Positions 1 through 64,000 of a stretch of 64,000 nt of DNA are shown here, piece by piece. A model generated the notes under the pieces. That model was not told where the DNA came from. It did not search any database and saw nothing but the letters and a program-made list of their open reading frames with translations. Numbering within the stretch: position 1 is the first letter of the stretch; every line of letters begins with the position of its first letter. This DNA comes from Phyllosticta citribraziliensis (Eukaryota). The DNA lies in the NCBI RefSeq assembly GCF_038025025.1, contig NW_027117342.1, forward strand, positions 372,001-436,000. Direction: 5' to 3'. A program made the position numbers and the translations under genes.

Positions 1-1676
1 CACCAGGGTGGCTCAAACGCTGAGCATTGTCAACTCGGTGGCTATGAGCAGCATCAGGAACTCCTTCGATATCTTCATAAACTTCCATCCAAAGGCCAGA
101 GCTCTTCATTCTCGCTTTCTGGCCTGGACGTGACGGGTCCAAGAGATGGAAGAGCACGTCTTCAGGTTCCTGTTGTGCATCTGATTGCGCGAGCGTGTCG
201 AATTGGCCATCTTCATTTGCGCCATCGCTTTTGTTGGCGGCAGATTCTGGTCGCACGTTTTCCATGTCAGAAAATTCCTCGTCCTCTTCAACGACGATTC
301 CCATTATTTCCTCATAGGTTTCCTCGCGATATTCTGGCACGGCTTCACTCTCAGGGCGGGATAGGCTGCGTGTGGGAATCATTTCGTCACGTTGGGGGTT
401 TGACTCGATTCTGTCGTTCATTTCACATTGTGTCCGTTGTAAGAGATGCGCGGCCACGGATCCGCCTGTCAAAGCATTCAGCCCATTCAAATGCTGAGAA
501 GGCGCAGGGCTGGTGGCAGTGGGTTGGACTCGTTGCGACGCCTTGGGCGCATTGGTGGAGCGATCTGACGCCGTTCCAAGAATCTGCCTGGGCAGGTTCA
601 TCGCTGGGTCGCGTAATTGGTGAGCTCTGTTGACCTCCAACGGATAAGGCGCTGGCAATTCTCCTGCAATAATTTTCAAAGTCCCCGAACCTTGGAAATT
701 CAATCGTCGGTTTCTTCGTGGTCTCTTCTTGGCCGGTAGCGACAGTTCTGACGGAGAAAAACCATCGCCTGGGCGATTGGTCGACTTGCTCTTGATTTTT
801 GGAAATTTGAAAGCAGAGAGGTAGGCTGTCAGTTCTGTGGGCCTGGCGGGGCGAAATTGCTTTTCCAGCGACGTGAGTGTCATTCTGCGAGCCACAACAC
901 CTGCTGCGCCGCAATCTCCCGAGGCTTGCTCAGTAGGTTTGTCGTGTGCATCTTCAATCGGATCGTTGGGAGGAGTAAGATGGTCATCCTTTGACGGCGC
1001 GCCCTGTCAGCACGAGGCAAGAAATGTTGCTTCGCCGCACTCACGTCAGCATCCGAGTCTGTATCGGTCTCTTGAAATATAGAGGACGGGACCAAGGCTA
1101 GCTGGCGGGTTGTAGGCAACCGTCTTTTTGCTGGTTTGACAGGGCGTTTTCTTTTCAGCTTTGGTCTCTCGCGGTCTTGATCCGAAGCTTCGCCAGCCCC
1201 ATCATCGCTGCTGCGAGATTCCTGACGAGACTTGCTTGAGATCAACGCGATTTTGTTTTTGCGCGAATACGTTTTGATGGGTTTCCTGGCTGGAAGCATT
1301 CGTTCAATAGCAGCATCTTGGGGCTCAAAAGTCACGAGACTAGGCTCTGTCGCAGCCGGAGGCGAGGCAGACCGACGAGGTTGTTGAGGGTCGCATTGAT
1401 TATCTTCTGGATTCGTCGAGATTGTTTCAGATGGCAATAGGTCGGCAATAGAATCGTCATGAAAAGTCGCCAGCATGCGTTGAAAGTCACGGGATCCGGG
1501 CGGCAGGTACTGGAAGCCCGTGGTCTTTGACGGCGACGGCGACGGCGAGCCCTGACGAAGACGCTGCTGACGGTTAGCCTCTTGCCTTTGCCACGTATGA
1601 GACTGATGAGAACGAGATACGAGGGCCGATTGCGAGGTGAAGAGCTGATGGCGACGTGAGAAGGGGAGCGTGGCAT
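1..1676 (-). CDS. hypothetical low-complexity, basic protein (multi-exon, 3' end outside the window)
   Basis: ATG at 1676 (MPRSPSHVAISSSPR). A probable intron with a GCTAAC branch lies near 1560-1615, followed by ORF 880-1476 (RPKLKRKRPVKPAKRR, NLS-like). A GTGAGT donor at ~1044 leads to a frame that appears to stay open toward the window edge. No recognisable domain. Confidence 0.5.
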
Positions 1677-2074
1677 CTTTCCAGGATCAGCGCCGGTGCC
1701 ACCATCCGAACACGCACAACAACATGGCCATCTCGAGATGCCGCGACCTGCGATGCGACCGACATGGCGTCGTCGCCAGAGGGGCGTTGGCGACGGAGGC
1801 TCTGATGTCGAATTCGATGATGGGTGATGGTGAGGCGACGTCGTGGAGATGGGCGTGGCGTCGCGATTGCCCTCTGGAGCTTCCTGCTTCGCAGGCTGTC
1901 GTGTGCGCACTGACACCACTGACGACTGAAGACTCCGCCCGGGGTGTCGAGAGAGGGGCCACAGCGTTACGAAGATCTTTGGCGGTAAGTCATGGCTGAA
2001 AAACTTGAACTCGCAACCTTTTCGTGGCTGCATCTGCCAAAGATTCTCTGCCATCAGTGCCGGCAGTATCAACC

Positions 2075-5000
2075 ATGGACTTGGAGCAGAAGCCTACCCT
2101 CAAGGTTGAGGCCCCTCTTCCGCCCCTCCCTGAGATTCGCAATGAAGACAACTTCAGCGAAATTGCCCGCAAGCTGTCCTTGTAAGTCGATTTCCTTTTC
2201 CAACTCTTCGTTGATCTCCCGCATCTTTGATTGATGCCGTCGATATGGGGTGGGGACGAACTGCCTGATTGAGCAATGTCTCTATCTTGCCAAACGCCAT
2301 GAGCAACCATTGGCTTCGGCATCGTCACGACTCTTTCACACTCGCTGACTCTCAACCAGCTACTTCATCCAGGCCATAGACTCCCCCGTCACTTTCAAGG
2401 ACCTCAGCCAAGCAAAATGGATGAAGCGACTCCAACCTTTGATTAACCACCTGACCAAGGAGTCTCACCACCCGGCCCTCGTGGCTTCTCTGCTGTTAGT
2501 AATATCCAAAGCAGATTCCCAGTAGGTACTAACTCGTTACACGAACAGTGCTCTCAAGGGTCACTATGTTGCCGTTGAGACCGAAGATGACCGGGGAATC
2601 AACGAGGCCCGAGGATATGCTTGCGAGCTCGTTGCCTGGCAATTCGTCCTCTCGCTCTCCGAGCGGGAGGCCATTGACTTTCTTCTTTGGGAGCTCAAGC
2701 CCTACAAGGGGATCACTCCCGACCCGGACGAGGTCGACTCATCTGATGATGAGCACGAGCACGACCCTGAGGCTGGCCACGGGCAGTCCAACGCACGCCT
2801 TTCAATCGAAAGTGCCACTGAGAGAACTTCGCTCTTGGGCAACCAAACGCCTGCCAACGGAAAGGCCAACGGCAAGGCCAACGGCAAGGCCAAAGGCAAG
2901 GCTGCGAATGGCAAGGGCAAGCTCAAGGCCAAGGCTAAGGCCAAGATCCATCCCCATCATGAAGATATTCCTGGCAACGAGTACGACGCCAAGGATGGAG
3001 ATGATTTCGCCGAACCATTCCTCAGCCTTAATGCCCTTGAAATTGCCGTTGTGTCCGAAGCCAAGAAGTTTCTGAGCCAAAAGGTGGTGCAAGAGATTAT
3101 CAACGGCATCTGGATGGGAGATATCGTCTTCTGGGAGCGTTTGACCGTGAACGCTGTCAAGGAGCCAAGATACCACAACAAGGCGTAAGTCCGACGATTT
3201 ATCATATTGCTTATTGTCCGCGGCTGACTGGATGTAGTCTCGGAGACCCATGGTGCCGTTTGAGAGTGCCTCGCTATATGAAGTCGATTGAAATGGGCTT
3301 CTTCTTGACCATGCTGGCTCTGTTTTATGTCGTATCTCTCCAACATGAGATGTGGAGCGTCACTGTCTGGGAGGTTCTCCTCTACGTCTTCATTACCGGA
3401 TATGCCTGCGATGAGTGTAAGCTGCCCTGATCTGCTCTGGTATTACAAACTGACAAGCAAAAGGGATCGGGTTCAAGGACGCTGGTGCAAGGCTCTACTC
3501 CACCGACCTCTGGAGTGTTCTCGATATTTTGATTATCCTCGACGGCCTGACGTTCTTCATTCTTCGTAAGTGCTAGACCCAATCTTTGATGCGGCGGAGT
3601 CACTCTTCAGCGAGTAGGTGACTAATCAAAGGACAGGCGTGATTGGTCTTTCGTACAACTCGGCGAAGCTGCTGGATATTGCGTTCAGTGTCCTCGCGCT
3701 TCAATCACTCTTCTTGACGCCTCGGTAAGACTGGCCTGCTACGCGCCAGAGGGGATCCTTCCAACTGATGTGGCTTGCAGTATCTTTTCTCTCTTGAGCC
3801 TCAGTCCCTACTACGGAACATTGGTATGTATCCCCTGGTCAAACTAGTGGGGCGACATTGGTCCGGCTGACATGTGCATTAGCTGCCTTGTATGGCTGAA
3901 ATGTGAGTCCAACAATCGGGAAATTACCCTACCAACAGGTCTGACCGGCAACCAGGGGAAAGCAATTCATCAAGTTTCTGAGCTTTGCATTGATCATCGA
4001 TGTCGGTATGTCTCGAACAAGAAAATGCTCCATCACCCTGCCTGTGGTACTTGCTTGCTGGCATGCGGACTTGGCTTGACGTGTTTGCAGGATTTTTTTC
4101 CACCTTTGTACTGCTCGCGCGTGGTAATGTTTCGCTTTTTGAGACTACCATAACCACGCTCAAGGTCTTTTTCGGGTAAGTTCCATCACCTTGTTGACTT
4201 GCTTTTGCTGACTTGGAAACAGTGCCGGTGTTGTGGGATTCGTAAGTTCTGCGAACAACATGGCTGGACTCGGCTAATGACTGACAACACGATAGGACTT
4301 AGCACCACGCATGTAAGTCTTGTAGACCGGTCGAGGCACAGAAAGACGGCTGACAGCAATCCTAGTTCTCACTACTTCGGCCTGCCCGTCATGGTTCGTG
4401 GACACTTGGCTGCGCAGTTGTCGCTTGCGCTGATCAGACATAGGTGATTTTTGTCGGCCTCACCAACATGCTGATTATGCAATCCATGTTATCCTACATC
4501 AACAACAGCTTGCGCCAGGTATGTGCACCCCCAGGGAGCGGAAGACGGTCAAGAACTTGCCGCTTCGCGCCCTCGCTTGTTGTAGCGCCATGCAGTTGAC
4601 CCATGTCGACGAACTTAATCCCTGGTTGTTCAGAATCGACTGGCTGACATTTCTTCTCCAGGTTCTCGAGACTGCGCGTGAGGAGTATACTTTTGGGTAG
4701 GTCTTGACGCGCAAGGCTGATTTCTCCATTTTCCGCTGATGCGCAGCCAGGTATGCCGTTTACGTCTTGGAGTCTTCGACGTCAGACCGCTTGACCTACT
4801 TCTTCCCTCCTCTGGTGAGTTTGCTCTACCCTATCACAGCCCTCGGTACCCGACATTTGGCGCCTAAGCGCCAGATGGCATGCAGTCCTTGCGCCCAAAG
4901 CCCTGTACTGGCCAACCATGCTCTCCGGGGTTGTCGCTGCCCTGATGCAGGGCTACCGTGGGGAGCAATAGTTCCCAATACAGGAAGAACTGGGCACTCG

Positions 5001-5663
5001 GACACCCGTGGCTCCAAATTTGCAATGCTAGTCGATGCAACGCATGCGGCGAAGCAAATGCAGCAATTTGATTGGGGAAGGGGGCCACCAGCCACAAGTA
5101 GGGCTGCATGGGACACCAAAAGCACTTGCAGCAGAGCCGCAACGGCGTGCCAGCATTGCAGGACGAGCTAACCTCTGCAGAACCTCGTTCCTCTGGTGCT
5201 CTACCGGCCCCTCCAGGTTGTGCTCCCGCAGACGGTTGCTCGCAAGCTCCGGATTTTGCTTCTCAAGTCTACGCACGTGTTCCACATGGCACTCATTTGG
5301 ATGTTTGAGAAGTGGACCGAGTACATGTACAAGAAGAATGTCGCCAACATGCCAGACGCCAACAGCCCCATGAACGGCAGGCCCGCGACTGCGAAGAAGA
5401 CGAACTCGACCAGACTCACCATGGGGCGTAAGGTGAACACGAGCTTGATGAAGGCGCCAAGGGAGATGCCAACGGCGGCTTCCATCAAGCAAGGTGTGGG
5501 CAGATCAGTGACGACGACGTCGACGCTCAGCAGCAGCGGCACGGTCCAGGTGCCCATTGACCCAAGCGAGACGCTGGCACTCTTGGGCAAGCTGAGCGAG
5601 ACAGTCGAGCAGCTCAAGGCGCAGGTGGCTCGCCAGCAAAAGCAGCAGGGACAGGGTAAGTAG
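2075..5663 (+). CDS. YVC1: TRP-family vacuolar Ca2+/cation channel, Yvc1/TRPY1 homologue (about 15 exons)
   Basis: The spliced reading gives family-typical stretches: GINEARGYACELVAWQFV, LNALEIAVVSEAKKFLSQKVVQEIINGIWMGDIVFW, RLRVPRYMK, FSLLSLSPYYGTL, KVFFG, AREEY..YAVYVLESSTSDRLTYFFPPLNL. Micro-exons at 3883-3902, 4223-4241 and 4296-4312 have canonical GT..AG borders. Stop TAG at 5663. Confidence 0.85.
2853..2946 (+). repeat. coding GCCAACGGCAAG-type repeats encoding a Lys/Ala/Gly tract (ANGKANGKANGKAKGKAANGKGKLKAKAKAK)
   Basis: Directly visible imperfect 12-nt and 6-nt repeats inside the channel exon. Confidence 0.8.
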
Positions 5664-6282
5664 AGGAGGACGGAGGAGACCGACTTGAGCAGTGGGGCGT
5701 TTGCACGGGCATCAGTGCCTGGGATGCAGAGCTGAGAGCGGTGCGGAGAGGGCTTTGAAAGGCTCGGCTCGGGTTGGAGGCGAAGATCCTGATGGCAGCG
5801 TAGCGGTTCGCAGCAGATCACGATGGGGTCTGGGCGGCGGACAAGGGAGGGGGAAGAGAGGAGGGCATGAGGATTGAGAGTGGGAGAGGAAGTGTGGGTA
5901 AAGTTGTGGGAAGGGAAGAAAATAGTATGTGTGCAGCGTAATTGCAATCTGCTTCATGTATTGATCTGGGCAGTGGAGTGGAGGGAGTGGACCTCATGGA
6001 ACCTGCGCGGCGGGACGGCGCAACCGACATGACAGCCATCCATGGTGGGGAGGGCAGTCAAGTCTCGTCTCTCGATCCCCTGCTAGCTGGTACATCCCAA
6101 ATGATCAGTGCGCTCGCGTTGGAGCAGAGCAGAGCCGCCATTTTCCAAACCCAACGAACGCCTCGATCGCCTGTCCCTGTCTGTCTTCGAGAACCCAACT
6201 TTACCACTTTCCGGGATTGCAGGCCCCACGCCCACGGCAAGCCCTCAACTCTGCCTCGCTCCACTACCATCCACCGCCCCGT

Positions 6283-6310
6283 CCCAGACCAGACCAGACC
6301 AGACCAGACC
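6283..6310. repeat. (CCAGA)n pentanucleotide microsatellite upstream of the zinc-finger gene
   Basis: ccagaccagaccagaccagaccagacc. Confidence 0.85.
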
Positions 6311-6547
6311 ACACCTCGACATTCATCTTTGATATATATTTGCCGCACGGTACTCGTGCCCAGTCACCATCCACACTCCATTCCCGCATCTCCACCACTC
6401 CGTCTACTTCCAGTTGCCTCTTCTGGCCTCCTGTCCTCTGCCACTGCATTCATCCGCATAGACGCTCCATCCTCGCTGGCTGCCTGACGCCCACGAACTC
6501 TCTATATCACTCCAGGACTCGACCGTCCTTGACGACCAATCCTCACC

Positions 6548-7820
6548 ATGGACGCCAACACGCCTCGTTCCCCCTCCGGCACCTTTGGCCACACTTATAC
6601 GCACCCCACCAACTATCCCTCGCCAGCCAAGTCCGAAGGAGACCAGACCACGTTCATGCCGGATCCGCTTGGAGTCTACTATGGCGCCCTCCCAATGCAC
6701 AGCCATTCGATACAGACCGCACAGGGCCTCTATCCTCTATCGCCACAGCCATCTGAGACGTGGACGACTTGTCTGACCACCAACGCCTCCCCAGCCATCA
6801 TGGACAATGGCATGCGAGCATGGACCGACCAGTACCCTCCTGTTGGCCGCTCCCACATGGCTTCCTGGGACCAACCGCAGTACCAATACGCCACTCCAGG
6901 TTACATTGACGGACGACACTCGCCGGACCCTTCTGACCCGTACATGTCGCACAGGTCGTCGGTTTCATCAACGTACGACCACTCCGTCTATTCCCATGAC
7001 ACTCCAGATTCCTTTGCGCCGCGCATCAAGGCTGAACCGATGGATCACTGGACCAGTGATGACGAAGGACGCCAATCCATGACGGTTTCCCCTGAGCACA
7101 TGGAAGCAGGCTACGCTGCCGGTCAGCCGTACCAAGGTGTCAAGAATGAGGAGGCTTTTGACGAAGGCTACGCCATGACAGCGAGGGACAGTTCGGGAAG
7201 AATCAACACCAGCACAGCGCGCACGCGGTCCAGGAATGCCACGACGTTCGAAAACGCCAAGTACGAGTGCGACTTGTGCGGGAAGCTGTTTCAACGGTTA
7301 TACAACCACAAGTCTCACATGGAGACGCACGACCCCAAGCGGGCTTTCCCGCACATTTGCGAAGCCAAGGGCTGCGAGAGGAAATTTGTCCGGCGAACCG
7401 ATCTTGTTCGGCATGAACAGAGCGTAAGAAACCTGCAGACACGTATTGAAGCAAATTCGCTAATGCAAACTTCAGGTCCACATCAAAGCGAGGAATCACA
7501 AATGCATGGCCTGCGGAGCTCATTTTGCCCGCAAGGACACGCTGAGAAGGTAAGCCGGCATTGGTTGCATTTTGCAGAGAACGTCAGAGGCTGACTGTGG
7601 CTTGAAATCTAGGCACACGGAGGACGGTTGTCCCAAACGCTTTGAAATCAGCAGACAGACTCAACGGACGACGGATTCCAGCTCTCGCGGACGATCGTCG
7701 TTGGCGACGGGGCGACGCAGCAACCACACCACCAGTGCAATCTTTGATGCACACCAGCAAGCAGTGGCAGCAACTGCAAACCGAATGCAGCCCATTTTCT
7801 CGCAACAGCAGCAGCAATAG
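6548..7820 (+). CDS. C2H2 zinc-finger transcription factor (3 fingers, 3 exons)
   Basis: Fingers YECDLCGKLFQRLYNHKSHMETH, HICEAKGCERKFVRRTDLVRHEQSVH and HKCMACGAHFARKDTLRRHTEDGC. Introns at 7424-7475 and 7550-7612; TAG at 7818-7820. Confidence 0.92.
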
Positions 7821-10800
7821 GCGCACATTTTGGAGGTCGGCAGCATTCCGGCGACGACCAAATACGCGGCGGGTCGCGCGGTACGATGGCCAGAGGCCAG
7901 AACTGCTGAACCCACCGGCTAGGCGCAGGCATTGCGCAGCCTCGTCCCATCATTATCGGGGTCTCAGGAATTCGCCGACTGACGGTTGACGATCCCGGAC
8001 CGCGACGACGGGAACGAATCGTTGTAGATAACTAACAAGAAGAGTATGTTCATATGGGGCGGCATGGTCCATCTTCGTCATTGCAGCAACTACCAACAAG
8101 CGAGCATTTGCATCGGCATCGGGGGAGCGGGATGGCGTGGCGACGGCGGACATTTGTTTTGATTTCTTTTTCCGTTTGCTTTTTCACGTCTTGTTTCGTC
8201 TTGATGGGCTTCTTTTACAATGGGGCGGATTTTTTTTTTTTTTTTCCTTCGTCCACGTCTTGGTTTTTGACACACTCCCTTTTTTTCTCACGTCTGTTGG
8301 GTTTCGCTTTGCAGGCCCCTCTCTGTACGCAGCAGGGGGGATTTTCCACCGGGGCTGTGATATCATTCGGCGCATGGTCAGGGAATATTGGGGGCTTGGA
8401 CGCAATGGTAACTCTCTTGTTTTTTGCTTTTTCCCTCTTCAAATACCAATTACCAAGCACAACCCGGTGGTCGGCTTAAGGCAGCCGGAAAATAATGTGC
8501 ATGCGGACATGCTTCTCCATCCAACCTGTTTGCCAAGCACGCAGTCCGCTCGCATGCATGGAAAAAGAGTGGGCGACAGCGGGTAGAGACGGAAGAAGGG
8601 CTTGGATGCGGCTCTTTGCAGGGGAAGCACTGGAGGGCCACGTCGTTGCTCCTCGGCGAGGGTTCAATGGGCAAATGACAGGCGAGCCATAGCGCGCGAT
8701 AGTAAAGGTCGAGAGGGGATCGGCAAGAGGGAGGCGGACGGGCAGGCCGAGAGGGGACAAGGAGAATTGCGAAGACGACAGACTGGGAGAAGGTGAGTGA
8801 TGTGACGGGCACGGATGACTGTGCTGAAGGATGGCCATCCCAGCCTCAAAGTGGTCCCGGGCGGGCGGTAAATCCGGCAACGGGAGGGGGTGGACGCGGT
8901 TGGGGGCCACAGACGGGCATCGAGGCGCAAGGGATGCCCCGGGGGGAGAGGGGAGAGGGGAGAGGGGAACCACAGACAGGGGGCAAGGGCCAGGGGCCAG
9001 GGGGCCGCGGCACGCCCTAGCCGCCGCGCGCTTTGGTGCTTCCCCCCCACACCTCAACCTCAACCACCCAGCGCCAATTCACCCTCGACATTGGCCCGCG
9101 ACTCGCCAACATCCGCCATCGTCGTCTTTTCTTGTCCACCACTCCGCACCCTACCTCATCGCCCCCGTCCTCGCCCATCTTGCTGCCCAGAAGACTGCAT
9201 CTCGCTCCTTTGAGTTCGGTGTCCATCAAACGAGAAGAATCGTCAAACCAACCGCTTCACAACCGCCCTTTTCCAAACCACCAACAGGACGCCCGGAAAT
9301 AACACTCGAGAGTAGCGTGATCTGGCTGGAACAAGCCGAGTCCAAGCTACCGGGCTCCGGGCACTTGTTGAAGCACGTCGGCCTGATCGACGCGGCTGGC
9401 TGCGACGAGCGGCCGTTGGAGCTGCGCTCCCGCACCGGCAAAGGCTCTGCTTCAGCCTCTCTGCCCCGATGAAGGATCCCGTGCTGTAACGGCCGAGCCA
9501 GCCATTTCGTCCAGAGAACCCACTCTGCCCTCATCAAACCGCTGCTGCACCTCGGATATTCAAAGTCGACCCTGTGGCTGCGACTCTGGCCTCCAGAATC
9601 CCTTTTCCAACATCAACGTTCAGACTGCCGACTTGCCATTGTCCACGACCAGATTTGCCGACCGCCTCAAGGGGGACGGGTGGACCCCTTTGCGGCTCCT
9701 TTCTCCACATTGGCTGGCTCCCAGGCATCCAGACCTGCGCGTCTAGGTCGATTGGCATGCCAAAGCGCATGATGATGAGCGTCGGGAGGTGTTTCCCCGT
9801 CTCCAAATGCCGCCGTCCTGCCCGTGCCCGTAGAACGCGTTATGGGGACAGTGGATATCTCTCTCTCTAACCGCACACGTCCAATTCTGCTGCTTCACCA
9901 GCCAGCCCACTGTAATCCGCCTCTCCCCGAGTAGGCCTTCCCAGTCCTCCATCGCTTTTTCCGATTGCGGAGAGCGGACCGCCTTCGATTATCGATGCAC
10001 GGCTCCTTTGCTAGATCAAGGCGATCTTGTCCTCCACGACGACACATGACCGCAGGGTGCTGCGGGCATGCCTCGTACCGCATCCGCGTGCAGATGGTCT
10101 TGTTGCATATCCTATCCTGCTCGGACCCCGTACAATGAGTAACCTGTCTCTGATTGCTTTTTGGGCCTTTGAGATCGAATGAAGGAGGCGCCTGTGGGAT
10201 TGACAACCCGGTTCCTCTCATGACCTGCACTGTTGCTTGCCCTGTACGTACCACACTAACCGCGTGGACCGTCAGCTTTCTGCATCACCAAGCAGCAAGC
10301 CACGGCGATCGCTTTGCGAAGTTTTCGAAGACCCGCCGAATGGCGTCGTCCCTCGAGCGCCACCAACAACATGCAAGCCGTCTGACTGGAGCAACACCAC
10401 GGCGCTGCCGCAGGGAAGCCTGACTCTGATTTTTTTCTCAAATGCTACCTTCCTGTACCATGAGAATATCATGCGAGCCCAGCCTATTTCCGATTGCCCT
10501 CTCGCCACGTTGGAAAGCGTACAGTTCAGGCATGCTCATGCAACTCAAAATTTGCGCCCACGTCATCCGAGAGATTATGGCCTGGAAATTCCAGTCTTGC
10601 AGAGCACGCTGTCCAAGCCCAACTGACCGGCCGGCGCCATGTCATGCTGATGCTGGCAAAATCTAAAGCAGCGTCTGTGGCGGAAAAGAAGCAGTCCACC
10701 GAAAAATCGCATGTTGGGCAGACTGACACCCGCGTCTACCTTCCCATTGCAGGAAGGAGAAAAAAATTTGGTCGGCTGTTTCACGTGCCAATCAAGCATC

Positions 10801-13800
10801 GTACGGGTTACGAAGACAGTTCGTGCGGACATGTCCCGAAGCGAAAACTGGCGTGTACACATTTGGGCCAGACCTCTTGCGTGGTGGGCTTCCCACTCGC
10901 CAAACAGCACAATCAGGCCACACTGCCGCGGGCGGGCATCCGCCGCGCGCAAGGTGTGGTGTGGCTCCTTAGCGGTCTTGGTATTGACATTTGCACGAGC
11001 AGCAGCAGCGGCACCGCCATCTCCCGGTCGGTGATTGTCTCGTTCTGCTGACCCTTCTCCACAGATGGAGGAGACGACTGCGAACTGGACCACGACAGCC
11101 GAGGGGAGACTGGAACGCTCAGGGACGCAGCCGCCTGCGGATGGGGACCGTCGGAAACGCATGGACGGACTGTCCCATTCCTCCTCGCCAATCGCTCTTT
11201 GCCAATAATGCTAAGGGGTCGCTGTCTCGGTGGGGGGTTTGGGGGCATCCAGGTAACAAACACGAAGTGCGCGAGGGGGGACGGAAACCTTTCCGCGGCA
11301 TTGACTCGGCATCGCGTGTGAGAGGCGGAGAGCGAGATGGCTTGCGAGTGCGGAGAATAGGAAGCGCCTTGGTGCGCGAGCGCGCGTCCGAAAGAAGTGG
11401 GCGAGTCGGCGCTTCATCGTACAGCATCATCGACGTCGATGGCAGAGGCTCGAAAGTGGTGTTGTTGTTGTTGTTCTGACTCGGAGAACTGCTGCTACTG
11501 CTGCTGCTGCAAGGTATGCGGTGGAACCGACTGGCCTGGGGATGCTTGCCAGCGCCGCCGCTGCTTTTTCAAACGTCAACTGCCAAACAAACCTCCGACG
11601 TAGAGGTTTGACAGCCGCTGTGCGACAAAAAACGTCTCCAACTCCGGATTGCTTGATTTCGCGTGCACTTTTCTGCTTGTCTCCCCGTTGCGATACAGTA
11701 CTTTGTTTCAGCCGACGACTGCTTCCTGTGCGGCTCTAAGACGTCCATCTCCGACGTCCGTCTCGTCACAAGCTCTTCTCTGGCATGAACGATTTCTCTT
11801 TCTTTTTTCTACAATCACCCAGAGTCTACGGATTGTTCGGCCCGTCATGATTTTTGCAGACACACCTGTTTGTCGGCATCACACTTTGGCGCTCGTCTCC
11901 CATCAGCCATGTTTCAACGCCAAAGAATTGAAAAATTCGTATCCTTCCATCATTTGTGGATTATTTTGACCTTCTCACGTCTTTTGCCACTTTCAACTCT
12001 TGCTGCCGTCGAGGCCTCCACCTCTGGACACCAAGCCGGACATTGAGCATCTTTCTCACACTTCGGCCGGCACCCAAGATCGACCAGCGTGGATTCAAGA
12101 CCAAGCACAACAAGCAGGGATCCAAGCAACCCCATGGGCAGACCTCTATACTACCCCAAGCTTTGCGGCCTGGCACTAGCGGACCCCAAAAAAACCACGA
12201 GTCGCCCACCGTCAGTTGGCTCGACGCACCAGCCCTCCCAGAGATCTCCGACCCCGAGCCTGACCCGCGTGCCCAGGAGCTCTCGACCCCTCTCCCGCCC
12301 TCCCGCAGGACCCCCTGCTCGACCGACGCATCATCTCACTTGGCCCTCGAGAGTCAGCGCGACTCAGCCCCCAGCCACAGCCGAAATCTGCTGGCTTCCT
12401 CGGTTCCTTCGTAGCCTTCCAGAAACGGACCGGACGGCGGGGTGGGAAAATAAGGGCCATGGAGCGCGCGCAGCACGTCAGACGGCGCACTGGTCAATCT
12501 CTAACCGTTCGCCGACGGCCCGTCATGGATCTGTCGTCTCTGGCGAACGGCTGGACGGACTGCTGACTTGCTGCTGCTGGAGCGCGTCGCTCGATCGGAC
12601 TGATCAGCGATGCTGGGGTCAAGGGCTGCCACGCTGAAAGTATGACCGCGCGATAAACGCCTGGAAGCCCAAGAATCCTCCTGGATGCGGACGTCATTGT
12701 TGTTTCTTTCTCATGTCGCGACACGGTGTTTTGGCGTTGCGGATCGCGGCCGCCAAATCCGGCTATCCGTCGCGGCTTCAGCGGATGGGTACCTCTGCCC
12801 GGAGTGCTGGTACGGATACTGCCAGGGCCTTGGACACGCATCAGGCTTATCGGACCAAAACTATGCGGGGTCATACGGCGATGGACACAGACGGCGGAAG
12901 AGTGACAATCGAGGCAAGACTTGGGGCACGGGGAAAGCGGAAAAAGCGGAGAGCAACATGGCCGTTTTGCCGCTGCCTTCACGACACGCATGCGGCTTGG
13001 CCTCCTTGGCAGTAGAAAGAGACTGCGAGGGCGAAGACCAGGGCAACGAGCTCGAGATTGATCTGCAGTCTCACGTTGCGAGGAGTATGGAGAGGGGGTG
13101 GGGTCTGAAGGTGCGGACGCCGGACGGACTGTTTGGTCGACACAGGGACGCTGCACCCTGTAAGCTGCTGGACGTGTGGAGGTATCCAAAAAATCACCAG
13201 AGGTTGTGGTAAACTGGGTCACGCCACGCCTTGGGAAGAGAAAGCACGCCCATTGGAGAAGGCATTGAAACCACCATTCGACAGCACCGCGGACTGTCAC
13301 TACTGTTGTAGGACAATTTTCCTTTGATGAGATCCGCCAACCCAGTCGAGGGTCTAGATGCTGCGTCTGCGCTGGCCAAAGCACAGCATGGCGTGTCAAA
13401 GGGCGGGAAGCCTGCCAGGGCAGCAGAGACGCAAAAGCGACGAAAACTCAAGACGGCGGGCGTCTTTGACGGCGAAATGGACGAGGGCTTCTAGAAAGAA
13501 TCAGGGTCCAGCGGCGGCTGCGGCGCCTCATCCATCTTCCAAGCATCCGACAGCTGGGCCGGCGGATCGGAAGGGGTCGACGTGTTGCTGCCGCTGCTGC
13601 TCGCTGGCTGCGTGAGGCGGAGGGATGGATGCTCGATGCTCGGTGTCCCTCTCCCGGACGCGCTCGACTCGCACCACGCTTCTGAAGCTCGCTGCCCTTG
13701 GGACGCCCTCCGTAATCACCACCACGACTGTCGTCACATGCAATTTGCAAGCCGGACGAGAGCTCCCTGTGGCGTTTGGATAGGCATGTTCTCACCACGG

Positions 13801-16096
13801 AACTGCTGATCGCGGCATATGATGCACAAGGGACAAAAGCAGGCCGAGCCAGACACCAAGCGTCCGCTCCAAAAAACCCACAATCCGAGATCAGCGTCCG
13901 CGGACAATCGCCGTCAACGAAACGCAACAAGCCGGCTTTTTCTCACACGAGAAAGAAAGAAAAAAAAAAAAAAAGAAAGAATCCTCCTGATCGCTCCTGC
14001 CGCACGCATGCATACGCTCCTTGCGTGCAGCAGGTCGGCGGCCCTGTCGGCGGCCGGCTGCACGTTGGCCAGTCGTGCGTTTCAATATCATTGCTTTTAT
14101 TGCGTCGGCTGCCGGGCATCGTAGTATTTACGTAGTCGCGAATCCCCACGGCAGATGAAGAGACCCTCCTCGTCTGCCCCGGCACTTGCCTTGCACACGC
14201 GTTCCGGGCTCCTCTGCAGCTCGTCCGTTTACTAGCACTGCCATTGATACCTACTGCTGAAACGAAACGCAGTGGCTGCCGCCAATTTTCTTCAGAGTCT
14301 TGTCATGCGTCGTTGCGCTCTCTGCTTGTATCCCTTTTGGCTGACTTTTAGATGGCCATGACGCCATCGCAGCAGGACTGCCGGCCGATGCGAGACGAGG
14401 GAAAATTCAGAGACGAGACGTGGCGGGCCCCAGAAAAAAGCAAACATGGCCCGCTGCCTGCCGATCGCTTTGCAGCAAGTCATCACCGAGTGCCGACCCT
14501 GAAAAGCCATTCTTCTTGTCCGTCAGCTCACAGATCCAGTAACCAGTCGGCCCCCTCTCCTCGCTAAGCCGCGGTCCCAATCCTACGTTTATGTACGTAT
14601 GCATTTCTCAACAATAACAAGAAATGCAGATGGAGTCTTCTCCGCAGCTACTGCTGGGACCCGCACTGTCTCCGCCCTCTCGTTAATATGTTGTCGTACC
14701 CGCTACGTACACCCCAACTCATTAGATTCACGCATCTCGCCGTTCGTCTCGTCTCGTCTCGTCTTTACTTAGATGAACGAGTCCACTCTGCAAAACGGCA
14801 CTCGTATCCACCGACGGGGCAAGCCTGGCCTGGCCCAGCCCAACCCAGCCCAGAGTAGCTCGGTCCCGGCCTGATCAAACGTTACGAGACAACGGCCCGC
14901 TGCTGCATGAGGGATGCAGCCATGCATGCATGCACGCAAGGACTCGCGTCGATGGAGACTTTTGCTGGCCGGCCGGCCTGTTTGTTCATTTGACTGCTTG
15001 CTGGGAATTGATGCCTGCGCTGCAGCCTGGAGAGAGACAGAGAACTGGCCGATGATGCATGCAGGCGGGCGGGCAGATGTGCGGGGCTGCTTGTTGTGTG
15101 CCATGCTCCTCCGTATGGAGGACTTGTCCGCACTGCAGAGCGCTGCTGACGCCAAAAAAAATGCCCCGTCGGCCTGTCTTTCTGTTTGTCTGGTGTCCGG
15201 CATAGCTTGTGGGTGGGTTTGACTGCCACTGTCTGACTGACCTGCCGTGCACAATAGCCCGCGAGGAAGGCTCCGAGGCTTTGCTGCGTCGACGCTGCTT
15301 CCATCAACATACTTACCTGCCATTCCGAATCGAGCGAGCGCGTGGAGTGAGAAAGTTGGAGGAATGTCCAGGTATTGCGACAAGGGCCAAGGCATCTCTC
15401 CCCTCTTCACCCATCCTCTCGTCGATTCAGTGACTACCGCAAAACACGGCGTTGGATTGTGTCGTGTGCCCTTTTGCATTGCTTGTAGTCGAGATAGAGT
15501 TGAGCGATGCGGCGCTCTGCGGCAGGGACCAGGGTCGTTTTGGCACAGTGTGTGTACCACAAACGCCCTTTGTTCCCCTGCGTCGGTAACTCTGTGTGTG
15601 GTGCTGTTGTGGCACGCGGATTCGACTGATGCTGCAGTGGCTGGATGCGACATTGACGAGACCGCCTCTGGACTGTGTGAGCTGCGTGCCCGCGACATGT
15701 CCCTTCATTGTTTCTCTGCTTGGTGTTGTTTTTGACTCAACGCTACTTACGCTACCTCCGTTTTCCCAGTCTCTTTCTCCATTTCTTTCTCGGTGTTCTT
15801 CTACAGTACCCACACCTTAACCACCCAACCGTTCCTCACCAGACCCAACGCACAATCGCCCTCAGGTCACCACCCACAGTCCCATCATCGTCGTCGTCGT
15901 CGTCAGCGGCGGCGGTGACGCCCATCCACGATCGCTTCAGCATCCCCGCGGCACAGCAATCTTAAGCAGCCAACCAGCCCGGCGTGCGGCACCACGCGCG
16001 CCTCAACGCCGCAACGCACCGCACCGCATCTCCCCGCGTGCGTCCGCTACGCTACCTAGGTATGTGATGTATCTCATCCGCATCCCCATCACCCAT

Positions 16097-16262
16097 CAGA
16101 TCAGATCAGACGCCGACTTGGTGGTCAACGGCCCGGGGCGGATCAGATCAGATCAGATCTCTCGCGCCGTCCCGCCTGTCGTCGACGACCTACGCCGTAC
16201 CGTACGGCGTAGTTTTGTGCTTATGAGATCGAGGCAGCGGCAATCAGATCAGATCAGATCAG
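16097..16262. repeat. clusters of (CAGAT)n microsatellite
   Basis: cagatcagatcaga runs at ~16097, ~16141-16160 and ~16245-16262. Confidence 0.75.
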
Positions 16263-19017
16263 AACCTGAATCTGAATCGCGTTTCGCTTTTCCTCGCGCC
16301 GTCCCGTCGTTCCCGTCGCTCCCGGCGTATCCTGCCCGTCCATCTCCCGTCCGCCTGCGTGCTGCGCCGCTGTCTGCTTTCTTCGCGGCTGGCTGGCTTG
16401 CGGTGGATTTTTACTTCTGCTGCTGCTGCTCTATATACTAGTCGCATGCTGCGCTGCGCTGGGGTATCACGAGCCTGGATACTGACGTCTTTCTGCGCGG
16501 TCTGCTGCGCCATGGCGTGGCTGGAGAAGACAGGATTGCACGAGGCAGCGAGTAGGCAGTGGCAGTCCCGCTCTCCTATTTGAACCCAGTTGCCTCACTC
16601 TGTGTAGCCTGAGCGCATAACGAAGGCCCAGGGACACGCTATTTCTTGCCTCGTTGCGTCCTAGCTGGTGGGTAGATCACTCTACCCACGCCTGACATCT
16701 CCCACGCTCTGCCTCTTGCGTCTTTAGTGGTGAAAGTTATACGCACGTCGTCTGCTCCTTGGTACCGTGCTCACTCTTCGCGGTTGATCGAGTCGCGCCC
16801 AAGAGCGTGCCTAACTATATCCGTCATCTGCGCGTACACTGTGCAGACTTTTCGACGTGTAGTGTCAAAGAGGGAAAGGGAAGTCATTGTTTAGTAGGAG
16901 GTCAGATAACCCCCCCCCCTTTTTTGTTTCTTTCCTTCTTTTGCTTGCTCGTTCACCTGCATTTTGAGGACGTGTGAAGCTTCTATTTAGCAGGGATACA
17001 GCAATGAGTCGTCTCGTAAACTGTCGGTGGCTTGAGATGGTGGTGTTTTAGCCCTTCTTATTGCTGCTGCCGCTCCATCATCCCTTCTCATGCACTGACA
17101 CAAGCACAAAAGGAGAAGTACGCAGGTAGAGAGACACACTGGAACCACGACTTTTCACTGAAGAAGAGAAGGGCATATGCATACAAACAGACTAGACACC
17201 ATTAACCTCCTACAACGCGGCCCAGTACCACCACCGAAGAGCAAAATTGAGATCCACCGCCATACCTAGATTCCTCCTGCGGCGGCAACAGCAGACAGGG
17301 CCAACAATACAGCGCCAACCGCACACTCGACCGCCGTGACTTTGATCTGATATTTCACCCGCCTGGCTAGCGGCTTGCATGTCATGGCATGGAATCCACA
17401 ACGAGAAAAACCCACACCCGGTGGCCAAAAGAAAAAAGAAAAAAAAAAAAAAAAAAGGACAAGACGGCCCTTTGCCCAGCAGATCGGGCACCAGTCACAC
17501 CTACACTGCCATCCACAGCGTATACAGCGAAAAGTAGGCCAGGTGGACCACGCACGCCCGCACGCACGCACGCACGGACATCGCCAGTCGGCGCGGCGGG
17601 CCGCCTCAGTCAAACCGGTGCCCGCACCACTGCCTGCTGGTCCCGTCGTCAGTTCTTGCGCGCGTGGGTTAGGCGGGTGGATCTCGGCTGTATTATGAGC
17701 CGCACGGCAGTCAGTCGGGCCAATGATGAGGGGCGGGCGGGCGCGGGAGGTGGGTATTTCAGGTGTGTTCAGTGGGTGCAAGAAAGGATCGGGCGTTCGG
17801 CGGGCGCCGGATTGGCCCGCTGCTGTTGCTGCTGCTGCTACTGTGCGAGGTTGGTGTTTGGTGGGTTGGGTTGGATAGATAGATGGCTGAGTGAGGAGGA
17901 TTCTGTGGTGAGGAGAGCACAGGAGAGAAGAGGAGAAGGGAAACTTTTCTGTGCATGCATTTCTCTCTTGTCTCTTGCGTGTCTGCATGTGTGTCCGGAA
18001 AATGTCAAACAGCGACGGGTAGACTCATGAAATGTTGAACGGGCGAGAGAACACGCAAAACACGAACCGGACTTGTACATCTACTAGACTTCCGCAGCGT
18101 CGTCAAAGAGCTTCATAAGTCATACGAGGCAAGAGGGCAGAAGGGCATGTTGCACTCTCGACAGCCGGTTGGCCTCACGGACCAGTTGATTCTCCACCTC
18201 CCCTCTGCCCTGCAAATACCTCACTCGCTCTTGCTGCTGAGAAATAGTACATAAATAAAAAGCGTGGACCGCAGGGACTAGCGACCGTGGCACCGCTTTT
18301 GGTGGCATCGAAGCTTCCCGACAACCGCGGCGACGTGGCAGAGCCCAGATCCCCAAGGGCGTGCGCTGCGATGTGCGCACGACGCCGACGGCCGCCTATA
18401 ACAGCGTGGAGATCTAGGAATCGTCGGGAGCTAGCTCGTCGTATGTAGACGCCTAATACACAACACGCGTAAGGTTATCCAGCCTGCACGCGCCTCCGCC
18501 TGTCTGTTCACTATTATTGTAGGAATGAATGCAGCGACTGAGATGCCCGTCGTTTCGCTCAGACCCCCTCAACTTGAAGCACAGCGGCCATTTTCGAGCC
18601 CGGCAGATGGATTCGATGCGACCAAACTGGCAACAATCATCGTGCCGTTGATCGCCCGTCGACCCGAACCGGCTTGCCCGCGGCACATTTCCGCGTGGTC
18701 AATCAAGCTCAGACGGCCTGCCAGATCGTCGCTTCGGATGTGAATGTCGAGACTGCTGACACGACCCGACTGCTTTTGTGGACTGGCTCTTGAGGGCTCG
18801 TACAGTCCCTGAATGATTGAGATCCAATATCCGAGCGACGTTCCTTGTGAATCAGGAGTGCAAGCTGCTGTCCGCTGGTCGTATGATTCGAGGTCGACGG
18901 CCGAATGAGCTGTTTGGGAGCTTCGTAACGAAGCGGTCTTCGGAAAATGTACCGCGTGTAGTTGGAGGCCGTCATCGGATGTAACGAGATCAATAGACCC
19001 GACATTGAAGCAGATCT

Positions 19018-19643
19018 TCAATCGTGGTCCTCGTCATCGTCCACGATGCCATTCATGACGACGTCCTCATCTTGGTCATTGCTGTGCGCCGCGATACTTC
19101 CGCCCTTGGTCAACAGCGCCTCGGCGGCAACGGCGCTGTCTCCCAAAGCCTCTCGAGCTTTTAAAACGCTTTGTTTGGCCCGGCGGATGGCTTCCTCCTC
19201 GGCTTTTCGGATCGTGCCAGAGACTCGCACCACTTGGACAACGCAAGATTGGTTGACTGGGTCAGGAAGGCGCGTGAGAAATGAGAGGGCAGCCCATACT
19301 AGGCGGTAGTGGCTTCTCGCGACACGGATGATGGCAGTGGAGGTCGCCGGAGACAAATATTTGACTGCGGCGGCGTTAACGCTGGCGACGAAGCCGCAGG
19401 GACACCCTTCAGCGCGATGGACATACCTTGTAGGTTTCCGTGTGTTAGTCCAGCGCCATGGTCCCCAAATAGATCCACAATGCTGTCTCTTATGAGTTTT
19501 ACGAGGTAGCCGGCAGTGAGCCTGTCAGAGCTCGGCTGGTGGAATTGGATGACGCTCGGGGGCGCGTTCGAAGTCTTCGGGGTAGTCGCAGGCGAGGGGT
19601 AGAGAAAATTGACGAGCAGGTAGCGGTGCTTGAGGCGCACCAT
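19018..19643 (-). CDS. POP5: RNase P/MRP subunit Pop5 (Rpp14/Pop5 family)
   Basis: MVRLKHRYLLVNFLYP...IRDSIVDLFGDHGAG, intron 19365-19426 (GTATGT..CAG), then VKYLSPATSTAIIRVARSHYRLVWAALSF...RVSGTIRKAEEEAIRRA. Confidence 0.93.
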
Positions 19644-19976
19644 GGTGAAGGTGGTTGCCGGCGAAGAGGTGGTGTTGAGAAGAGTTGGATGATTGTGGCA
19701 GCGGCAAGATTACCCGGCAGCGGCGCCAGGTTTAAGCTTAATTAGCCGAGAAGAGAAGGTTGCCGCCGTCTCATCGCAACATGGCGCTTCATTCGGCCAC
19801 CACATAGGCATCCCTGCATGATAGCTCCAAACCGTCAGTCGCCGTCGTCATCTCTCTTGGCTGCCTACCGACACCACCACCACTCGAACCTAATCCAAGC
19901 TGTATTTATCCTCCCACACCCCCCCCCAAGACCAAGCTGAATCGCAAAGGCTGACCCTTGACCCGCCAGTATGATC

Positions 19977-21193
19977 ATGCCCAACACCGCTGGCAACCCT
20001 CTGAGCGCCGGCTCGCTGGCCCTGTTCATGGCCACTAGCTTGCCGCGCGATGTCTCTCCGCAAATCAAATCCCCATACGATGCCATTGCTCTAGCCGTCC
20101 ACGCAGGCATGATAGCCGTGGGCTTTCGCCTGATCGGCCTCGGTGAAGACCACAAAATAGGTACCGTCCAACAAATCACTGCTCCAACCCATTCTGACAA
20201 TCTGCAGAAGCTCGCTCCGACGCCCACGACCCACACGCTCTGCCTCGGGAATGGAACGAGTCCTCCTCGCACGCCTTTCGCTATGCCCACGACCAGTCGT
20301 CCATGGAATACCTGGTCAAGGTCAACCGGCTGGGAAACAAGGCCGTCGTTCTGGCCATTGCGCTCGGAGACGACAAGACGGCGCAGTTCGAGCTGGTTGC
20401 TCGCGACTACATCTCTGAGTCGTCGGTCCCCGCGACGCCTCTCCCCGGTCCCGATGCGCATCTCGAAGCCGCTCAGCGCGCCCTCCAAGACATCTTCATC
20501 TCGCAAGGCCGCCTCGGAGACCTGGGGTCGCTCCTCAAGGTCAGCGTCCTGCAAAAAATCGCTCCAGGCATCCGGAAGGAAGGCTACGAAGAGTCGAGTT
20601 CCTCGTCGACGAACAACAATGGCGACACGCGGCGCGACCCCCCACGGCGAGGCGACCCAAGCGCCCCCGCGTACGATCCCCTCCGCGACGACCCGCACCC
20701 TCCCCCAGCGCGCCCCTACCCCTTCGACGACCCCCTAGCCGCGCCCCCGCGCCGCCCCTTCCCCGCCGGCGACTTCCCTCCCCCCGGCTTCGAAGACGAA
20801 CACGAAATCAACCGGCCGCCCCGCGGCGCCCTCCCCCGCCCCGGCCTGGGCAACTACGGCGACGCCGACCTGTATCCCGCCGGCCTGGGCCCCCGCGACC
20901 CCATGTACGGCGGCGGCATCGGCCCTGGCATCCGGCCCCCTGGCGGCATGCATCCCACTTTCGACGACCCGCTGTTCAGGGGGCCAGGGGGCGGCGGGTA
21001 CGGTGGCGGCGGCTTCGACCCCCAGGCCCCGCCCGGCGCGCGCTACGATCCCGTTGGGCCGGGCGACCACCAGCCGCGCGACACGCGCGGGGGCCCGCGG
21101 TTCCCTGGCGGCGGACCAGGCGGCTTTGGCGGTGCACCGGGTGGCGGGCCTCCTAATCCATTTGGCGGGTTCGGAAGCGGCGATTTCATTTAG
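19977..21193 (+). CDS. PI31 proteasome regulator/inhibitor (PSMF1/Fub1-like)
   Basis: N-terminal AIALAVHAGMIAVGFRLIGLGE, intron ~20161-20207, then FRYAHDQSSMEYLVKVNRLG. The Pro/Gly-rich tail contains GMHPTFDDPLF and PPGARYDPVGP and ends GSGDFI. Alternative ATG at 19971. Confidence 0.88.
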
Positions 21194-21732
21194 TAGGGTG
21201 CGTGTAGTTTGGTATGATTTACGATTTATGAGACATGACAAACGAGTGTTGGCGGTGGCGGTGGTGGTGTCAGTGGCCGAAATGCTGATGGCACTGGCCA
21301 GTGTCTGTCTGAGCAAGAAGGCAAGGCGTGATGGCGGCGGCGGCGATGGAAAAAAGAAAAGCAGGCAAATAGCATACAAACATAACTCATGGATGGCGTA
21401 CGTACGTAGGTACCTGCACGAGTATACTAAGTGAGTAGCTTGAATCCAGAACAAGTCCCTTTGATGCGGGCTAGTCTGGGGTATGAGTATGAGTATGGGT
21501 ACTACATTTACACTCCACAAACACAGGTGACAGATGACAGCTATCGTACAATATAAGCTAAGCCTCCCTTCGTTACTCCCACCACCATGGCTTTGAATTA
21601 AGAATGGACATGAACGGGAACGTGAACGCCTTGCCTGCATGGGTGGGTGGGTGGGTATACACACACCGGTTTCCTAAGGTGGTGGGAAAGATAATCGATG
21701 GCCCTTGAATGGCGGGCAAAGCAGACAGTCAG

Positions 21733-24700
21733 TCAGCCACTCACTCGTGCACCCCCCTGCCCAACTCCCCCTCCCACAACGACAGCAACCGCGACCTCCG
21801 TCGAAGCAGAAGCCGGCGCCTCAGCACCAACGGCAGCCTCTGCAGCCTCGGCATCAAGCGCATCGACGCCGCCCAACCAGCGCCTCACGCCCTCGCGCAG
21901 CGTGCTCTCCTTGTGCAGCACGACGCCCGCGCCGCCCGTCGCCGTTGCGGCCGCCATGGCGCGCTCGGCGACGACGCTCTTGGCGATCTGCTCCAGCGCG
22001 CCGAGGACGACGGATTTGCAGTCGCTGCGCGACGACGACGCTGCGGCGGCGTCGCCTGCCGTGCCGCCGAGCGATGTGATGGTCGACGCGGCGTCGCTGG
22101 CGTCGTTTACGGCGGCGGTGCCGGGGGCTTGGGTAGTGTTTGTGGTGATGGGCGTGTTGCTGAGCGAGGAGGCGGCGAAGCGGCCACGGGTGGTGTGCGC
22201 GCCGTTATTGACGGTCGCGCCGCCGGCGGCATGACGCGACGAGGAGCGCGAGGAGGAGGTGGACGTGGTGGTCGACGAGGCGCCATTCGCGACTGCAATG
22301 GGCGGCGGCTTTGACGTATTGAACGACTTGGGCAGCGTCTGGTAAGAGAGCGGACGCGACGAGTCGCGCAGCGAGCCGTTGCTGGTCGACGCGCTGACCG
22401 AGTGGTGGTGCGGCGAGTAGTGGCCACCGAGACCATTGGAGGACGACGACGACGCGGCAGTGCCCAGCGAGACGCCGCGCTCGATGGCGTCGACGAGCGT
22501 CTCGTCGAGATCCATGACGGGCTCCTCGACGAAGCGCTCCTCCATGTGCAGCTCGGTCAGCGGCAGCGAGGTGCTCGAGTTGGACCCGGAGCTGCCATAT
22601 GGATTGCCGTACTGGCTCTTGGGGAGGCTGCCGGGGCCAGGCGTCCTGGCACCGCCGTTTTCAAACCACGTATGCATGCTCGACCCTGGCGTCATCAACG
22701 ACGGCGGCTGCGACGGCGTCGGGATGAGCCTAACGCGCCGCTTGAGATGGATCCGCTTGACTGAAAAGGTGCGCGCGTCGGCAATCAGAGTCGTGCAAAT
22801 GTGGACCCACTTCTCCGTGGGCCCAGACTCCATCGTAGGCGTAGTCACGGCTGTGCTTGGTGTCGGTTCTGCGCTCATGGCCTTCTTGACATCCTTTTCC
22901 AAATCGGGATACGGGTTGACGCCCTGCAGCGCAAAGTCCTGATGGAATCGCGCCAGCCAGCCGGCAACGTTGACAGGATGTTGTGCGTCTGCAGACAAGA
23001 GGGTCGAGGAGCAGCACGAGGGGCCAAACGTTGAGCCCTCAAGGCTGGAGTAGGAGTTGGTCATGTTTGGCATCAGCGGCGATTGCACAGGCGAGCCGAA
23101 GCCAGGGAGCGGAATGTCAATGTCAATCACGCCGTCATTCTCATTGACTGACAACTTGAGAGGCGAGTCGACTTGTTTGGGACGCGGAGGAATTGCTCTG
23201 GCGGCAGTTGGAGGTGCGGCAGGGGACATAGGAGTAGGTTCCTGGTCAACGGATGTGCTCTCATCAATCTCGTCTTCTTCATCAACCTGCAGCTCTTGCA
23301 CCATTTGCTCGAGCTTGTTGGGGTGGGAGTGGTTGTACGGCCTGCGATATGGTCCGGAAATGCCCAATCCATCGTCGGTCGACTGCAGGATTTCGCCGTG
23401 CTCGTTTGACGACTCGCGACGACTGCCGTTGCTCCAAAAGTTGATCAAGCTACTCCACCCCTTGCTGCTTCCCGAATTGATGCTCTGGTTGCTCGTGTTG
23501 GCGGTGCTGGTGCGTTGCAGATTTTGCCGCAGGTTGACAGAGGCCAGACTGCCGCTGCTGGGTGGTCGAGGGTCACTCGAGCCAGACGCAATGGAGCCAG
23601 TACGTTGCACGGCGAAATGGGCCACGGGCACCGCCGAGTCGGGCGTGGCCGTCGATGTCGTTGTCGTGTGTCCTTTCCGAGCACCACCGTCCTCCGCCAT
23701 GGAGGGAATCGTCAGCCCAGTGGTGTTGACGGACCTAATGGACCGTACTTCTGACGGCCTCCGCGAATGCGGTGCCGAGCGAGACGGCGGCCGATCGTCT
23801 CCGTTTCCTTCCTTTGACTGCGAGCTGCCTTCAGACACGTTGAGCACGCTCATGTTGGGGTAGCTCTTGTGTCCCTTTTTGTTGATTGCGCGCCTCAAAG
23901 ACTGCTGCCTTGAAAGGGTTGCATTCGACGGTGGAGACTGTGAGTAACCTCGGGCTGACGCAGCTGTGCTCGGTCGAGCCGGCGAAGCCCCGTCATACAC
24001 TGCGTGGCTCGACGCGGGCAAAAAGGTTGCAAGCAGAAAGATGAGTCGCCTAGCCGCCATCTTGTCCGGGGAGACGAGGACCGTCCGGCTAGAGACGGTT
24101 ATGTCGTCGCCTGCATTCATCTTTTGCTGCGCGCGATGCTTCGTCCGGTACGACTTGGGCGCAACGACGTTGAGCCACTCGGTGTGAGTGCCCAAGAATG
24201 CCGTGAGCAGGTTGAATAGAAAGAAGTTTTGCTCTTTTGCGCCCGCCCACCGGCCGAGCCATCGCGCCTCCTCTCGCCAAACGCCCCATCTCCCCTGACC
24301 AGTCACAACACGAGGGATTTTCATCCCGCGTACGAGTCTTTCGGCAGAGTTCTCTACAACCGTCTTGATATCATGCTCAAACTGCAGCGCGTGGCCCTGC
24401 AGCAACAGACTACGGCGATTCATGGGCATTTCACGATAGCCGTTGCGGATGCCATTGGACGGACGGCTCGGCGTCTGGAACTGAGGCGTAGATGCTTCTT
24501 GCAGCTTGAAGAGCTCCACAATCTTTCTTTGGACCACAAAGTGAAGGTGGGCAAGCGTGCGGGTGATGACGTCCCAGTGTTGGCCAATCACATCAACCCT
24601 GTCGTCGACGTCGCTGTTGGCGGCATTCAACAGCGAGTCTCCCGTCGAAGCATCGAGAAAGGCCCAGCCGGCCCGGCGCTCCGAGTCGAACGACGAACCT

Positions 24701-25818
24701 AGCGAGTCCTGTCCCCTGTCGGTCTTGTGGGCGCCCCCTGAGCGGTTCGTCGAGGTCGCAACCGGCAGGTGCAAGAGGATGCCAATGGCGTACATGGGCG
24801 TCCGGTACTGCGGCTTTGGCCCCTTGCGAATGGAACCTTGCGAGTTCCCAGTGCCAACGTGGGGAAAGGGAAAGCTATTGGTGGTTCCAACCGACGTCCC
24901 CGGGGTCGGCGTGGTCGTATTGGAGTTGGCCTCGGCCGGGGTCTCGACATCCTCTGGCGGGGATACGGAAAAGAGCCTCGTTATCAAAATGGTCCGCCGC
25001 CGCGGTTCCTTCTGGGAGGCCTCGGGCAGGCCGTTGCTGGCGGTTTGAGGCTCGGGGAAATTGGACGGCGTAAACGAGGTAGCCAATCCGCTGCGCTTGC
25101 GCCCTTCGGCCCGTCCAAAGGAACTGTAACCTTCGCCCAGGATTGGGCTGGTCACGCTGCGGTCGCTTGTCCGTGATTCCATGGGCAGAATGTGCAGCTT
25201 GCTGCTTGTACCTCTGTACGACCAAGGCGCAGATCCGAACATGCATTCCATGCAGGTATTGACCAGCTCCTCGGCCTCTTTGGACCTGCGCTGGGCGGCG
25301 CCCTCTTCAATGTGCGGCATGCCTGATATCGACGCATTTCGCGTGCGGGCGCGCTGGAATGCGCTCGTGGCGGGCTGGGGGCTGTTGCGGTCGAGGGCGA
25401 GCGACGCGCGGCGGCCGTGGGCAATGGTGAAGGCGGACTGGCTGTAGGAAGAGGGAGCTTGGCGGGAACCTTTGCGGTCAGAGGCGGAGGTTGGCGAGTC
25501 GACGCTGGGGCTGTTTGGCTTGGAATCAAAGAGGACGGTCCTGGCCATGGCGCCGGCCTCGTCCTGGGCGATGATGATGCGAATGTCGCGATTCTGGTCC
25601 AGGTCGATGCCGGCCTGGGAGGCATCGTAGGTGCTGGCATTAGAGGAGGAGCCGTTTAGAGGAAAAGCGTGGGCGTCCGAGTGAGCGAGTTGGGTGGCGT
25701 CGGGGAAGAGCAGGTTGTAGGTATGCGAGTCCTCGGTGACGGATTCCAAGACATTGTTCGGCTGGCGGGCAGGGCCGCGGCGGTTCGGGTTGAAGGAGTG
25801 GAGGAGTTGGCCGAGCAT
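21733..25818 (-). CDS. folliculin-interacting protein (FNIP/Lst4-like), 1361 aa
   Basis: Single long ORF. The N-terminal DIRIIIAQD...ECMFGSAPWSYRGTSSKLHILP matches the FNIP_N/longin region as I recall it. Also LTAFLGTHTEWL and RTVLVSPDKMAARRLIFLL. Confidence 0.75.
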   Translation of the reverse strand: MLGQLLHSFNPNRRGPARQPNNVLESVTEDSHTYNLLFPDATQLAHSDAHAFPLNGSSSNASTYDASQAGIDLDQNRDIRIIIAQDEAGAMARTVLFDSKPNSPSVDSPTSASDRKGSRQAPSSYSQSAFTIAHGRRASLALDRNSPQPATSAFQRARTRNASISGMPHIEEGAAQRRSKEAEELVNTCMECMFGSAPWSYRGTSSKLHILPMESRTSDRSVTSPILGEGYSSFGRAEGRKRSGLATSFTPSNFPEPQTASNGLPEASQKEPRRRTILITRLFSVSPPEDVETPAEANSNTTTPTPGTSVGTTNSFPFPHVGTGNSQGSIRKGPKPQYRTPMYAIGILLHLPVATSTNRSGGAHKTDRGQDSLGSSFDSERRAGWAFLDASTGDSLLNAANSDVDDRVDVIGQHWDVITRTLAHLHFVVQRKIVELFKLQEASTPQFQTPSRPSNGIRNGYREMPMNRRSLLLQGHALQFEHDIKTVVENSAERLVRGMKIPRVVTGQGRWGVWREEARWLGRWAGAKEQNFFLFNLLTAFLGTHTEWLNVVAPKSYRTKHRAQQKMNAGDDITVSSRTVLVSPDKMAARRLIFLLATFLPASSHAVYDGASPARPSTAASARGYSQSPPSNATLSRQQSLRRAINKKGHKSYPNMSVLNVSEGSSQSKEGNGDDRPPSRSAPHSRRPSEVRSIRSVNTTGLTIPSMAEDGGARKGHTTTTSTATPDSAVPVAHFAVQRTGSIASGSSDPRPPSSGSLASVNLRQNLQRTSTANTSNQSINSGSSKGWSSLINFWSNGSRRESSNEHGEILQSTDDGLGISGPYRRPYNHSHPNKLEQMVQELQVDEEDEIDESTSVDQEPTPMSPAAPPTAARAIPPRPKQVDSPLKLSVNENDGVIDIDIPLPGFGSPVQSPLMPNMTNSYSSLEGSTFGPSCCSSTLLSADAQHPVNVAGWLARFHQDFALQGVNPYPDLEKDVKKAMSAEPTPSTAVTTPTMESGPTEKWVHICTTLIADARTFSVKRIHLKRRVRLIPTPSQPPSLMTPGSSMHTWFENGGARTPGPGSLPKSQYGNPYGSSGSNSSTSLPLTELHMEERFVEEPVMDLDETLVDAIERGVSLGTAASSSSSNGLGGHYSPHHHSVSASTSNGSLRDSSRPLSYQTLPKSFNTSKPPPIAVANGASSTTTSTSSSRSSSRHAAGGATVNNGAHTTRGRFAASSLSNTPITTNTTQAPGTAAVNDASDAASTITSLGGTAGDAAAASSSRSDCKSVVLGALEQIAKSVVAERAMAAATATGGAGVVLHKESTLREGVRRWLGGVDALDAEAAEAAVGAEAPASASTEVAVAVVVGGGVGQGGARVSG

Positions 25819-27978
25819 GGCTGTCTTGTTGCAGGCTCCATGGAAGGTGAGGATATGGCTAGCCGGCGGACTCTACGGTGATGTCGGGAGCCTCAGAGTG
25901 CCAGCAGCCCATGGCCTCTGTGGAATTGTTGCGAGGTGAGGGAGTCGGGACGGATATCAAGGGCGAGGAGGGTCGGAAGGATGATGTCGGTGTCGGAGGT
26001 GAGGCTAGGGGTGTTTGGGTTTGAGAGGGCGCGGTCGGGTCGGGCAGGGCAGGGCGCGTGTTGAGGGTTGGGTTGGGTTTTGGTTGTTGGAGGTGAGGCA
26101 GAAGAAGCAATGGTCGCGTGGGGAGTCCTGGTCCTGGTCCTGGTCGGTCGTCAAGTCAGGTCGGGTCGTCTCTGGGCAAAAGAGCGGTCTGGGTCTGCGC
26201 TGCGGTCCGCGCTCCCAAACGAGAAGACCGACTGAAGCTGGCCGAGACAGGGCTGACCCAAGTCGCACCCATACCACCGCTCGCCAACATGTGATGGACG
26301 CTGACGGCCAGCGACCGCGACCACGTCAGTGCAGCGCGACTCGTGATGATGTTCTTTCTGGCCGTTGGCGCAGAAAAACAACTTTGGCGACGACCAGCCA
26401 TGTCCAGCCCAGCAACCACCCACCGCCCTACTGCTACCCGCCGTCTACCGTCGGCTCAGCCCCACGGCCCGACGGCATCAACACCACGCTAGCCACCACC
26501 ATGTCCGCTACCGTTAGTTACCTACCTCCTCCACGACACTTCAGCTGAACCGACACTACACCTTGCGAGTGGCTCCCCGACGCTGACGCCGCCGCCCGTC
26601 TGCACGCCGTCATACCCACCATGCGCTCTGCCGGTGCCCACCACCACCACCATCTCATCTCAGGCTATCATTGCGGCGGCGTTTGCATCTACTATCTCCA
26701 TTCAGCTACTTTTTCCAGTCGACTGCGCATGCTGTCCGTTTGCTGACTGCCCACCCATCATGTCGCCATGTCACGTTTTCCTGGCCGCACAGTAGGTACA
26801 GCACCAGGTCCCATTCTTTTCCGATACTACCAGCTCCGGCACCAAAGCCAAACGCGACGAGGTCGGGTACCCGGCGTGAACCGCTCCTCTCTCACGCGTC
26901 ATCTTTCAATTCCCCTCCCCCCCGGGCCTGCAGCACAGAAACTTTTCCGCCAGAGCACAGCCGAGCTGAACGAGCTACCCGCCATCATCCACGCTGCCAC
27001 TACTCGTCTGCCAACCTACAAACGACGGACAGACAGACAGACAGGCAGACATATAGACAAAGATAGCACGCCCTGAGGTAGCATCCATCCATCCATCCGT
27101 CCGTCCGTCCACGCCGCGCCGCTACGTCACGCCACAGACCCTTGCCCGACGCGCCGCGCCGCGCCGCCACGCCGGCTACCCACGCGTGGGCGTGCGTAGG
27201 TACATATGCATGCATGCATGCAAGCGAGCGAGCGAGCCAACGCGACGGCGACGGCGACGGTGGCGGCGGCGGCGGCGGCGGCGGACGCTCCGTTTGCTCG
27301 CTTGTCATCCGTGTGTAGCTACTCACCTTATCTTGTGTCTTCCCTGCGCTGCGCTGCGCTGCGCTGCTGTTTGTTGGCCGGTACGTAGGTAGGTAGGGAG
27401 GCAGGACGCATCACATGCCGCCATGACTGTTTGCTTCTTGCTACCTACCTATGTGAGGTGTGAGTCGATGCGCTGCGCGTGGCGGTGGTGGCGAGGAGAC
27501 GGATGAGGCGAGCGGCGTGCAGTCGTGGAGGAATGGACGAATGGTGGAGGAGTAGGAGTAGGAGTAGAAGAGAGAAAACGGGCTGGGGTTGGAGTATTGG
27601 TGTATTGGTGGACTAGCAAGCAACAAAACCAGCTGTATCCCTGTGACGCAGACGGGACCGAATGAGTCACATCGTCCAGCGCAGACGAGCCTCACCCACT
27701 GGTTCGCTGTACAGTGCCATGTGCCATGTGGTATGTATGTATGTAGGTAAATATTGCATGCAAAGATGCCTCGCTCGTCTATATCGCCACGATGGTCTAC
27801 TCTTTCCAAACATCGCTCCAAATAACCGCCCACTCGCACTCGCTGCTCCATGCTCAGACGCTCCAGGCACATCACGTCGTCTTCCTGTACACGTTGCCGC
27901 CGCCCGCACCGGCCTATAAGCAGAGTCAGGTCAGAGAAGCGCAACAAAAGCAAAAGCTTCGAACGACGACGCGCACGC

Positions 27979-29139
27979 TCAGCTCTTGCGGTGCATGACG
28001 GTCGCGGCAGCCTTGTTGCGAGCGGCAAAAACAAATCAGCCCAAGCCCTCCTGAAGAACGCAGACGACGCGACAAAGGTGGTAATCGTGACGTGCTTGCT
28101 CACCTGGTGGTTGGGGAAAATCAGCGTGTCGGCAATGACGACGTTCTCGCGGCGACCCGCCGCGAAGACGATGACTTCGGCTATGTCGTCTGCGGTCAGC
28201 GGCTCGACGCCCTTGTACACGGCGTCGGCCTTGGCCTTGTCGCCGTAGAAGCGGACGACGGAGAACTCCTGTCCAGCGCGTTAGCTTAGGAGTCATATTG
28301 CTGCCATGCATGCCCCGTGGGGGAGGTGGTGCTGCTGACCGTCTCGACTTGGCCAGGGTCAATCTCAATGACCCTTATGCGGGTCGAAATGAGCTCCCGC
28401 CGCAGCGCATCGGTGAAGGTGCGCACCGCCGCCTTGGTGGCGCAGTAGATGCTGCCGCCCGGGTAGCCCTCGCGGCCGGCGATGCTGCCCACGTTGATGA
28501 TGTCGCCCTTGCCGCCGTCGGGGCGCGCCTTGTAGACCTTGAGCACCTCTTGAGTCATATTGACCAGGCCCGTCACGTTGGTCGAGAACATGGTGTCGAT
28601 GTCTGCCTCAGCAATTTCAGGGGCCTGCGCGACGCCCTTGACAAGACCGCTGTTGCGCTGTCAGCCTGTTGATATGTACCGCTCGCGGGTTCTGAGGTCA
28701 CCCACGCGTTGTTGACTAGGACGTCAATGGCCCTCCATTCTTCCGGCAGCCTGCCCACGAAGCCGCGCACCTCGTCCGGCTTGGACACGTCGAGCTTGAC
28801 CGGCAGCACCTTGACGCCTTCGCCCACCTCTTTCTTAATCTCATCCGCCAGCTCTTGCAGGTTTTCGACCCGGCGCGCAGTCAGGATCAGGCGCAAGTCC
28901 TTGGGGCTGGTGCGGGCGAATTCGACGGCCGTGCTACGCCCAATGCCGCTCGAGGCACCAGTGATGAGGACCGTTTTGCCCTGAAGGCGCTGTGCCACGG
29001 CAGAAGACATGTTTGACGCTGTAGAAGCAAAGGCGCGGGCGCGGAGCGAAAGGTGGGGAAGAGCGCGGTGGGGTGTTGCGGTGCGAGAAGTGTGGAGGAG
29101 GGCGCGTGTCGTGAGGGCGAAACGGCGTAAGATGGGCAT
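27979..29139 (-). CDS. NADP-dependent short-chain dehydrogenase (YMR226C/YdfG-like 3-hydroxyacid/serine dehydrogenase)
   Basis: TGASSGIG, DVLVNNAG, NVGSIAG, catalytic YCATK, and IDPGQVETEFSVVRFYGD. Four exons, the last encoding AAATVMHRKS-stop (27979-28011). In-frame ATGs at 29139 and 29010. Confidence 0.9.
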
Positions 29140-30682
29140 TCAATGGGATGACTAGAGACTGCTGTGTAAGTGAAGAAGATGGTTCTTGAAGTAGATGGGT
29201 CACAGGAAGCTGGGGTCGGTTGAATTGTGCAATTGGCCGCGGCGATGGTGAGAGTGGAGGTGGAGATGGTCGTTGCCCCAAGCTCCCGAGCTCCCCTCTC
29301 TGAAACTTGGACCCTCGCTGACGTCGTTTCATCCTCCACCATCCACCTCCAGCCTCTTCAGTACGCGCGCCTTGGGAAATACGATTGGCTTCGTCCAGGT
29401 CGGAATCATTTGTCCGTTATCCGTCCATGTCGATTCTGTGTTGGATTCGGCACATTTATGATCCATGAATCCGCGGCAGAAAAAGGAGCCGAAGGCCAGA
29501 TAACGTCAACCGATGGCGTCTCCGGAGCAGAAGCTCGAAAACAAAAATAGCGACTCGTCTTCGAGTTCGTGTAGGGCTGACTTTGCAAAGACCACCGTAT
29601 TGACTGCCGTCGGAGATGTCGCGGGTCGTGAGAAACGAGGAAGAGTCGCTGCAGTGGCTGAATTGATTCAGCATGGGCTGGAGAGCATCGCATGCTAATT
29701 GCCAAACGAGGCTTCAAACTTTTGCCGATCTTTCTTCTCCTGGTCCAGATCCGTCACAACAATGGCATTGTCGTTTCTTTGTTGGAGACGGTTGCTCTGG
29801 GGCACCGTTGCAGTACCAGGTCCCAGGGATCCATCTGCCATGTCGATTTGACGGACCCGGTCGAGCCAGAATTCCGGCGCCAGGCTGGGATGGAAAACAG
29901 ATCCAAAATCCAAAAAGGAGTGCATACAGCCAGGCCATTCGACTTTGGTAAACTGAGACTTGTCTTTGGCTTGCGACTCTGGTCTATTGAGAGCACGGAC
30001 ACCATTCACTGTCTCCAAGTAAGTGGTTTGCTCGTGTTCAAATATCTAAGAATCGTGTCAGTTCTGGTTGGGAGAGTGTACCATGGAGGAATTGCCAGGA
30101 AAACTTCTCTCCATACCTCGATATTGCTGGAATTGTCCGGTCGCGTTACAGGTAAGGTTATTTTTTTGGGCGCACAAAAAGTCCATGCGACTTGGTTTTG
30201 ACCAGCGCGCAGGAGCTGTGCGTTCTTCAAAGGGCATTGTGCGGTCGACATTGTTTATCGACTGTTGCCAGCGCCTACTCAATCAGGTGCTGGGTCCGTC
30301 GCCGTTTCCAAAGCCAACTGCGCTCTCCCACACCAACATTTCTCATTCTCCTGACTGAACCCCATTGTTCAACCCAAACAACGCATCCACCACGCCTCCA
30401 CTTCGGAACACGCTGAAGCAAGACAAATTTCGACTCAAAGAGACGCAGCCTTCACGAGTTGCTCACAGCATGTCTTGCTCCGCCGACAGTCAGAACACGC
30501 TCTGTCAACCAAACGAGCTCACAGTCAAAACCGACATCTCTGTGCGCTGTCATGTTAATGGACCACCCTCAATCGCGCCAGCGCATTCCCCAACAAAGCA
30601 GAATTCAAATACTGCCGCAGAGACACTTCACATTGATCGACAGCAAGCGCCTTCTCCACAGTCACCTTCTCAAAACATCACC

Positions 30683-32137
30683 ATGAAAAGCATCGAACCC
30701 TCGCCAGAAGATACTGTCAATGCCCCTCAGCCACTCGGCAGGCCCTTGCGACCAAGCCCTGTCACCCTCGAAACTGCACAGAAGCCTCACGACCATCCTC
30801 TCGACTGGGTCGAAGAAATGACACCATCGTGGTACCCAGAACACTCGGCCACTCCACCTGAAGTATGTCTTTGGGCCTCCTCACCCGCCCACATTTGGGA
30901 ACGGCACTGGATCAAAGCAGCCAGCACCGACGAGGATGCCGAGGACGACTCAGTACGTGTCGCGAGCATCCTCAGGCGAGCAGAAGAGACTCTGTACGAA
31001 GTATCCGCAAATGTCGGCCTCAAGTTCCCAGAGTTTGGTCGCGGCTATCCGCTGCGACTCAGGAGCAATGGGCCCCACGAGATGTTTCCGAGAGGTTCCA
31101 AGGGATTGAAAAGGCTGGGCGAGGGACAATCGCCAGTTGAGATCCCTGATGGCGCCCGTTACTGCGCATCTGGGTACTATTTCGCCCCTGCTCCTACGAA
31201 ATTGGATCAGATGATGACGGTCGCGGACGCAAGCATGGAGACTTGTTCGACACCCAGTAATCGCCGAAAGCCTAGCGGTTCCGGTCCGCAAAGGCCCGCG
31301 TTGAGCCAATCTACCGCGCAAATGTCAGAATCAGACACGGAAGCAGACATGGAAGAGATTCCTCTTACGAGTCCCTCTACCGTCTCCGGAAGCCCTCCTA
31401 CGTCAAATTCTCCGCCAAGCTCGCCCCCCTGCCTTCCCACCGACAGTCCCTCGCGAGACTACCATGGGCCGGTGGACCAGTATCCTGGTGCCCTATCCGA
31501 CGACTCGGATGGATCAGTCTACAGTGAAGACCTGGATTCTTTCCTCAAACTTGAAGCTTCAGACACTGCAGATTGCGATCAGTTCCATGAAGAAAGTCTA
31601 CATTACGATCACCTTGACGACTTTGAACCAGATGCAGTGACCTGCACTGCAGCCCCCGTGAGGCTTGAACCAGCAAACGAAAACCAGCGCAAAGATTTGG
31701 TAGACAGCATCTGCGATGGCTGCGACCACGGAAAGTTTGCACCAAACAAGTCGAGCGAGCTCCCTGACCTTCCCTCTGGCTATCGTTGGACTGCACATTC
31801 GTTTGCGCTGCGCCACTCAGGGCCTCGACTGATTGTGTACGCCCCACCTCCTGTCGACCACGAATCTGATGACGACATTTCTTGCATTGGAAGTGATGGG
31901 ACAAGCGAGTACTTTGGCTCGCCTGTCAAGCTGATGCAGAATAATCGGCCTTCGTTATGGTTCGCCCCGATACCTGAGCAAGACGAGACCGACTACAATG
32001 AGCCTGTCAAAACACTGTATGAGGGATTCATGACCGAATATGGCTCGATGCTTGGACGACGCGCCGTTGAGCCACACAAATGTCATTCTGTGACGTTTTT
32101 CCTTACCGACATTTTGCGATTTCTGGGCCTTACCTAG
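30683..32137 (+). CDS. array core-family member 1 (unrecognised TPPE-W/PxG domain, Ser/acidic tail)
   Basis: Long ORF with a good Kozak ATG at 30683 (alternative 30470). Motifs MTPSWYPEHSATPPEVCLWASS, FPEFGRG, FPRGSKGLKR, GYYFAPAPTKL. Confidence 0.75.
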   Translation: MKSIEPSPEDTVNAPQPLGRPLRPSPVTLETAQKPHDHPLDWVEEMTPSWYPEHSATPPEVCLWASSPAHIWERHWIKAASTDEDAEDDSVRVASILRRAEETLYEVSANVGLKFPEFGRGYPLRLRSNGPHEMFPRGSKGLKRLGEGQSPVEIPDGARYCASGYYFAPAPTKLDQMMTVADASMETCSTPSNRRKPSGSGPQRPALSQSTAQMSESDTEADMEEIPLTSPSTVSGSPPTSNSPPSSPPCLPTDSPSRDYHGPVDQYPGALSDDSDGSVYSEDLDSFLKLEASDTADCDQFHEESLHYDHLDDFEPDAVTCTAAPVRLEPANENQRKDLVDSICDGCDHGKFAPNKSSELPDLPSGYRWTAHSFALRHSGPRLIVYAPPPVDHESDDDISCIGSDGTSEYFGSPVKLMQNNRPSLWFAPIPEQDETDYNEPVKTLYEGFMTEYGSMLGRRAVEPHKCHSVTFFLTDILRFLGLT

Positions 32138-32701
32138 TTGCTTGTTGGGCCCACGAAATCTGGCCGGTATTATAACGGGATTACGAGAACAGGTTCAGAA
32201 TACGGATAGAGGCTCACATGGAAAGGCGCCCCTTGGAACACAACCACGAGGGACGATGGTTTTCACGTGGTTGAAACCACTGTTGGTGGAATTTTCAAGT
32301 GTGTTGTGGTAGCGAGCGAACCAACATTTTGCAACCCACAGACCCAAGCGGCAACCGTCACGCACAAGTCATCAAGGCGTAATGCTGTCTGACCGACATT
32401 GAATCGAGAGTGGTTGAGACGCGCCCGACAGCATACACTTTGGACTTAGTGCAAGTTCGAGCTACGCCGTTCCACAAGGCTTGTCTCCGAACCTCTACCT
32501 CATTGTGCTCCACAACACTGAGAACTTGGGCTATACCATCGGCCAATGCCTGCTCTGCGCCATTCAAGGTCGATTTGTCGCCTGCGCTGGCCCTTTGGTG
32601 CATTCCCCCACATCCTCTTTTCAACCTATCGCCAAGTCAAGACTGGCCTGCAACTTTTGATCCCATCCTCAACGACCTACGAACCTCCTCCAGAGCACGA
32701 C

Positions 32702-33637
32702 ATGGACACTTCTTGCGCACAAGAAATCGCCCACTGCGAAGGGCCGAGCAAGGATGACGATGAGCACCAGCAGCAAGACCAAATTGTCGACAATATGGAG
32801 CTTGACAATGTGGAACCTGTCAAAGAAATGGAGCCGATGGAAGGTATCGAGGGTCAACATGAAGACGATCGTGAACGAATTACCAACGACTTGGCACGAT
32901 TCGCGAAACTGATGCGGCCCCGCTCATACTATGAAGTCCTACCGGGTGCCCTGGGCGAAAATCATCCAGGCATCTGCGTCGAAGAGAGCAAATCATGCAA
33001 ACCAAGAGAAACCAGCACCTCTCCCGAATGCTGCCTCTGGCTGCAGTCAGACGAAGTTCTCAGGGAGATACACAGCATGATATCTCAAGTCTGCTATCGC
33101 GAAGCGACCAGACACGACATGCCGCGGATCGTTTCCTGCCTGCAGCGCGTCCACAACCGCGTCTACAGGGTGCGAACAGACTTGGGCCTCGCATACCCGC
33201 CCGGCGCGACCGGTGCGTTGGCCGTCACAAGAAATGAGAGGCAAAGCGCTCCGCCGACCTCTGGCCAGCGCGAGTCTCCGCCGCCCTCGAAGCTGCGCGA
33301 GGTCTGGAATGCCGACGACTTCGAAGCGGAGGCAGACGACGAAGAGATCACCAAAAGGCTCGAGGCTGCTGCCCTTCACGTTTTTCTCAATGAACCGGAT
33401 CAAGACAGCGCTACCAGCGAGGCGAACGACGGCGCCGACACTATGGAAGGCATCGAGACTATGGACGGCGCCGACACTATGGAAGGCGTCGAGACTACGC
33501 GAGACGACCACGACATGCATTCGGGAGAGGCCGCACACGTCAGGGCGCTCTTGGGCGAAACGGGCACTGATGACGAGGACGACGTCGGAGACGACGGCGA
33601 TCCCCTGCAGCACACGAATCGAATCGCGCCCGCATGA
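32702..33637 (+). CDS. array core-family member 2 (acidic N- and C-termini)
   Basis: NHPGICVEESKSCKPRETSTSPECCLWLQS...SCLQRV...YPPGATG...PPSKLREV. Contains a 36-nt duplication at 33428-33499. Confidence 0.75.
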   Translation: MDTSCAQEIAHCEGPSKDDDEHQQQDQIVDNMELDNVEPVKEMEPMEGIEGQHEDDRERITNDLARFAKLMRPRSYYEVLPGALGENHPGICVEESKSCKPRETSTSPECCLWLQSDEVLREIHSMISQVCYREATRHDMPRIVSCLQRVHNRVYRVRTDLGLAYPPGATGALAVTRNERQSAPPTSGQRESPPPSKLREVWNADDFEAEADDEEITKRLEAAALHVFLNEPDQDSATSEANDGADTMEGIETMDGADTMEGVETTRDDHDMHSGEAAHVRALLGETGTDDEDDVGDDGDPLQHTNRIAPA

Positions 33638-34397
33638 TTAGCCAGCACCGGATACCAGTCAATTGTTGAGAGAGCGGATTGGGTTCGGGGGACGTGAAAG
33701 CGGTCTGATTTGCCATCCATCAAAATGAACAGGGTGTCGGGAAGGACGGCAGCTGTTAAGCATGTGCACATTCTCACTAAAGCAGCACTTTTGTGCTGTA
33801 GATCCATTGCGTTCTCTATTCTACAAACTTTTGCTGAAAACTCTGCAGATTGCGTGCTGCGTGCTGTGCCTTTGTTGTCTTGAAGTAGAAACTGGCAGAA
33901 GAGATGCACCTGGCTTGCCCAGATCACAAAGCTTGCGGGAGCGACGGATGCAAATGCCAAAATCGCGTAGGTTCTAGCGATGGAAACTTTTCGCAACGAA
34001 ATCATGTCTAGGATTGTGCTTCGGTGTCTGGCACTTCAGGGGTACGCGCAGAGACTCCCGTGGAAACAAGCAGAGCCAACAGTCCAACAGCAAGCCCAAC
34101 CACAAACGACTCTGGCAGCTATATAACGACCACCTCCCCACTGCTCTGGTCAGAGTGTCGTCCTCGTTGCGTTCGCAGCAGGCCCGTCGCTTGGGCTTGC
34201 TCCGTCCCTCAGGGGCAGATCCGTGCAACCATGTCGACCGCGAAACCCCCCCGGGCCAGCTCTGCCGCTTGAGCTGCACGCACGCTTGCACTCAGCTTCC
34301 CTCACTCCAAATACTGTATAGCTTGACGAGAGTTTGCCGCAAAAGAGGCAAGTACATCTCGAATGTGCACATGGACATTGTTAATAACTTTGACCAG

Positions 34398-34407
34398 TAT
34401 ATATAAG
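34398..34407 (+). promoter_or_regulatory. TATA box
   Basis: TATATATAAG about 100 bp upstream of ATG 34501, followed by a C/T-rich leader. Confidence 0.55.
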
Positions 34408-34500
34408 GTGCGGTACACACCACCCCCAGCCATCGCTCTCCCTTTCCCCCCTCACCAAAACCTTAACGAAGTAGAGCCACACAGCATCTCGCCATTCAAC

Positions 34501-34917
34501 ATGTCGCAGACCAACCCCCGCGACAACCAGCCCCAGCGCCCGCCCTCGCCCTCACAGCAGCGCCAGGCGGTCACACACAGCCTCGCGCACCTAACACTAG
34601 ACGCTACGGACCCACCCACCTCTCACATCCAGCAGCAGCTGGCCCACATGGCAGTCGACACGCGCGCCGCCGCCATCTCGCAGATGCAGCAAGGCGTCGA
34701 GCGCCTGGCTGTCGACAAGAGCAGCGCCGGGGTCTCGCAGCTGCGGTACGGCGTTGCGACGATGCAGGTGGATAGTAGCAGTATCAAGAAGGATGTGGTG
34801 GCGATGGGGAGTGGCTTTGCGAAGATGTCGCTGAAGCGCAGGTTTGAGGATTTGGAGTTGGCGGACGATGAGGATTCGGATGGGGGGCGGAAGAAGGCGA
34901 GGGGTGCGGGGCAGTGA
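34501..34917 (+). CDS. small protein with ~19-aa internal repeats and a C-terminal NLS-like motif
   Basis: Kozak CAACATG, upstream TATA box, GC3-rich codons. Repeats LAHLTLD/LAHMAVD/VERLAVD/VATMQVD; ends KRRFED...RKKAR. Confidence 0.7.
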   Translation: MSQTNPRDNQPQRPPSPSQQRQAVTHSLAHLTLDATDPPTSHIQQQLAHMAVDTRAAAISQMQQGVERLAVDKSSAGVSQLRYGVATMQVDSSSIKKDVVAMGSGFAKMSLKRRFEDLELADDEDSDGGRKKARGAGQ

Positions 34918-35539
34918 GGAGAGGTGAGTTGTGGTCCTCCTTCTCGTGCGCGTTGTCCTGGTTGCGGTAGCTGACTTTGGTGCTGTGGTAGTCTACGAAT
35001 TTGAGAGTAAGTTTTGAGATTTAGGGGGATTTTCAGTGTCTCGTATGCGGAAAGGTTTCTTGAGGGAAGTGTGAGATACGCAATTATTGTTTGGGAGGAT
35101 TCAGCTAATAGTTTCCTGGGTCATGAGATTTCGATCGCGAGATCGAATGGCTTTCATTACTCGGATACCCCCAGGTCTTCCTACCCTGTGGTCTTGACAA
35201 CTCGTTGCTTCAATTTTTGCTCCTTTCCAAAGAGGAAGACAAAGAAGATGCCTGGGGGCACATGCTATGTCTGTCGTTTCAACTCTGCTGGTGCCAAGTG
35301 CATCTGGGAGCACTCCAATGAAGTTCTGTCAAAAGGAACGACATTGATCTCGAACAACTTCCGCAGTTTTCAACTGTCTGCTCAAACTGCGTCCTGGGCT
35401 TCCAGCTTAGCCGGCTGCGTAGTTTGAGGACACTCACATTGTTCTGCCCGGGCTGTAAGTATAAGAAACATCTGCCTCCCTACATCTCTCTGGGACAATC
35501 CAAATCAGCAAAGCAAGCCAGAAAAGCAAGCTGATCAAG

Positions 35540-35977
35540 ATGTCCCAGGAACCAAAGCAGCGCCAGGCACAGACATGGTACCCGCCCCACCACCCCGGCT
35601 GGGCGGACCGCCTGAGCCCCTCGCTGCGTCCCTACAAGCACGCCACACCCCCCGAAGTCAACGCGTGGGCGACGAGCGAGCACATCCACGCGCGGCTCAT
35701 CACCGAAAAAGGCATGGCGCCGCTGCACCGCGCCATCCGCATCCACGAGGCGCAGAAGCGGCTGGACTACGACCTCGACTTCACCTATTTTCAGTACCCG
35801 CGTGGCGCGAAGGGCTGGAAGGCTGGGCTGTCGAAGAAGAAGTCGAGCCGTGGCAAGCTGCGTCGGCCTTCGCCTTTGTCGCAGTGTGAGACGGTGCAGG
35901 ACGGCGATGCGGAGACGGGCCAGCTCGTCGTCGCGTTTGGGCGCATGGCGCTTGAGCGACCGATGAGAGTTGTGTGA
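35540..35977 (+). CDS. array core-family member 3 (minimal, almost domain-only, 145 aa)
   Basis: HHPGWADRLSPSLRPYKHATPPEVNAWATS...FQYPRGAKG...RRPSPLSQCE. Confidence 0.8.
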   Translation: MSQEPKQRQAQTWYPPHHPGWADRLSPSLRPYKHATPPEVNAWATSEHIHARLITEKGMAPLHRAIRIHEAQKRLDYDLDFTYFQYPRGAKGWKAGLSKKKSSRGKLRRPSPLSQCETVQDGDAETGQLVVAFGRMALERPMRVV

Positions 35978-37166
35978 GAGTGGAGAACGTCGTAGACTGA
36001 CTTGCGAGTAGGCGAGATCTGTGGCCTGGAGCATGTGAAAGTGGAGCCTCGCCTTGGGCAGGCATCCACAGCGCTCTCGAGGAGTAAGTCGACGAGTGTT
36101 GCTGAGATGGATCGGCGACGCCAGGTAGAGATGAATCCAGACTGATTTCCTAGACCTTGCCCTGCTGATGAATGGAATGGCTGCTCTGGAAAGGTGAGGT
36201 ATTCTTTGAGCTTTGTGATGAGAGTCTTTGGCTGACGACCGCATTCTTAGGTTTAGAAAGGCTCACGTCCGCGCCACAGCCCATGACCGCCTCCATTTCG
36301 GACAGAGTAATGTTACTCTGACTCCACAGGCCTTTTCAAGTTGTCTTTGCTCAAAGTCAATATCTGAAAGCGTATCGAGTCAAGTTTTGGCGCCAGGAGT
36401 GAGTATCGCCGTTACCCCTGAAAATTAAAAGGTCCATTGTTTTCCGTCTCATTACTTCCAAATGCTTTATGAAGATGCCTGAAGTTGATCACATCGCAGG
36501 AAAAGCGATGTTGGCCGTGGATCTTGCGAAGGTCTTCGTTGAAAATGCGTGTCGATCGGGTTCGATAATGGTGCTTCAAGTGCGGTGAAGCGAACCCTGG
36601 GGCGGGGAAAGGGTAAAATATGCTCAAAATAAGCCATCGTGTTCATGGGAATAGTTTTGGAGGGGATATGCCAGACCGGGGACCGCGAACAGCCAGTGTT
36701 GCGAGGCGGAAAGCGTTGCTACAACCGCGTTTTGGACGACAGCTCAGGTCTTTGGTTGGACTCACCAACGAGCGCTGTATATTTTGAGGCTAGCAATGGG
36801 TTTCCTTTGGCGCTCTTTGGTCGAGATGCTGTAGCTGCCAGCCGACATGTGAAAGGACGGCTGCGTCGAGGTGAATGGGATTCACAATCGCGCTGGACCG
36901 CCGCAAATTACACATTCACCTGGCTGCTGCGCATCCGTGGCCACCTTCTGACGCGTCTGGCTTCTTTTCAAGTCAGCACTCTCTTCTCGCCGTACCTTGA
37001 GCCACTCCAAACCTTCGCTCTCCTTCTACTCCACCCCGACTACGACAACGCAAAGCGCCCAGACTTGTTCTGCTCCTACGATCCCATCCCTCCCTATACT
37101 CTACTTCTCTTCCCGTAGGAGATTCATCTTCTCGTATATCGCTCAAACACCTTCTCTTCGTCAACC

Positions 37167-38127
37167 ATGGAATTCCCTACCGCATCCATCGACGTTGCGC
37201 AGGTCAAGCTCTCGTGCCCCCCGGCTTGGAAGACCGCGTGTGAGGCCTCCGTCCAGATCATGGGAAATGGTCTCCTCGAACAGCCTTTCCACCGGGCTCA
37301 CCGTCTCGCCTGGGAGAAAGACTTCGACGACCAATGCGGCCACAACAACCCAAGCCGCAAGCGCAAGTACGACGGAGCTTTCAGGATAGACAACGCCTCA
37401 CAACGCAGCGGTCAAGCACAACTCGGGAGCATCTCAGTGAGCAGGGTCGGCAGCGGGGGCGGAGATGCGGGCTCTTTCGCCCACGGCAGTGGTCTGGCTA
37501 CGGTGAGCACGAAGCGGAAAAGGATCTCACAGCCTAGCTAATGACGAGCAGAGCTCTGTCACTGTGCCTGTATATACCGAGCAGATTTCCGAGCACAACC
37601 CTTATCCCGGCAACAGCTCTGACTTTGTTACTCTCGAGTACGACCCCAACGAGGAGCACAGTTCAGACTCCGAGTCCGACTCCGAAGAGGAGTACGACTC
37701 AGACGAAGAGTTGTACGACGAAGACTTCGAGTACGAGCCTGCCAACTCCCATCCTCCATGGACGCGTACGATGAGTCCCTCCCTCAATCCGTCCCAACAC
37801 TCGACACCGCCGGAGGTCTTGAAGTGGGTATACTGGCCGCCCATATACGACTCTCTGGATCACATTCGCCACAACATCGGCGCCAGATATCCTATGATAA
37901 AGATCGTATGCGTCAAGGCAGCCATGGCCCAAATCAGCTTCGTCGACCTCAGCACCTACAGGTTCCCATATGGGGCTATGGGAAGGCTGAGACCTCTGAC
38001 GCGTCCCCGGGCTCTGCCGTATCGCCATGTACTCCCTGGAAGAGCCAGAGGCCGCACGCCGAGCCCCTTGCAACAGGTGCAGGTGTGCAAATATCCGGAC
38101 GGGAGTCGAGACAAGCACGAGGGCTGA
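37167..38127 (+). CDS. array core-family member 4 (N-terminal WExDFD module, acidic tract, core domain)
   Basis: Intron 37503-37551 (GTGAGC..GCTAAT..CAG) joins the two ORFs in frame. AWEKDFDDQCG; HPPWTRTMSPSLNPSQHSTPPEVLKWV...YRFPYGAMG...TPSPLQQV. Confidence 0.8.
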
Positions 38128-38825
38128 GGACGGGATGGGGTCGGGGGTTTGCAACATCAAGACGAGCGGAGGGCTACATACTTTCAGCTTTTTCGTGTGC
38201 TCGTCATTCCAAGCTTCTCACTTGGCGGTCTTTAATGCAATTTTGGGAGCTCTTTCTGCGGTTTGCGCCTAAAATGGAAGCTTGTGTGAAGTCTTTTGTT
38301 GGTGTCGTATACTGATATTGTGCACCTTGTCTTTTTCATCGTCTAATTTGGCTCACAAAATACTTCTGCTTCTTCGATTGGCACTCTATCAAAATAAAAG
38401 TGCTCTCGACGGGAGTGATTGTTCAGTGTCGAGAGGGCTTGAGCAGGGCTGCGTCGAGCTGGTTGCCGAAGCGCACCGTATAATTCAAGGCAGAGTGAGA
38501 TTCTGGCGGTATTCTATTTCTTAGGCTCGGTGGATTATGAGGAGCCTGTGGTCGAAAAGCGTTGGCATCGAGTGAGTTGACGCAGAATTAACACTCGCCG
38601 TCGCCCACCACGCTCCGGACTGTTTACTGCCACCACGCGCACCCGAAATTCCAACCGCAGCACACTCCGAACTCTTTCCTGCTGCAACCTCTTCTCTCCA
38701 CTCAGGACCTACAGCCTCTGCCTTTTTCAGTGCACATCGACGACCCTGTCCTTCGTTTCGGAAACTTCGCCTTTCACGCTCTTCCGCAACTACAAAAACC
38801 TCACCCACCTCTGAAACATTCAAAA

Positions 38826-39719
38826 ATGTCTGCCGACCGAGAGCTCCGCGCCGACACGCCGTTCCGCGCCGCCACGTCGTTCCCCGAAGACCACCAGATA
38901 CGTCAAACTGATGCAGAAAGCCACGAGGCCATTGGCCGTTCTGGCAATGAGAGCAACGCCTCCGGAGAAGCTGGAGCAAGGCCAAGCCATGGTCCAGAGA
39001 CGAGCATCGTAACTTCAAGCCCCTCCAAGCAGTCCAGCACCGTTTCTGACACCTGATACCAGGCCGAAGAGGACGACGATGAGTGGGACCCGGCAATGCT
39101 CGAGCAAATGCTCCAACAAATGGTCGAGGAAGACGGAGACGACACCGAGACCGAAACCGACGACCGTCCCGGATGGGCCCTCATCCTGAGTCCTCCGCTC
39201 AGCACCTCAAAGCATTCCACCCCTCCCGAGGTCATGAGATGGGTCAGGTGGCCGGATGTAAACGATTCGCTCAGGTTTATATTCAACCGCCCTTGCCACT
39301 TCATTCGACAGGTTGCTTGCCTCAAGCGCGCTCTCTGGCTGGTTGACTACAATGTTGACCTTGACGCCTACCAGTTCCCGTATGGAGCAGAGGGAGAGAT
39401 GAGGGTGGAGAGGCCGCTTCCGCGCAGATATCGCGTGAGGAGGCAGAAGACTGGGCCGACGAGCCTGAGGCAAGTGGAGAGCTTGGTCTACAGCGCTTCG
39501 GACCTTCACAACATCTCGCTCAACGTCAAGATGCAACTTTGGGAGCTGGAGACCGATGGAGAGCCCCAGGAACACTTTGAATCTGAGAGTCCTGCAAGCA
39601 AAAGCGACGATGCAGGTCCTGCAGTGCCTAAACGAGCGGCGGAAGCCATTTCGACGAGCGAGGAGAGTTCCAGCGGTGTCGAGGAGTCCCAACAACGAAA
39701 GAGGGCTCGACACTCATGA
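38826..39719 (+). CDS. array core-family member 5
   Basis: A 54-nt stop-containing intron at 39009-39062 (GTAACT..CTGAC..CAG). RPGWALILSPPLSTSKHSTPPEVMRWV...ACLKRA...YQFPYGAEG...PTSLRQVE; ends QRKRARHS (NLS-like). Confidence 0.8.
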
Positions 39720-40469
39720 TCCGAGGGAAATCTCCACACTTAAGCTCGGCATCTCTCCAGTTGTTCGCTACGTTCCGAGACAACATGCCGCCGTTGAACC
39801 CATTTCGGGTGGCTGGCTTCCCTGAAACCGCCCCGGGCTTTTCGGCCGTCCTCCAACCAGAGTCCCAGGGCAACGCAAGAAAGTATTTGAGAGTTCAAGG
39901 ATGCTTGGCTTTCGTCTGTTGGTGAAGTGGCTTTTGAGCATTACCGCCTGGGCTTGCACTCACTGCTTTCGGGCAGAGCGAGGAGCAGGGACAAAACCTC
40001 TTTGGCTGAGGACGTTCCTGAAAGCCGTTCCAAGGTATGCTGAGCTGCGTCTTTAAAAATGGTGATCCTAACTAATGACTCGTAGCACCAGCTTCAACTT
40101 TCGCTGTAAAGCCACAAAAATGGGGCACCACGACACAACTTCAGACAAAGGAACTATTCCATGCGAAACGGAAGCTGTTTAATGGCGACAGTAACACTTC
40201 AAGAACCAGAGGCTTGTTCGGCATGTTCTGGGTTGGAATACGAGGCCTTCGTGTTTCGGGAAAAATGGAATGCTGGACTTTGTCTGTTCTTTGGGGACTT
40301 GTGCTTAAAATGCAACGCTCAGCACATAAATTCTTTTGGTATACGGCACAGGCGATAGCTACTACTTTGTTTCAAGGCTTCTTCGAAGTCCAATCATTCT
40401 TGGATGCTGCTCGATGGTATTGATCTCTTTGATCGCAACCGCTTGAGTGACATTCTGAGCCTTTTGACC

Positions 40470-40800
40470 CACGAGTAGCCAGTTTGGGCTCGAAGAGTAT
40501 CGTCTCGATCGCCAGGCAGAAGTACGAAAAGACTCTACGCGTACTTTCATCACGACCGGTCCTGCAAAACGACACGAAGAGCCCTCAGATATCGAAGAGA
40601 TCGGAGACGCGCAAACCTCGAGGAAAACCCTTGACGTCCAGTCCACGCAGCCGGCTTCCGAAGGCTTGAAGGCTACCAACTCAATCGATGCCACGGACCC
40701 TCTTGCTACAGAGCAGCCAGAAGGTTCCTTTTTCAGCCAAAAGTCCGATGGGGAGTTCGACGAAGAGCCTGAGCAGTTGACCGTCCAGCCACATGTGTAG
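40470..40800 (+). pseudogene. possible degenerate exon or relic of an acidic array gene
   Basis: About 110 open codons with no ATG (EEPSDIEEIGD...DGEFDEEPEQL), preceded by a possible GTATTG..CAG intron. No core motif seen. Confidence 0.25.
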
Positions 40801-42345
40801 AAGGTCGAAATCCAGTCCAGGAGCATCAGACTCTCTTTATCCTTTCGGCAAAGCCGACTTTGCAACCGCGCAATCGCTCAGTTCCATTGTCGAAGTAAAT
40901 TGAGCATTTCACGAAGTATCGCGATGGTCGATTCGCTCGGCACCCACGGTGGCCGTACATTGTTTTCAACATCAATTGCCGCAACCAGATTCGGTCAAAA
41001 AGCATAAACTACAGCAACCGCGAGAATCTTGACACAGAGACGCTTCGAGAAGGGCTGAAAGAGAACTCCCATAGAGTCTTACTGGGGCCAGAGGAGCAGT
41101 GAGCTTGCATCAGTCACTCGCGCACTCGGATGTCCCACGTTTTTCATAAGGTCCAACAGCCTACATGGGAAGGGGAAGGATGGATGTAATGTGTAAGGTT
41201 TCATGTTGATGTTTTCTTTAGATGGTCCTTTCTGGGTTTTACTTGTAAACTACTGCATAGAGCTTGGGATAATCTTCAATGGAGAGTTCAGAACCGGTTG
41301 ATGACTGCGGAGTGGCACTCTGAGAGTTGATACCAGACCGTCTTCTCAGTTCAGAGACTAAGGAGAATGACCAGTGGACATGCGGTATTATCAGCTGGCG
41401 GATCGAGACGCAAATATGAACCGAGTACTTTCACTGACGCCACAAAACTTCGTTGGTACTTACTGATCATATCTAGAATATGGGAAGCGACCAAAGCCGG
41501 CTTTACGGCCCCCGAGTCTAGCAGACACCTAAACAGTCCTTCGAACTTCATTCAATTGATTACGGGCGCAGCAATCAGTGTCAACTATGTTCACTTTTCA
41601 TTCTTTTATCCTTGATTTGCCCTTCCTCTCCGTAATGACAATCAAAGATTCTGCCAATTATTGGGCCTGGTGGTTGCTTCTCCTCCCTTATTTCAGCATT
41701 TTATATTACTTTGTGCGTAGATTTGCAACAATGCCCATAAAATTCCTTCCAGGAATGCTCTGTAGGGGTGTAGAACAAGACTGCACACCAATATCTAAGC
41801 TTAAGGAGCGAAATAGAGCATTTGGTGGTGACGTGCGTCAAAGACAGATTTCTGCGCCCCTGAAGCGCTGTATATCGAAATCAGTTTGTCAGAGTTGTGG
41901 CGTAACTGATGGGCACAGCCACGAGATGTCGAGCTGATTGAGCAGAAGACTGTGGCTCAGTGCTCAAAGCTCAAAGTGAATATCTGGGAAAGCAAGATGC
42001 ACAGCGTCGGCTGTGATTGGTCAATGGGATGAAGTGAATCAAAGTGAATTCACACCGAAGTATTGTTGTGCAAGGCCGCTCGCCATCTTCTTGCACCTCT
42101 AACTCCCAAATTCATAACAAACCCTCAAGCCATCCATCTCTCAGCTTGCTGGCTCCACACTCTTTCCTGTCTTTGAAGTTCTGAGCAACTCTATCTCTGC
42201 CCTACCTCTCTTGCAACCCATTCGACCTCGCTCTGTCTTCTTGTCTCAGCTCTCTTACCAACAACCGGCTTTTCTCCAATCGACTCCGACACAGCAACTT
42301 CGTCTTCTTTCCCTCTCGAAGTTCCGTCAATTCCCTGTATCCACC

Positions 42346-42993
42346 ATGTCTGCGGGCTACCCATCGGCTTTGGCTGCCTCTTTGAAGGACACCGACGATT
42401 GGGAGGAAGCGTTCCGCGTCTGGTGCCTCGACGAGGAGGCTCACAAGGTGGATTTCTACGCCTTCATCGACTACCCCGCCGATTGGGAGCTCGAATTCGA
42501 CGAGCAGTGTGGAGAGGACGACGACGACGCGTATGACTGGGCCGAATACCAGCCTCGCCCGCTCAGCCAGGAGCTCGACTTCGACAAGGAGGACGATCTT
42601 GACTTCGATGATGAGGTCTCAGACGATGAAGCAGGCGAGGACCCAGTTAACAACCGCCGCGACTGGTTCTCCGCCACCGCCACGGACTGCAGCTACAAGG
42701 TGCAGGACTCCGACGACGCGACCTCCAGCATGATCACGATCGTCCCGACTGCCGCGCAGAACGATGAAACCAGCTTCACCGAAGAAACTTCTCAGCCAGA
42801 ACTTTCCACCGAGTCGCAGGCCATGCTTACGGAGGAGAACCTGGTCGAACACGACGACCACATGCCTTCGCAGGACACTCACAACGCTATCGGCTCAATT
42901 TTCGACATGATCGGTCAGCTGGAGGCCCTGAATGAGCAGATGGCGGCCAATTTGGCCAAGACCAACCGTGAGGCTGGCAAGGACGAGAATTGA
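42346..42993 (+). CDS. array DW/WExxFD-module family member A (very acidic, no core domain)
   Basis: Kozak CACCATG; DDWEEAFRVWC...DWELEFDEQCG...SSMITIVPT. Confidence 0.8.
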   Translation: MSAGYPSALAASLKDTDDWEEAFRVWCLDEEAHKVDFYAFIDYPADWELEFDEQCGEDDDDAYDWAEYQPRPLSQELDFDKEDDLDFDDEVSDDEAGEDPVNNRRDWFSATATDCSYKVQDSDDATSSMITIVPTAAQNDETSFTEETSQPELSTESQAMLTEENLVEHDDHMPSQDTHNAIGSIFDMIGQLEALNEQMAANLAKTNREAGKDEN

Positions 42994-43962
42994 ACAAAGC
43001 TCGAATGTAAGCCGTGCTCCTTCTCCTAGTCCATTTGATACTCACATTCCTCCACCAGACGGCCGTCTCCGTTGTTCGGAGACAAGGTGGGACCATGGAT
43101 TCTCATGATTCTCGAGGCGTTGCGGAAGTGGAGGAACAACATGATGTCTTCGGGGTATTAGGGCATTGGTTGTCTTCATCGGGCAGGGAGTACGGGAAAT
43201 TGCTTTTGTTCCTTTGTTTTGAGATTCGGGACTTGGTTTTTGGCATACTAAGAGCTTGTAATAACTACTTCTCCTTCTTTTGCTTCTCCTTTCAGCAGTA
43301 GATGAGAGTAAACGGCGTTGGATGCTCTCGTCTTGAGACGGGGGATGATGTCTCATCAACGGGGCCAGCAGGCAGAAGAACACATCCCCAATGATGTTTT
43401 ATAGCCACAATCGCTCTCGTGGAAGGTTCTTTTTGGCTGCAGTGACTTCTATGTCAAGCAAAATTGTAGGGCAGTGACCTCCATAAAGGCATCGCGCTTC
43501 ATCCAAAAGCCGGGGAGCAGAGTCCATGACCGACGGAAAAGGAGAAGCAAGAAAGGCTATGGTGTCTGGCGACGGCACGGTCGATTGCAAGCTGTGGATT
43601 GTTTACAAGCGCGCCAAATCGGGCCTGTACTGAAGTGAGCTTTCGGCCTGAGGCTGCCATCACATTGTTCATGCTGTGGTTGACACACGCTCGCGCAGTC
43701 AGTGTTTACTTTCCTCGCTCGACGTACCGCGCCAGACCTTCCCATGTCAACTTCCAAACCTCCGACCCACGCTCTGCAAGCGCGACTGTTTACTTTTCGA
43801 GACTCCCACCTTCCCAACAACAATCGACCATCTTGGTAGACCCTTCAACTTCCCACCGCTAAGCACGACTGTACTCTTTGCTCAGCTTGGTACATCACGC
43901 TGTCTCCGCCGAGCGCCCCCTTTTGGAAGAACTTCAATCTCCTCCTTCTTTCGCTTTTCACG

Positions 43963-44983
43963 ATGTTCTACGACCGCAAGTCTCACTGTTTCTTCTCCCG
44001 CCGACTGCTACCGGTCAATCAGCAGTCGCGTGTTCCTGTTCCCCTGGGCTCAAGGCATGACCCATGGAAAGACTGGGAGGAGGACTTCCGCGAGCTGTGC
44101 AACGCCGATTCGTTGACTGTGACATTGCAGCCACAGGCCAACGAGGGGATTTCCAGTTGGGAGACCGACTTCGACGAGGTACTTCAACTGGACTTTGGAC
44201 ATCTCGCCGGTCAAATAAAGCAATGTGGCTGACCTCGACTAGGTGTGCGGTCTGGACCACGATGTCCGCGATGTGAATTTCGCACCAAAGGCTAATGGCG
44301 ACGACGAAAGCGATCATCCAACTGCTTTCTCCATCTCAGTTGACGATTCCTTCTCTGTGAGCACTGCTGGTAGCTGCAACGCCAACCATGGCTTCAAGGA
44401 CTCCATGTCAAGCATGGTCACGATCGCACCAACCATGTTCTCAATCAACGAACGCCAAGTGGAGCAGGCAACGGCGTCCTTTCTCAGTCCTGTGCAGGAT
44501 TTTGAGCGTATTTTCAACGTCTCTGAAAGGCGGCACTCTCCCCAGCAAAACTTCAACGCAGAGATCCAATCGGATGGCTTGCCAGAGCTTCCAGAGGACG
44601 CATTCGGTCGTAATTACACTTCGCTACAAACGGAGCCCGGCGTTCTCCTCTTCGATATGAAATCTCAGCAAGGCTCCGAAGAGTCAGAGAGCACCGGCAT
44701 CGACTCAAGTTCCACGGCCAGCTTCCCGACCAGTACCCTGCAGCTTACCAACGCGCTTGTAGAATGCAATCTCCCGATTGTCATCTCGAATGTTGAGAAA
44801 CCATACTCAGAGCGCACAGTGGAAGGTTTGGAGGCATCGAAGGTACTCACCGCGAAGTACCACCGTGAGGGCGCGCGTTCTCCCATTTTCTACGCGATTT
44901 ATCCACGGGAGCATTCGAACGAGCGGGTCGCAGCTATGCTGGGGCTTGAGGTATGGAGGACTTGTTGGTCGAAGCCGCCTTGA
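43963..44983 (+). CDS. array DW/WExxFD-module family member B
   Basis: Intron 44179-44242 (GTACTT..GCTGAC..TAG) restores WETDFDE|VCG. Also KDWEEDFRELC, SSMVTIAPT and C-terminal GLEVWRTCWSKP. Confidence 0.75.
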
Positions 44984-45642
44984 GCAGTTGGCTTGTCGAC
45001 GTCGTGTTTTCGCGTTCGGTGGAGGAATGTCCATTTTCCAGCGACACATTGTACAGTATGGCCGGGCCTTTGTGCAGGATGTGGCTTTCAGGGACTGGAA
45101 GATGGCCAAAGGAGACAAACAGGGCCGTTTCCATTGTCGAAATGACCTGCTGTGATGGAGCTTTGTCGAGAGCTGGTTCGCTCTTTGGGAAAATGTATCA
45201 CGGGTAAGGTCCTGGTCATTAATTACATTCGAATTCATTGCTTGAGCTCCTCTCCCATTGGTTCAATCCGCTCCCCTTCTCGGAAAGAATTCGCTGCAGA
45301 CGTTGTTGGCTCATAGAAGCACAAAACCAGGACTTGGACGAGCGATTTCGCTCTCGTTTGTGCACGTCTTCAACACCACTCCCTGGAAACAAGCTGCGAT
45401 CGCGGAGTGACAACCAAGTGGACAAACGGCTGTTGCCAGCAATGCTTGCTTGGCGCTTGCTCTCACTTTCCATGGCCACTTCTTCGCCCTCCCTGAGTTT
45501 AAAAACCCCGACGCATCTTCTGAACACAACCTCACCCAGGCATATTCCTCCATCTGTATACCACGCTCATACTACAGCTTCTCTTACCTTCTCGATTCCT
45601 TTCTCGTAACCCCACCACAATAAGGCCTTGCCTCTTTACGCA

Positions 45643-46224
45643 ATGGCCTTCATGAAGAACGCAAAGACTGCCGCCCTCGATCAGTGGACTTCGATTGACT
45701 GGGACGACGAGCTCAGAGATCTTTGCATCAAATCCAACCAAAGGAATTTCGAGCTCGCCGCATTTCTCGACACTGAGGAGTCTCAGCAAGACGACTCTTG
45801 GATCTTTATGAACAAGCCTGGCAATTCAACAGGCCACCAGTATACTTCGCACAACGACATAGATCGGGTTGATGCTCAAGATCTACGAAAGCTGGAGGGA
45901 ATCCCGCCTAACGCCACACCTGATGCTGCGTACCAAAGCATCATATTTACCAGCTCTCACAAATACGAGCGAAGCTGTGGCAAGAGCTTGGAAAGCACCG
46001 TATCTAGCGTCACCCTCTATACCGCCTTTTGTAACACGCTTGACTCCGTACGTCAAGCCTACAACGATGCCGTGACGACAGAGGTTCCGCTGGGTAGTGA
46101 GGAGGAGGCAAAGGAGCTGGAAGAGAGCAGCAAGACGCCAGCCAGAATAATCGACATGGTGAACTCTGTTGGCATGTTCTTATGGGACTGCTGGAACGAG
46201 CGGCCACTGATCCTCAATGCCTAG
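45643..46224 (+). CDS. array DW-module family member C
   Basis: IDWDDELRDLC, SSVTLYT and C-terminal GMFLWDCWNERPLIL. Confidence 0.75.
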   Translation: MAFMKNAKTAALDQWTSIDWDDELRDLCIKSNQRNFELAAFLDTEESQQDDSWIFMNKPGNSTGHQYTSHNDIDRVDAQDLRKLEGIPPNATPDAAYQSIIFTSSHKYERSCGKSLESTVSSVTLYTAFCNTLDSVRQAYNDAVTTEVPLGSEEEAKELEESSKTPARIIDMVNSVGMFLWDCWNERPLILNA

Positions 46225-46736
46225 GCATCACGTTGCGGAGTGAGCGGTGGATCATCTGTTTCCTTGGGCGGCATTTTGTCAGAATAGCTTTTACACACAT
46301 TCTTACTTTGGAGTGTCAAATTCCGTTTCTGGTTGATCGCGAGCATCGGGGCGTTGAGGCATCATCGCGTGAAGCATTACTTAGCAAGATTATCAAATGC
46401 AAAATGCGGGCTGCGTACCTTGGTTCATTTTTGACACTCCCATGGTAGATTAACACTTCTGGCACCCGACCGAGTTTTGAAAGTTGGCGCGAGCTTCTGT
46501 TGCTGCATGGCAACCAAAGCTGTTCGGCGCGCCGACGCGTGAAGCAACTGCGGCGCAAAAGCACCAACTACGCACGCGTCTTCAAAACTAAAACCTCAAC
46601 CTCAACCTCCACATATCGAAAATTCCAGTTTCGACTACGCACATCTCTACTTTCGGTTTCCATTCAACCTTACACTCAACCAACTTCGACTCAAATCTTC
46701 CCGTTTCCTCCAACTCCCACCGTTACCAACGACGCA

Positions 46737-48752
46737 ATGTCTCAGTCTACTCAGAACATGTTCGACGTGTCTGCCAGCAAGCCCGGCCTCAGCTGGGCTG
46801 ATGAAATGAATGAGTTGGCTGACGCTGACGAGTCTGGCCCTCTCCCGACGGTAAGCTTGAGCGATCTCTTCAAAAAACTTGCCTCGTGCTAACTACGAAG
46901 CTAGCTGCCCGAATGGACACCACTCCCGGCATTGAACCTGGCTGAAGAGCATGGAAACCCATCGGCTCAACCCGAAACCCTTGATGCTCCGTCCACCGAC
47001 CTCTTCGATACCAACACCTTCTACACTGAAGACTCTGCACCCGAGTCGGGAGAGGAAACAACCAGCGAGCCTGGAACCGCGGGAGTCGACGGACATTATG
47101 CTGATGGAAAGGCCTGCGGCCAAGTAGACAGTGATGAAGAGCCGCTAGCAGAGACTGAGCAGCCAGACTATTCCAGCAACGAAAATTCTTCTTCCGAAGG
47201 ATACGAATCCGGCGCATCTCAGCAGTCAACTTCCTCAGCGTCTACCGAAGACAACAACCCTATTTTGGAAGATGAAGACTCCTCAGAGAACTACTACACG
47301 GAGTCGCAGTCGGAGAACGAGCGGCAAGACACCTTCAGCACGATTTCGACCTCCAATGAGTCTGATCCCGATTCCGGCTCCTCTGAGCGCGAGGTGGATG
47401 CTTCTTCAGCGTCTGGGGACGACGAAGACCCTTCCTTCGCACCTTATCACCCAGGATGGACGAAACACCTCAGCCCCTCAATCAGTCCTCACCATTCAAC
47501 GCCCCCGGAAGTAAACAGGTGGGCGTTCTCGCCTCCCATCGGATATGCGCTTCAACGCGATTTGGACTCCTTGTATCTGGACGAAGACTGTCCAAACCTT
47601 GCAAAGCCAGCAACTTTGTCTCGTGCGCTGCTGCACACTGACAGCGATGGATTGAGTGGGTATGCATTCCCGTACGGCGCTCGGGGATTGAAGAGGCCAC
47701 TTCCGAAGCTTTTCGACCGCAGAAGGCCAGAGATTCGTCAACAATCTCAACTCTCGCATACCGAGGTGGTAGATTACAGCCAAGAAGACCTGCACATCAT
47801 CAATACGAAGGCTGCTTCACATTTCAAAAAGCATTACATTGAGGCGGCCCCAGAAATCATCGACGCAGATTCCCAGGTTTCTTACCAGTCGTCTTCCGCG
47901 CCGTCTTCCGCGCCGTCTTCCGCGCCGTCTTCCGCGTCCGACCAAGACATTTCGGAGTTTCCTTCAGGCCAGTCCGAGGATGGAGACGATCTATGGTCCC
48001 CCTTGACAGAAGAGGAGAGCCAAGGCGGTAACAGCAGTGTCGAAAGTGACGATTGCGTTTTTCAACGCGTCCTACTCAAGGAATCAGTTTGCAACCGGGG
48101 CTGCGCGAGCGAACCAGACCTTGAGGTCTACGATATCTTCAATCTCGACAACGAAGAGCGTAGTCACGCCCACTTGACCAAGGCCGCGGCACGCCGTCAA
48201 GATCCAGTAGCGTATCTCGACCTCGCGACAACTTGTTCAGCTGGAAATCAGAACTTCCTTGAGGAGCAGAACGGCTACGATTCAAGTGTCTCGGATACCA
48301 TCGACAGTCTCGAAGCTGAAGATACAGACAGTATTACGGCAGCGGTACAAGAAACCGGTATTATTGTCGAGCTCCCGCAATATTTGGCTTCAGAGTCCCA
48401 ATCCTTTGACAGTCTGTCCAATATCGATAGTATCTCTGTGAGGGGCACTAGCGACGATGGAAGTAATGGGGAGCCTGCAGAATCTAGCCAACTCGATAAC
48501 ATCTTGGACCTTGCGATCGCCACCGCCCTTCCAGGAGCCGACTTTGTCGAGGACTTCAATGATGAAGACCACCAGCGCACCCACTTGATTGCACCAGTTC
48601 AAGACCTTGGGAACGATCTCGAGAAGGACCTCCAGCATGTGGAGGACAAGGTTGGACTAGGCGCTGGGTTCTTCGGAGGAATTATGGCAGCGGGCAGGTT
48701 CCTTTGGAATTGCCTCAACGACAGGCCCCTTGTGCTCGACAACCCCTGGTAG
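46737..48752 (+). CDS. array core-family member 6 (longest; acidic/Ser-rich, with the C-terminal FLWxCxNxRP module)
   Basis: Intron 46851-46904 (GTAAGC..GCTAAC..TAG) is in frame. YHPGWTKHLSPSISPHHSTPPEVNRWAFS...YAFPYGARGLKRPLP...RQQSQL; ends GRFLWNCLNDRPLVLDNPW. (SSAP)n 12-nt repeat at 47891-47936. Confidence 0.85.
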
Positions 48753-49178
48753 GGAGGCACATGGGAAGCTTGTATACTAAGTTCGATTGTCTGTCTTGAG
48801 CCGAATTTGTCAGTCAATGGCCTCATTACTAAACCATTATTCTTTACTTCTGTGAGGCGGCCTGAAGCTTTTTTCGCTGGGAGCAGTACTCTTGAATTGT
48901 CCCTCCACAATGTCTGGAGCTTTGATGCCAAAAAATTCAGCAGCGTGGGCCTTGAAGGGAAATATCAGAGCGTGAATAGTCGGAAATCCGAGCGGTCCTT
49001 TCCATGTCACTCTGGCTGCCCAGCGGCGTATCTGCAATCTCTCTTCCAACAACGCAACCTCAGCAGATGACCAACACCGCCCAGCCTCCTTCTCTGTACC
49101 TTTATTTTCACCACTGCACTACCTGTAGTCCTTCATAACCAACCGTTCCTGGGTATATATTTCCCTACTCGTGGCAAA

Positions 49179-50087
49179 ATGGCTAACACTCAAGCCTACC
49201 ACGAGCAGTTTGGCTGGGCCAACGAGCTGGAGAAGGACGAAGAAGCAGGTTGCGCTTCACCGGTAAGTCATCTGCTTTTCTGAGGGCCACAGCGGGTGCT
49301 GAACACGAGACTCAGATGCAAATATGGAGCTGGGAGTCTCCAGACTGGAGCATCGGACCAGACGAGTACCACCGGGAGCCTAAGGTTGAGAAGTCGTCTG
49401 GAGCCGAAGTACCCATGTTGTCCAAGCCAATCGAGGACGACGAACGCGACTTCTTCGTCTCAAAATGAGGTCCACAGCGGTGCTTCGAAGCAGAAACAAG
49501 CCGACAAAGTCTCTGTAGATCTTGAAAGTATGCCTTCGACTTCAGCAAGCGGCAACACCGACAGCTCTTCGACACAGGAAACTCCAGTCTTCCAATTCAA
49601 CTCCAAGCCGTTGCCGCGGGACCATCCAGGTGGGACGACAGAAATCAGCCCGCCATTTAATCCCTTACACTCCACGTCGCCAGAAGTCAGCAAGTGGGTG
49701 CATTCAGACGGCGTTCGAAGACATCAACAACAGCCAAAACCAAAGCCTCAGCAGACCTTTTGAAACATCGCTACGAGGCCTTGAAGAAGGGCTACGGCGG
49801 CAACCTGGGCTGCAATGACTCGCTAACCCACACGCTGGACGTCGTGACGCGCATCTACGGCCTCGAGAAGCAGCTCCACGAATGGAAAGCCTCACTCCCC
49901 CCGGGCCTGTCCCGCGAGGCTGCGCGCCGCACTTGCTCAAACCGACGACTTGAATACCCCGGGATATGCGTATCTGCACGGCCCGTGGGGAGTCAAGAGA
50001 CCGCTCGCAAACACCTTTCTTCACGGGCGCCCGGAAACTCGGCAGCAGTCTCGAGTGTGGCATTGCGAGCTTGTTGGCGATGATTAG
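49179..50087 (+). pseudogene. array core-family member 7, disrupted paralogue of member 6
   Basis: First exon and intron resemble member 6 (GWANELE..P|GTAAGT). Apparent frameshift near 49445-49468. DHPGGTTEISPPFNPLHSTSPEVSKW is followed by in-frame stops (49761, 49845), then RLRAALAQTD..GYAYLHGPWGVKRPL..RPETRQQSRV. Confidence 0.7.
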
Positions 50088-50493
50088 AAGTTACAGAGCA
50101 GACACGAAGATTACCAACAGTATTTCTCCCCGTTGTATGGCGACGATGGAGGCGACACAGCGGCTTGCAAAGGGATGGCGCCTCTCAAATATTGAAGGCT
50201 ACTTTTTTGGTGTTGCGGAAGGAAAGTCGATTCCGGGCAGTCTTTCATGTGTTTTTTGGTCGTCCATCTGGCCGTTTTATGTTGGATATTTCGAAAGCTC
50301 GGGCATTTTTACGTCTTTCTACACCTCATCAGCTTGCTACATATTTTGAGTGGAGAGAAGGAGAGATTCAGCTCATTAAATATCAAAATGAACCCGAAGC
50401 GCCTTACCTTAACGTCTGCAGCACATCAATATGCAAACGCATTCGTTGTCGCCCACCCATGTATTCGACAGTGTCTGCTGGAGCAGCATTGTC

Positions 50494-50506
50494 GTTGCTT
50501 GGCAAC
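50494..50506. promoter_or_regulatory. RFX/Crt1 X-box-like imperfect palindrome GTTGCTTGGCAAC
   Basis: Resembles the GTTGCY-N-GGCAAC X-box; about 160 bp upstream of ATG 50669. Function is untested. Confidence 0.35.
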
Positions 50507-50668
50507 CAAGTCCACCACCAAAGACCTCTCCGTCCGATTTTCGGCATCTCTTGATCTTGAGCACAACAAACACACTGCCAACCACATTTTGAGCACTTTC
50601 TTGCTCACACACCCTCACAACTTTCTTCCCGGAACATTCACCGCGAGTTCTGAGTCCAATTCGACACC

Positions 50669-51625
50669 ATGAGACTGTCAGCCAAAATTACCCAGTGGTG
50701 GCGCGCAAGTAGGTCCATCCAACAGCTATCCAGACGCTGAGGCTAACACGACCAAGCAAGCCGCACAGAAATCACCGAAGACGAATCCTCGTCTCAAAAC
50801 GGCGCGCACACTTCGAGCTCCACTTCTTTGCCCTGGAGTACAAGTAGGTCCAATCTCGAGACAGTCTTACACTGAGTACTCATCTGGAGTAGGAAGCTCT
50901 GTCCCAGAGATTATGGCTGGGCGTGGCTTGCGGCTCCAAAGCAATGGTCCACGTCCCGCGCTCTCGCGGGCAAACGTCTCCAGCGTGCCATGGATCGGGA
51001 CAACCGGCGTCGAGCGAGTGGCGATGTTTGTCGAGGGCGCCAACATATGGGAACCCAAGCCCATCCCAGATAATTACGGGCCTTTTTCCAACGCCGCAGG
51101 CTCCTACGGGTCGCAAAGCGCAACGGGAGACCCTCAAGGTATGAAGTCCCGAGTGACGAGGCCCGAACGCAGCTGACGACGCGTCTCTGGACAGCCCACG
51201 ACCACTCCGACGAAACCAGCACAGCGCTCGAGTACGACGTGCACAACCTGCGCCGGTGCGTACGCAAAGGGAGGACACACGGGGACCCGGCCGCGCTGCG
51301 GAAGCTATCCTGCATCAACCGCATGGACGTCTCGGACCGAGTCTCCTGCACCTACATGTCCAGCGCGGAGTCTCTCTCGTCGGCGGAAGCTCTCTCGAAT
51401 TCTGCAGGCAGAAGGACTCGCACACCAAAGCTGCCACCTGGACCCAAGGGATTGAAACTCCCGAGCGAAGCGCCGGTGGATTGGAAGCCGTACGTCCCGA
51501 ATGGCGTGAGCCGCGATCCCAGGAATCGGCCGCCGCGTGGTCGCTGGTACTACCCTGAGCAGTCGTCTTTGAGGCATGAGGTTGCTCTCATCGGCGGTGG
51601 TGGAGAAGTTGAGGGGGCCAGCTGA
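50669..51625 (+). CDS. array core-family member 8 (only the C-terminal half of the core is recognisable; ~4 exons)
   Basis: Probable introns near 50709-50760, 50844-50892 and 51139-51195. Last exon reads LRKLSCINR...PKLPPGPKGLKLP...YVPNGVSRDPRNRPPRGRWYYPEQSSLRHE. Confidence 0.65.
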
Positions 51626-52175
51626 AATGGAAAGATATTGTGAAAGAAGATGGGAGGGAGTTGGGGGTTGGGAGTATCACACCCGTCTGATGAAAGCCGT
51701 ACGAAAGACAGTGGATTCGCGCTGCCCAGTATTCAAAGGCCCCAATGGAATGTTGCCAACGCCTTTCAACTTTCGCTGCTGAAATCAAATTCGCACGTTC
51801 GCACATGCGTGTGGTGCTTCAGGTCCTGTGGTCAGTTGAGGCAGGTCTCCTGGTGTAGTTCGTGAATGTTCAATAGCGGGTAGCTGACATCCAGGTTGTC
51901 GTCCTTCTGTAATATTAGGCTCGCCGAGACCATGATGATCGCCTCGGCGGGACCGTCGATGTTCGCTCACTTCAGACTTCCTCCTCTTTCCCTGCCTCCG
52001 CGAGACCCGGGCCAGCCTCGTCGTCCAACGCGCTCTCCACTCGAACTCACGACAGAAAGATCTCGTTGCAGCGGCACACAGCAACGCTCCTAACGTAAGT
52101 GATCGCCCTCCCTGCCGGCCACTCCTGACGCTAACGGCTCTCGGCCGCCCACAAGCAAAGAACCCGTCCAAGAAG

Positions 52176-52802
52176 ATGTCGAGCCCGGAAAGAGGTGAAG
52201 AAGAGGCTGCCAGGCCAACGATACCCGAGCTCCGTCTGCGTCCCCCAAGGTGGCGGCAACAAAAAGACGACGAGCAGACTGAAGGTCCGCAGACGCAAGC
52301 CACATTGGAAGAATCAGTAATGCTGACCTACGAAGAACAAGAGACACCTGCGCCCGAAGAGCAGCAGCGCCTCTCACCCTCGCTCGAGCCACGCAAGTGC
52401 GCCACAGCGCCCGAAATCTGCGCCTGGGCCAGTAAGCCCACCTTCATCCAAGAGCTGCTCGACCTGCACGGAATCATGAAGAGAGGCAACAAAGGCGCGC
52501 AAAAGGCCGAAAACGTGCGCAAGTTTGCCTGTATCAACAGAGCCTTCGCAGCCGGCTGGTACCAGACGCCCTTGGATGCCGAATACCAGCTGCCCCTTGG
52601 TGCGACGGGAGAGAAGAGGATGAGGCCCGAGCTGGAGCGCGGCAGTCAAGGCTTGAAGAGGCCCTGGGATAAGGATGTGCCGGCGGATAAGGACATCTAT
52701 GTTCCGAAGGGCGTGACCAGGGAGCTGCGGTATCGTCCGCTGGTGGGCAGGTGGTACTATCCGAGCCCGTCTCGGCTTAGTCAGGAGTTCAAGCCAGAGT
52801 GA
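52176..52802 (+). CDS. array core-family member 9 (subfamily B)
   Basis: RLSPSLEPRKCATAPEICAWAS...RKFACINRA...LPLGATG..RP.LERGSQGLKRPWDKDVP..YVPKGVTR..RP..GRWYYPSPSRL. Probable 5'UTR intron at ~52095 (GTAAGT..GCTAAC). Confidence 0.85.
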   Translation: MSSPERGEEEAARPTIPELRLRPPRWRQQKDDEQTEGPQTQATLEESVMLTYEEQETPAPEEQQRLSPSLEPRKCATAPEICAWASKPTFIQELLDLHGIMKRGNKGAQKAENVRKFACINRAFAAGWYQTPLDAEYQLPLGATGEKRMRPELERGSQGLKRPWDKDVPADKDIYVPKGVTRELRYRPLVGRWYYPSPSRLSQEFKPE

Positions 52803-53757
52803 AGAGTTGAGAGATTGACGAGGAGCATCGACGGCGTCTGGGTTCGAGACATCTGGGTGGAAAGTCTGGTGGCGTATTACTTTACAAAGATCAAGTACTC
52901 GCGCCATGGAGCAAGTCATCCAGCTTTGGAATGTATTCTTCTGTCGCAATAGCGTTCGTCCGAGTGGAAGCGGACAGCATCAGACGGTTTACATTCAAAC
53001 ATATACCTGATTGGGATAGCATCTTGACCTCTTTCTTGTTGGCTTCAGGCCATATTTTATGCTGCAATTTGATCTCGTTCCTTTCTTCAGATCCGTAAAG
53101 GCAGGCCCAAATGGGTCATCAATCCGCATATACACCGGGCGAGGTGGGTCTTGGATTATGGCAAAGTTCTCGTTGACAGCGAAATTTTCTCGGAGCGTGA
53201 AGTGTTAATTTGGACTTGTGGTGTTTGGACGGCCACCTGAGCATCGGTCGAGGAGCAGGCGCCGGAAAGCACCAAAAGTCGTCTGCCATGTCAACAAACA
53301 CCACGCACTCGACCTCGACATCCTCCAACATCCGCATACACTCCAACTCTTCTGCAACCACCACCACTGCGAATTGTGAGGTTATACGGCTGTAACCATC
53401 CCTGAAATCTTGCTCACAAACCTTCGACTTTCCAACAAGACAGCTGACGGCTTCATCAACTCGCTCTCCAAGGTACGTTCAACCTTGCAGCCATTTTGAC
53501 CTTCGGCCGACTCGACTCAGCAAAGTCCCACGGGCGAGTCGGCTCTTGACCTCGAGGAAAATCTCAATCTTGCCTCCTCTGTGCCGCGCTATCCGACCCT
53601 ACGCGTCTCACGGCATGTCGAGACGCGCAGCTGTTTTGATCTCAAGCTGACTTGGCTCAGCATTTCCTCTGCAGGCCGATCGACACCTCAGCGCGAGAAC
53701 AGTCTCGTCCCACCCAGTCGCGGAAATCCTTCTCTTTGCGATTCTCTTCTCAACATC

Positions 53758-54518
53758 ATGTCACCCCCCGAGCAGTTCGCCAACGCCGAGACCAGCAAGA
53801 CGAGCGAAGAGAAAGCTCCTGAGATGGAGCACACCGATAGCGCTGAGAAAGACATGGAAGAACTCAGGACCATGTTGGCCAAGTACGGCGTCGAGCTGCC
53901 GGAGGACGACGATGACGCGACAGTCATGGACGACCAGGACTTCGAGAAGCTGGACCAGTTCTACGAGGACTGCTTCGACATGTCCGCGGGTATTGAAGGC
54001 CCTTGCGAGGAAGAGCCTGACGACATTGAAGGTTCGTAACCGTCTCCTCCGCCTACCGTGCCAGCACTGACTTGTTTCAAGACTTCAAGAAGCCGGGCCT
54101 CTCCCCATCTCTCAAGCCAGAGAAGTGCGCGACCGCACCCGAGATCTGTTACTGGGCCAGCAGCACCCAGCTGAAGCAGGAGTATCGACAACTTCGCGCA
54201 ACCCTCGTATACGACAACGATCTCTCAGACGACGCCGTCCGCAGGTTCGCCACGATCAACACCGCATACAAGCGCAGCTGGTACCCGATCCCGGCGGGAG
54301 AATGCCTTATGTACCCAGACGGCGCCACGGGCAAGAAGAGGCCGCTGCCCAAGCTCCCGCGTGGTTGCAAGGGTCTGAAGGAGCCCTGGGACGACGACAT
54401 CCCGACCAACGACTACGTTCCCATGGGCGTCAGTCGCAAGCGCGAGAACAGGCCGGCGCGCGGACGGTGGTTCTTCCCGCAGCAGTCTGGTCTCCGCTAC
54501 GAAGTCAAGTCGGAGTAG
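53758..54518 (+). CDS. array core-family member 10 (subfamily B)
   Basis: Acidic exon 1 and a phase-1 intron from 54032 (GTTCGT..CTGAC..AAG). GLSPSLKPEKCATAPEICYWAS...YPDGATGKKRPLPKLPRGCKGLK...YVPMGVSRKRENRPARGRWFFPQQSGLRYE. Confidence 0.85.
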
Positions 54519-55111
54519 ACCAGAGGGCAGCTTCAGAGAGCGGGTGACAGTGGGGGAGGTCGGACCCAAAATGATGTCGGAAGGAGACCAAAGTTGGCTT
54601 GCTGTGACATACGGAAGGATGAGTTGGGCAGAAGAGATGTTGAGAGAATGTCAGAGTTGACAGACAGCAACCTTGGAAAGAGTCAATACCTCATGTATAA
54701 TAGTGGACCAGGCTGGATAGATGGTGTTGGATACCCAGGGCTGAATTGGTAGTCAGTAATGAAAGATCTCTCAACGAATTCGTCCTCAAATCCAGGCCAT
54801 GTTGCTGCAGTGCTGCCCATGTTGCGCAAGATGGGCTCGGCAAAGATTCCGTGCCTGATGAGGCAATTGAAGTCGACGGAGTTTCGAAAGGGGCTCGGCG
54901 TGAGGGCACAAAACCGCCATGAAGGTCCACCAACTCTAACACTCATCAGCTCGAAAGCCATTACGACTGCAACCACCACGTTCTCGGCGTGACCAACCCG
55001 TTCCCAACTTCACCACACAGATCATCCGTAAGCTCTTGAACTTTCTGCAGCTGCCACAACCACCTTCTCAGCTTCTCACTGATTGACCTTTCAAAGATCA
55101 TTTCCTCAAGC

Positions 55112-55812
55112 ATGTCTTCCTCAAGCATGTCGAACAGGGAGGCTCAGAAGACCGACGCCGAGGCCAAGCTGGCCAAGTCGAAACACACCCTGGGGTTGCT
55201 GAAGGATTTCAGCAGGGCCATCTTGCAGCAGATCGAGAGCGTCGAGGCTGAAATCAAGAAGGCCGAAGAGGACGTTGCGCGCGCTACCAAGCGAGAGGAG
55301 CGGGCCGAAGGCCAGGAAGAAGGTTCGTGACAATAAAAGGTCAAGCGATTTGGGTACTAATGAGCCAGACAGACGAAGAGGAAGAATTTCGCCTGTCCCC
55401 CTCCCTCGTCCCCGACCAATGCGCCACGGCTCCCGAGATTGCCCTCTGGGCACGCAGCGACGACCTTCTCGATGAATTCCAGGACATGCGGCGGCTCATA
55501 CGCGCCGGCGTGTACAACGAGGACGTGCTCCGCAGGATGGCCATCATGAAGAGGGGCTACGCGCAGACCTACGTGCTGCGGTCTTACGAAAAGTACGACT
55601 TTCCGCCGGGCGCACTGGGCACGAAGCTGCGTCCCGCCAAGTGCCCTCGCGGCTGCATCGGACTGCGGACCAACAAGGACAAGGATGTTCCGAAGGACGA
55701 GGACGTGTACACTCCGATGGGTGTGAGCCGCAAGCTCGAGAATCGCCCGCAGAATGGCCGCTGGTATTACCCACGGCCGTCTTCTCTTCGCAATGAGTAC
55801 AAAGCAGAGTAG
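55112..55812 (+). CDS. array core-family member 11 (subfamily B, coiled-coil-like N-terminus)
   Basis: Phase-1 intron from 55323 (GTTCGT..CTAAT..CAG). RLSPSLVPDQCATAPEIALWAR...YDFPPGALG..RPAKCPRGCIGL...YTPMGVSRKLENRPQNGRWYYPRPSSLRNE. Confidence 0.85.
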
Positions 55813-55866
55813 TGCAGAGGGGGACTCGATCGGCCTTGGGTGATGTGGGATCATGACGATCGTCGA

Positions 55867-56002
55867 CACGGGAACGCCGTCGACACGGGAACGCCGTCAT
55901 CACGGGAACGCCGTCATCACGGGAACGCCGTCATCACGGGAACGCCGTCATCACGGGAACGCCGTCATCACGGGAACGCCGTCATCACGGGAACGCCGTC
56001 GA
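55867..56002. repeat. 17-bp minisatellite, 8 tandem copies of CACGGGAACGCCGTC(AT/GA)
   Basis: Counted directly: six internal ..AT copies flanked by two ..GA copies, with no spacers. Confidence 0.95.
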
Positions 56003-56767
56003 CATGAGAGCCTCACAGCCGTCGACGCGAGAACGTTATCGACAGAAAATTTCGCCCGTGGCCGTTGATGCGAGAGTGTTGTCAGCGCGAGACCGCCACG
56101 ACCAAAAGCTTTCAAAGTCGAAGGAGCTATCGAGTTGACGACCAGGAAGTTGAACAGTCGATCCCTCCTCTTCTTTTTCATTCACAACCAGTCTCTGCAG
56201 AGGGGAGAGATTCGCAAGGCAAGGCAAGAAGTGTGCCCAGAAGATTTTTGGGAGGGTTCGCAAGCTGCAGATTAGTAATACAGAAGATGAATGCCATGGT
56301 GAAGAGTTTCCACAATGTCGTTGAACAAAGGTTGGGTAGATGTTGGGGTTAGACTGGTGAGCGCGGAAGAGGTGAGGTTAGCCATCAAAATGGCGCTAAC
56401 GCTTTTTGGCTAGCCCACTTCTGATGCGTTGCTGCCCCAGGCCAACACTCACCTCTCACTTCACCTTCACCCTAAACCAAGCTCCGAATCACTTTGTTTC
56501 GCATCAGTCTCTGTTCGCATTCACACTGCAGCCATGTGAGCTGGATGGCAGTCGAGGTTTGCAAGACCTACCATCTGCATTCCTCACCCTCTTTGTCTTG
56601 AACAACCCACACCCAATCGTCGCCGCATTCGTCGCATCGCCCTCACATTGCCTTTTGCAGATTTCGCCCAGCCTGCCTGGAAACCTTTGTTCTTCCAGCG
56701 TTTAAGTCAAGTCAACGGTCTCACTGCCTGAGCGCAAACACCACCTCGCCCACATCCAACCTGACCA

Positions 56768-58180
56768 ATGGCTTCGCTGTTCAAGGGCTTGTCGAAGGCG
56801 TTTTGGGGCGTCTTTTCGACGTCCGATCCACGTGAGGCGACCAAACAGCAAGCTGCGACGCTCGTCAATGGCGAGCCCATACTCCAGACGTCTCGGAAGC
56901 GGCCGCTGGACAATGAAACTGAGGACCTTGAGCCCAACAAGAGAGCTTTCCTACATCGGCTCAACGACAGCAGGCGCGCTCAGCAAGGCTTTCAAGACGG
57001 ACTATACCAAGACGACGGCGAGAATCCGAACTTTGACGATGGCCAGTTTGATGATGCCGAACCGCTTTCCGACCAACCCTACATCAAGTCTGAAGAGTAC
57101 GACAACGACGAGCCGCACGAGCAGCCTTACGTAAAACTGGAAGAGGTCGGTGACGAGTACGAGTATTTCGATGAGCCGCATCCTTCCAGCGCCGAAGTTC
57201 CGGCAAACCAGTTCAGCACGCCCGAACGTCAATACCTGAGTCGGGCTGATGACGGCGGTATGCGAGATCGACTCCAAAGTACGGTGCAAAAGAAGCTCTG
57301 GCTGCAGAAGGAAAGAGAGCAGCGAGAGAGGGATGCCGAGAAGCTGCGTAGCCAGGGAATGAGCGAGGACACTGTTCAAATCCACAAGAGAATCGGCATG
57401 CGCGGCATGATTCCCTGCTTCCCGAGCACCTGGGCCTACACTCTGAACACTCTGGACCGAGTCCACTTCACCAGCAACTCGTCGGAAGCTTTTGTCAAGT
57501 CTCTCTATGACAATGATTTCAGAGGTAAGTCGCGGCATCGACCGGTTGTGTTTCCTCGTTGCTGACTCCCGACAGCTGTCAAGGCCTTCCAAAGGTTGAT
57601 GAGTCTCGGAGCCTGGGCAAGAGACGCCGTCACCAACGAAGAACACACCTCGCCCAACCGCAAGCCGGAAAAGTTGATTCGACGCGAGATTGGATCTTAC
57701 ATCAAGTGGGCATTCAAGGACGGACAGGTTTACGGCTCCGACTACGTCCCCACAATCGGCGTCTACTCTGCTCCCCTGGGTGCAGACCTGGACGAATTCC
57801 AAAACCGCGTCACTCTCGACCTCTTTGTGATGAAGCAGGCCTGGCGTTTGAAGCTGCGCGAAGAATCCGAGTTCCAAGGACGCGACTTGGATGCCATGCT
57901 TCCAGTCCCAGACGTCTACGGCATCGCCATCGTCGACACGGAAGTGAGATTCGTCGTTCTCGACGACGTGGAGGATCAGGAATCGGGCCAGCTCCGAGAA
58001 GAGCCTTTTGTGCGCATTTTCTCGCAGCTGGACTTTGCTCGCCCCGACTACGATTTTTGGAATGCGCAGGCGGTTGCCTTGCTCGTCGTCCATTGCAGGA
58101 ACAACATGGTGGAGCTGGAGGAGATTATTCGCGAGGGTCCTAATGCCGAGGGTGATGTGGAGGCGTCTTCGATTTTTTAG
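56768..58180 (+). CDS. conserved fungal protein of unknown function
   Basis: Intron 57525-57575 joins NDFR|AVKAFQRLMSLG. Globular C-terminal region KPEKLIRREIGSYIKWAFKD...VYGIAI...DFWNAQAVALLVVHCRN; NLS-like RKRP in the N-terminal part. Confidence 0.8.
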
Positions 58181-58931
58181 GTCCGCGTCGGAGTACCAGT
58201 CGTGGTTCAGGGATTTCAGGGCTCGAGTTTCTTGCGCGCGGCATGCGATACCAAGGTTTGCGATCGGTTGATAGTCTTTGTTGCTTCAAAGGCGGAGCTA
58301 GTGGAATTGAGTGGACTTTTCTTTTCTTCTCCATTGTGGAACGGCTGAGTGATGGGCAGACGGAGCATGAGATTGGCAGACAGCTAAACAGGTCAGCAAC
58401 GACGACAAACTCTGCTGCGGAGAGGACTTGTCGTCCAACGCCTTGTCATTGACGTGCAGGCCCCGAGCGGGATGCAGCAGCGGGAAGCGTCCCGAGCCGC
58501 GGTGGGTTAAACCAACAGAGGAACAGTCGATCCCACGGCAGCGGTTCAGCAGTCAAACACGCCCAGAGCTTGGAAGACGTCTCTTCAACACCACGGAACC
58601 CGATTGCAGATGGCGTCGGAGCAATGCAAACGACAAAAGCCCCCTGCGAAGACACGGTGGAGGCCTCTAGCGCCGTCTCGCAAAGCCGCCGCCTTCAGCC
58701 GATTCGCTGAATCATGTCGTACCTTGCCCGCTCCCCCAGAGTGTGCCCCCGTCGCCGTCGGACCCCTCGCTCGACCGCACTGCTCTGCTCCTCCACGGCT
58801 TGCATTCTGACCCCGCCGACACCACGTAGCCTGCAATTGTAAAATCGCTGCCATTCGCCGACCGCTGGCCAATTCGTCTCACAAGCTCGTCGCGCTGGCA
58901 TTCGCAGCAGCCTGACCAGCGAGCACAGCGC

Positions 58932-61087
58932 ATGTCTCGCCGCCCGCCGTCGACGGCGTCGTCGACCTCTTCCTCCTCGCCGTCCGCCATCGCCACGCCG
59001 CCCTCGCTCTCCGCATCCACAGGCCAAATCACGTCGCGCGACCCCGTCTCCGCATTCGACGTGTCATGGAGCGACCGCCTGAACCGGCACGAGGAGATTG
59101 AAATGGCGACGTTTGACGACAACGATGGGGCGGCGGCCGACGACGAGGAAGAAGACGACGAAGACGAGGAAGAGAAGGGGTTCTTGGGCGGACGAGGGGG
59201 CAGCGGCGCCGACGGCACGAGGACTGGCGGTTTGGACGCCGCCGCTGTGAGAGCTGGCGCCAGCGGCCCGCCTGCCGAGGATTTCGAGCTCTTTACGCCC
59301 GACGAGGAGAGGCGGGTGCGGCGCAAGTTGGATCGGCGGCTTGTCTTGTTCATGGGGCTGCTGTACCTGTTGAGCTTCTTGGACCGGTCGAGTGCGTATC
59401 CCGCTCCTTTTCCCGCAAGAGACGGACCTCGTGGAGTACTGGACCACGCATGGATCGATGTTGGAAAAAGAGAAAAAGATTCGAGGCTGATGATGATGTT
59501 GTGCAGATATCGGCAACGCGCGCATTGCCGGCCTCGAGCGCGATTTGAAGCTGCAAGGCGGCCGCTACGAGTGGCTCTTGACGGCGTTTTATGTCACGTA
59601 TATAGCGTTTGAGTGGATGACGGTCATGTATGTTGATTCTCTGTCCCGAACCCCATTCTCCGCGACTCCCAGATCAAGACCGCTGTGACATGCATCCAGC
59701 ACCTCCCGCCTGAAAAGACGAGCTCTGACGCCCCCAGGTACCGCCTCGTGCCGCCGCACATGTACATCGCCGCCTGCGTCTTCTCCTGGGGCCTCATCGC
59801 CTCGCTGCAATCGCTGACCACATCTTTCGGGCAACTCGTGGCTCTCCGCGCGCTGCTCGGCGTCGCCGAAGCCGCCTTCGGGCCCGGCGTGCCGTTCTAC
59901 CTGTCGCACTTCTTCCGCCGCGACGAGCTGGCGTTCCGGACGGGGCTGTTCGTCTCGGCCGCGCCGCTCAGCACCAGCTTCGCCAGCAGCCTGGCGTGGG
60001 CCATCATGTGGGCGGGCGGCAAGCTGGGCCTCAAGGTTGCCAGCTGGCGGCTGCTGTTTCTCGTGGAGGGCCTGCCCAGCTGTCTCGTCGCCGTGTGGGC
60101 GTGGCGGCTTGTCCCTGATGGCCCCGGGGAGGCGCGGTGGCTGAGTAGGAGAGAGCGCGAGGTCGCCGTGCTGCGGCTGCGGAGAGAAGGGGAAGAGACG
60201 AGTGCGCCGGACAAGGAGGACGAGGGCGATGCTGGCGCCATCGCGGCGCGAGCTGGCCATCGGAGCAGAGCTGGCATCGACTGGCGACAGGTCCGCCAGA
60301 CGCTGACGGATCCCAAATGCTACCTCACAGCCGTACGTCCTGCATACCACCCCCATCAACTCACCACAAGCAAACTGACCGACTGACCGAACAGGCCATG
60401 TTCTTCCTCGCCAACGTCGCCTTCAGCTCCATCCCCGTCTACCTCCCCACCATCATCCACGGCATGGGCCACAGCGCGCTAACATCGCAAGCCCTGGCCG
60501 CGCCGCCCTATCTCCTCGCCTTCCTCTTCATCCTCCTCACATCACACTTCTCCGACCGCCAGCGCGCCCGCGCCCCCTTCCTCGTGTGGCACGCGCTGCT
60601 CGCGGCCTTCGGCTTCGCCACGCTGGCGCTGGCCGCCTACTACGGGACGCACGACTTCCCGTCGTTCCGCGGCCGCGCCGGCGCGCGCTCGCTGCACGCG
60701 CTGCGCTACGCCGCCGTGTACCCAGCCGCCGTCGGCTTCTTCGGCTGCGTGACGCTCGTGATTGCGTGGACCATCAACAACCAGCGCGGCGCGACGGGCC
60801 GCGGGACGGGCGTCGTGCTGCTGAACGTCGTCGGCCAGTGCGGGCCGCTGGTCGGCACGCGCCTGTTCCCCGACGCCGACGCCCCCTGGTTCATGCGCGG
60901 CTTTGGCGTGTGTGCAGGCGCCATGGCGGGCGTGGCTGTGTTGGCGTTGGGCCTGCGGTGGTGGTTGCGAAGGGAGAATGAGAGGATGGTTAAGGAGAGG
61001 GAGGGGTGGGAGGGCGGTGGCGTGGAGGAGGTTTTGCTGCGCGGTGGCGAGAGAGAGAGGAAGGGCGTTTGGTTGTATATGCTGTAG
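58932..61087 (+). CDS. MFS transporter, anion:cation symporter family (Dal5/Tna1-like)
   Basis: EERRVRRKLDRRL..LYLLSFLDRSNIGNARIAGL, LRALLGVAEAAFGPG, FFRRDELAFR, WRLLFLVEGLP, WTINNQ..GRGTG. Introns near 59392-59506, 59628-59738 and 60333-60394. Confidence 0.92.
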
Positions 61088-61191
61088 ATAAATAGGTACC
61101 TTGATATTGTGCGGACGGATGTAGACAGTTGTGTACAGTACATTAATAGATACACCGTCGACCGCTGACGTACCCCTGACCACCTCACCAC

Positions 61192-63627
61192 TCACTCGCT
61201 CTCCCCACTCTTCCTCCCCTCGCCCTCGCCCTCCCCCTCCTTCTCCACCCCTCCGACACTCCCCTGCGGCTGCCCTGACCCCGCCGCAAACCCATCCCGC
61301 CAATCGACGCTCCAAACGCTCTCCCTTCGCTCCCACCACTCCCTCCCGCCATCGCCCATCCCCGCACCAATCAAGCTCGCCGACGACGCCCTACGACCTC
61401 CCGCGCCCAACACCCCCGGCCCTGACGCCACAGGCATGAGTGGGCCCAGCCCGTCGTGTGACGCCGCCGACATTCGGTTCGCCGCCGCGCGGTCTGCCTG
61501 CTCGCGCGCCAGCCGCTCGTACGCCTGGCTGCGGGCCTGCTTCTCGCGGTCACTGAGCGACGAGCGCGCGCGGCGCGGGCCCAGGACCGCCATGGACGGC
61601 CGACCGCGCCCGGACGGCGGCGGGTTGAGCGTCGGTGCCGGCGAGCTGATGCGCGACCCGGGGCTGCGCGGCATGCCATTGTCCGCCAGGTCGACGCCCG
61701 CAGCCGAAATGCTCGTCGCCGGGCGCGACTCGAGCGAGTCCGACGGGCGGTGCATATCGCAGCGGGGCGGGACGCGCACGATGCAGCACTGGCAGCGCCA
61801 ACTTCGGCTCCGCTGCGGCGGCGGCTGCGCCATCAGATCTTCCGGGCTGAAGGTGCGCCAGAAGAGGAACGACGAGACCAGCGAGCCGTTTGTGCCGGGG
61901 ATGTGGCGCCACGGCTTCTCGCGCCAACAGAAGACCAGGCTGTTGACGCCGCCCATGATGCAAAGGCAGAAGCCCGAGAGCAGCGTCAGCACGAACGGCG
62001 GCCGCCGCGCGTACTTGGGCTCGTATTGGAAGCAGTGCAGGCAGAAGGGGATGATCCACATGACGATGTAGGCGATGGGGTAGATGAAGATGTTGCGCAG
62101 CTGGCGCGTGATTTCCTTGCGCTTTTGCAAAATGCGTGCGTCGATTGGGTCTGACTGGCGTCTTTTGCGGTCTTGTTCGTCGATACTGGAGGCGATGCTG
62201 GCGCGCACTGTCGTCGGCGCTGTCGAAGCGTTTGTATAAGAGTAGGTGCTAGGTCGGCGGGACGCCGTGTCTGAGTCTTGGAGTAGAGGGAGGTTGAAGG
62301 GCCTAGACGATCTGATGCTCCCTCCAGGTTTCTCAACCTCCTCGATGGTGTTGATGTCGACCGGGTGCGGATTGATGCGCACCGTCGAGTTGCGTCGTCC
62401 GCCAGGAGTTTGGAAGATCGGGCCATTGCTAAAGACATTGAGAGCAGTCAACTCGTCGATGGAGTCGACGGTGGATCCTCGACGAAACTGGATCGGTGGC
62501 GATTTACTGCGTTGTTCAGGTACAAACGGGCCAGGTGCAAAAGGTCCTGGAGTGAAAGGACTGGACGAAAAAGCCTCAGGCGCAACAGGCTCAGGAGTGA
62601 TGGGTTCTCGAGCAACGGGCTCAGGGACGAGTATCTCATCCATCGGCTCCCGATGGCCAGGACTAGGAAGGTCTTCATGTCGCTCAATCGGCTTTTCCTG
62701 CGGCGGCGGTTCTGGTTCAGACATGTTGCCGGAAGAGTCTTGCACAACCTTGGAAAAGACGCGAAACTCGCGGTGGACATGGAAATAAATGGCAAACGCA
62801 AGACTGATTACAACAACCCAGATGAGAAGCCGTGGCACCCACGAGCAGACGAGTCGGTACCATATTGGCCTCAGCGGAAGCGACACAAAAGCGCCCTGGG
62901 CGAGATAGGTAGGGTTCGTAGGCGTGGTGAAGGGGATTGATGCAGAAATTATGGGTATGATGACTATGGCCGCGTACACCCAGTGTCTATGCCTGTAGAG
63001 ACGATCCGTTCCGACACCAGACACGGGTGGTTTGAAGACTGATATTGCGCCGTGGATGGCAATGAAGAGAACGGAGAAGTCTGCAAGTATCAGCGCGCGT
63101 CGCCCGCAAGATTCGACCGCACCCACCAGACATTTCGCTAAAGAATTGAATGAAGAATCCCGATGCCTGTGCGAAGCCGGTTTTCGAACTGACGGTCCCC
63201 TGAGTAAAGTATACCAGGGAGAAAATCATGTACCAAAGAGCTCTGTTCAAGTCTCCACAGACGAGAAGCATGATCAATCTGTTACCAATCAGCAATGAAA
63301 TTGTACGAGGACGAGCACTTACTTGTGGCGAAATCTCTTTTCCATTCGACAGAACCAATAGAATGCAATCAGAGCTATCGTCAAGCTCACACACGAACAG
63401 GTCACAGCAACGACCTGGGTAATAAACTTGTGATAGTCGGTAAGATAAAACAGGACGTCGCCATCAGCGTTATTTACCCGATCTGTTTTTGCAGTGACCC
63501 ATTCGATTTCTGCTGCCTGCATGAGGTCGAGCCGTTTGGAATGGCCGCAGCCATGCTGGATACCAGCCACGGTCGACTCGCAACTTGGTACAGGGCCATT
63601 GTCCCGGTAATTGCGTAAAAGTGGCAT
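61192..63627 (-). CDS. Git3/Gpr1-family (carbon-sensing type) G-protein-coupled receptor
   Basis: FYWFCRMEKRFRH|KLIMLL, QASGFFIQ, QGAFVSLPLRPIWYRL, RQLRNIFIYPIAYIVMWIIPF, VNSLVFCWREKPWRHIPG. Introns at ~63279-63322 and ~63082-63128. The start ATG at 63627 is inferred. Confidence 0.88.
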
Positions 63628-64000
63628 CCTAGAGCGAACCCTAGAAGATACCAATGGGAGAGATTTGAGAGCGCAATACCAGGAACGACAGTGAACACTC
63701 GAGATGGACTGGAAGGAACATGGCGGGGGTGGTCTTTTAGAAGCCCGTCGACGAGCGTGTATGAGACATTTCCGCAGCTTCGCAGATGATGTATTTCGGG
63801 CCTGCTTTCCCTTGTATGATGAAATTCGATGCGACTGAGAGGAACATGTTGCTGATGTAGTTTGGTGGGGTAGACATGAAGAGGCTTGGTGGTTGAAAAC
63901 GGCAAGACAAACAAAGCCAACGAAAAGCTGGCAGTAAACGCGAATGCAGCCAGTCTCGACCACAGAGGAAATTTGTTTGACATTTTCATCTGCAATTGGA

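Follow-up and report, generated by a model that had tools for sequence, protein, structure and literature searches.

BNIP3/NIX and Atg32 are autophagy receptors, and W-acidic proteins are kinesin-1 cargo adaptors. They serve here as examples of tail-anchored membrane proteins with a short linear motif near the N-terminus, borne on a disordered arm in the cytosol. They are the closest comparison for the tandem gene array described here, which lies in a 64,000-nucleotide stretch of Phyllosticta citribraziliensis DNA (the window). The array family shares their order of parts, namely an acidic aromatic N-terminal motif, a disordered acidic arm and a C-terminal hydrophobic helix. It has no sequence or fold homology to them, however, and its conserved core has no counterpart in them. 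To our knowledge, none of these systems occurs as a 14-gene array.

Lineage-specific gene clusters of another filamentous ascomycete, Neurospora crassa, offer a second comparison. The abstract of Wang et al. (2023, PMC11628664) describes genes that are likewise clustered, fast-evolving and range-restricted, with no known function. There, 78% of the clusters are telomere-adjacent, in rearranged regions rich in non-coding DNA, and Neurospora is described as having no recent duplications. The Phyllosticta array differs in being a single family of true paralogues between ordinary core genes (PI31, FNIP, SDR and Git3 receptor), at a position kept across the order; the contig that carries it has a listed length of 2.47 Mb.

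A sequence-only reading of the window had claimed eleven plus-strand copies of an unrecognised family, linked by a series of short motifs. A motif scan found these in the plus-strand frames where they had been placed. An HMM was built from seven cores (35570-35974, 37732-38124, 39147-39506, 47415-47804, 52329-52799, 54075-54515 and 55372-55809) and run against 1500 six-frame stop-to-stop segments of at least 25 aa from both strands of the window. The four remaining copies were recovered with E values of 7e-15 to 1e-7, so the held-out members were cross-detected at significant levels. The matches were 32522-33634 (E 7e-15), 30359-32134 (E 5e-12), the two halves of the 49179 copy (49284-49760, E 6e-8, and 49848-50084, E 4e-4) and 51074-51622 in the 50669 copy (E 1.3e-7). 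The last match covered the C half only. HMM positions 59-124 and the translation both agreed with the claim that this copy keeps just its C-terminal motifs. Among the 1500 segments, nothing matched outside the eleven copies and nothing on the minus strand. With the 35540 protein as a single query, phmmer found 8 further array segments at E<=0.008.

A Pfam-A scan covered nine members from the window together with 35 full-length homologues and another 6 sequences. No score exceeded a family's gathering threshold except in P0063, which carries SprB repeats and bacterial-type domains and was judged a spurious profile match. The family sequences matched no PDB sequence, and no Atlas match was found. 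Member 9 (52176) was modeled with AlphaFold, and a fold search gave no convincing match (VIA Z <=5.0, Foldseek E >=3.5, sequence identity 5-15%). The top structural neighbours of the core helices, over about residues 13-85 of the model, were generic dimerising helical hairpins: histidine-kinase DHp, the Sgt2 N domain, the SIP N domain and MED7/MED21. Their scores were at noise level for helical proteins, indicating a common helical arrangement and no relationship. The core matched no characterised domain in these searches, as had been supposed, and the array proteins are a real, uncharacterised family, undescribed so far. Core identity between the window paralogues is only 23-47%.

The left part of the array holds five members, all on the plus strand like the rest. 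Database proteins P0008 and P0009 map exactly to the first two and begin at 30470 and 32546; the starts read earlier at 30683 and 32702 were too far downstream. Member 1 (30470..32137) is a single exon of 555 aa with its core at 30782-31228 and a weakly hydrophobic C-terminal tail. Member 2 (32546..33637) is a single exon of 363 aa with its core at 32939-33346. Both belong to clade C of the tree described below, and the next three to clade A. Member 3 (35540..35977, 145 aa) is hardly more than the core and a short tail; its P. citrichinensis orthologue P0002 is 84% identical. Member 4 (37167..38127, 303 aa, HMM E 3e-50), to which P0011 maps exactly, has two exons and a GT..AG intron at 37503-37551. 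Its N-terminal W-acidic motif is LAWEKDFDDQCG. Member 5 (38826..39719, 279 aa, HMM E 1e-45), an exact match of P0012, also has two exons, with an intron at 39009-39062.

Member 6 (46737..48752) is a long form with the N motif SWADEMNELA, an acidic tract, a core at 47415-47804 (HMM E 3e-42), a long variable region and a C-terminal tail. It has a short intron near 46890-46904, where two in-frame stops lie, and aligns end to end with orthologues P0021 and P0023 at 40-41% identity. The three rightmost members form part of clade B, which has a CATAPEI-type core and a C-terminal extension. Member 9 (52176..52802, 208 aa, HMM E 1e-48) is a single exon to which P0007 maps exactly. Member 10 (53758..54518, HMM E 2e-45) has a first exon near 53758-54039 and a core exon at 54030-54515, and orthologue P0013 aligned to both. 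Member 11 (55112..55812, HMM E 3e-43) has a first exon at about 55112-55320 and a core exon ending at 55809; orthologue P0010 aligned at 55139-55318 and 55357-55809. Members 7 and 8 are damaged. Member 7 (49179..50087) is disrupted by 4 in-frame stops within its core, between 49760 and 49848. Member 8 (50669..51625) is degenerate, and nothing in it is recognisable except the third helix and the C-terminal extension of clade B, at 51074-51622.

The ancestral protein is modular. It starts with a short tryptophan-acidic helix, (F/W)GxΦxWDxE(Y/F/L)xEL, which is followed by a long acidic disordered arm and a core of about 120 aa. The core has an extended HPGW/LSPSLxP lead-in and a helical hairpin that opens at an S/T-x-P-E cap with an invariant Trp; then come YPxGAxG and a stretch rich in prolines and basic residues. 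A second variable arm follows, and the protein ends in a hydrophobic helix. Across genera, Thr, Pro, Glu, Trp, Pro and Gly residues are invariant. In the AlphaFold model of member 9 (mean pLDDT 75), the core forms a small hairpin of helices whose conserved flanks are extended, and helices 28-34, 37-51 and 57-74 have block pLDDT values of 86-95. The full-length model of P0039 adds predicted helices at the N motif (17-26) and in the tail (316-333). The pTM values of 0.49 (member 9) and 0.36 (P0039) are too low to read module packing.

An N-module HMM was built from 19 N-termini, none of them from the window. Its five best window matches (E 5e-6, 1e-4, 0.023, 0.032 and 0.2) all lay within the array on the plus strand. 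The best was member 6 (E 5e-6), which also matched a C-tail HMM (E 6e-13), and the weakest was member 4 (E 0.2). The other three lie between 40 and 46.7 kb, in a gap that contains one firm coreless relative and two tentative ones. In the firm one (45643..46224, plus strand, 193 aa), an N-terminal motif, IDWDDELRDLC, and a C-terminal tail, FLWDCWNERPLILNA, occur with no core between them. It matched both HMMs (N module, E 1.2e-4; C tail, E 4e-8), and tblastn matched it to both ends of P0039, P0040, P0044 and P0048. The first tentative one (42346..42993, plus strand) is a 215-aa ORF with 28% D+E and the motif WELEFDEQCG. It matched the N-module HMM at E 0.023 and the N-termini of P0004 and P0005 by tblastn at E 0.017-0.03; a Pfam scan of it gave no match. 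The second (43981..44983, plus strand, extents approximate) has the N motif DPWKDWEEDFRELC at about 44059-44103, then an ORF at 44243-44983 (N-module HMM E 0.032; tblastn E 0.009-0.2). Their tentative membership draws on E values of 0.02-0.03, position and strand. The array is thus longer than its eleven core-bearing copies and comprises about 14 genes, because coreless relatives occupy this gap.

The array products are intracellular, acidic and mostly disordered proteins, with 15-22% D+E in most members. In line with the sequence-only reading, no hydrophobic N-terminal leader was seen by eye in the window proteins. Its claim that TM segments are lacking held for the window proteins. Their highest 19-residue Kyte-Doolittle mean is 1.52, located in a core helix, and the tails of 30470 and 46737 reach 0.86 and 1.27, below TM grade. 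It did not hold for the relatives, whose C-terminal tails reach 1.4-2.1. The peak 19-mer lies within 25 residues of the C-terminus in 10 of the 65 representatives of the database search described below at a mean >=1.4, and in 6 of the 65 at >=1.6. By this measure some relatives have a tail of tail-anchor grade. The window proteins have N-termini that look polar by eye, and none of their internal 19-mers exceeds 1.52. The 'anchor' may instead be an amphipathic peptide motif, because the window tails are below TM grade and the Phyllosticta tail includes charged residues (FLWDCWNERPLVLD).

The consensus of Atg8-interacting (LIR/AIM) motifs is [W/F/Y]-x-x-[L/I/V] after acidic residues. Among 19 aligned homologues, the Botryosphaeriaceae N motifs read E-[Y/F]-[E/D]-[E/A]-L. 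These forms read DWDAEYEEL, with Y-x-x-L after acidic residues plus I/L-D-W-D, and in this may resemble BNIP3, Atg32 and the W-acidic adaptors. The Phyllosticta N motifs, including those of 45643, 46737 and 42346, read L-E-E-L, M-N-E-L or Y-D-E-Q. Unlike those proteins, 45643 and 46737 have Leu or Met where an aromatic residue would stand, and the window tails do not reach TM grade.

A profile of 9 window cores was searched against 1.84e9 proteins. At E<=1e-3 it matched 65 representatives, and 47 remained at E<=1e-10; the 65 include the window's own six proteins and P0063, which looks spurious. An organism name was carried by 22 of the 30 clusters examined, and all of these were Phyllosticta, Neofusicoccum, Botryosphaeria, Diplodia, Lasiodiplodia, Aplosporella or Coniosporium. 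Among these named clusters, the family is confined to Botryosphaeriales plus a small number of related Dothideomycetes; since only 22 of the 30 are named, its range could be wider. Members are usually adjacent genes in other genomes too. They occupy three consecutive locus tags in N. ribis, two adjacent pairs in B. dothidea and one adjacent pair in Coniosporium. One strain of P. capitalensis has 7 members on a single contig, all in a run of 18 consecutive protein accession numbers. PI31 is 9 kb away from the array in the window, and in C. apollinis it shares a contig with a family member at a distance of 18 locus tags.

A tree was built from 60 cores, 9 of them from the window. Two clades, A with 19 rows (support 100/98) and B with 12 (support 99/95), contained only Phyllosticta among their organism-named rows. 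In clade C, Botryosphaeriaceae and Aplosporella were mixed with 30470 and 32546. The tree shows that only two of the three clades, A and B, are Phyllosticta expansions and that the two leftmost genes are common to Phyllosticta and Botryosphaeriaceae. The proposed lineage-specific expansion therefore applies to these two clades and not to the family, which spans Botryosphaeriales and the distant Coniosporium. All nine window cores paired one to one with an orthologue from another Phyllosticta species. Such orthologues in the Phyllosticta clades mark the array as old and stable; the proposed age of the expansion agrees with them and with the low paralogue identity.

Against P. citricarpa, gene 46737 is 40-41% identical to its orthologue and the nearby PI31 gene 89%; 46737 thus diverges fast compared with this neighbour. 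RIP was scored by TpA/ApT >=0.89, a positive composite index and AT enrichment, which are the usual thresholds. In thirty 1-kb bins over 28001-58000 no RIP signature was found (composite index -0.21 to -0.97; lowest GC 0.46). Neither long DNA repeats nor recent duplicates were seen in the array, and no transposon signal, as had been noted. The earlier argument from RIP is moot here, because the signature is absent and the paralogue DNA is too diverged for RIP to see. The flanks are ordinary, as described before: the core genes PI31, FNIP, SDR and Git3 receptor border the array, with the SDR gene on the minus strand at 28576-29139.

RNA contigs with minus-strand introns span 47907..55913, antisense to members 6-11. 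All four reported splice joints were minus-strand introns (48071-48118, 48795-48889, 50319-50407 and 54936-54997), with GT..AG ends on that strand and CTRAY-like branch sites. None of the joints reported in the RNA contigs was on the plus strand, and one 5.5-kb contig retained the predicted plus-strand introns of 53758 and 55112. The right half of the array is thus overlapped by spliced antisense transcripts in the sampled RNA, which may hint at condition-dependent control of the plus-strand genes. One hint of plus-strand expression came from RNA contig record 1 of run X1, whose match begins at 37551, the intron end of member 4, after 31 unmatched letters.

Our best guess, based on architecture alone, is that the products are a set of modular protein adaptors, either membrane-tethered or soluble. 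In the ancestral form, the C-terminal tail would tether the protein to an organelle membrane and two interaction modules would be displayed to the cytosol; a role as protein-protein adaptor or scaffold is therefore proposed. In Phyllosticta, tandem duplication followed by module loss may have given rise to three product types. The long forms 30470 and 46737 would be of the anchored type. Soluble forms reduced to the core, some with a basic cluster of KRAR type at the end, would comprise 35540, 37167, 38826 and the clade of 52176, 53758 and 55112. The third type would be coreless, with N motif and tail only (45643). These could partition or compete over common partners. We give an even chance to this account of an old array of about 14 genes from one undescribed intracellular family, with tail-tethered adaptor ancestry and module loss. 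A bolder version, which we consider quite unlikely, makes the array a self-contained interaction network on a new domain. An organelle-anchored adaptor would be the ancestor of derivatives, some soluble, some nuclear and some coreless, which vie for the same partners by means of the W-acidic helix, core and tail, and long spliced antisense RNAs would toggle the whole set with developmental or host conditions. If true, an order of fungi rich in plant pathogens and endophytes would possess a novel kind of regulatory module specific to its lineage.

The adaptor reading has to be weighed against four others. The products might be nuclear acidic cofactors of chromatin or transcription, in which the acidic amphipathic N helix acts as an activation- or peptide-docking-like element, the core and basic tail attach to nucleic acid or to a partner in the nucleus, and forms with a hydrophobic tail are membrane-held precursors. 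KRAR-type clusters, putative nuclear signals, are kept between orthologues (RKRARHS at the C-terminus of 38826, RKRARYS in P0020), and AKRARL occurs near the N-terminus of P0043 and P0054. The strongly acidic tracts and the basic proline-rich stretch after the core helices also fit. Several members lack basic clusters, however; the Pfam scans gave no DNA-binding or chromatin domain, and the fold search gave generic helical hairpins (best VIA Z 5.0) and nothing like a helix-turn-helix. We regard this reading as unlikely, if still worth weight. That the locus mainly makes spliced minus-strand non-coding RNA, with the plus-strand ORFs a decaying, non-functional relic, would account for the four minus-strand joints, the retained plus-strand introns and the two degenerate members. 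It hardly fits the conservation of plus-frame proteins across genera (E down to 1e-22, with invariant residues) or the 500-700 aa ORFs that remain open in several genera. The minus strand has no long ORF (a 363-aa ORF at 57005-58093 has no database match), and the RNA contigs cannot exclude rare plus-strand transcripts. We give this explanation very little credence.

A selfish or recognition system, either meiotic drive with an antidote or non-self recognition, would make the paralogue diversity an arms race. The fast divergence of 46737, the tandem layout and the two damaged copies could be read this way. Every window core has its one-to-one orthologue elsewhere, however, and locus-tag adjacency is kept across species and genera up to Coniosporium, so the array does not show the presence/absence turnover expected of drivers. 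Recent duplicates are lacking, and the hallmark Pfam domains of Spok, HET-domain and NLR systems (kinase/nuclease, HET, NACHT/NB-ARC with repeats) were absent from the 50 sequences scanned. Drive, non-self recognition and meiotic roles, all suggested earlier, gained no support, and we consider such a system very improbable. Effectors that are aimed at the host but lack a classical signal peptide for delivery seem hardly credible either. Genus and order are plant-associated, and the family is clustered, fast-evolving and lineage-restricted. The proteins are nevertheless large, acidic and disordered instead of small and cysteine-rich, their C-terminal tails would point to a cell-internal protein, and members also occur in Coniosporium, a rock-inhabiting genus that is not plant-associated. 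A secreted effector cluster was rejected on signal peptide and size: the proteins are 145-700 aa long and acidic, and their N-termini are not hydrophobic.

A 130-nt stretch in member 7 (49784..49913) appeared in RNA contigs of both runs as part of a different, deeper-covered transcript with unlike flanks. It had 6 mismatches and loose ends on both sides, and its depth was 1528 in X1 and 21-111 in X2.

The sequence-only reading had described eleven plus-strand copies of an unrecognised protein family. Their motifs were found again, at the reported places, by a regular-expression scan of the plus-strand frame translations. When the 35540 protein alone was used as the query (array genes are named by their start in the window), phmmer reached E ≤ 0.008 for eight more segments of the array. 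An HMM was built from seven window cores, the core being the conserved region of about 120 aa, and was run over the complete set of 1500 six-frame segments from the window. It recovered the four remaining claimed copies on the plus strand: 32522–33634 (E 7e-15), 30359–32134 (E 5e-12), copy 49179 in two segments (49284–49760, E 6e-8; 49848–50084, E 4e-4) and copy 50669 (51074–51622, E 1.3e-7). Among the 1500 segments, every match was inside the array and on the plus strand. As all remaining copies and nothing elsewhere were recovered, the observation was confirmed, and it is far beyond chance. The match to copy 50669 covered the C half only, in agreement with its earlier description; its recognisable remnant is the third helix and the C-terminal extension. 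The nine clean cores were 23–34% identical to the first one and shared invariant Thr, Pro, Glu, Trp, Pro, Gly and Leu residues.

Six database proteins mapped letter for letter onto the plus strand of the window. They gave the models of genes 30470 (30470–32134, 555 aa), 32546 (32546–33634, 363 aa), 35540 (35540–35974, 145 aa), 37167 (37167–37502 and 37552–38124, 303 aa), 38826 (38826–39008 and 39063–39716, 279 aa) and 52176 (52176–52799, 208 aa). The predicted introns of genes 37167 (37503–37551) and 38826 (39009–39062) are both canonical GT..AG. The exact maps of the 30470 and 32546 proteins indicated that the true starts of the first two genes lie upstream of those first proposed. The earlier description was right in substance, with these two starts corrected.

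Database searches gave no name to the family. Pfam returned nothing real for nine window members, 35 full-length homologues and six further sequences, and a profile search of PDB sequences gave zero matches at E ≤ 1. The 52176 protein was present letter for letter in the ESM Atlas, where it had no usable neighbour. The 157-aa core of gene 52176 was modeled using AlphaFold2 with a 32-sequence alignment (mean pLDDT 75, pTM 0.49). The model contained helices at residues 28–34, 37–51 and 57–74 (block pLDDT 86–95), preceded by a conserved extended lead-in and followed by a moderately confident extended C-terminal part. The first helix of the model opens with the invariant Thr-x-Pro-Glu, which by our reading resembles an N-cap. 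Foldseek found no PDB match to the core model at E ≤ 0.001, and VIA-align found none above Z 5.0 among 48161 chains. The top VIA-align rows (best Z 5.0) were helical hairpins of a generic kind; for helical models, the tool rates such matches as noise. A homodimer prediction for the 157-aa core gave no verdict (score 0.00; alignment unused, partner's own fold uncertain) and speaks neither for nor against dimerisation. No paper was found under the accession number or locus tag of any of six members, and literature searches on gene-family expansion in Phyllosticta or Botryosphaeriales, on lineage-specific genes in tandem and on antisense transcription likewise yielded nothing about the array family. 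The texts of PMC9073689 and PMC12559956 do not mention tandem, orphan or expanded families; their supplementary tables could list the genes. These results bear out the claim of an unrecognised family. The family is genuine and undescribed, it is order-restricted, and its tandem array is conserved.

To define its range, a profile of nine window cores was scored against 1.84 billion representatives. It matched 65 of them at E ≤ 1e-3; 47 of these also passed E ≤ 1e-10, and seven passed E ≤ 1e-30. Six of the 65 were the window's own proteins. One match, P0063, was judged spurious; its SprB and Ig-like domains are bacterial. Of the other clusters, thirty were looked up: 22 carried an organism name and eight did not. 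The named ones came from Phyllosticta, Neofusicoccum, Botryosphaeria, Diplodia, Lasiodiplodia and Aplosporella (Botryosphaeriales) or from Coniosporium, a Dothideomycete of uncertain placement. Every named member was annotated as 'hypothetical protein'. The 35540 protein shared 84% identity with one from P. citrichinensis; P. capitalensis, P. citriasiana and P. citricarpa were also named among the Phyllosticta matches.

Locus tags and protein numbers indicated that family members are neighbours in other genomes also. Neighbouring members were found in N. ribis (SLS56_011365, _011366 and _011367), B. dothidea (GTA08_BOTSDO09389/09390 and 09439/09440; SLS57_006821/006822) and Coniosporium (H2199_003555/003556), and nearby ones in D. 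intermedia (SLS58_000297 and _000300). One P. capitalensis strain had, on a single 1.52-Mb contig, seven members within 18 consecutive GenBank protein numbers. The C. apollinis member H2201_000365 shares a contig with PI31 (H2201_000347), at a distance of 18 locus tags. The PI31 gene of the window (20198–21190) is 9 kb away from the array. The presence of PI31 near a family member in both genomes shows that the locus is old.

A maximum-likelihood tree was built from 60 cores. P0063 was left out, as were the six database duplicates of window proteins and any core with under 85 profile positions covered. Clade A (19 rows, support 100/98) contained the window cores of 35540, 37167, 38826 and 46737, and its organism-named rows were all Phyllosticta. 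Clade B (12 rows, support 99/95) contained those of 52176, 53758 and 55112, with only Phyllosticta among its organism-named rows. In clade C (22 rows, support 87/56), the cores of 30470 and 32546 were mixed with Botryosphaeriaceae and Aplosporella. Each window core in the tree had one single orthologue partner from another source, indicating that the duplications are older than the radiation of those Phyllosticta species that have been sequenced and that genus-level (or family-level) expansion is limited to clades A and B. The earlier evolutionary reading, an old, lineage-specific expansion, was partly right: it stood as to age, and held at genus or family level only for these two clades.

Over its full length, 46737 was 40–41% identical to its P. 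citricarpa orthologues. The neighbouring PI31 was 89% identical to the P. citricarpa cluster, 71–73% to Botryosphaeriaceae and 60% to Coniosporium. By these identities, divergence is fast. At the DNA level, the paralogues had only 36-nt patches in common (67–75% identity). No inverted repeats were found in the array DNA, and no bin showed a RIP signature.

Full-length homologues carried two modules besides the core. One was a recurring N motif, a tryptophan-acidic helix (e.g. SFASGLESFGSIDWDAEYEELV, WGAIDWDDELEELC and PGLSWADEMNELA). The other was a hydrophobic extreme C-terminus (e.g. AAAVAIVGGLVAFLG, VGHTVWSICSVNPLSVFLF and AVGAFLWDCWNERPLVLDD); a long-form member from Botryosphaeriaceae ends in ...VAIVGGLVAFLG. 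In 10 of the 65 representatives, the protein's most hydrophobic 19-mer lay within 25 residues of the C-end and had a Kyte–Doolittle mean of at least 1.4; in six of these the mean was at least 1.6. The window's own tails were lower (0.86 and 1.27). An AlphaFold2 model of the full-length homologue P0039 (mean pLDDT 62, pTM 0.36) had a helical N motif (17–26) and a helical tail (316–333), with disordered arms between. The family has three short conserved modules, and its proteins are real, conserved, modular, acidic, largely disordered and intracellular.

An N-module HMM from 19 non-window N-termini and a C-tail HMM from 11 tails were searched against the window. The best five N-module matches were all inside the array on the plus strand: 46449–46889 (E 5e-6), 45610–46221 (E 1.2e-4), 42118–42990 (E 0.023), 43840–44229 (E 0.032) and 37119–37538 (E 0.2). 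The C-tail HMM matched 46905–48749 (E 6e-13) and 45610–46221 (E 4e-8), also on the plus strand. In tblastn with the homologues P0039, P0040, P0044 and P0048, both ends of the 45643 ORF matched and its middle did not. Together, these matches and the ends-only pattern identify 45643–46224 as a family member without a core. Two further stretches, 42346–42993 and about 43981–44983, are tentative coreless candidates. With these, the array would total about 14 genes, two of them tentative. The array is old and stable, and modules have been lost among its paralogues. In the same interval between 38826 and 46737, 40001–42000 had the lowest GC of the region (0.46–0.49) and RNA contig cover in only one of its three depth bins; neither a long ORF nor a RIP signature was found there.

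Gene 49179 reads as a disrupted copy. Four in-frame stops separate the two halves of its core, and the break coincides with a 130-nt stretch (49784–49913) that was present with 6 mismatches in RNA contigs of both runs. In both runs these contigs were from a different transcript, with far deeper cover and with unlike flanks. In another frame, the stretch reads ...LEKQLHEWKASLPPGL. It is probably a captured fragment of another gene, and the capture may have disrupted 49179.

Contigs of two runs from two studies, taken as RNA from their spliced joints and not by record, were placed on 36500–56400. All four splice joints skipped CT..AC on the plus strand, that is, GT..AG on the minus strand: 48071–48118 (inside the 46737 coding ORF), 48795–48889, 50319–50407 and 54936–54997. 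The four introns had CTRAY-like branch sites, and their contigs spanned 47907–55913, antisense to family genes. These joints showed that the runs include spliced transcripts antisense to the array's right half. The sole break in a 5.5-kb contig (50408–55913) was the intron at 54936–54997, indicating that the predicted plus-strand introns of 53758 and 55112 were retained. No plus-strand joint was among those listed; the contigs are uninformative on strand abundance and on absence of plus-strand mRNA. One contig has its first matching base at 37551, just 1 nt upstream of exon 2 of 37167 as annotated, and its 31 preceding letters are unmatched; this is compatible with a plus-strand splice and no proof of one. 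Parts of 39156–41147 and 43804–44467 had zero contig cover, from which no inference was drawn.

A mechanism can be proposed only tentatively, and we consider it rather doubtful. An ancestral long form would be tethered to a membrane by its C-terminal helix. Its partners would dock on the W-acidic helix and on the helical core, the latter together with a basic, proline-rich tail. In Phyllosticta, core-only derivatives, of which some have KRAR-type clusters, and coreless ones might re-partition or compete for the same partners. Tail-anchored receptors with N-terminal linear motifs are alike in architecture only, with no homology. Botryosphaeriales include major pathogens of trees, vine and citrus and also common endophytes. 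The family is confined to this order and a few relatives. It has stayed at its locus from a time before the families diverged and has expanded in Phyllosticta to some 14 genes, yet it has no name, Pfam model or known fold neighbour. Its three modules, range and gene order, now defined, offer a concrete handle, e.g. for a Pfam-type model, and the antisense transcripts raise a testable question about control of the array.

The array had been placed between two ordinary genes. This held for the short-chain dehydrogenase (28576–29139, minus strand), as for PI31 (a proteasome regulator, plus strand), a folliculin-interacting protein (FNIP_N; 21736–25872, minus strand) and a Git3-type G-protein-coupled receptor (61195–63225, minus strand). 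The other supposed flank, a 265-aa plus-strand ORF (56768–57565), was not found in the ESM Atlas and overlaps a 363-aa minus-strand ORF (57005–58093); either, or neither, may be a gene. The latter, the sole sizeable minus-strand ORF to the right, had zero database matches, not even itself, and as it is not a recognised gene it was set aside as a source of the antisense RNA. Two short repeats were also observed. The acidic tail of gene 32546 contains an 18-nt in-frame repeat (33415–33486) encoding GADTMEG(I/V)ETM units, and the last array gene is followed directly, at 55827–56030, by about 10 units of a 17-nt minisatellite (CGTCATCACGGGAACGC).

Follow-up and report, generated by a model that had tools for sequence, protein, structure and literature searches.

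Probable core deletion in members of a lineage-restricted tandem gene family of Phyllosticta citribraziliensis

A tandem gene cluster in Phyllosticta citribraziliensis raises the question of how three genes without the core domain of the cluster (g42346, g43963 and g45643) came to carry short motifs that also occur in members with the core. The original prediction spoke of domain shuffling that linked a second acidic family to the core family. The evidence assembled here suggests that g42346, g43963 and g45643 are probably core-deleted paralogs of one lineage-restricted tandem family, and not a second family.

The tandem cluster and its core family

About ten plus-strand tandem paralogs of the 'STPPEV..W' core family lie within the 64-kb window, which is the whole stretch of DNA analysed (Table 1). 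A profile built from nine of the window's cores matched 64 of 1,835,955,588 library proteins (E ≤ 1e-3), and the 58 matches from other genomes are the base set for the module counts. Names were looked up for 30 of the 64 matches; all named ones are 'hypothetical' or 'uncharacterized', and they come from Phyllosticta, Botryosphaeria, Neofusicoccum, Diplodia, Lasiodiplodia and Coniosporium. Judged by the named matches, the core family is restricted to the Botryosphaeriales and Coniosporium. None of the 15 cluster ORFs scanned attains the cut-off of any Pfam family, and a search of the PDB returned no structure matching the core fold, which AlphaFold2 modelled with a mean pLDDT of 86 and a pTM of 0.66 on the g46737 core stretch and with a pLDDT of 94-96 in the library protein P0042. 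In the neighbouring member g49530, four in-frame stops break the core.

Table 1. Coordinates of genes and modules in the window
Feature	Position	Strand	Details
g37167	37167..38127	+	303 aa; N-module of type B and core, without C-tail
g37167 exons	37167-37502, 37552-38127	+	intron 37503-37551; spliced model letter-identical to library protein P0008
g37167 motif WEKDFDDQCG	37311..37340	+	residues 49-58
g37167 core domain	37744..38106	+	core HMM E 1e-43, envelope residues 177-297
g42346	42346..42993	+	215 aa, single exon, 28% Asp+Glu; two W-acidic motifs
g42346 first W-acidic motif DWEEAFRVWC	42397..42426	+	
g42346 second W-acidic motif WELEFDEQCG	42484..42513	+	
g43963	43963..44983	+	318 aa, modelled; two W-acidic motifs
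g43963 exons	43963-44178, 44243-44983	+	intron 44179-44242, canonical, 64 nt, gtactt..gctgac..tag
g43963 first W-acidic motif DWEEDFRELC	44071..44100	+	
g43963 second motif WETDFDE / VCG	44158..44251	+	split by intron 44179-44242
g45643	45643..46224	+	193 aa, single exon; identical to library protein P0001
g45643 canonical N-motif DWDDELRDLC	45697..45726	+	
g45643 C-tail module	46105..46218	+	..ARIIDMVNSVGMFLWDCWNERPLIL
g46737	46737..48752	+	653 aa; three-module member of this window
g46737 exons	46737-46850, 46905-48752	+	intron 46851-46904, gtaagc..tgctaac..tag
g46737 N-motif LSWADEMNELA	46788..46820	+	in exon 1 (38-codon)
g46737 core domain	47442..47789	+	core HMM E 1.6e-37, residues 218-333
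g46737 C-tail module	48621..48749	+	..GLGAGFFGGIMAAGRFLWNCLNDRPLVLDNPW

The spliced model of g37167 is accompanied by an RNA-like contig that joins the final 8 letters of exon 1 to position 37551 onward. The model of g46737 needs exon 1 because in exon 2, of 615 codons, the first Met comes only within the last 30, and its N-terminus and splice junction agree with those of the orthologue P0022. A single RNA-like contig runs through the g46737 intron unspliced, and the 3′ half of the gene is overlapped by spliced minus-strand transcripts. The original prediction described g46737 as core plus C-module; both are present, but the description was incomplete, as exon 1 adds an N-motif that the N-motif HMM matched with E = 2.5e-7 for the exon-1 ORF and E = 1.1e-6 for the spliced protein.

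Motifs in genes with and without the core

Every motif string cited in the original prediction was recovered in place by regular-expression searches of the six-frame translation, and the reported absence of the core from g42346, g43963 and g45643 was borne out. The core HMM, a profile of about 130 positions, gave E = 0.56 for g42346 and no match to g43963 or g45643 even at E ≤ 1000, and tblastn with the core found nothing between 39.5 and 47.4 kb of the window. The pattern DW[ED][ED].[FL]R..C, which these three genes were said to have in common, has its only three sites in the window at 42397, 44071 and 45697. There are likewise only three sites of WE..FD[ED], at 37311, 42484 and 44158, and two of the C-terminal pattern, at 46171 and 48693.

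Pairwise local alignment scores were set against 500 composition-preserving shuffles, a comparison with shuffled sequences that the prediction itself had called for. The main links are significant: g42346 and g43963 score 92 (shuffles 37.5 ± 6.0), the N-terminal part of g37167 scores 61 against g43963 (30.5 ± 5.0), and g45643 scores 75 against the C-terminal part of g46737 (35.7 ± 5.6), with 0/500 shuffles reaching the score in each case. The N-terminal part of g37167 scores 52 against g42346 (28.4 ± 4.9; 2/500). Some sub-links are near chance level, namely g45643 against g42346 (32/500, p about 0.07), g45643 against g43963 (21/500) and the putative C-module of g43963 (28/500).

The WExxFDxxCG motif does tie the core member g37167 to g42346 and g43963, as had been claimed. 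Searched against the 1330 window ORFs, an HMM made only from other-species orthologues of g42346 and g43963 matched the g37167 motif at E = 7.2e-5. The g37167 orthologues P0026 and P0023 keep the motif as WDVDYDEQCG and WEVDYDRMCG, and an HMM built from these two matched the second motif of g43963 at E = 0.0042. Nine sequences from three orthologous groups are collinear over their first 60 N-terminal residues, and the W, D and CG do not vary among them. The restoration of the g43963 motif by splicing also stands: the intron is used in four of five annotated orthologue models (P0073, P0113, P0114 and P0115; P0112 differs). P0073 (318 aa) and P0114 have the same splice and C-terminus as the g43963 model, and P0115 equals it over 272 residues, after which another donor at 44843 removes the last 46 residues.

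The single-exon gene g42346 is identical to library protein P0003 and has two orthologues, both from Phyllosticta, P0004 (75% identity) and P0005 (57%). In its first motif D18, W19, E20, F23 and C27 are invariant in five aligned sequences, and residues 41-60 are 80% identical between orthologues. Its match to the canonical N-motif HMM (20 other-species motifs) is not significant alone (E = 2.9) and the 'ELC' N-motif HMM does not match it, so the tie of g42346 to the family runs through g43963 and g37167, together with an hhalign comparison of its second motif with the canonical N-motif of 18 core-family N-termini (P = 0.0013, probability 18%). The 'ELC' HMM (six other-species motifs), a subgroup picked once the targets had already been seen, matched g43963 with a whole-protein E of 6.7e-4 and domains at residues 37-47 and 65-74, covering both motifs, and the N-motif of g45643 at E = 3.9e-8. 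The g45643 motif was also matched at E = 2.8e-5 by the HMM of 20 other-species proteins.

The C-module is indeed common to g45643 and g46737. HMMs from five other-species proteins and from a broader set of 12 sequences matched the g45643 tail at E = 2.6e-11 and 1.4e-9 and the g46737 tail at E = 1e-15 and 9e-13, respectively; tblastn with g45643 reached the latter tail at E = 2e-5, and within the window the C-tail HMMs from other species match only these two genes. The weak C-module attributed to g43963 did not hold up, the two C-tail HMMs having no match in either g43963 or g42346 at E ≤ 10. Strings of the SS(M/V)xT type are present as described, but SSVTVPVY of g37167 is not conserved in P0026 and P0023, and SSV of g45643 is absent from its orthologue P0002.

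Origin of the core-less genes

Of the 58 core-family proteins from other genomes, 15 have all three modules, combining the core with an acidic W-x-x-x-F/Y/L/M helix at the N-terminus and with a C-tail that is either conserved or hydrophobic. The W-motif regular expression fits 21 of the 58, 20 of which have the match inside their first 80 residues; the window ORFs, which total 103,369 residues, give a background of five matches, three of the five being cluster genes. In a core tree of 62 rows, obtained by a quick search, rooted at the midpoint and with 21 of 59 inner branches weak, the three-module proteins form three separate groups, with P0019 alone on its branch, and presence of the N-motif changes at least nine times and that of the tail at least seven. 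These data support an old three-module form lying on deep branches. The hydrophobic Botryosphaeriaceae tails are equated with the Phyllosticta C-module on the basis of position and of the W-x6-P pattern seen when both are aligned together; they were not reached by a Phyllosticta-only HMM or by jackhmmer.

The history of g45643 can be followed in related species. Its core-less form has a single orthologue, the 204-aa P0002 of P. citrichinensis, with 52% identity overall and 75-80% in block 141-193. In P. citricarpa, locus tags 554606, 554607 and 554608 correspond to the g43963 orthologue, P0042 (342 aa, with N-motif, core and C-tail) and the g46737 orthologue, which is the order of g43963, g45643 and g46737 in the window. 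Residues 4-50 of g45643 align to residues 1-47 of P0042 (E = 4e-6) and residues 155-192 to 300-341 (E = 5e-12), and the merged gene models P0070 (698 aa) and P0113 (554 aa) join g43963-type and P0042-type genes head to tail. Since g45643 occupies the slot of the three-module P. citricarpa gene, its core appears to have been deleted; the positional orthology is supported by locus-tag and accession order and by the merged models, as distinct from aligned DNA.

The comparisons demonstrate that the modules are homologous, that the three genes lack the core, that g45643 is the positional orthologue of a three-module gene and that the motifs form conserved islands. The ancestor of the family would have begun with a short acidic amphipathic helix, [FW]-G-x-[IL]-x-W-[DE]-x-[DE]-[FYLM]-x-x-L; a Cys often comes next, and the helix is sometimes duplicated. 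A long disordered linker, acidic or Ser-rich, would have led to a folded helical core of about 110 residues (..LSPSLxPxxxSTPPEVxxW..FPYGAxGxKRP..) and a C-terminal tail, G-x-hydrophobic-hydrophobic-W-x6-P-L-x-L. Tandem duplication with internal deletions would then have left g46737 with all parts, g37167 with N-module and core, g45643 with N-motif and tail, and g42346 and g43963 with two copies of the N-motif and no core.

An unlikely alternative is that the core-less genes are decaying remnants, either pseudogenes or non-functional ORFs, in which the motifs are merely not yet eroded. Divergence is fast, as seen in the overall identity of g45643 to its orthologue and in the middle of g43963, where blocks are only 5-35% identical between orthologues; the core-less form of g45643 occurs only in this genome and P. 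citrichinensis, and the interrupted core of g49530 is a further sign of decay in the cluster. Against this, ORFs of 193-318 codons are intact across two to five species, and an RNA-like contig lies over the 3′ part of g42346. Identity, moreover, is not even but concentrated in the motifs (75-85%), reaching 85% in block 21-40 of g43963 and 72% in block 301-318, and this pattern points to selection there.

True domain shuffling, in which an unrelated acidic family gained N- and C-modules by recombination, exon shuffling or read-through fusion of neighbours, is very unlikely. Annotators have merged neighbouring genes in other species (P0070, P0113 and also P0110, of 1139 aa), which makes fusion transcripts conceivable, and g46737 encodes its N-motif in a separate exon. 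The sequence outside the motifs, however, is disordered and fast-diverging and has no family signal of its own, three-module proteins are widespread and on deep branches, and the slot of a three-module gene is held by g45643. Nor do modules correspond to exons: g45643 is intronless, the g43963 intron cuts a motif, and that of g37167 lies far from the motif. What survives of the original interpretation is deletion from a three-module ancestor divided by duplication, for which the 15 three-module proteins, the tree groups and the g45643 slot all speak; shuffling between two families gives way to module loss within one family.

Chance similarity between acidic low-complexity proteins is barely credible as an explanation, for although the g43963 C-terminus, SSVTVP of g37167 and g45643 versus g42346 are at chance level, it is ruled out for the main links by the three scores that no shuffle attained and by other-species HMMs that recover window genes at E = 1e-4 to 1e-15 among 1330 ORFs, and the distance of each motif from the N- or C-terminus is the same in every carrier.

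Likeness to known systems

WxxxF/Y motifs of PEX5 and PEX20 are described in passages of one report as binding PEX14 and PEX13 (PMC8172628). The cluster family is similar in having a W-x-x-x-F/Y pentapeptide, sometimes repeated, in an acidic disordered N-terminal region, a likeness of loose pattern only. The pattern is fitted by WEEAF, WELEF, WETDF, WEKDF and WDAEY, whereas g45643 (WDDEL) and g46737 (WADEM) are among several members that have L or M where the pattern has F/Y. The family also differs in lacking the TPR or PEX7-binding region (no Pfam match in 15 ORFs), and its conserved Cys lies near the motif and follows it, whereas in PEX5/PEX20 it lies in a separate N-terminal block.

The Botryosphaeriaceae homologues are like tail-anchored proteins in that their most hydrophobic 19 residues are at the extreme C-terminus and their N-termini are polar. 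In a simple hydropathy scan, as distinct from a trained predictor, with a 19-residue Kyte-Doolittle mean of about ≥1.6 as the criterion, tails score 2.08 (P0019), 1.86 (P0043) and 1.80 (P0033), with 0-10 residues after, and 1.73 in both P0032 and P0046. The Botryosphaeriaceae tails are hydrophobic enough to look like a membrane anchor. The best means of g46737 (1.27), P0042 (1.18) and g45643 (0.68) are below 1.6, and the window tails differ from tail anchors in containing charged residues and in falling short of the hydrophobicity typical of a membrane span.

The activation-domain helix of p53 is an acidic amphipathic motif with aromatic residues at i, i+4 and i+7. In the cluster N-motif W-D-A-E-F-E-E-L, the W, F/Y and L would share one helix face. 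This likeness is structural only: in P0042, AlphaFold2 places one helix over the N-motif, at residues 17-26, with moderate confidence (pLDDT 62-72), and another over the tail, at residues 315-333.

MicroProteins and Id-type dominant negatives are small paralogs that retain an interaction motif without the functional domain and arise by duplication and domain loss. The probable core-deleted paralogs of the cluster resemble them in domain loss, and competition is here putative. Tentatively, the N-motif may serve as a peptide-binding short linear motif, and the tail may be a signal for localisation. Proteins without the core would in that case still arrive at the ligand or site of their full-length paralogs while lacking the activity of the core, and could act as competitors or partial adaptors of those paralogs.

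A tandem gene cluster and its reach

Between about 29.7 and 56 kb, tblastn and alignment place roughly ten plus-strand paralogs with a common core of about 110 residues (..LSPSLxPxxxSTPPEVxxW...FPYGAxGxKRP..). GC content in the window ranges from 0.48 to 0.68, introns are short with GT..AG ends, and the genes on either side of the cluster are ordinary and conserved (see the table; genes are named by their start). In a Pfam scan, none of 15 cluster ORFs reached the cut-off of any family. A profile built from nine of the window's cores matched 64 of 1.84 billion library proteins (numbered P0001 and so on), six of them the window's own. Names were checked for 30 of the 64, and every named one is a 'hypothetical' or 'uncharacterized' protein of a Botryosphaeriales genus or of Coniosporium. 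The core family is restricted to these fungi, is without a Pfam model, and has no listed member with a more informative name. A search of titles and abstracts found no description of it. Relatives of the ORFs at 45643 and 42346 in the databases are only hypothetical Phyllosticta proteins (52-75% identity), which assigns the window to a Phyllosticta-like member of the Botryosphaeriales. Relatives of g42346 and g43963 turned up in five Phyllosticta species and nowhere else. The Botryosphaeriales include citrus and woody-plant pathogens as well as endophytes.

Features of the cluster, in window positions, with identity among orthologues by residue block
Feature	Exons or extent	Intron or skipped stretch	Protein	Conserved blocks
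g37167	37167-37502, 37552-38127	37503-37551	303 aa	
g42346	42346-42993	none	215 aa	41-60 at 80%, 181-200 at 75%; remainder 20-70%
g43963	43963-44178, 44243-44983	44179-44242	318 aa	21-40 at 85%, 301-318 at 72%; middle 5-35%
g45643	45643-46224	none	193 aa	141-193 at 75-80%; remainder 30-65%
g46737	46737-46850, 46905-48752	46851-46904	653 aa	
Low-GC stretch between g38826 and g42346	40001-42000			
Repeat in g46737 linker	47880-47940			
Minus-strand transcript	47907-49500	48071-48118, 48795-48889		
Split core member, plus strand	49530-50060			
Three core members (g51939, others at 54069 and 55363)	51939-55812			
Flanking genes: Pop5/Rpp14, PI31 proteasome regulator, folliculin-interacting-protein (FNIP) homologue (1379-codon ORF), short-chain dehydrogenase, Git3-like G-protein-coupled receptor	19021-29139 and 61195-63225			

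The gene models draw on annotated proteins and on RNA-like contigs, which come from two sequencing runs with no source run recorded as RNA, none of them covering the g43963 intron. The g37167 model equals P0008 letter for letter, and one contig passes from the final 8 letters of its exon 1 directly to 37551 and on. The single-exon ORFs of g42346 and g45643 are identical to P0003 and P0001. The g43963 splice is used in four of five annotated orthologue models (P0073, P0113, P0114 and P0115; P0112 differs), and its C-terminus is kept in P0073, P0112 and P0114; P0115 equals the model over 272 residues and then takes a donor at 44843, losing the last 46 residues. A first exon is needed in g46737 because its 615-codon second exon is without a Met until the last 30 codons; the exon junction matches that of orthologue P0022, and one RNA-like contig crosses the intron unspliced. 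The linker of g46737 also holds a short tandem repeat encoding SSAPSSAPSSAPSSA.

Several other features of the locus were recorded. Contigs of both runs skip two stretches on the minus strand, and since both have CT..AC ends (that is, minus-strand GT..AG introns), they mark a spliced antisense or convergent transcript that extends over the 3′ half of g46737 and over sequence downstream of it; contig depth drops leftward across it, from 229 to 18. Two contigs of one run match the window as far as 42920 and 48663, neither a canonical splice site, and then diverge from it over 255 letters; no copy of the 30-letter continuation at 42920 occurs in the window, and the breaks could reflect a chimeric contig, variation between strains or a paralog at another locus. 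The split core member has its core halves, ..HSTSPEVSKW.. and ..YAYLHGPWGVKRPL.., in one frame, separated by about 60 codons with four stops, so the gene either is a pseudogene or has an intron of unusual length. The low-GC stretch (0.477 against 0.53-0.56 around it) is without a long ORF and may be a remnant within the cluster, either degraded or repeat-mutated.

Modules shared by genes with and without the core

The original prediction held that three core-less genes form a second acidic family joined to the core family by domain shuffling, and proposed an ancestor with three modules (N-module, core and C-module). In the analysis the N-module is represented by an acidic W-x-x-x-[FYLM] helix near the N-terminus (the N-motif) and the C-module by a conserved or hydrophobic C-terminal stretch (the C-tail). 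In a six-frame translation of the window its three motif patterns occur only at the genes it had named, and g42346, g43963 and g45643 do lack the core, as the core HMM matches g37167 and g46737 and none of these three. Pair scores were judged against 500 composition-preserving shuffles. The links of g42346 with g43963, of the g37167 N-terminal part with g43963, and of g45643 with the g46737 C-terminal part are real (0/500 shuffles reach the observed score in each case), as is that of the g37167 N-terminal part with g42346 (2/500). Those of g45643 with g42346 (32/500) and with g43963 (21/500), and of g43963 with the g46737 C-terminal part (28/500), are marginal.

The predicted WExxFDxxCG-type connection of g37167 to g42346 and g43963 is upheld by reciprocal profiles as well as by the shuffles. 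An HMM of other-species orthologues of the g42346 and g43963 groups finds g37167 at E 7.2e-5, and one of the g37167 group finds g43963 at E 0.0042 and g42346 at E 0.19. Nine sequences from the three orthologous groups are collinear over about the first 60 residues, which comprise a first motif D-W-E-E-x-F-R-x-x-C (replaced in the g37167 group by A-W-K-T-x-C-E), a spacer of about 20 residues, and a terminal W-[ED]-x-[DE]-[FY]-D-x-x-C-G with W, D and CG identical in all nine sequences. Compared with the canonical N-motif, the second of these gives an hhalign P of 0.0013 (probability 18%), and P0019 of Neofusicoccum likewise has two N-motif copies; we read both motifs as copies of the family N-motif. 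The SS(M/V)-x-T motif proposed alongside is kept within the g42346 and g43963 groups and is not conserved in the g37167 and g45643 orthologues.

We searched 1330 ORFs of the window with N-motif and C-tail HMMs built only from other species. The N-motif HMM matches g46737 exon 1 (E 2.5e-7) and g45643 (E 2.8e-5); its matches to g43963 (E 2.3) and g42346 (E 2.9) are not significant, though they fall on the motifs. Six 'ELC'-type motifs, a subset picked after the targets were seen, were made into an HMM that gives E 3.9e-8 for g45643 and 6.7e-4 for g43963, on both motifs. Among the same ORFs the C-tail HMMs match only g46737 and g45643, in agreement with the C-module predicted for this pair; the weaker copy proposed for g43963 is never matched. 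By these matches all three modules are present in g46737, and g45643 has two of them without the core. A fourth shared helix (..QLEAL..) is suggestive only: jackhmmer from residues 241-285 of P0042, a P. citricarpa protein, gave sub-threshold matches (E 0.03-0.9), and shuffle p-values over nine comparisons range from 0.011 to 0.08.

These genes constitute one family with homologous modules, in which g42346, g43963 and g45643 are without the core, lie in a syntenic cluster and retain conserved motif islands; identity among orthologues is highest on the motifs and low in the linkers.

Three-module relatives and a probable loss of the core

Proteins with the N-motif, core and tail together, as the proposed ancestor would have had, were found in other genomes, where they make up 15 of 58 family members; P0042 (342 aa) is a compact example. 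Many family N-termini read ..F-x-x-G-L-E-x-F-G-x-I-D-W-D-x-E-F/Y-E-E-L.., with a Phyllosticta variant ..Q-W-G-x-I-D-W-D-D-E-L-E-E-L-C... The W-motif pattern occurs in 21 of the 58, in 20 of these no later than residue 80, and the C-tail HMM matches 11, with five more ending in a strongly hydrophobic stretch.

A quick maximum-likelihood tree was built from 62 core domains, those of 59 library proteins (P0006-P0065 minus the repeat protein P0061, with P0066-P0069 left out) and three window members. The three-module proteins occupy one Phyllosticta clade (support 96) and two Botryosphaeriaceae groups (96 and 91), with P0019 apart and core-only lineages between them. The tree implies at least nine changes in N-motif presence and at least seven in tail presence. 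On this midpoint-rooted tree, 21 of whose 59 inner branches are weak, repeated loss is a likelier history than several gains of one motif in one position, and module or domain loss after tandem duplication is an ordinary evolutionary pattern. The three core members at the downstream end of the cluster belong to a separate, well-supported 12-row clade; they are without N-motif and tail and have in common an extra C-terminal block, ..PRGxKGLKxPWDxDVP..GVSRKLENRPxxGRW(Y/F)YPxPSxLRxE(Y/F)KxE.

One probable case of loss is g45643. Its residues 4-50 align with 1-47 of P0042 (E 4e-6) and its residues 155-192 with 300-341 (E 5e-12), and nothing aligns between. In P. citricarpa the g43963 orthologue bears locus tag 554606, P0042 bears 554607 and the g46737 orthologue 554608. 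This is the order of g43963, g45643 and g46737 in the window, so P0042 is the positional orthologue of g45643. Two merged models, P0070 and P0113, also join a g43963 orthologue and a P0042-type gene head to tail. The core-less form is common only to g45643 and P. citrichinensis (P0002), and the simplest reading, based on locus-tag order rather than aligned DNA, is an internal deletion of the core in this lineage. In P. capitalensis, KAK8211961-964 comprise a g46737-like gene and then three genes with N-motif and core, two of them with the tail, and accession 968 is g37167-like.

Public models in related species fuse cluster neighbours into proteins of 554-1139 aa (P0070, P0113, P0110 and P0140), P0070 being a g43963 orthologue fused to a three-module gene, which suggests either read-through transcription or faulty annotation at these clusters. 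Several such models merge or mis-splice neighbours, and g42346, g43963 and g45643 should be labelled as relatives of the core family.

Predicted structure and possible function

The cluster offers a natural dissection of an unstudied family, with versions that have and lack the core, the N-motif and the tail. Pointers to function come from the conserved islands, namely two W-acidic helices, a core of about 110 residues without a PDB match, and a C-terminal tail. In an AlphaFold2 model of P0042 from a 50-row alignment, the core is predicted as three helices and a short strand pair (pLDDT 94-96), accompanied by an N-motif helix at 17-26 (pLDDT 62-72), a helix at 253-276 and a tail helix at 315-333. 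The g46737 core modelled alone reaches pLDDT 86 and pTM 0.66. Against the PDB, neither the P0042 model (best Foldseek E 0.65, best VIA Z 3.6) nor the g46737 core model (best Foldseek E 7.7; VIA Z 4.4 over 52 residues, rmsd 3.3) has a convincing match; sequence profiles A1 and A4 find nothing in the PDB below E 0.08, and P0042 has no usable match in the ESM Atlas. For these predicted models no fold assignment follows from the Foldseek and VIA comparisons, and novelty of the fold is not implied.

The N-motif would form an acidic amphipathic helix whose W, F/Y and L face the same way, a putative peptide ligand, and the tail is a putative localisation or membrane element. Botryosphaeriaceae homologues are clearly hydrophobic at the very C-terminus (Kyte-Doolittle means of 1.7-2.1 over 19 residues), and the window tails are less so (1.27 for g46737 and 0.68 for g45643). 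Core-less proteins that retain motif or tail may meet the same partner or place without bringing the core, which would make them candidate competitors or partial adaptors; we regard this as possible rather than probable. A complex prediction for the g46737 core with residues 1-70 of g42346, run without controls, gave no verdict (score 0.00).

Readings of the N-motif as an FFAT, LIR/AIM or kinesin-light-chain W-acidic motif were dropped on misfits at key positions. A far more speculative scheme, which we consider very improbable, would have the family act as Botryosphaeriales-specific, C-terminally anchored adaptors whose WxxxF/Y helix docks on a conserved receptor, such as the N-terminal domain of a PEX14-type protein on peroxisomes or Woronin bodies, with g42346, g43963 and g45643 as competitive decoys that titrate the receptor and tune the full-length members. 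The core family has no other PEX feature; the likeness lies in the N-motif, whose W-x-x-x-F/Y spacing, a loose pattern, recalls the motifs of PEX5 and PEX20 described as binding PEX14 (PMC8172628).
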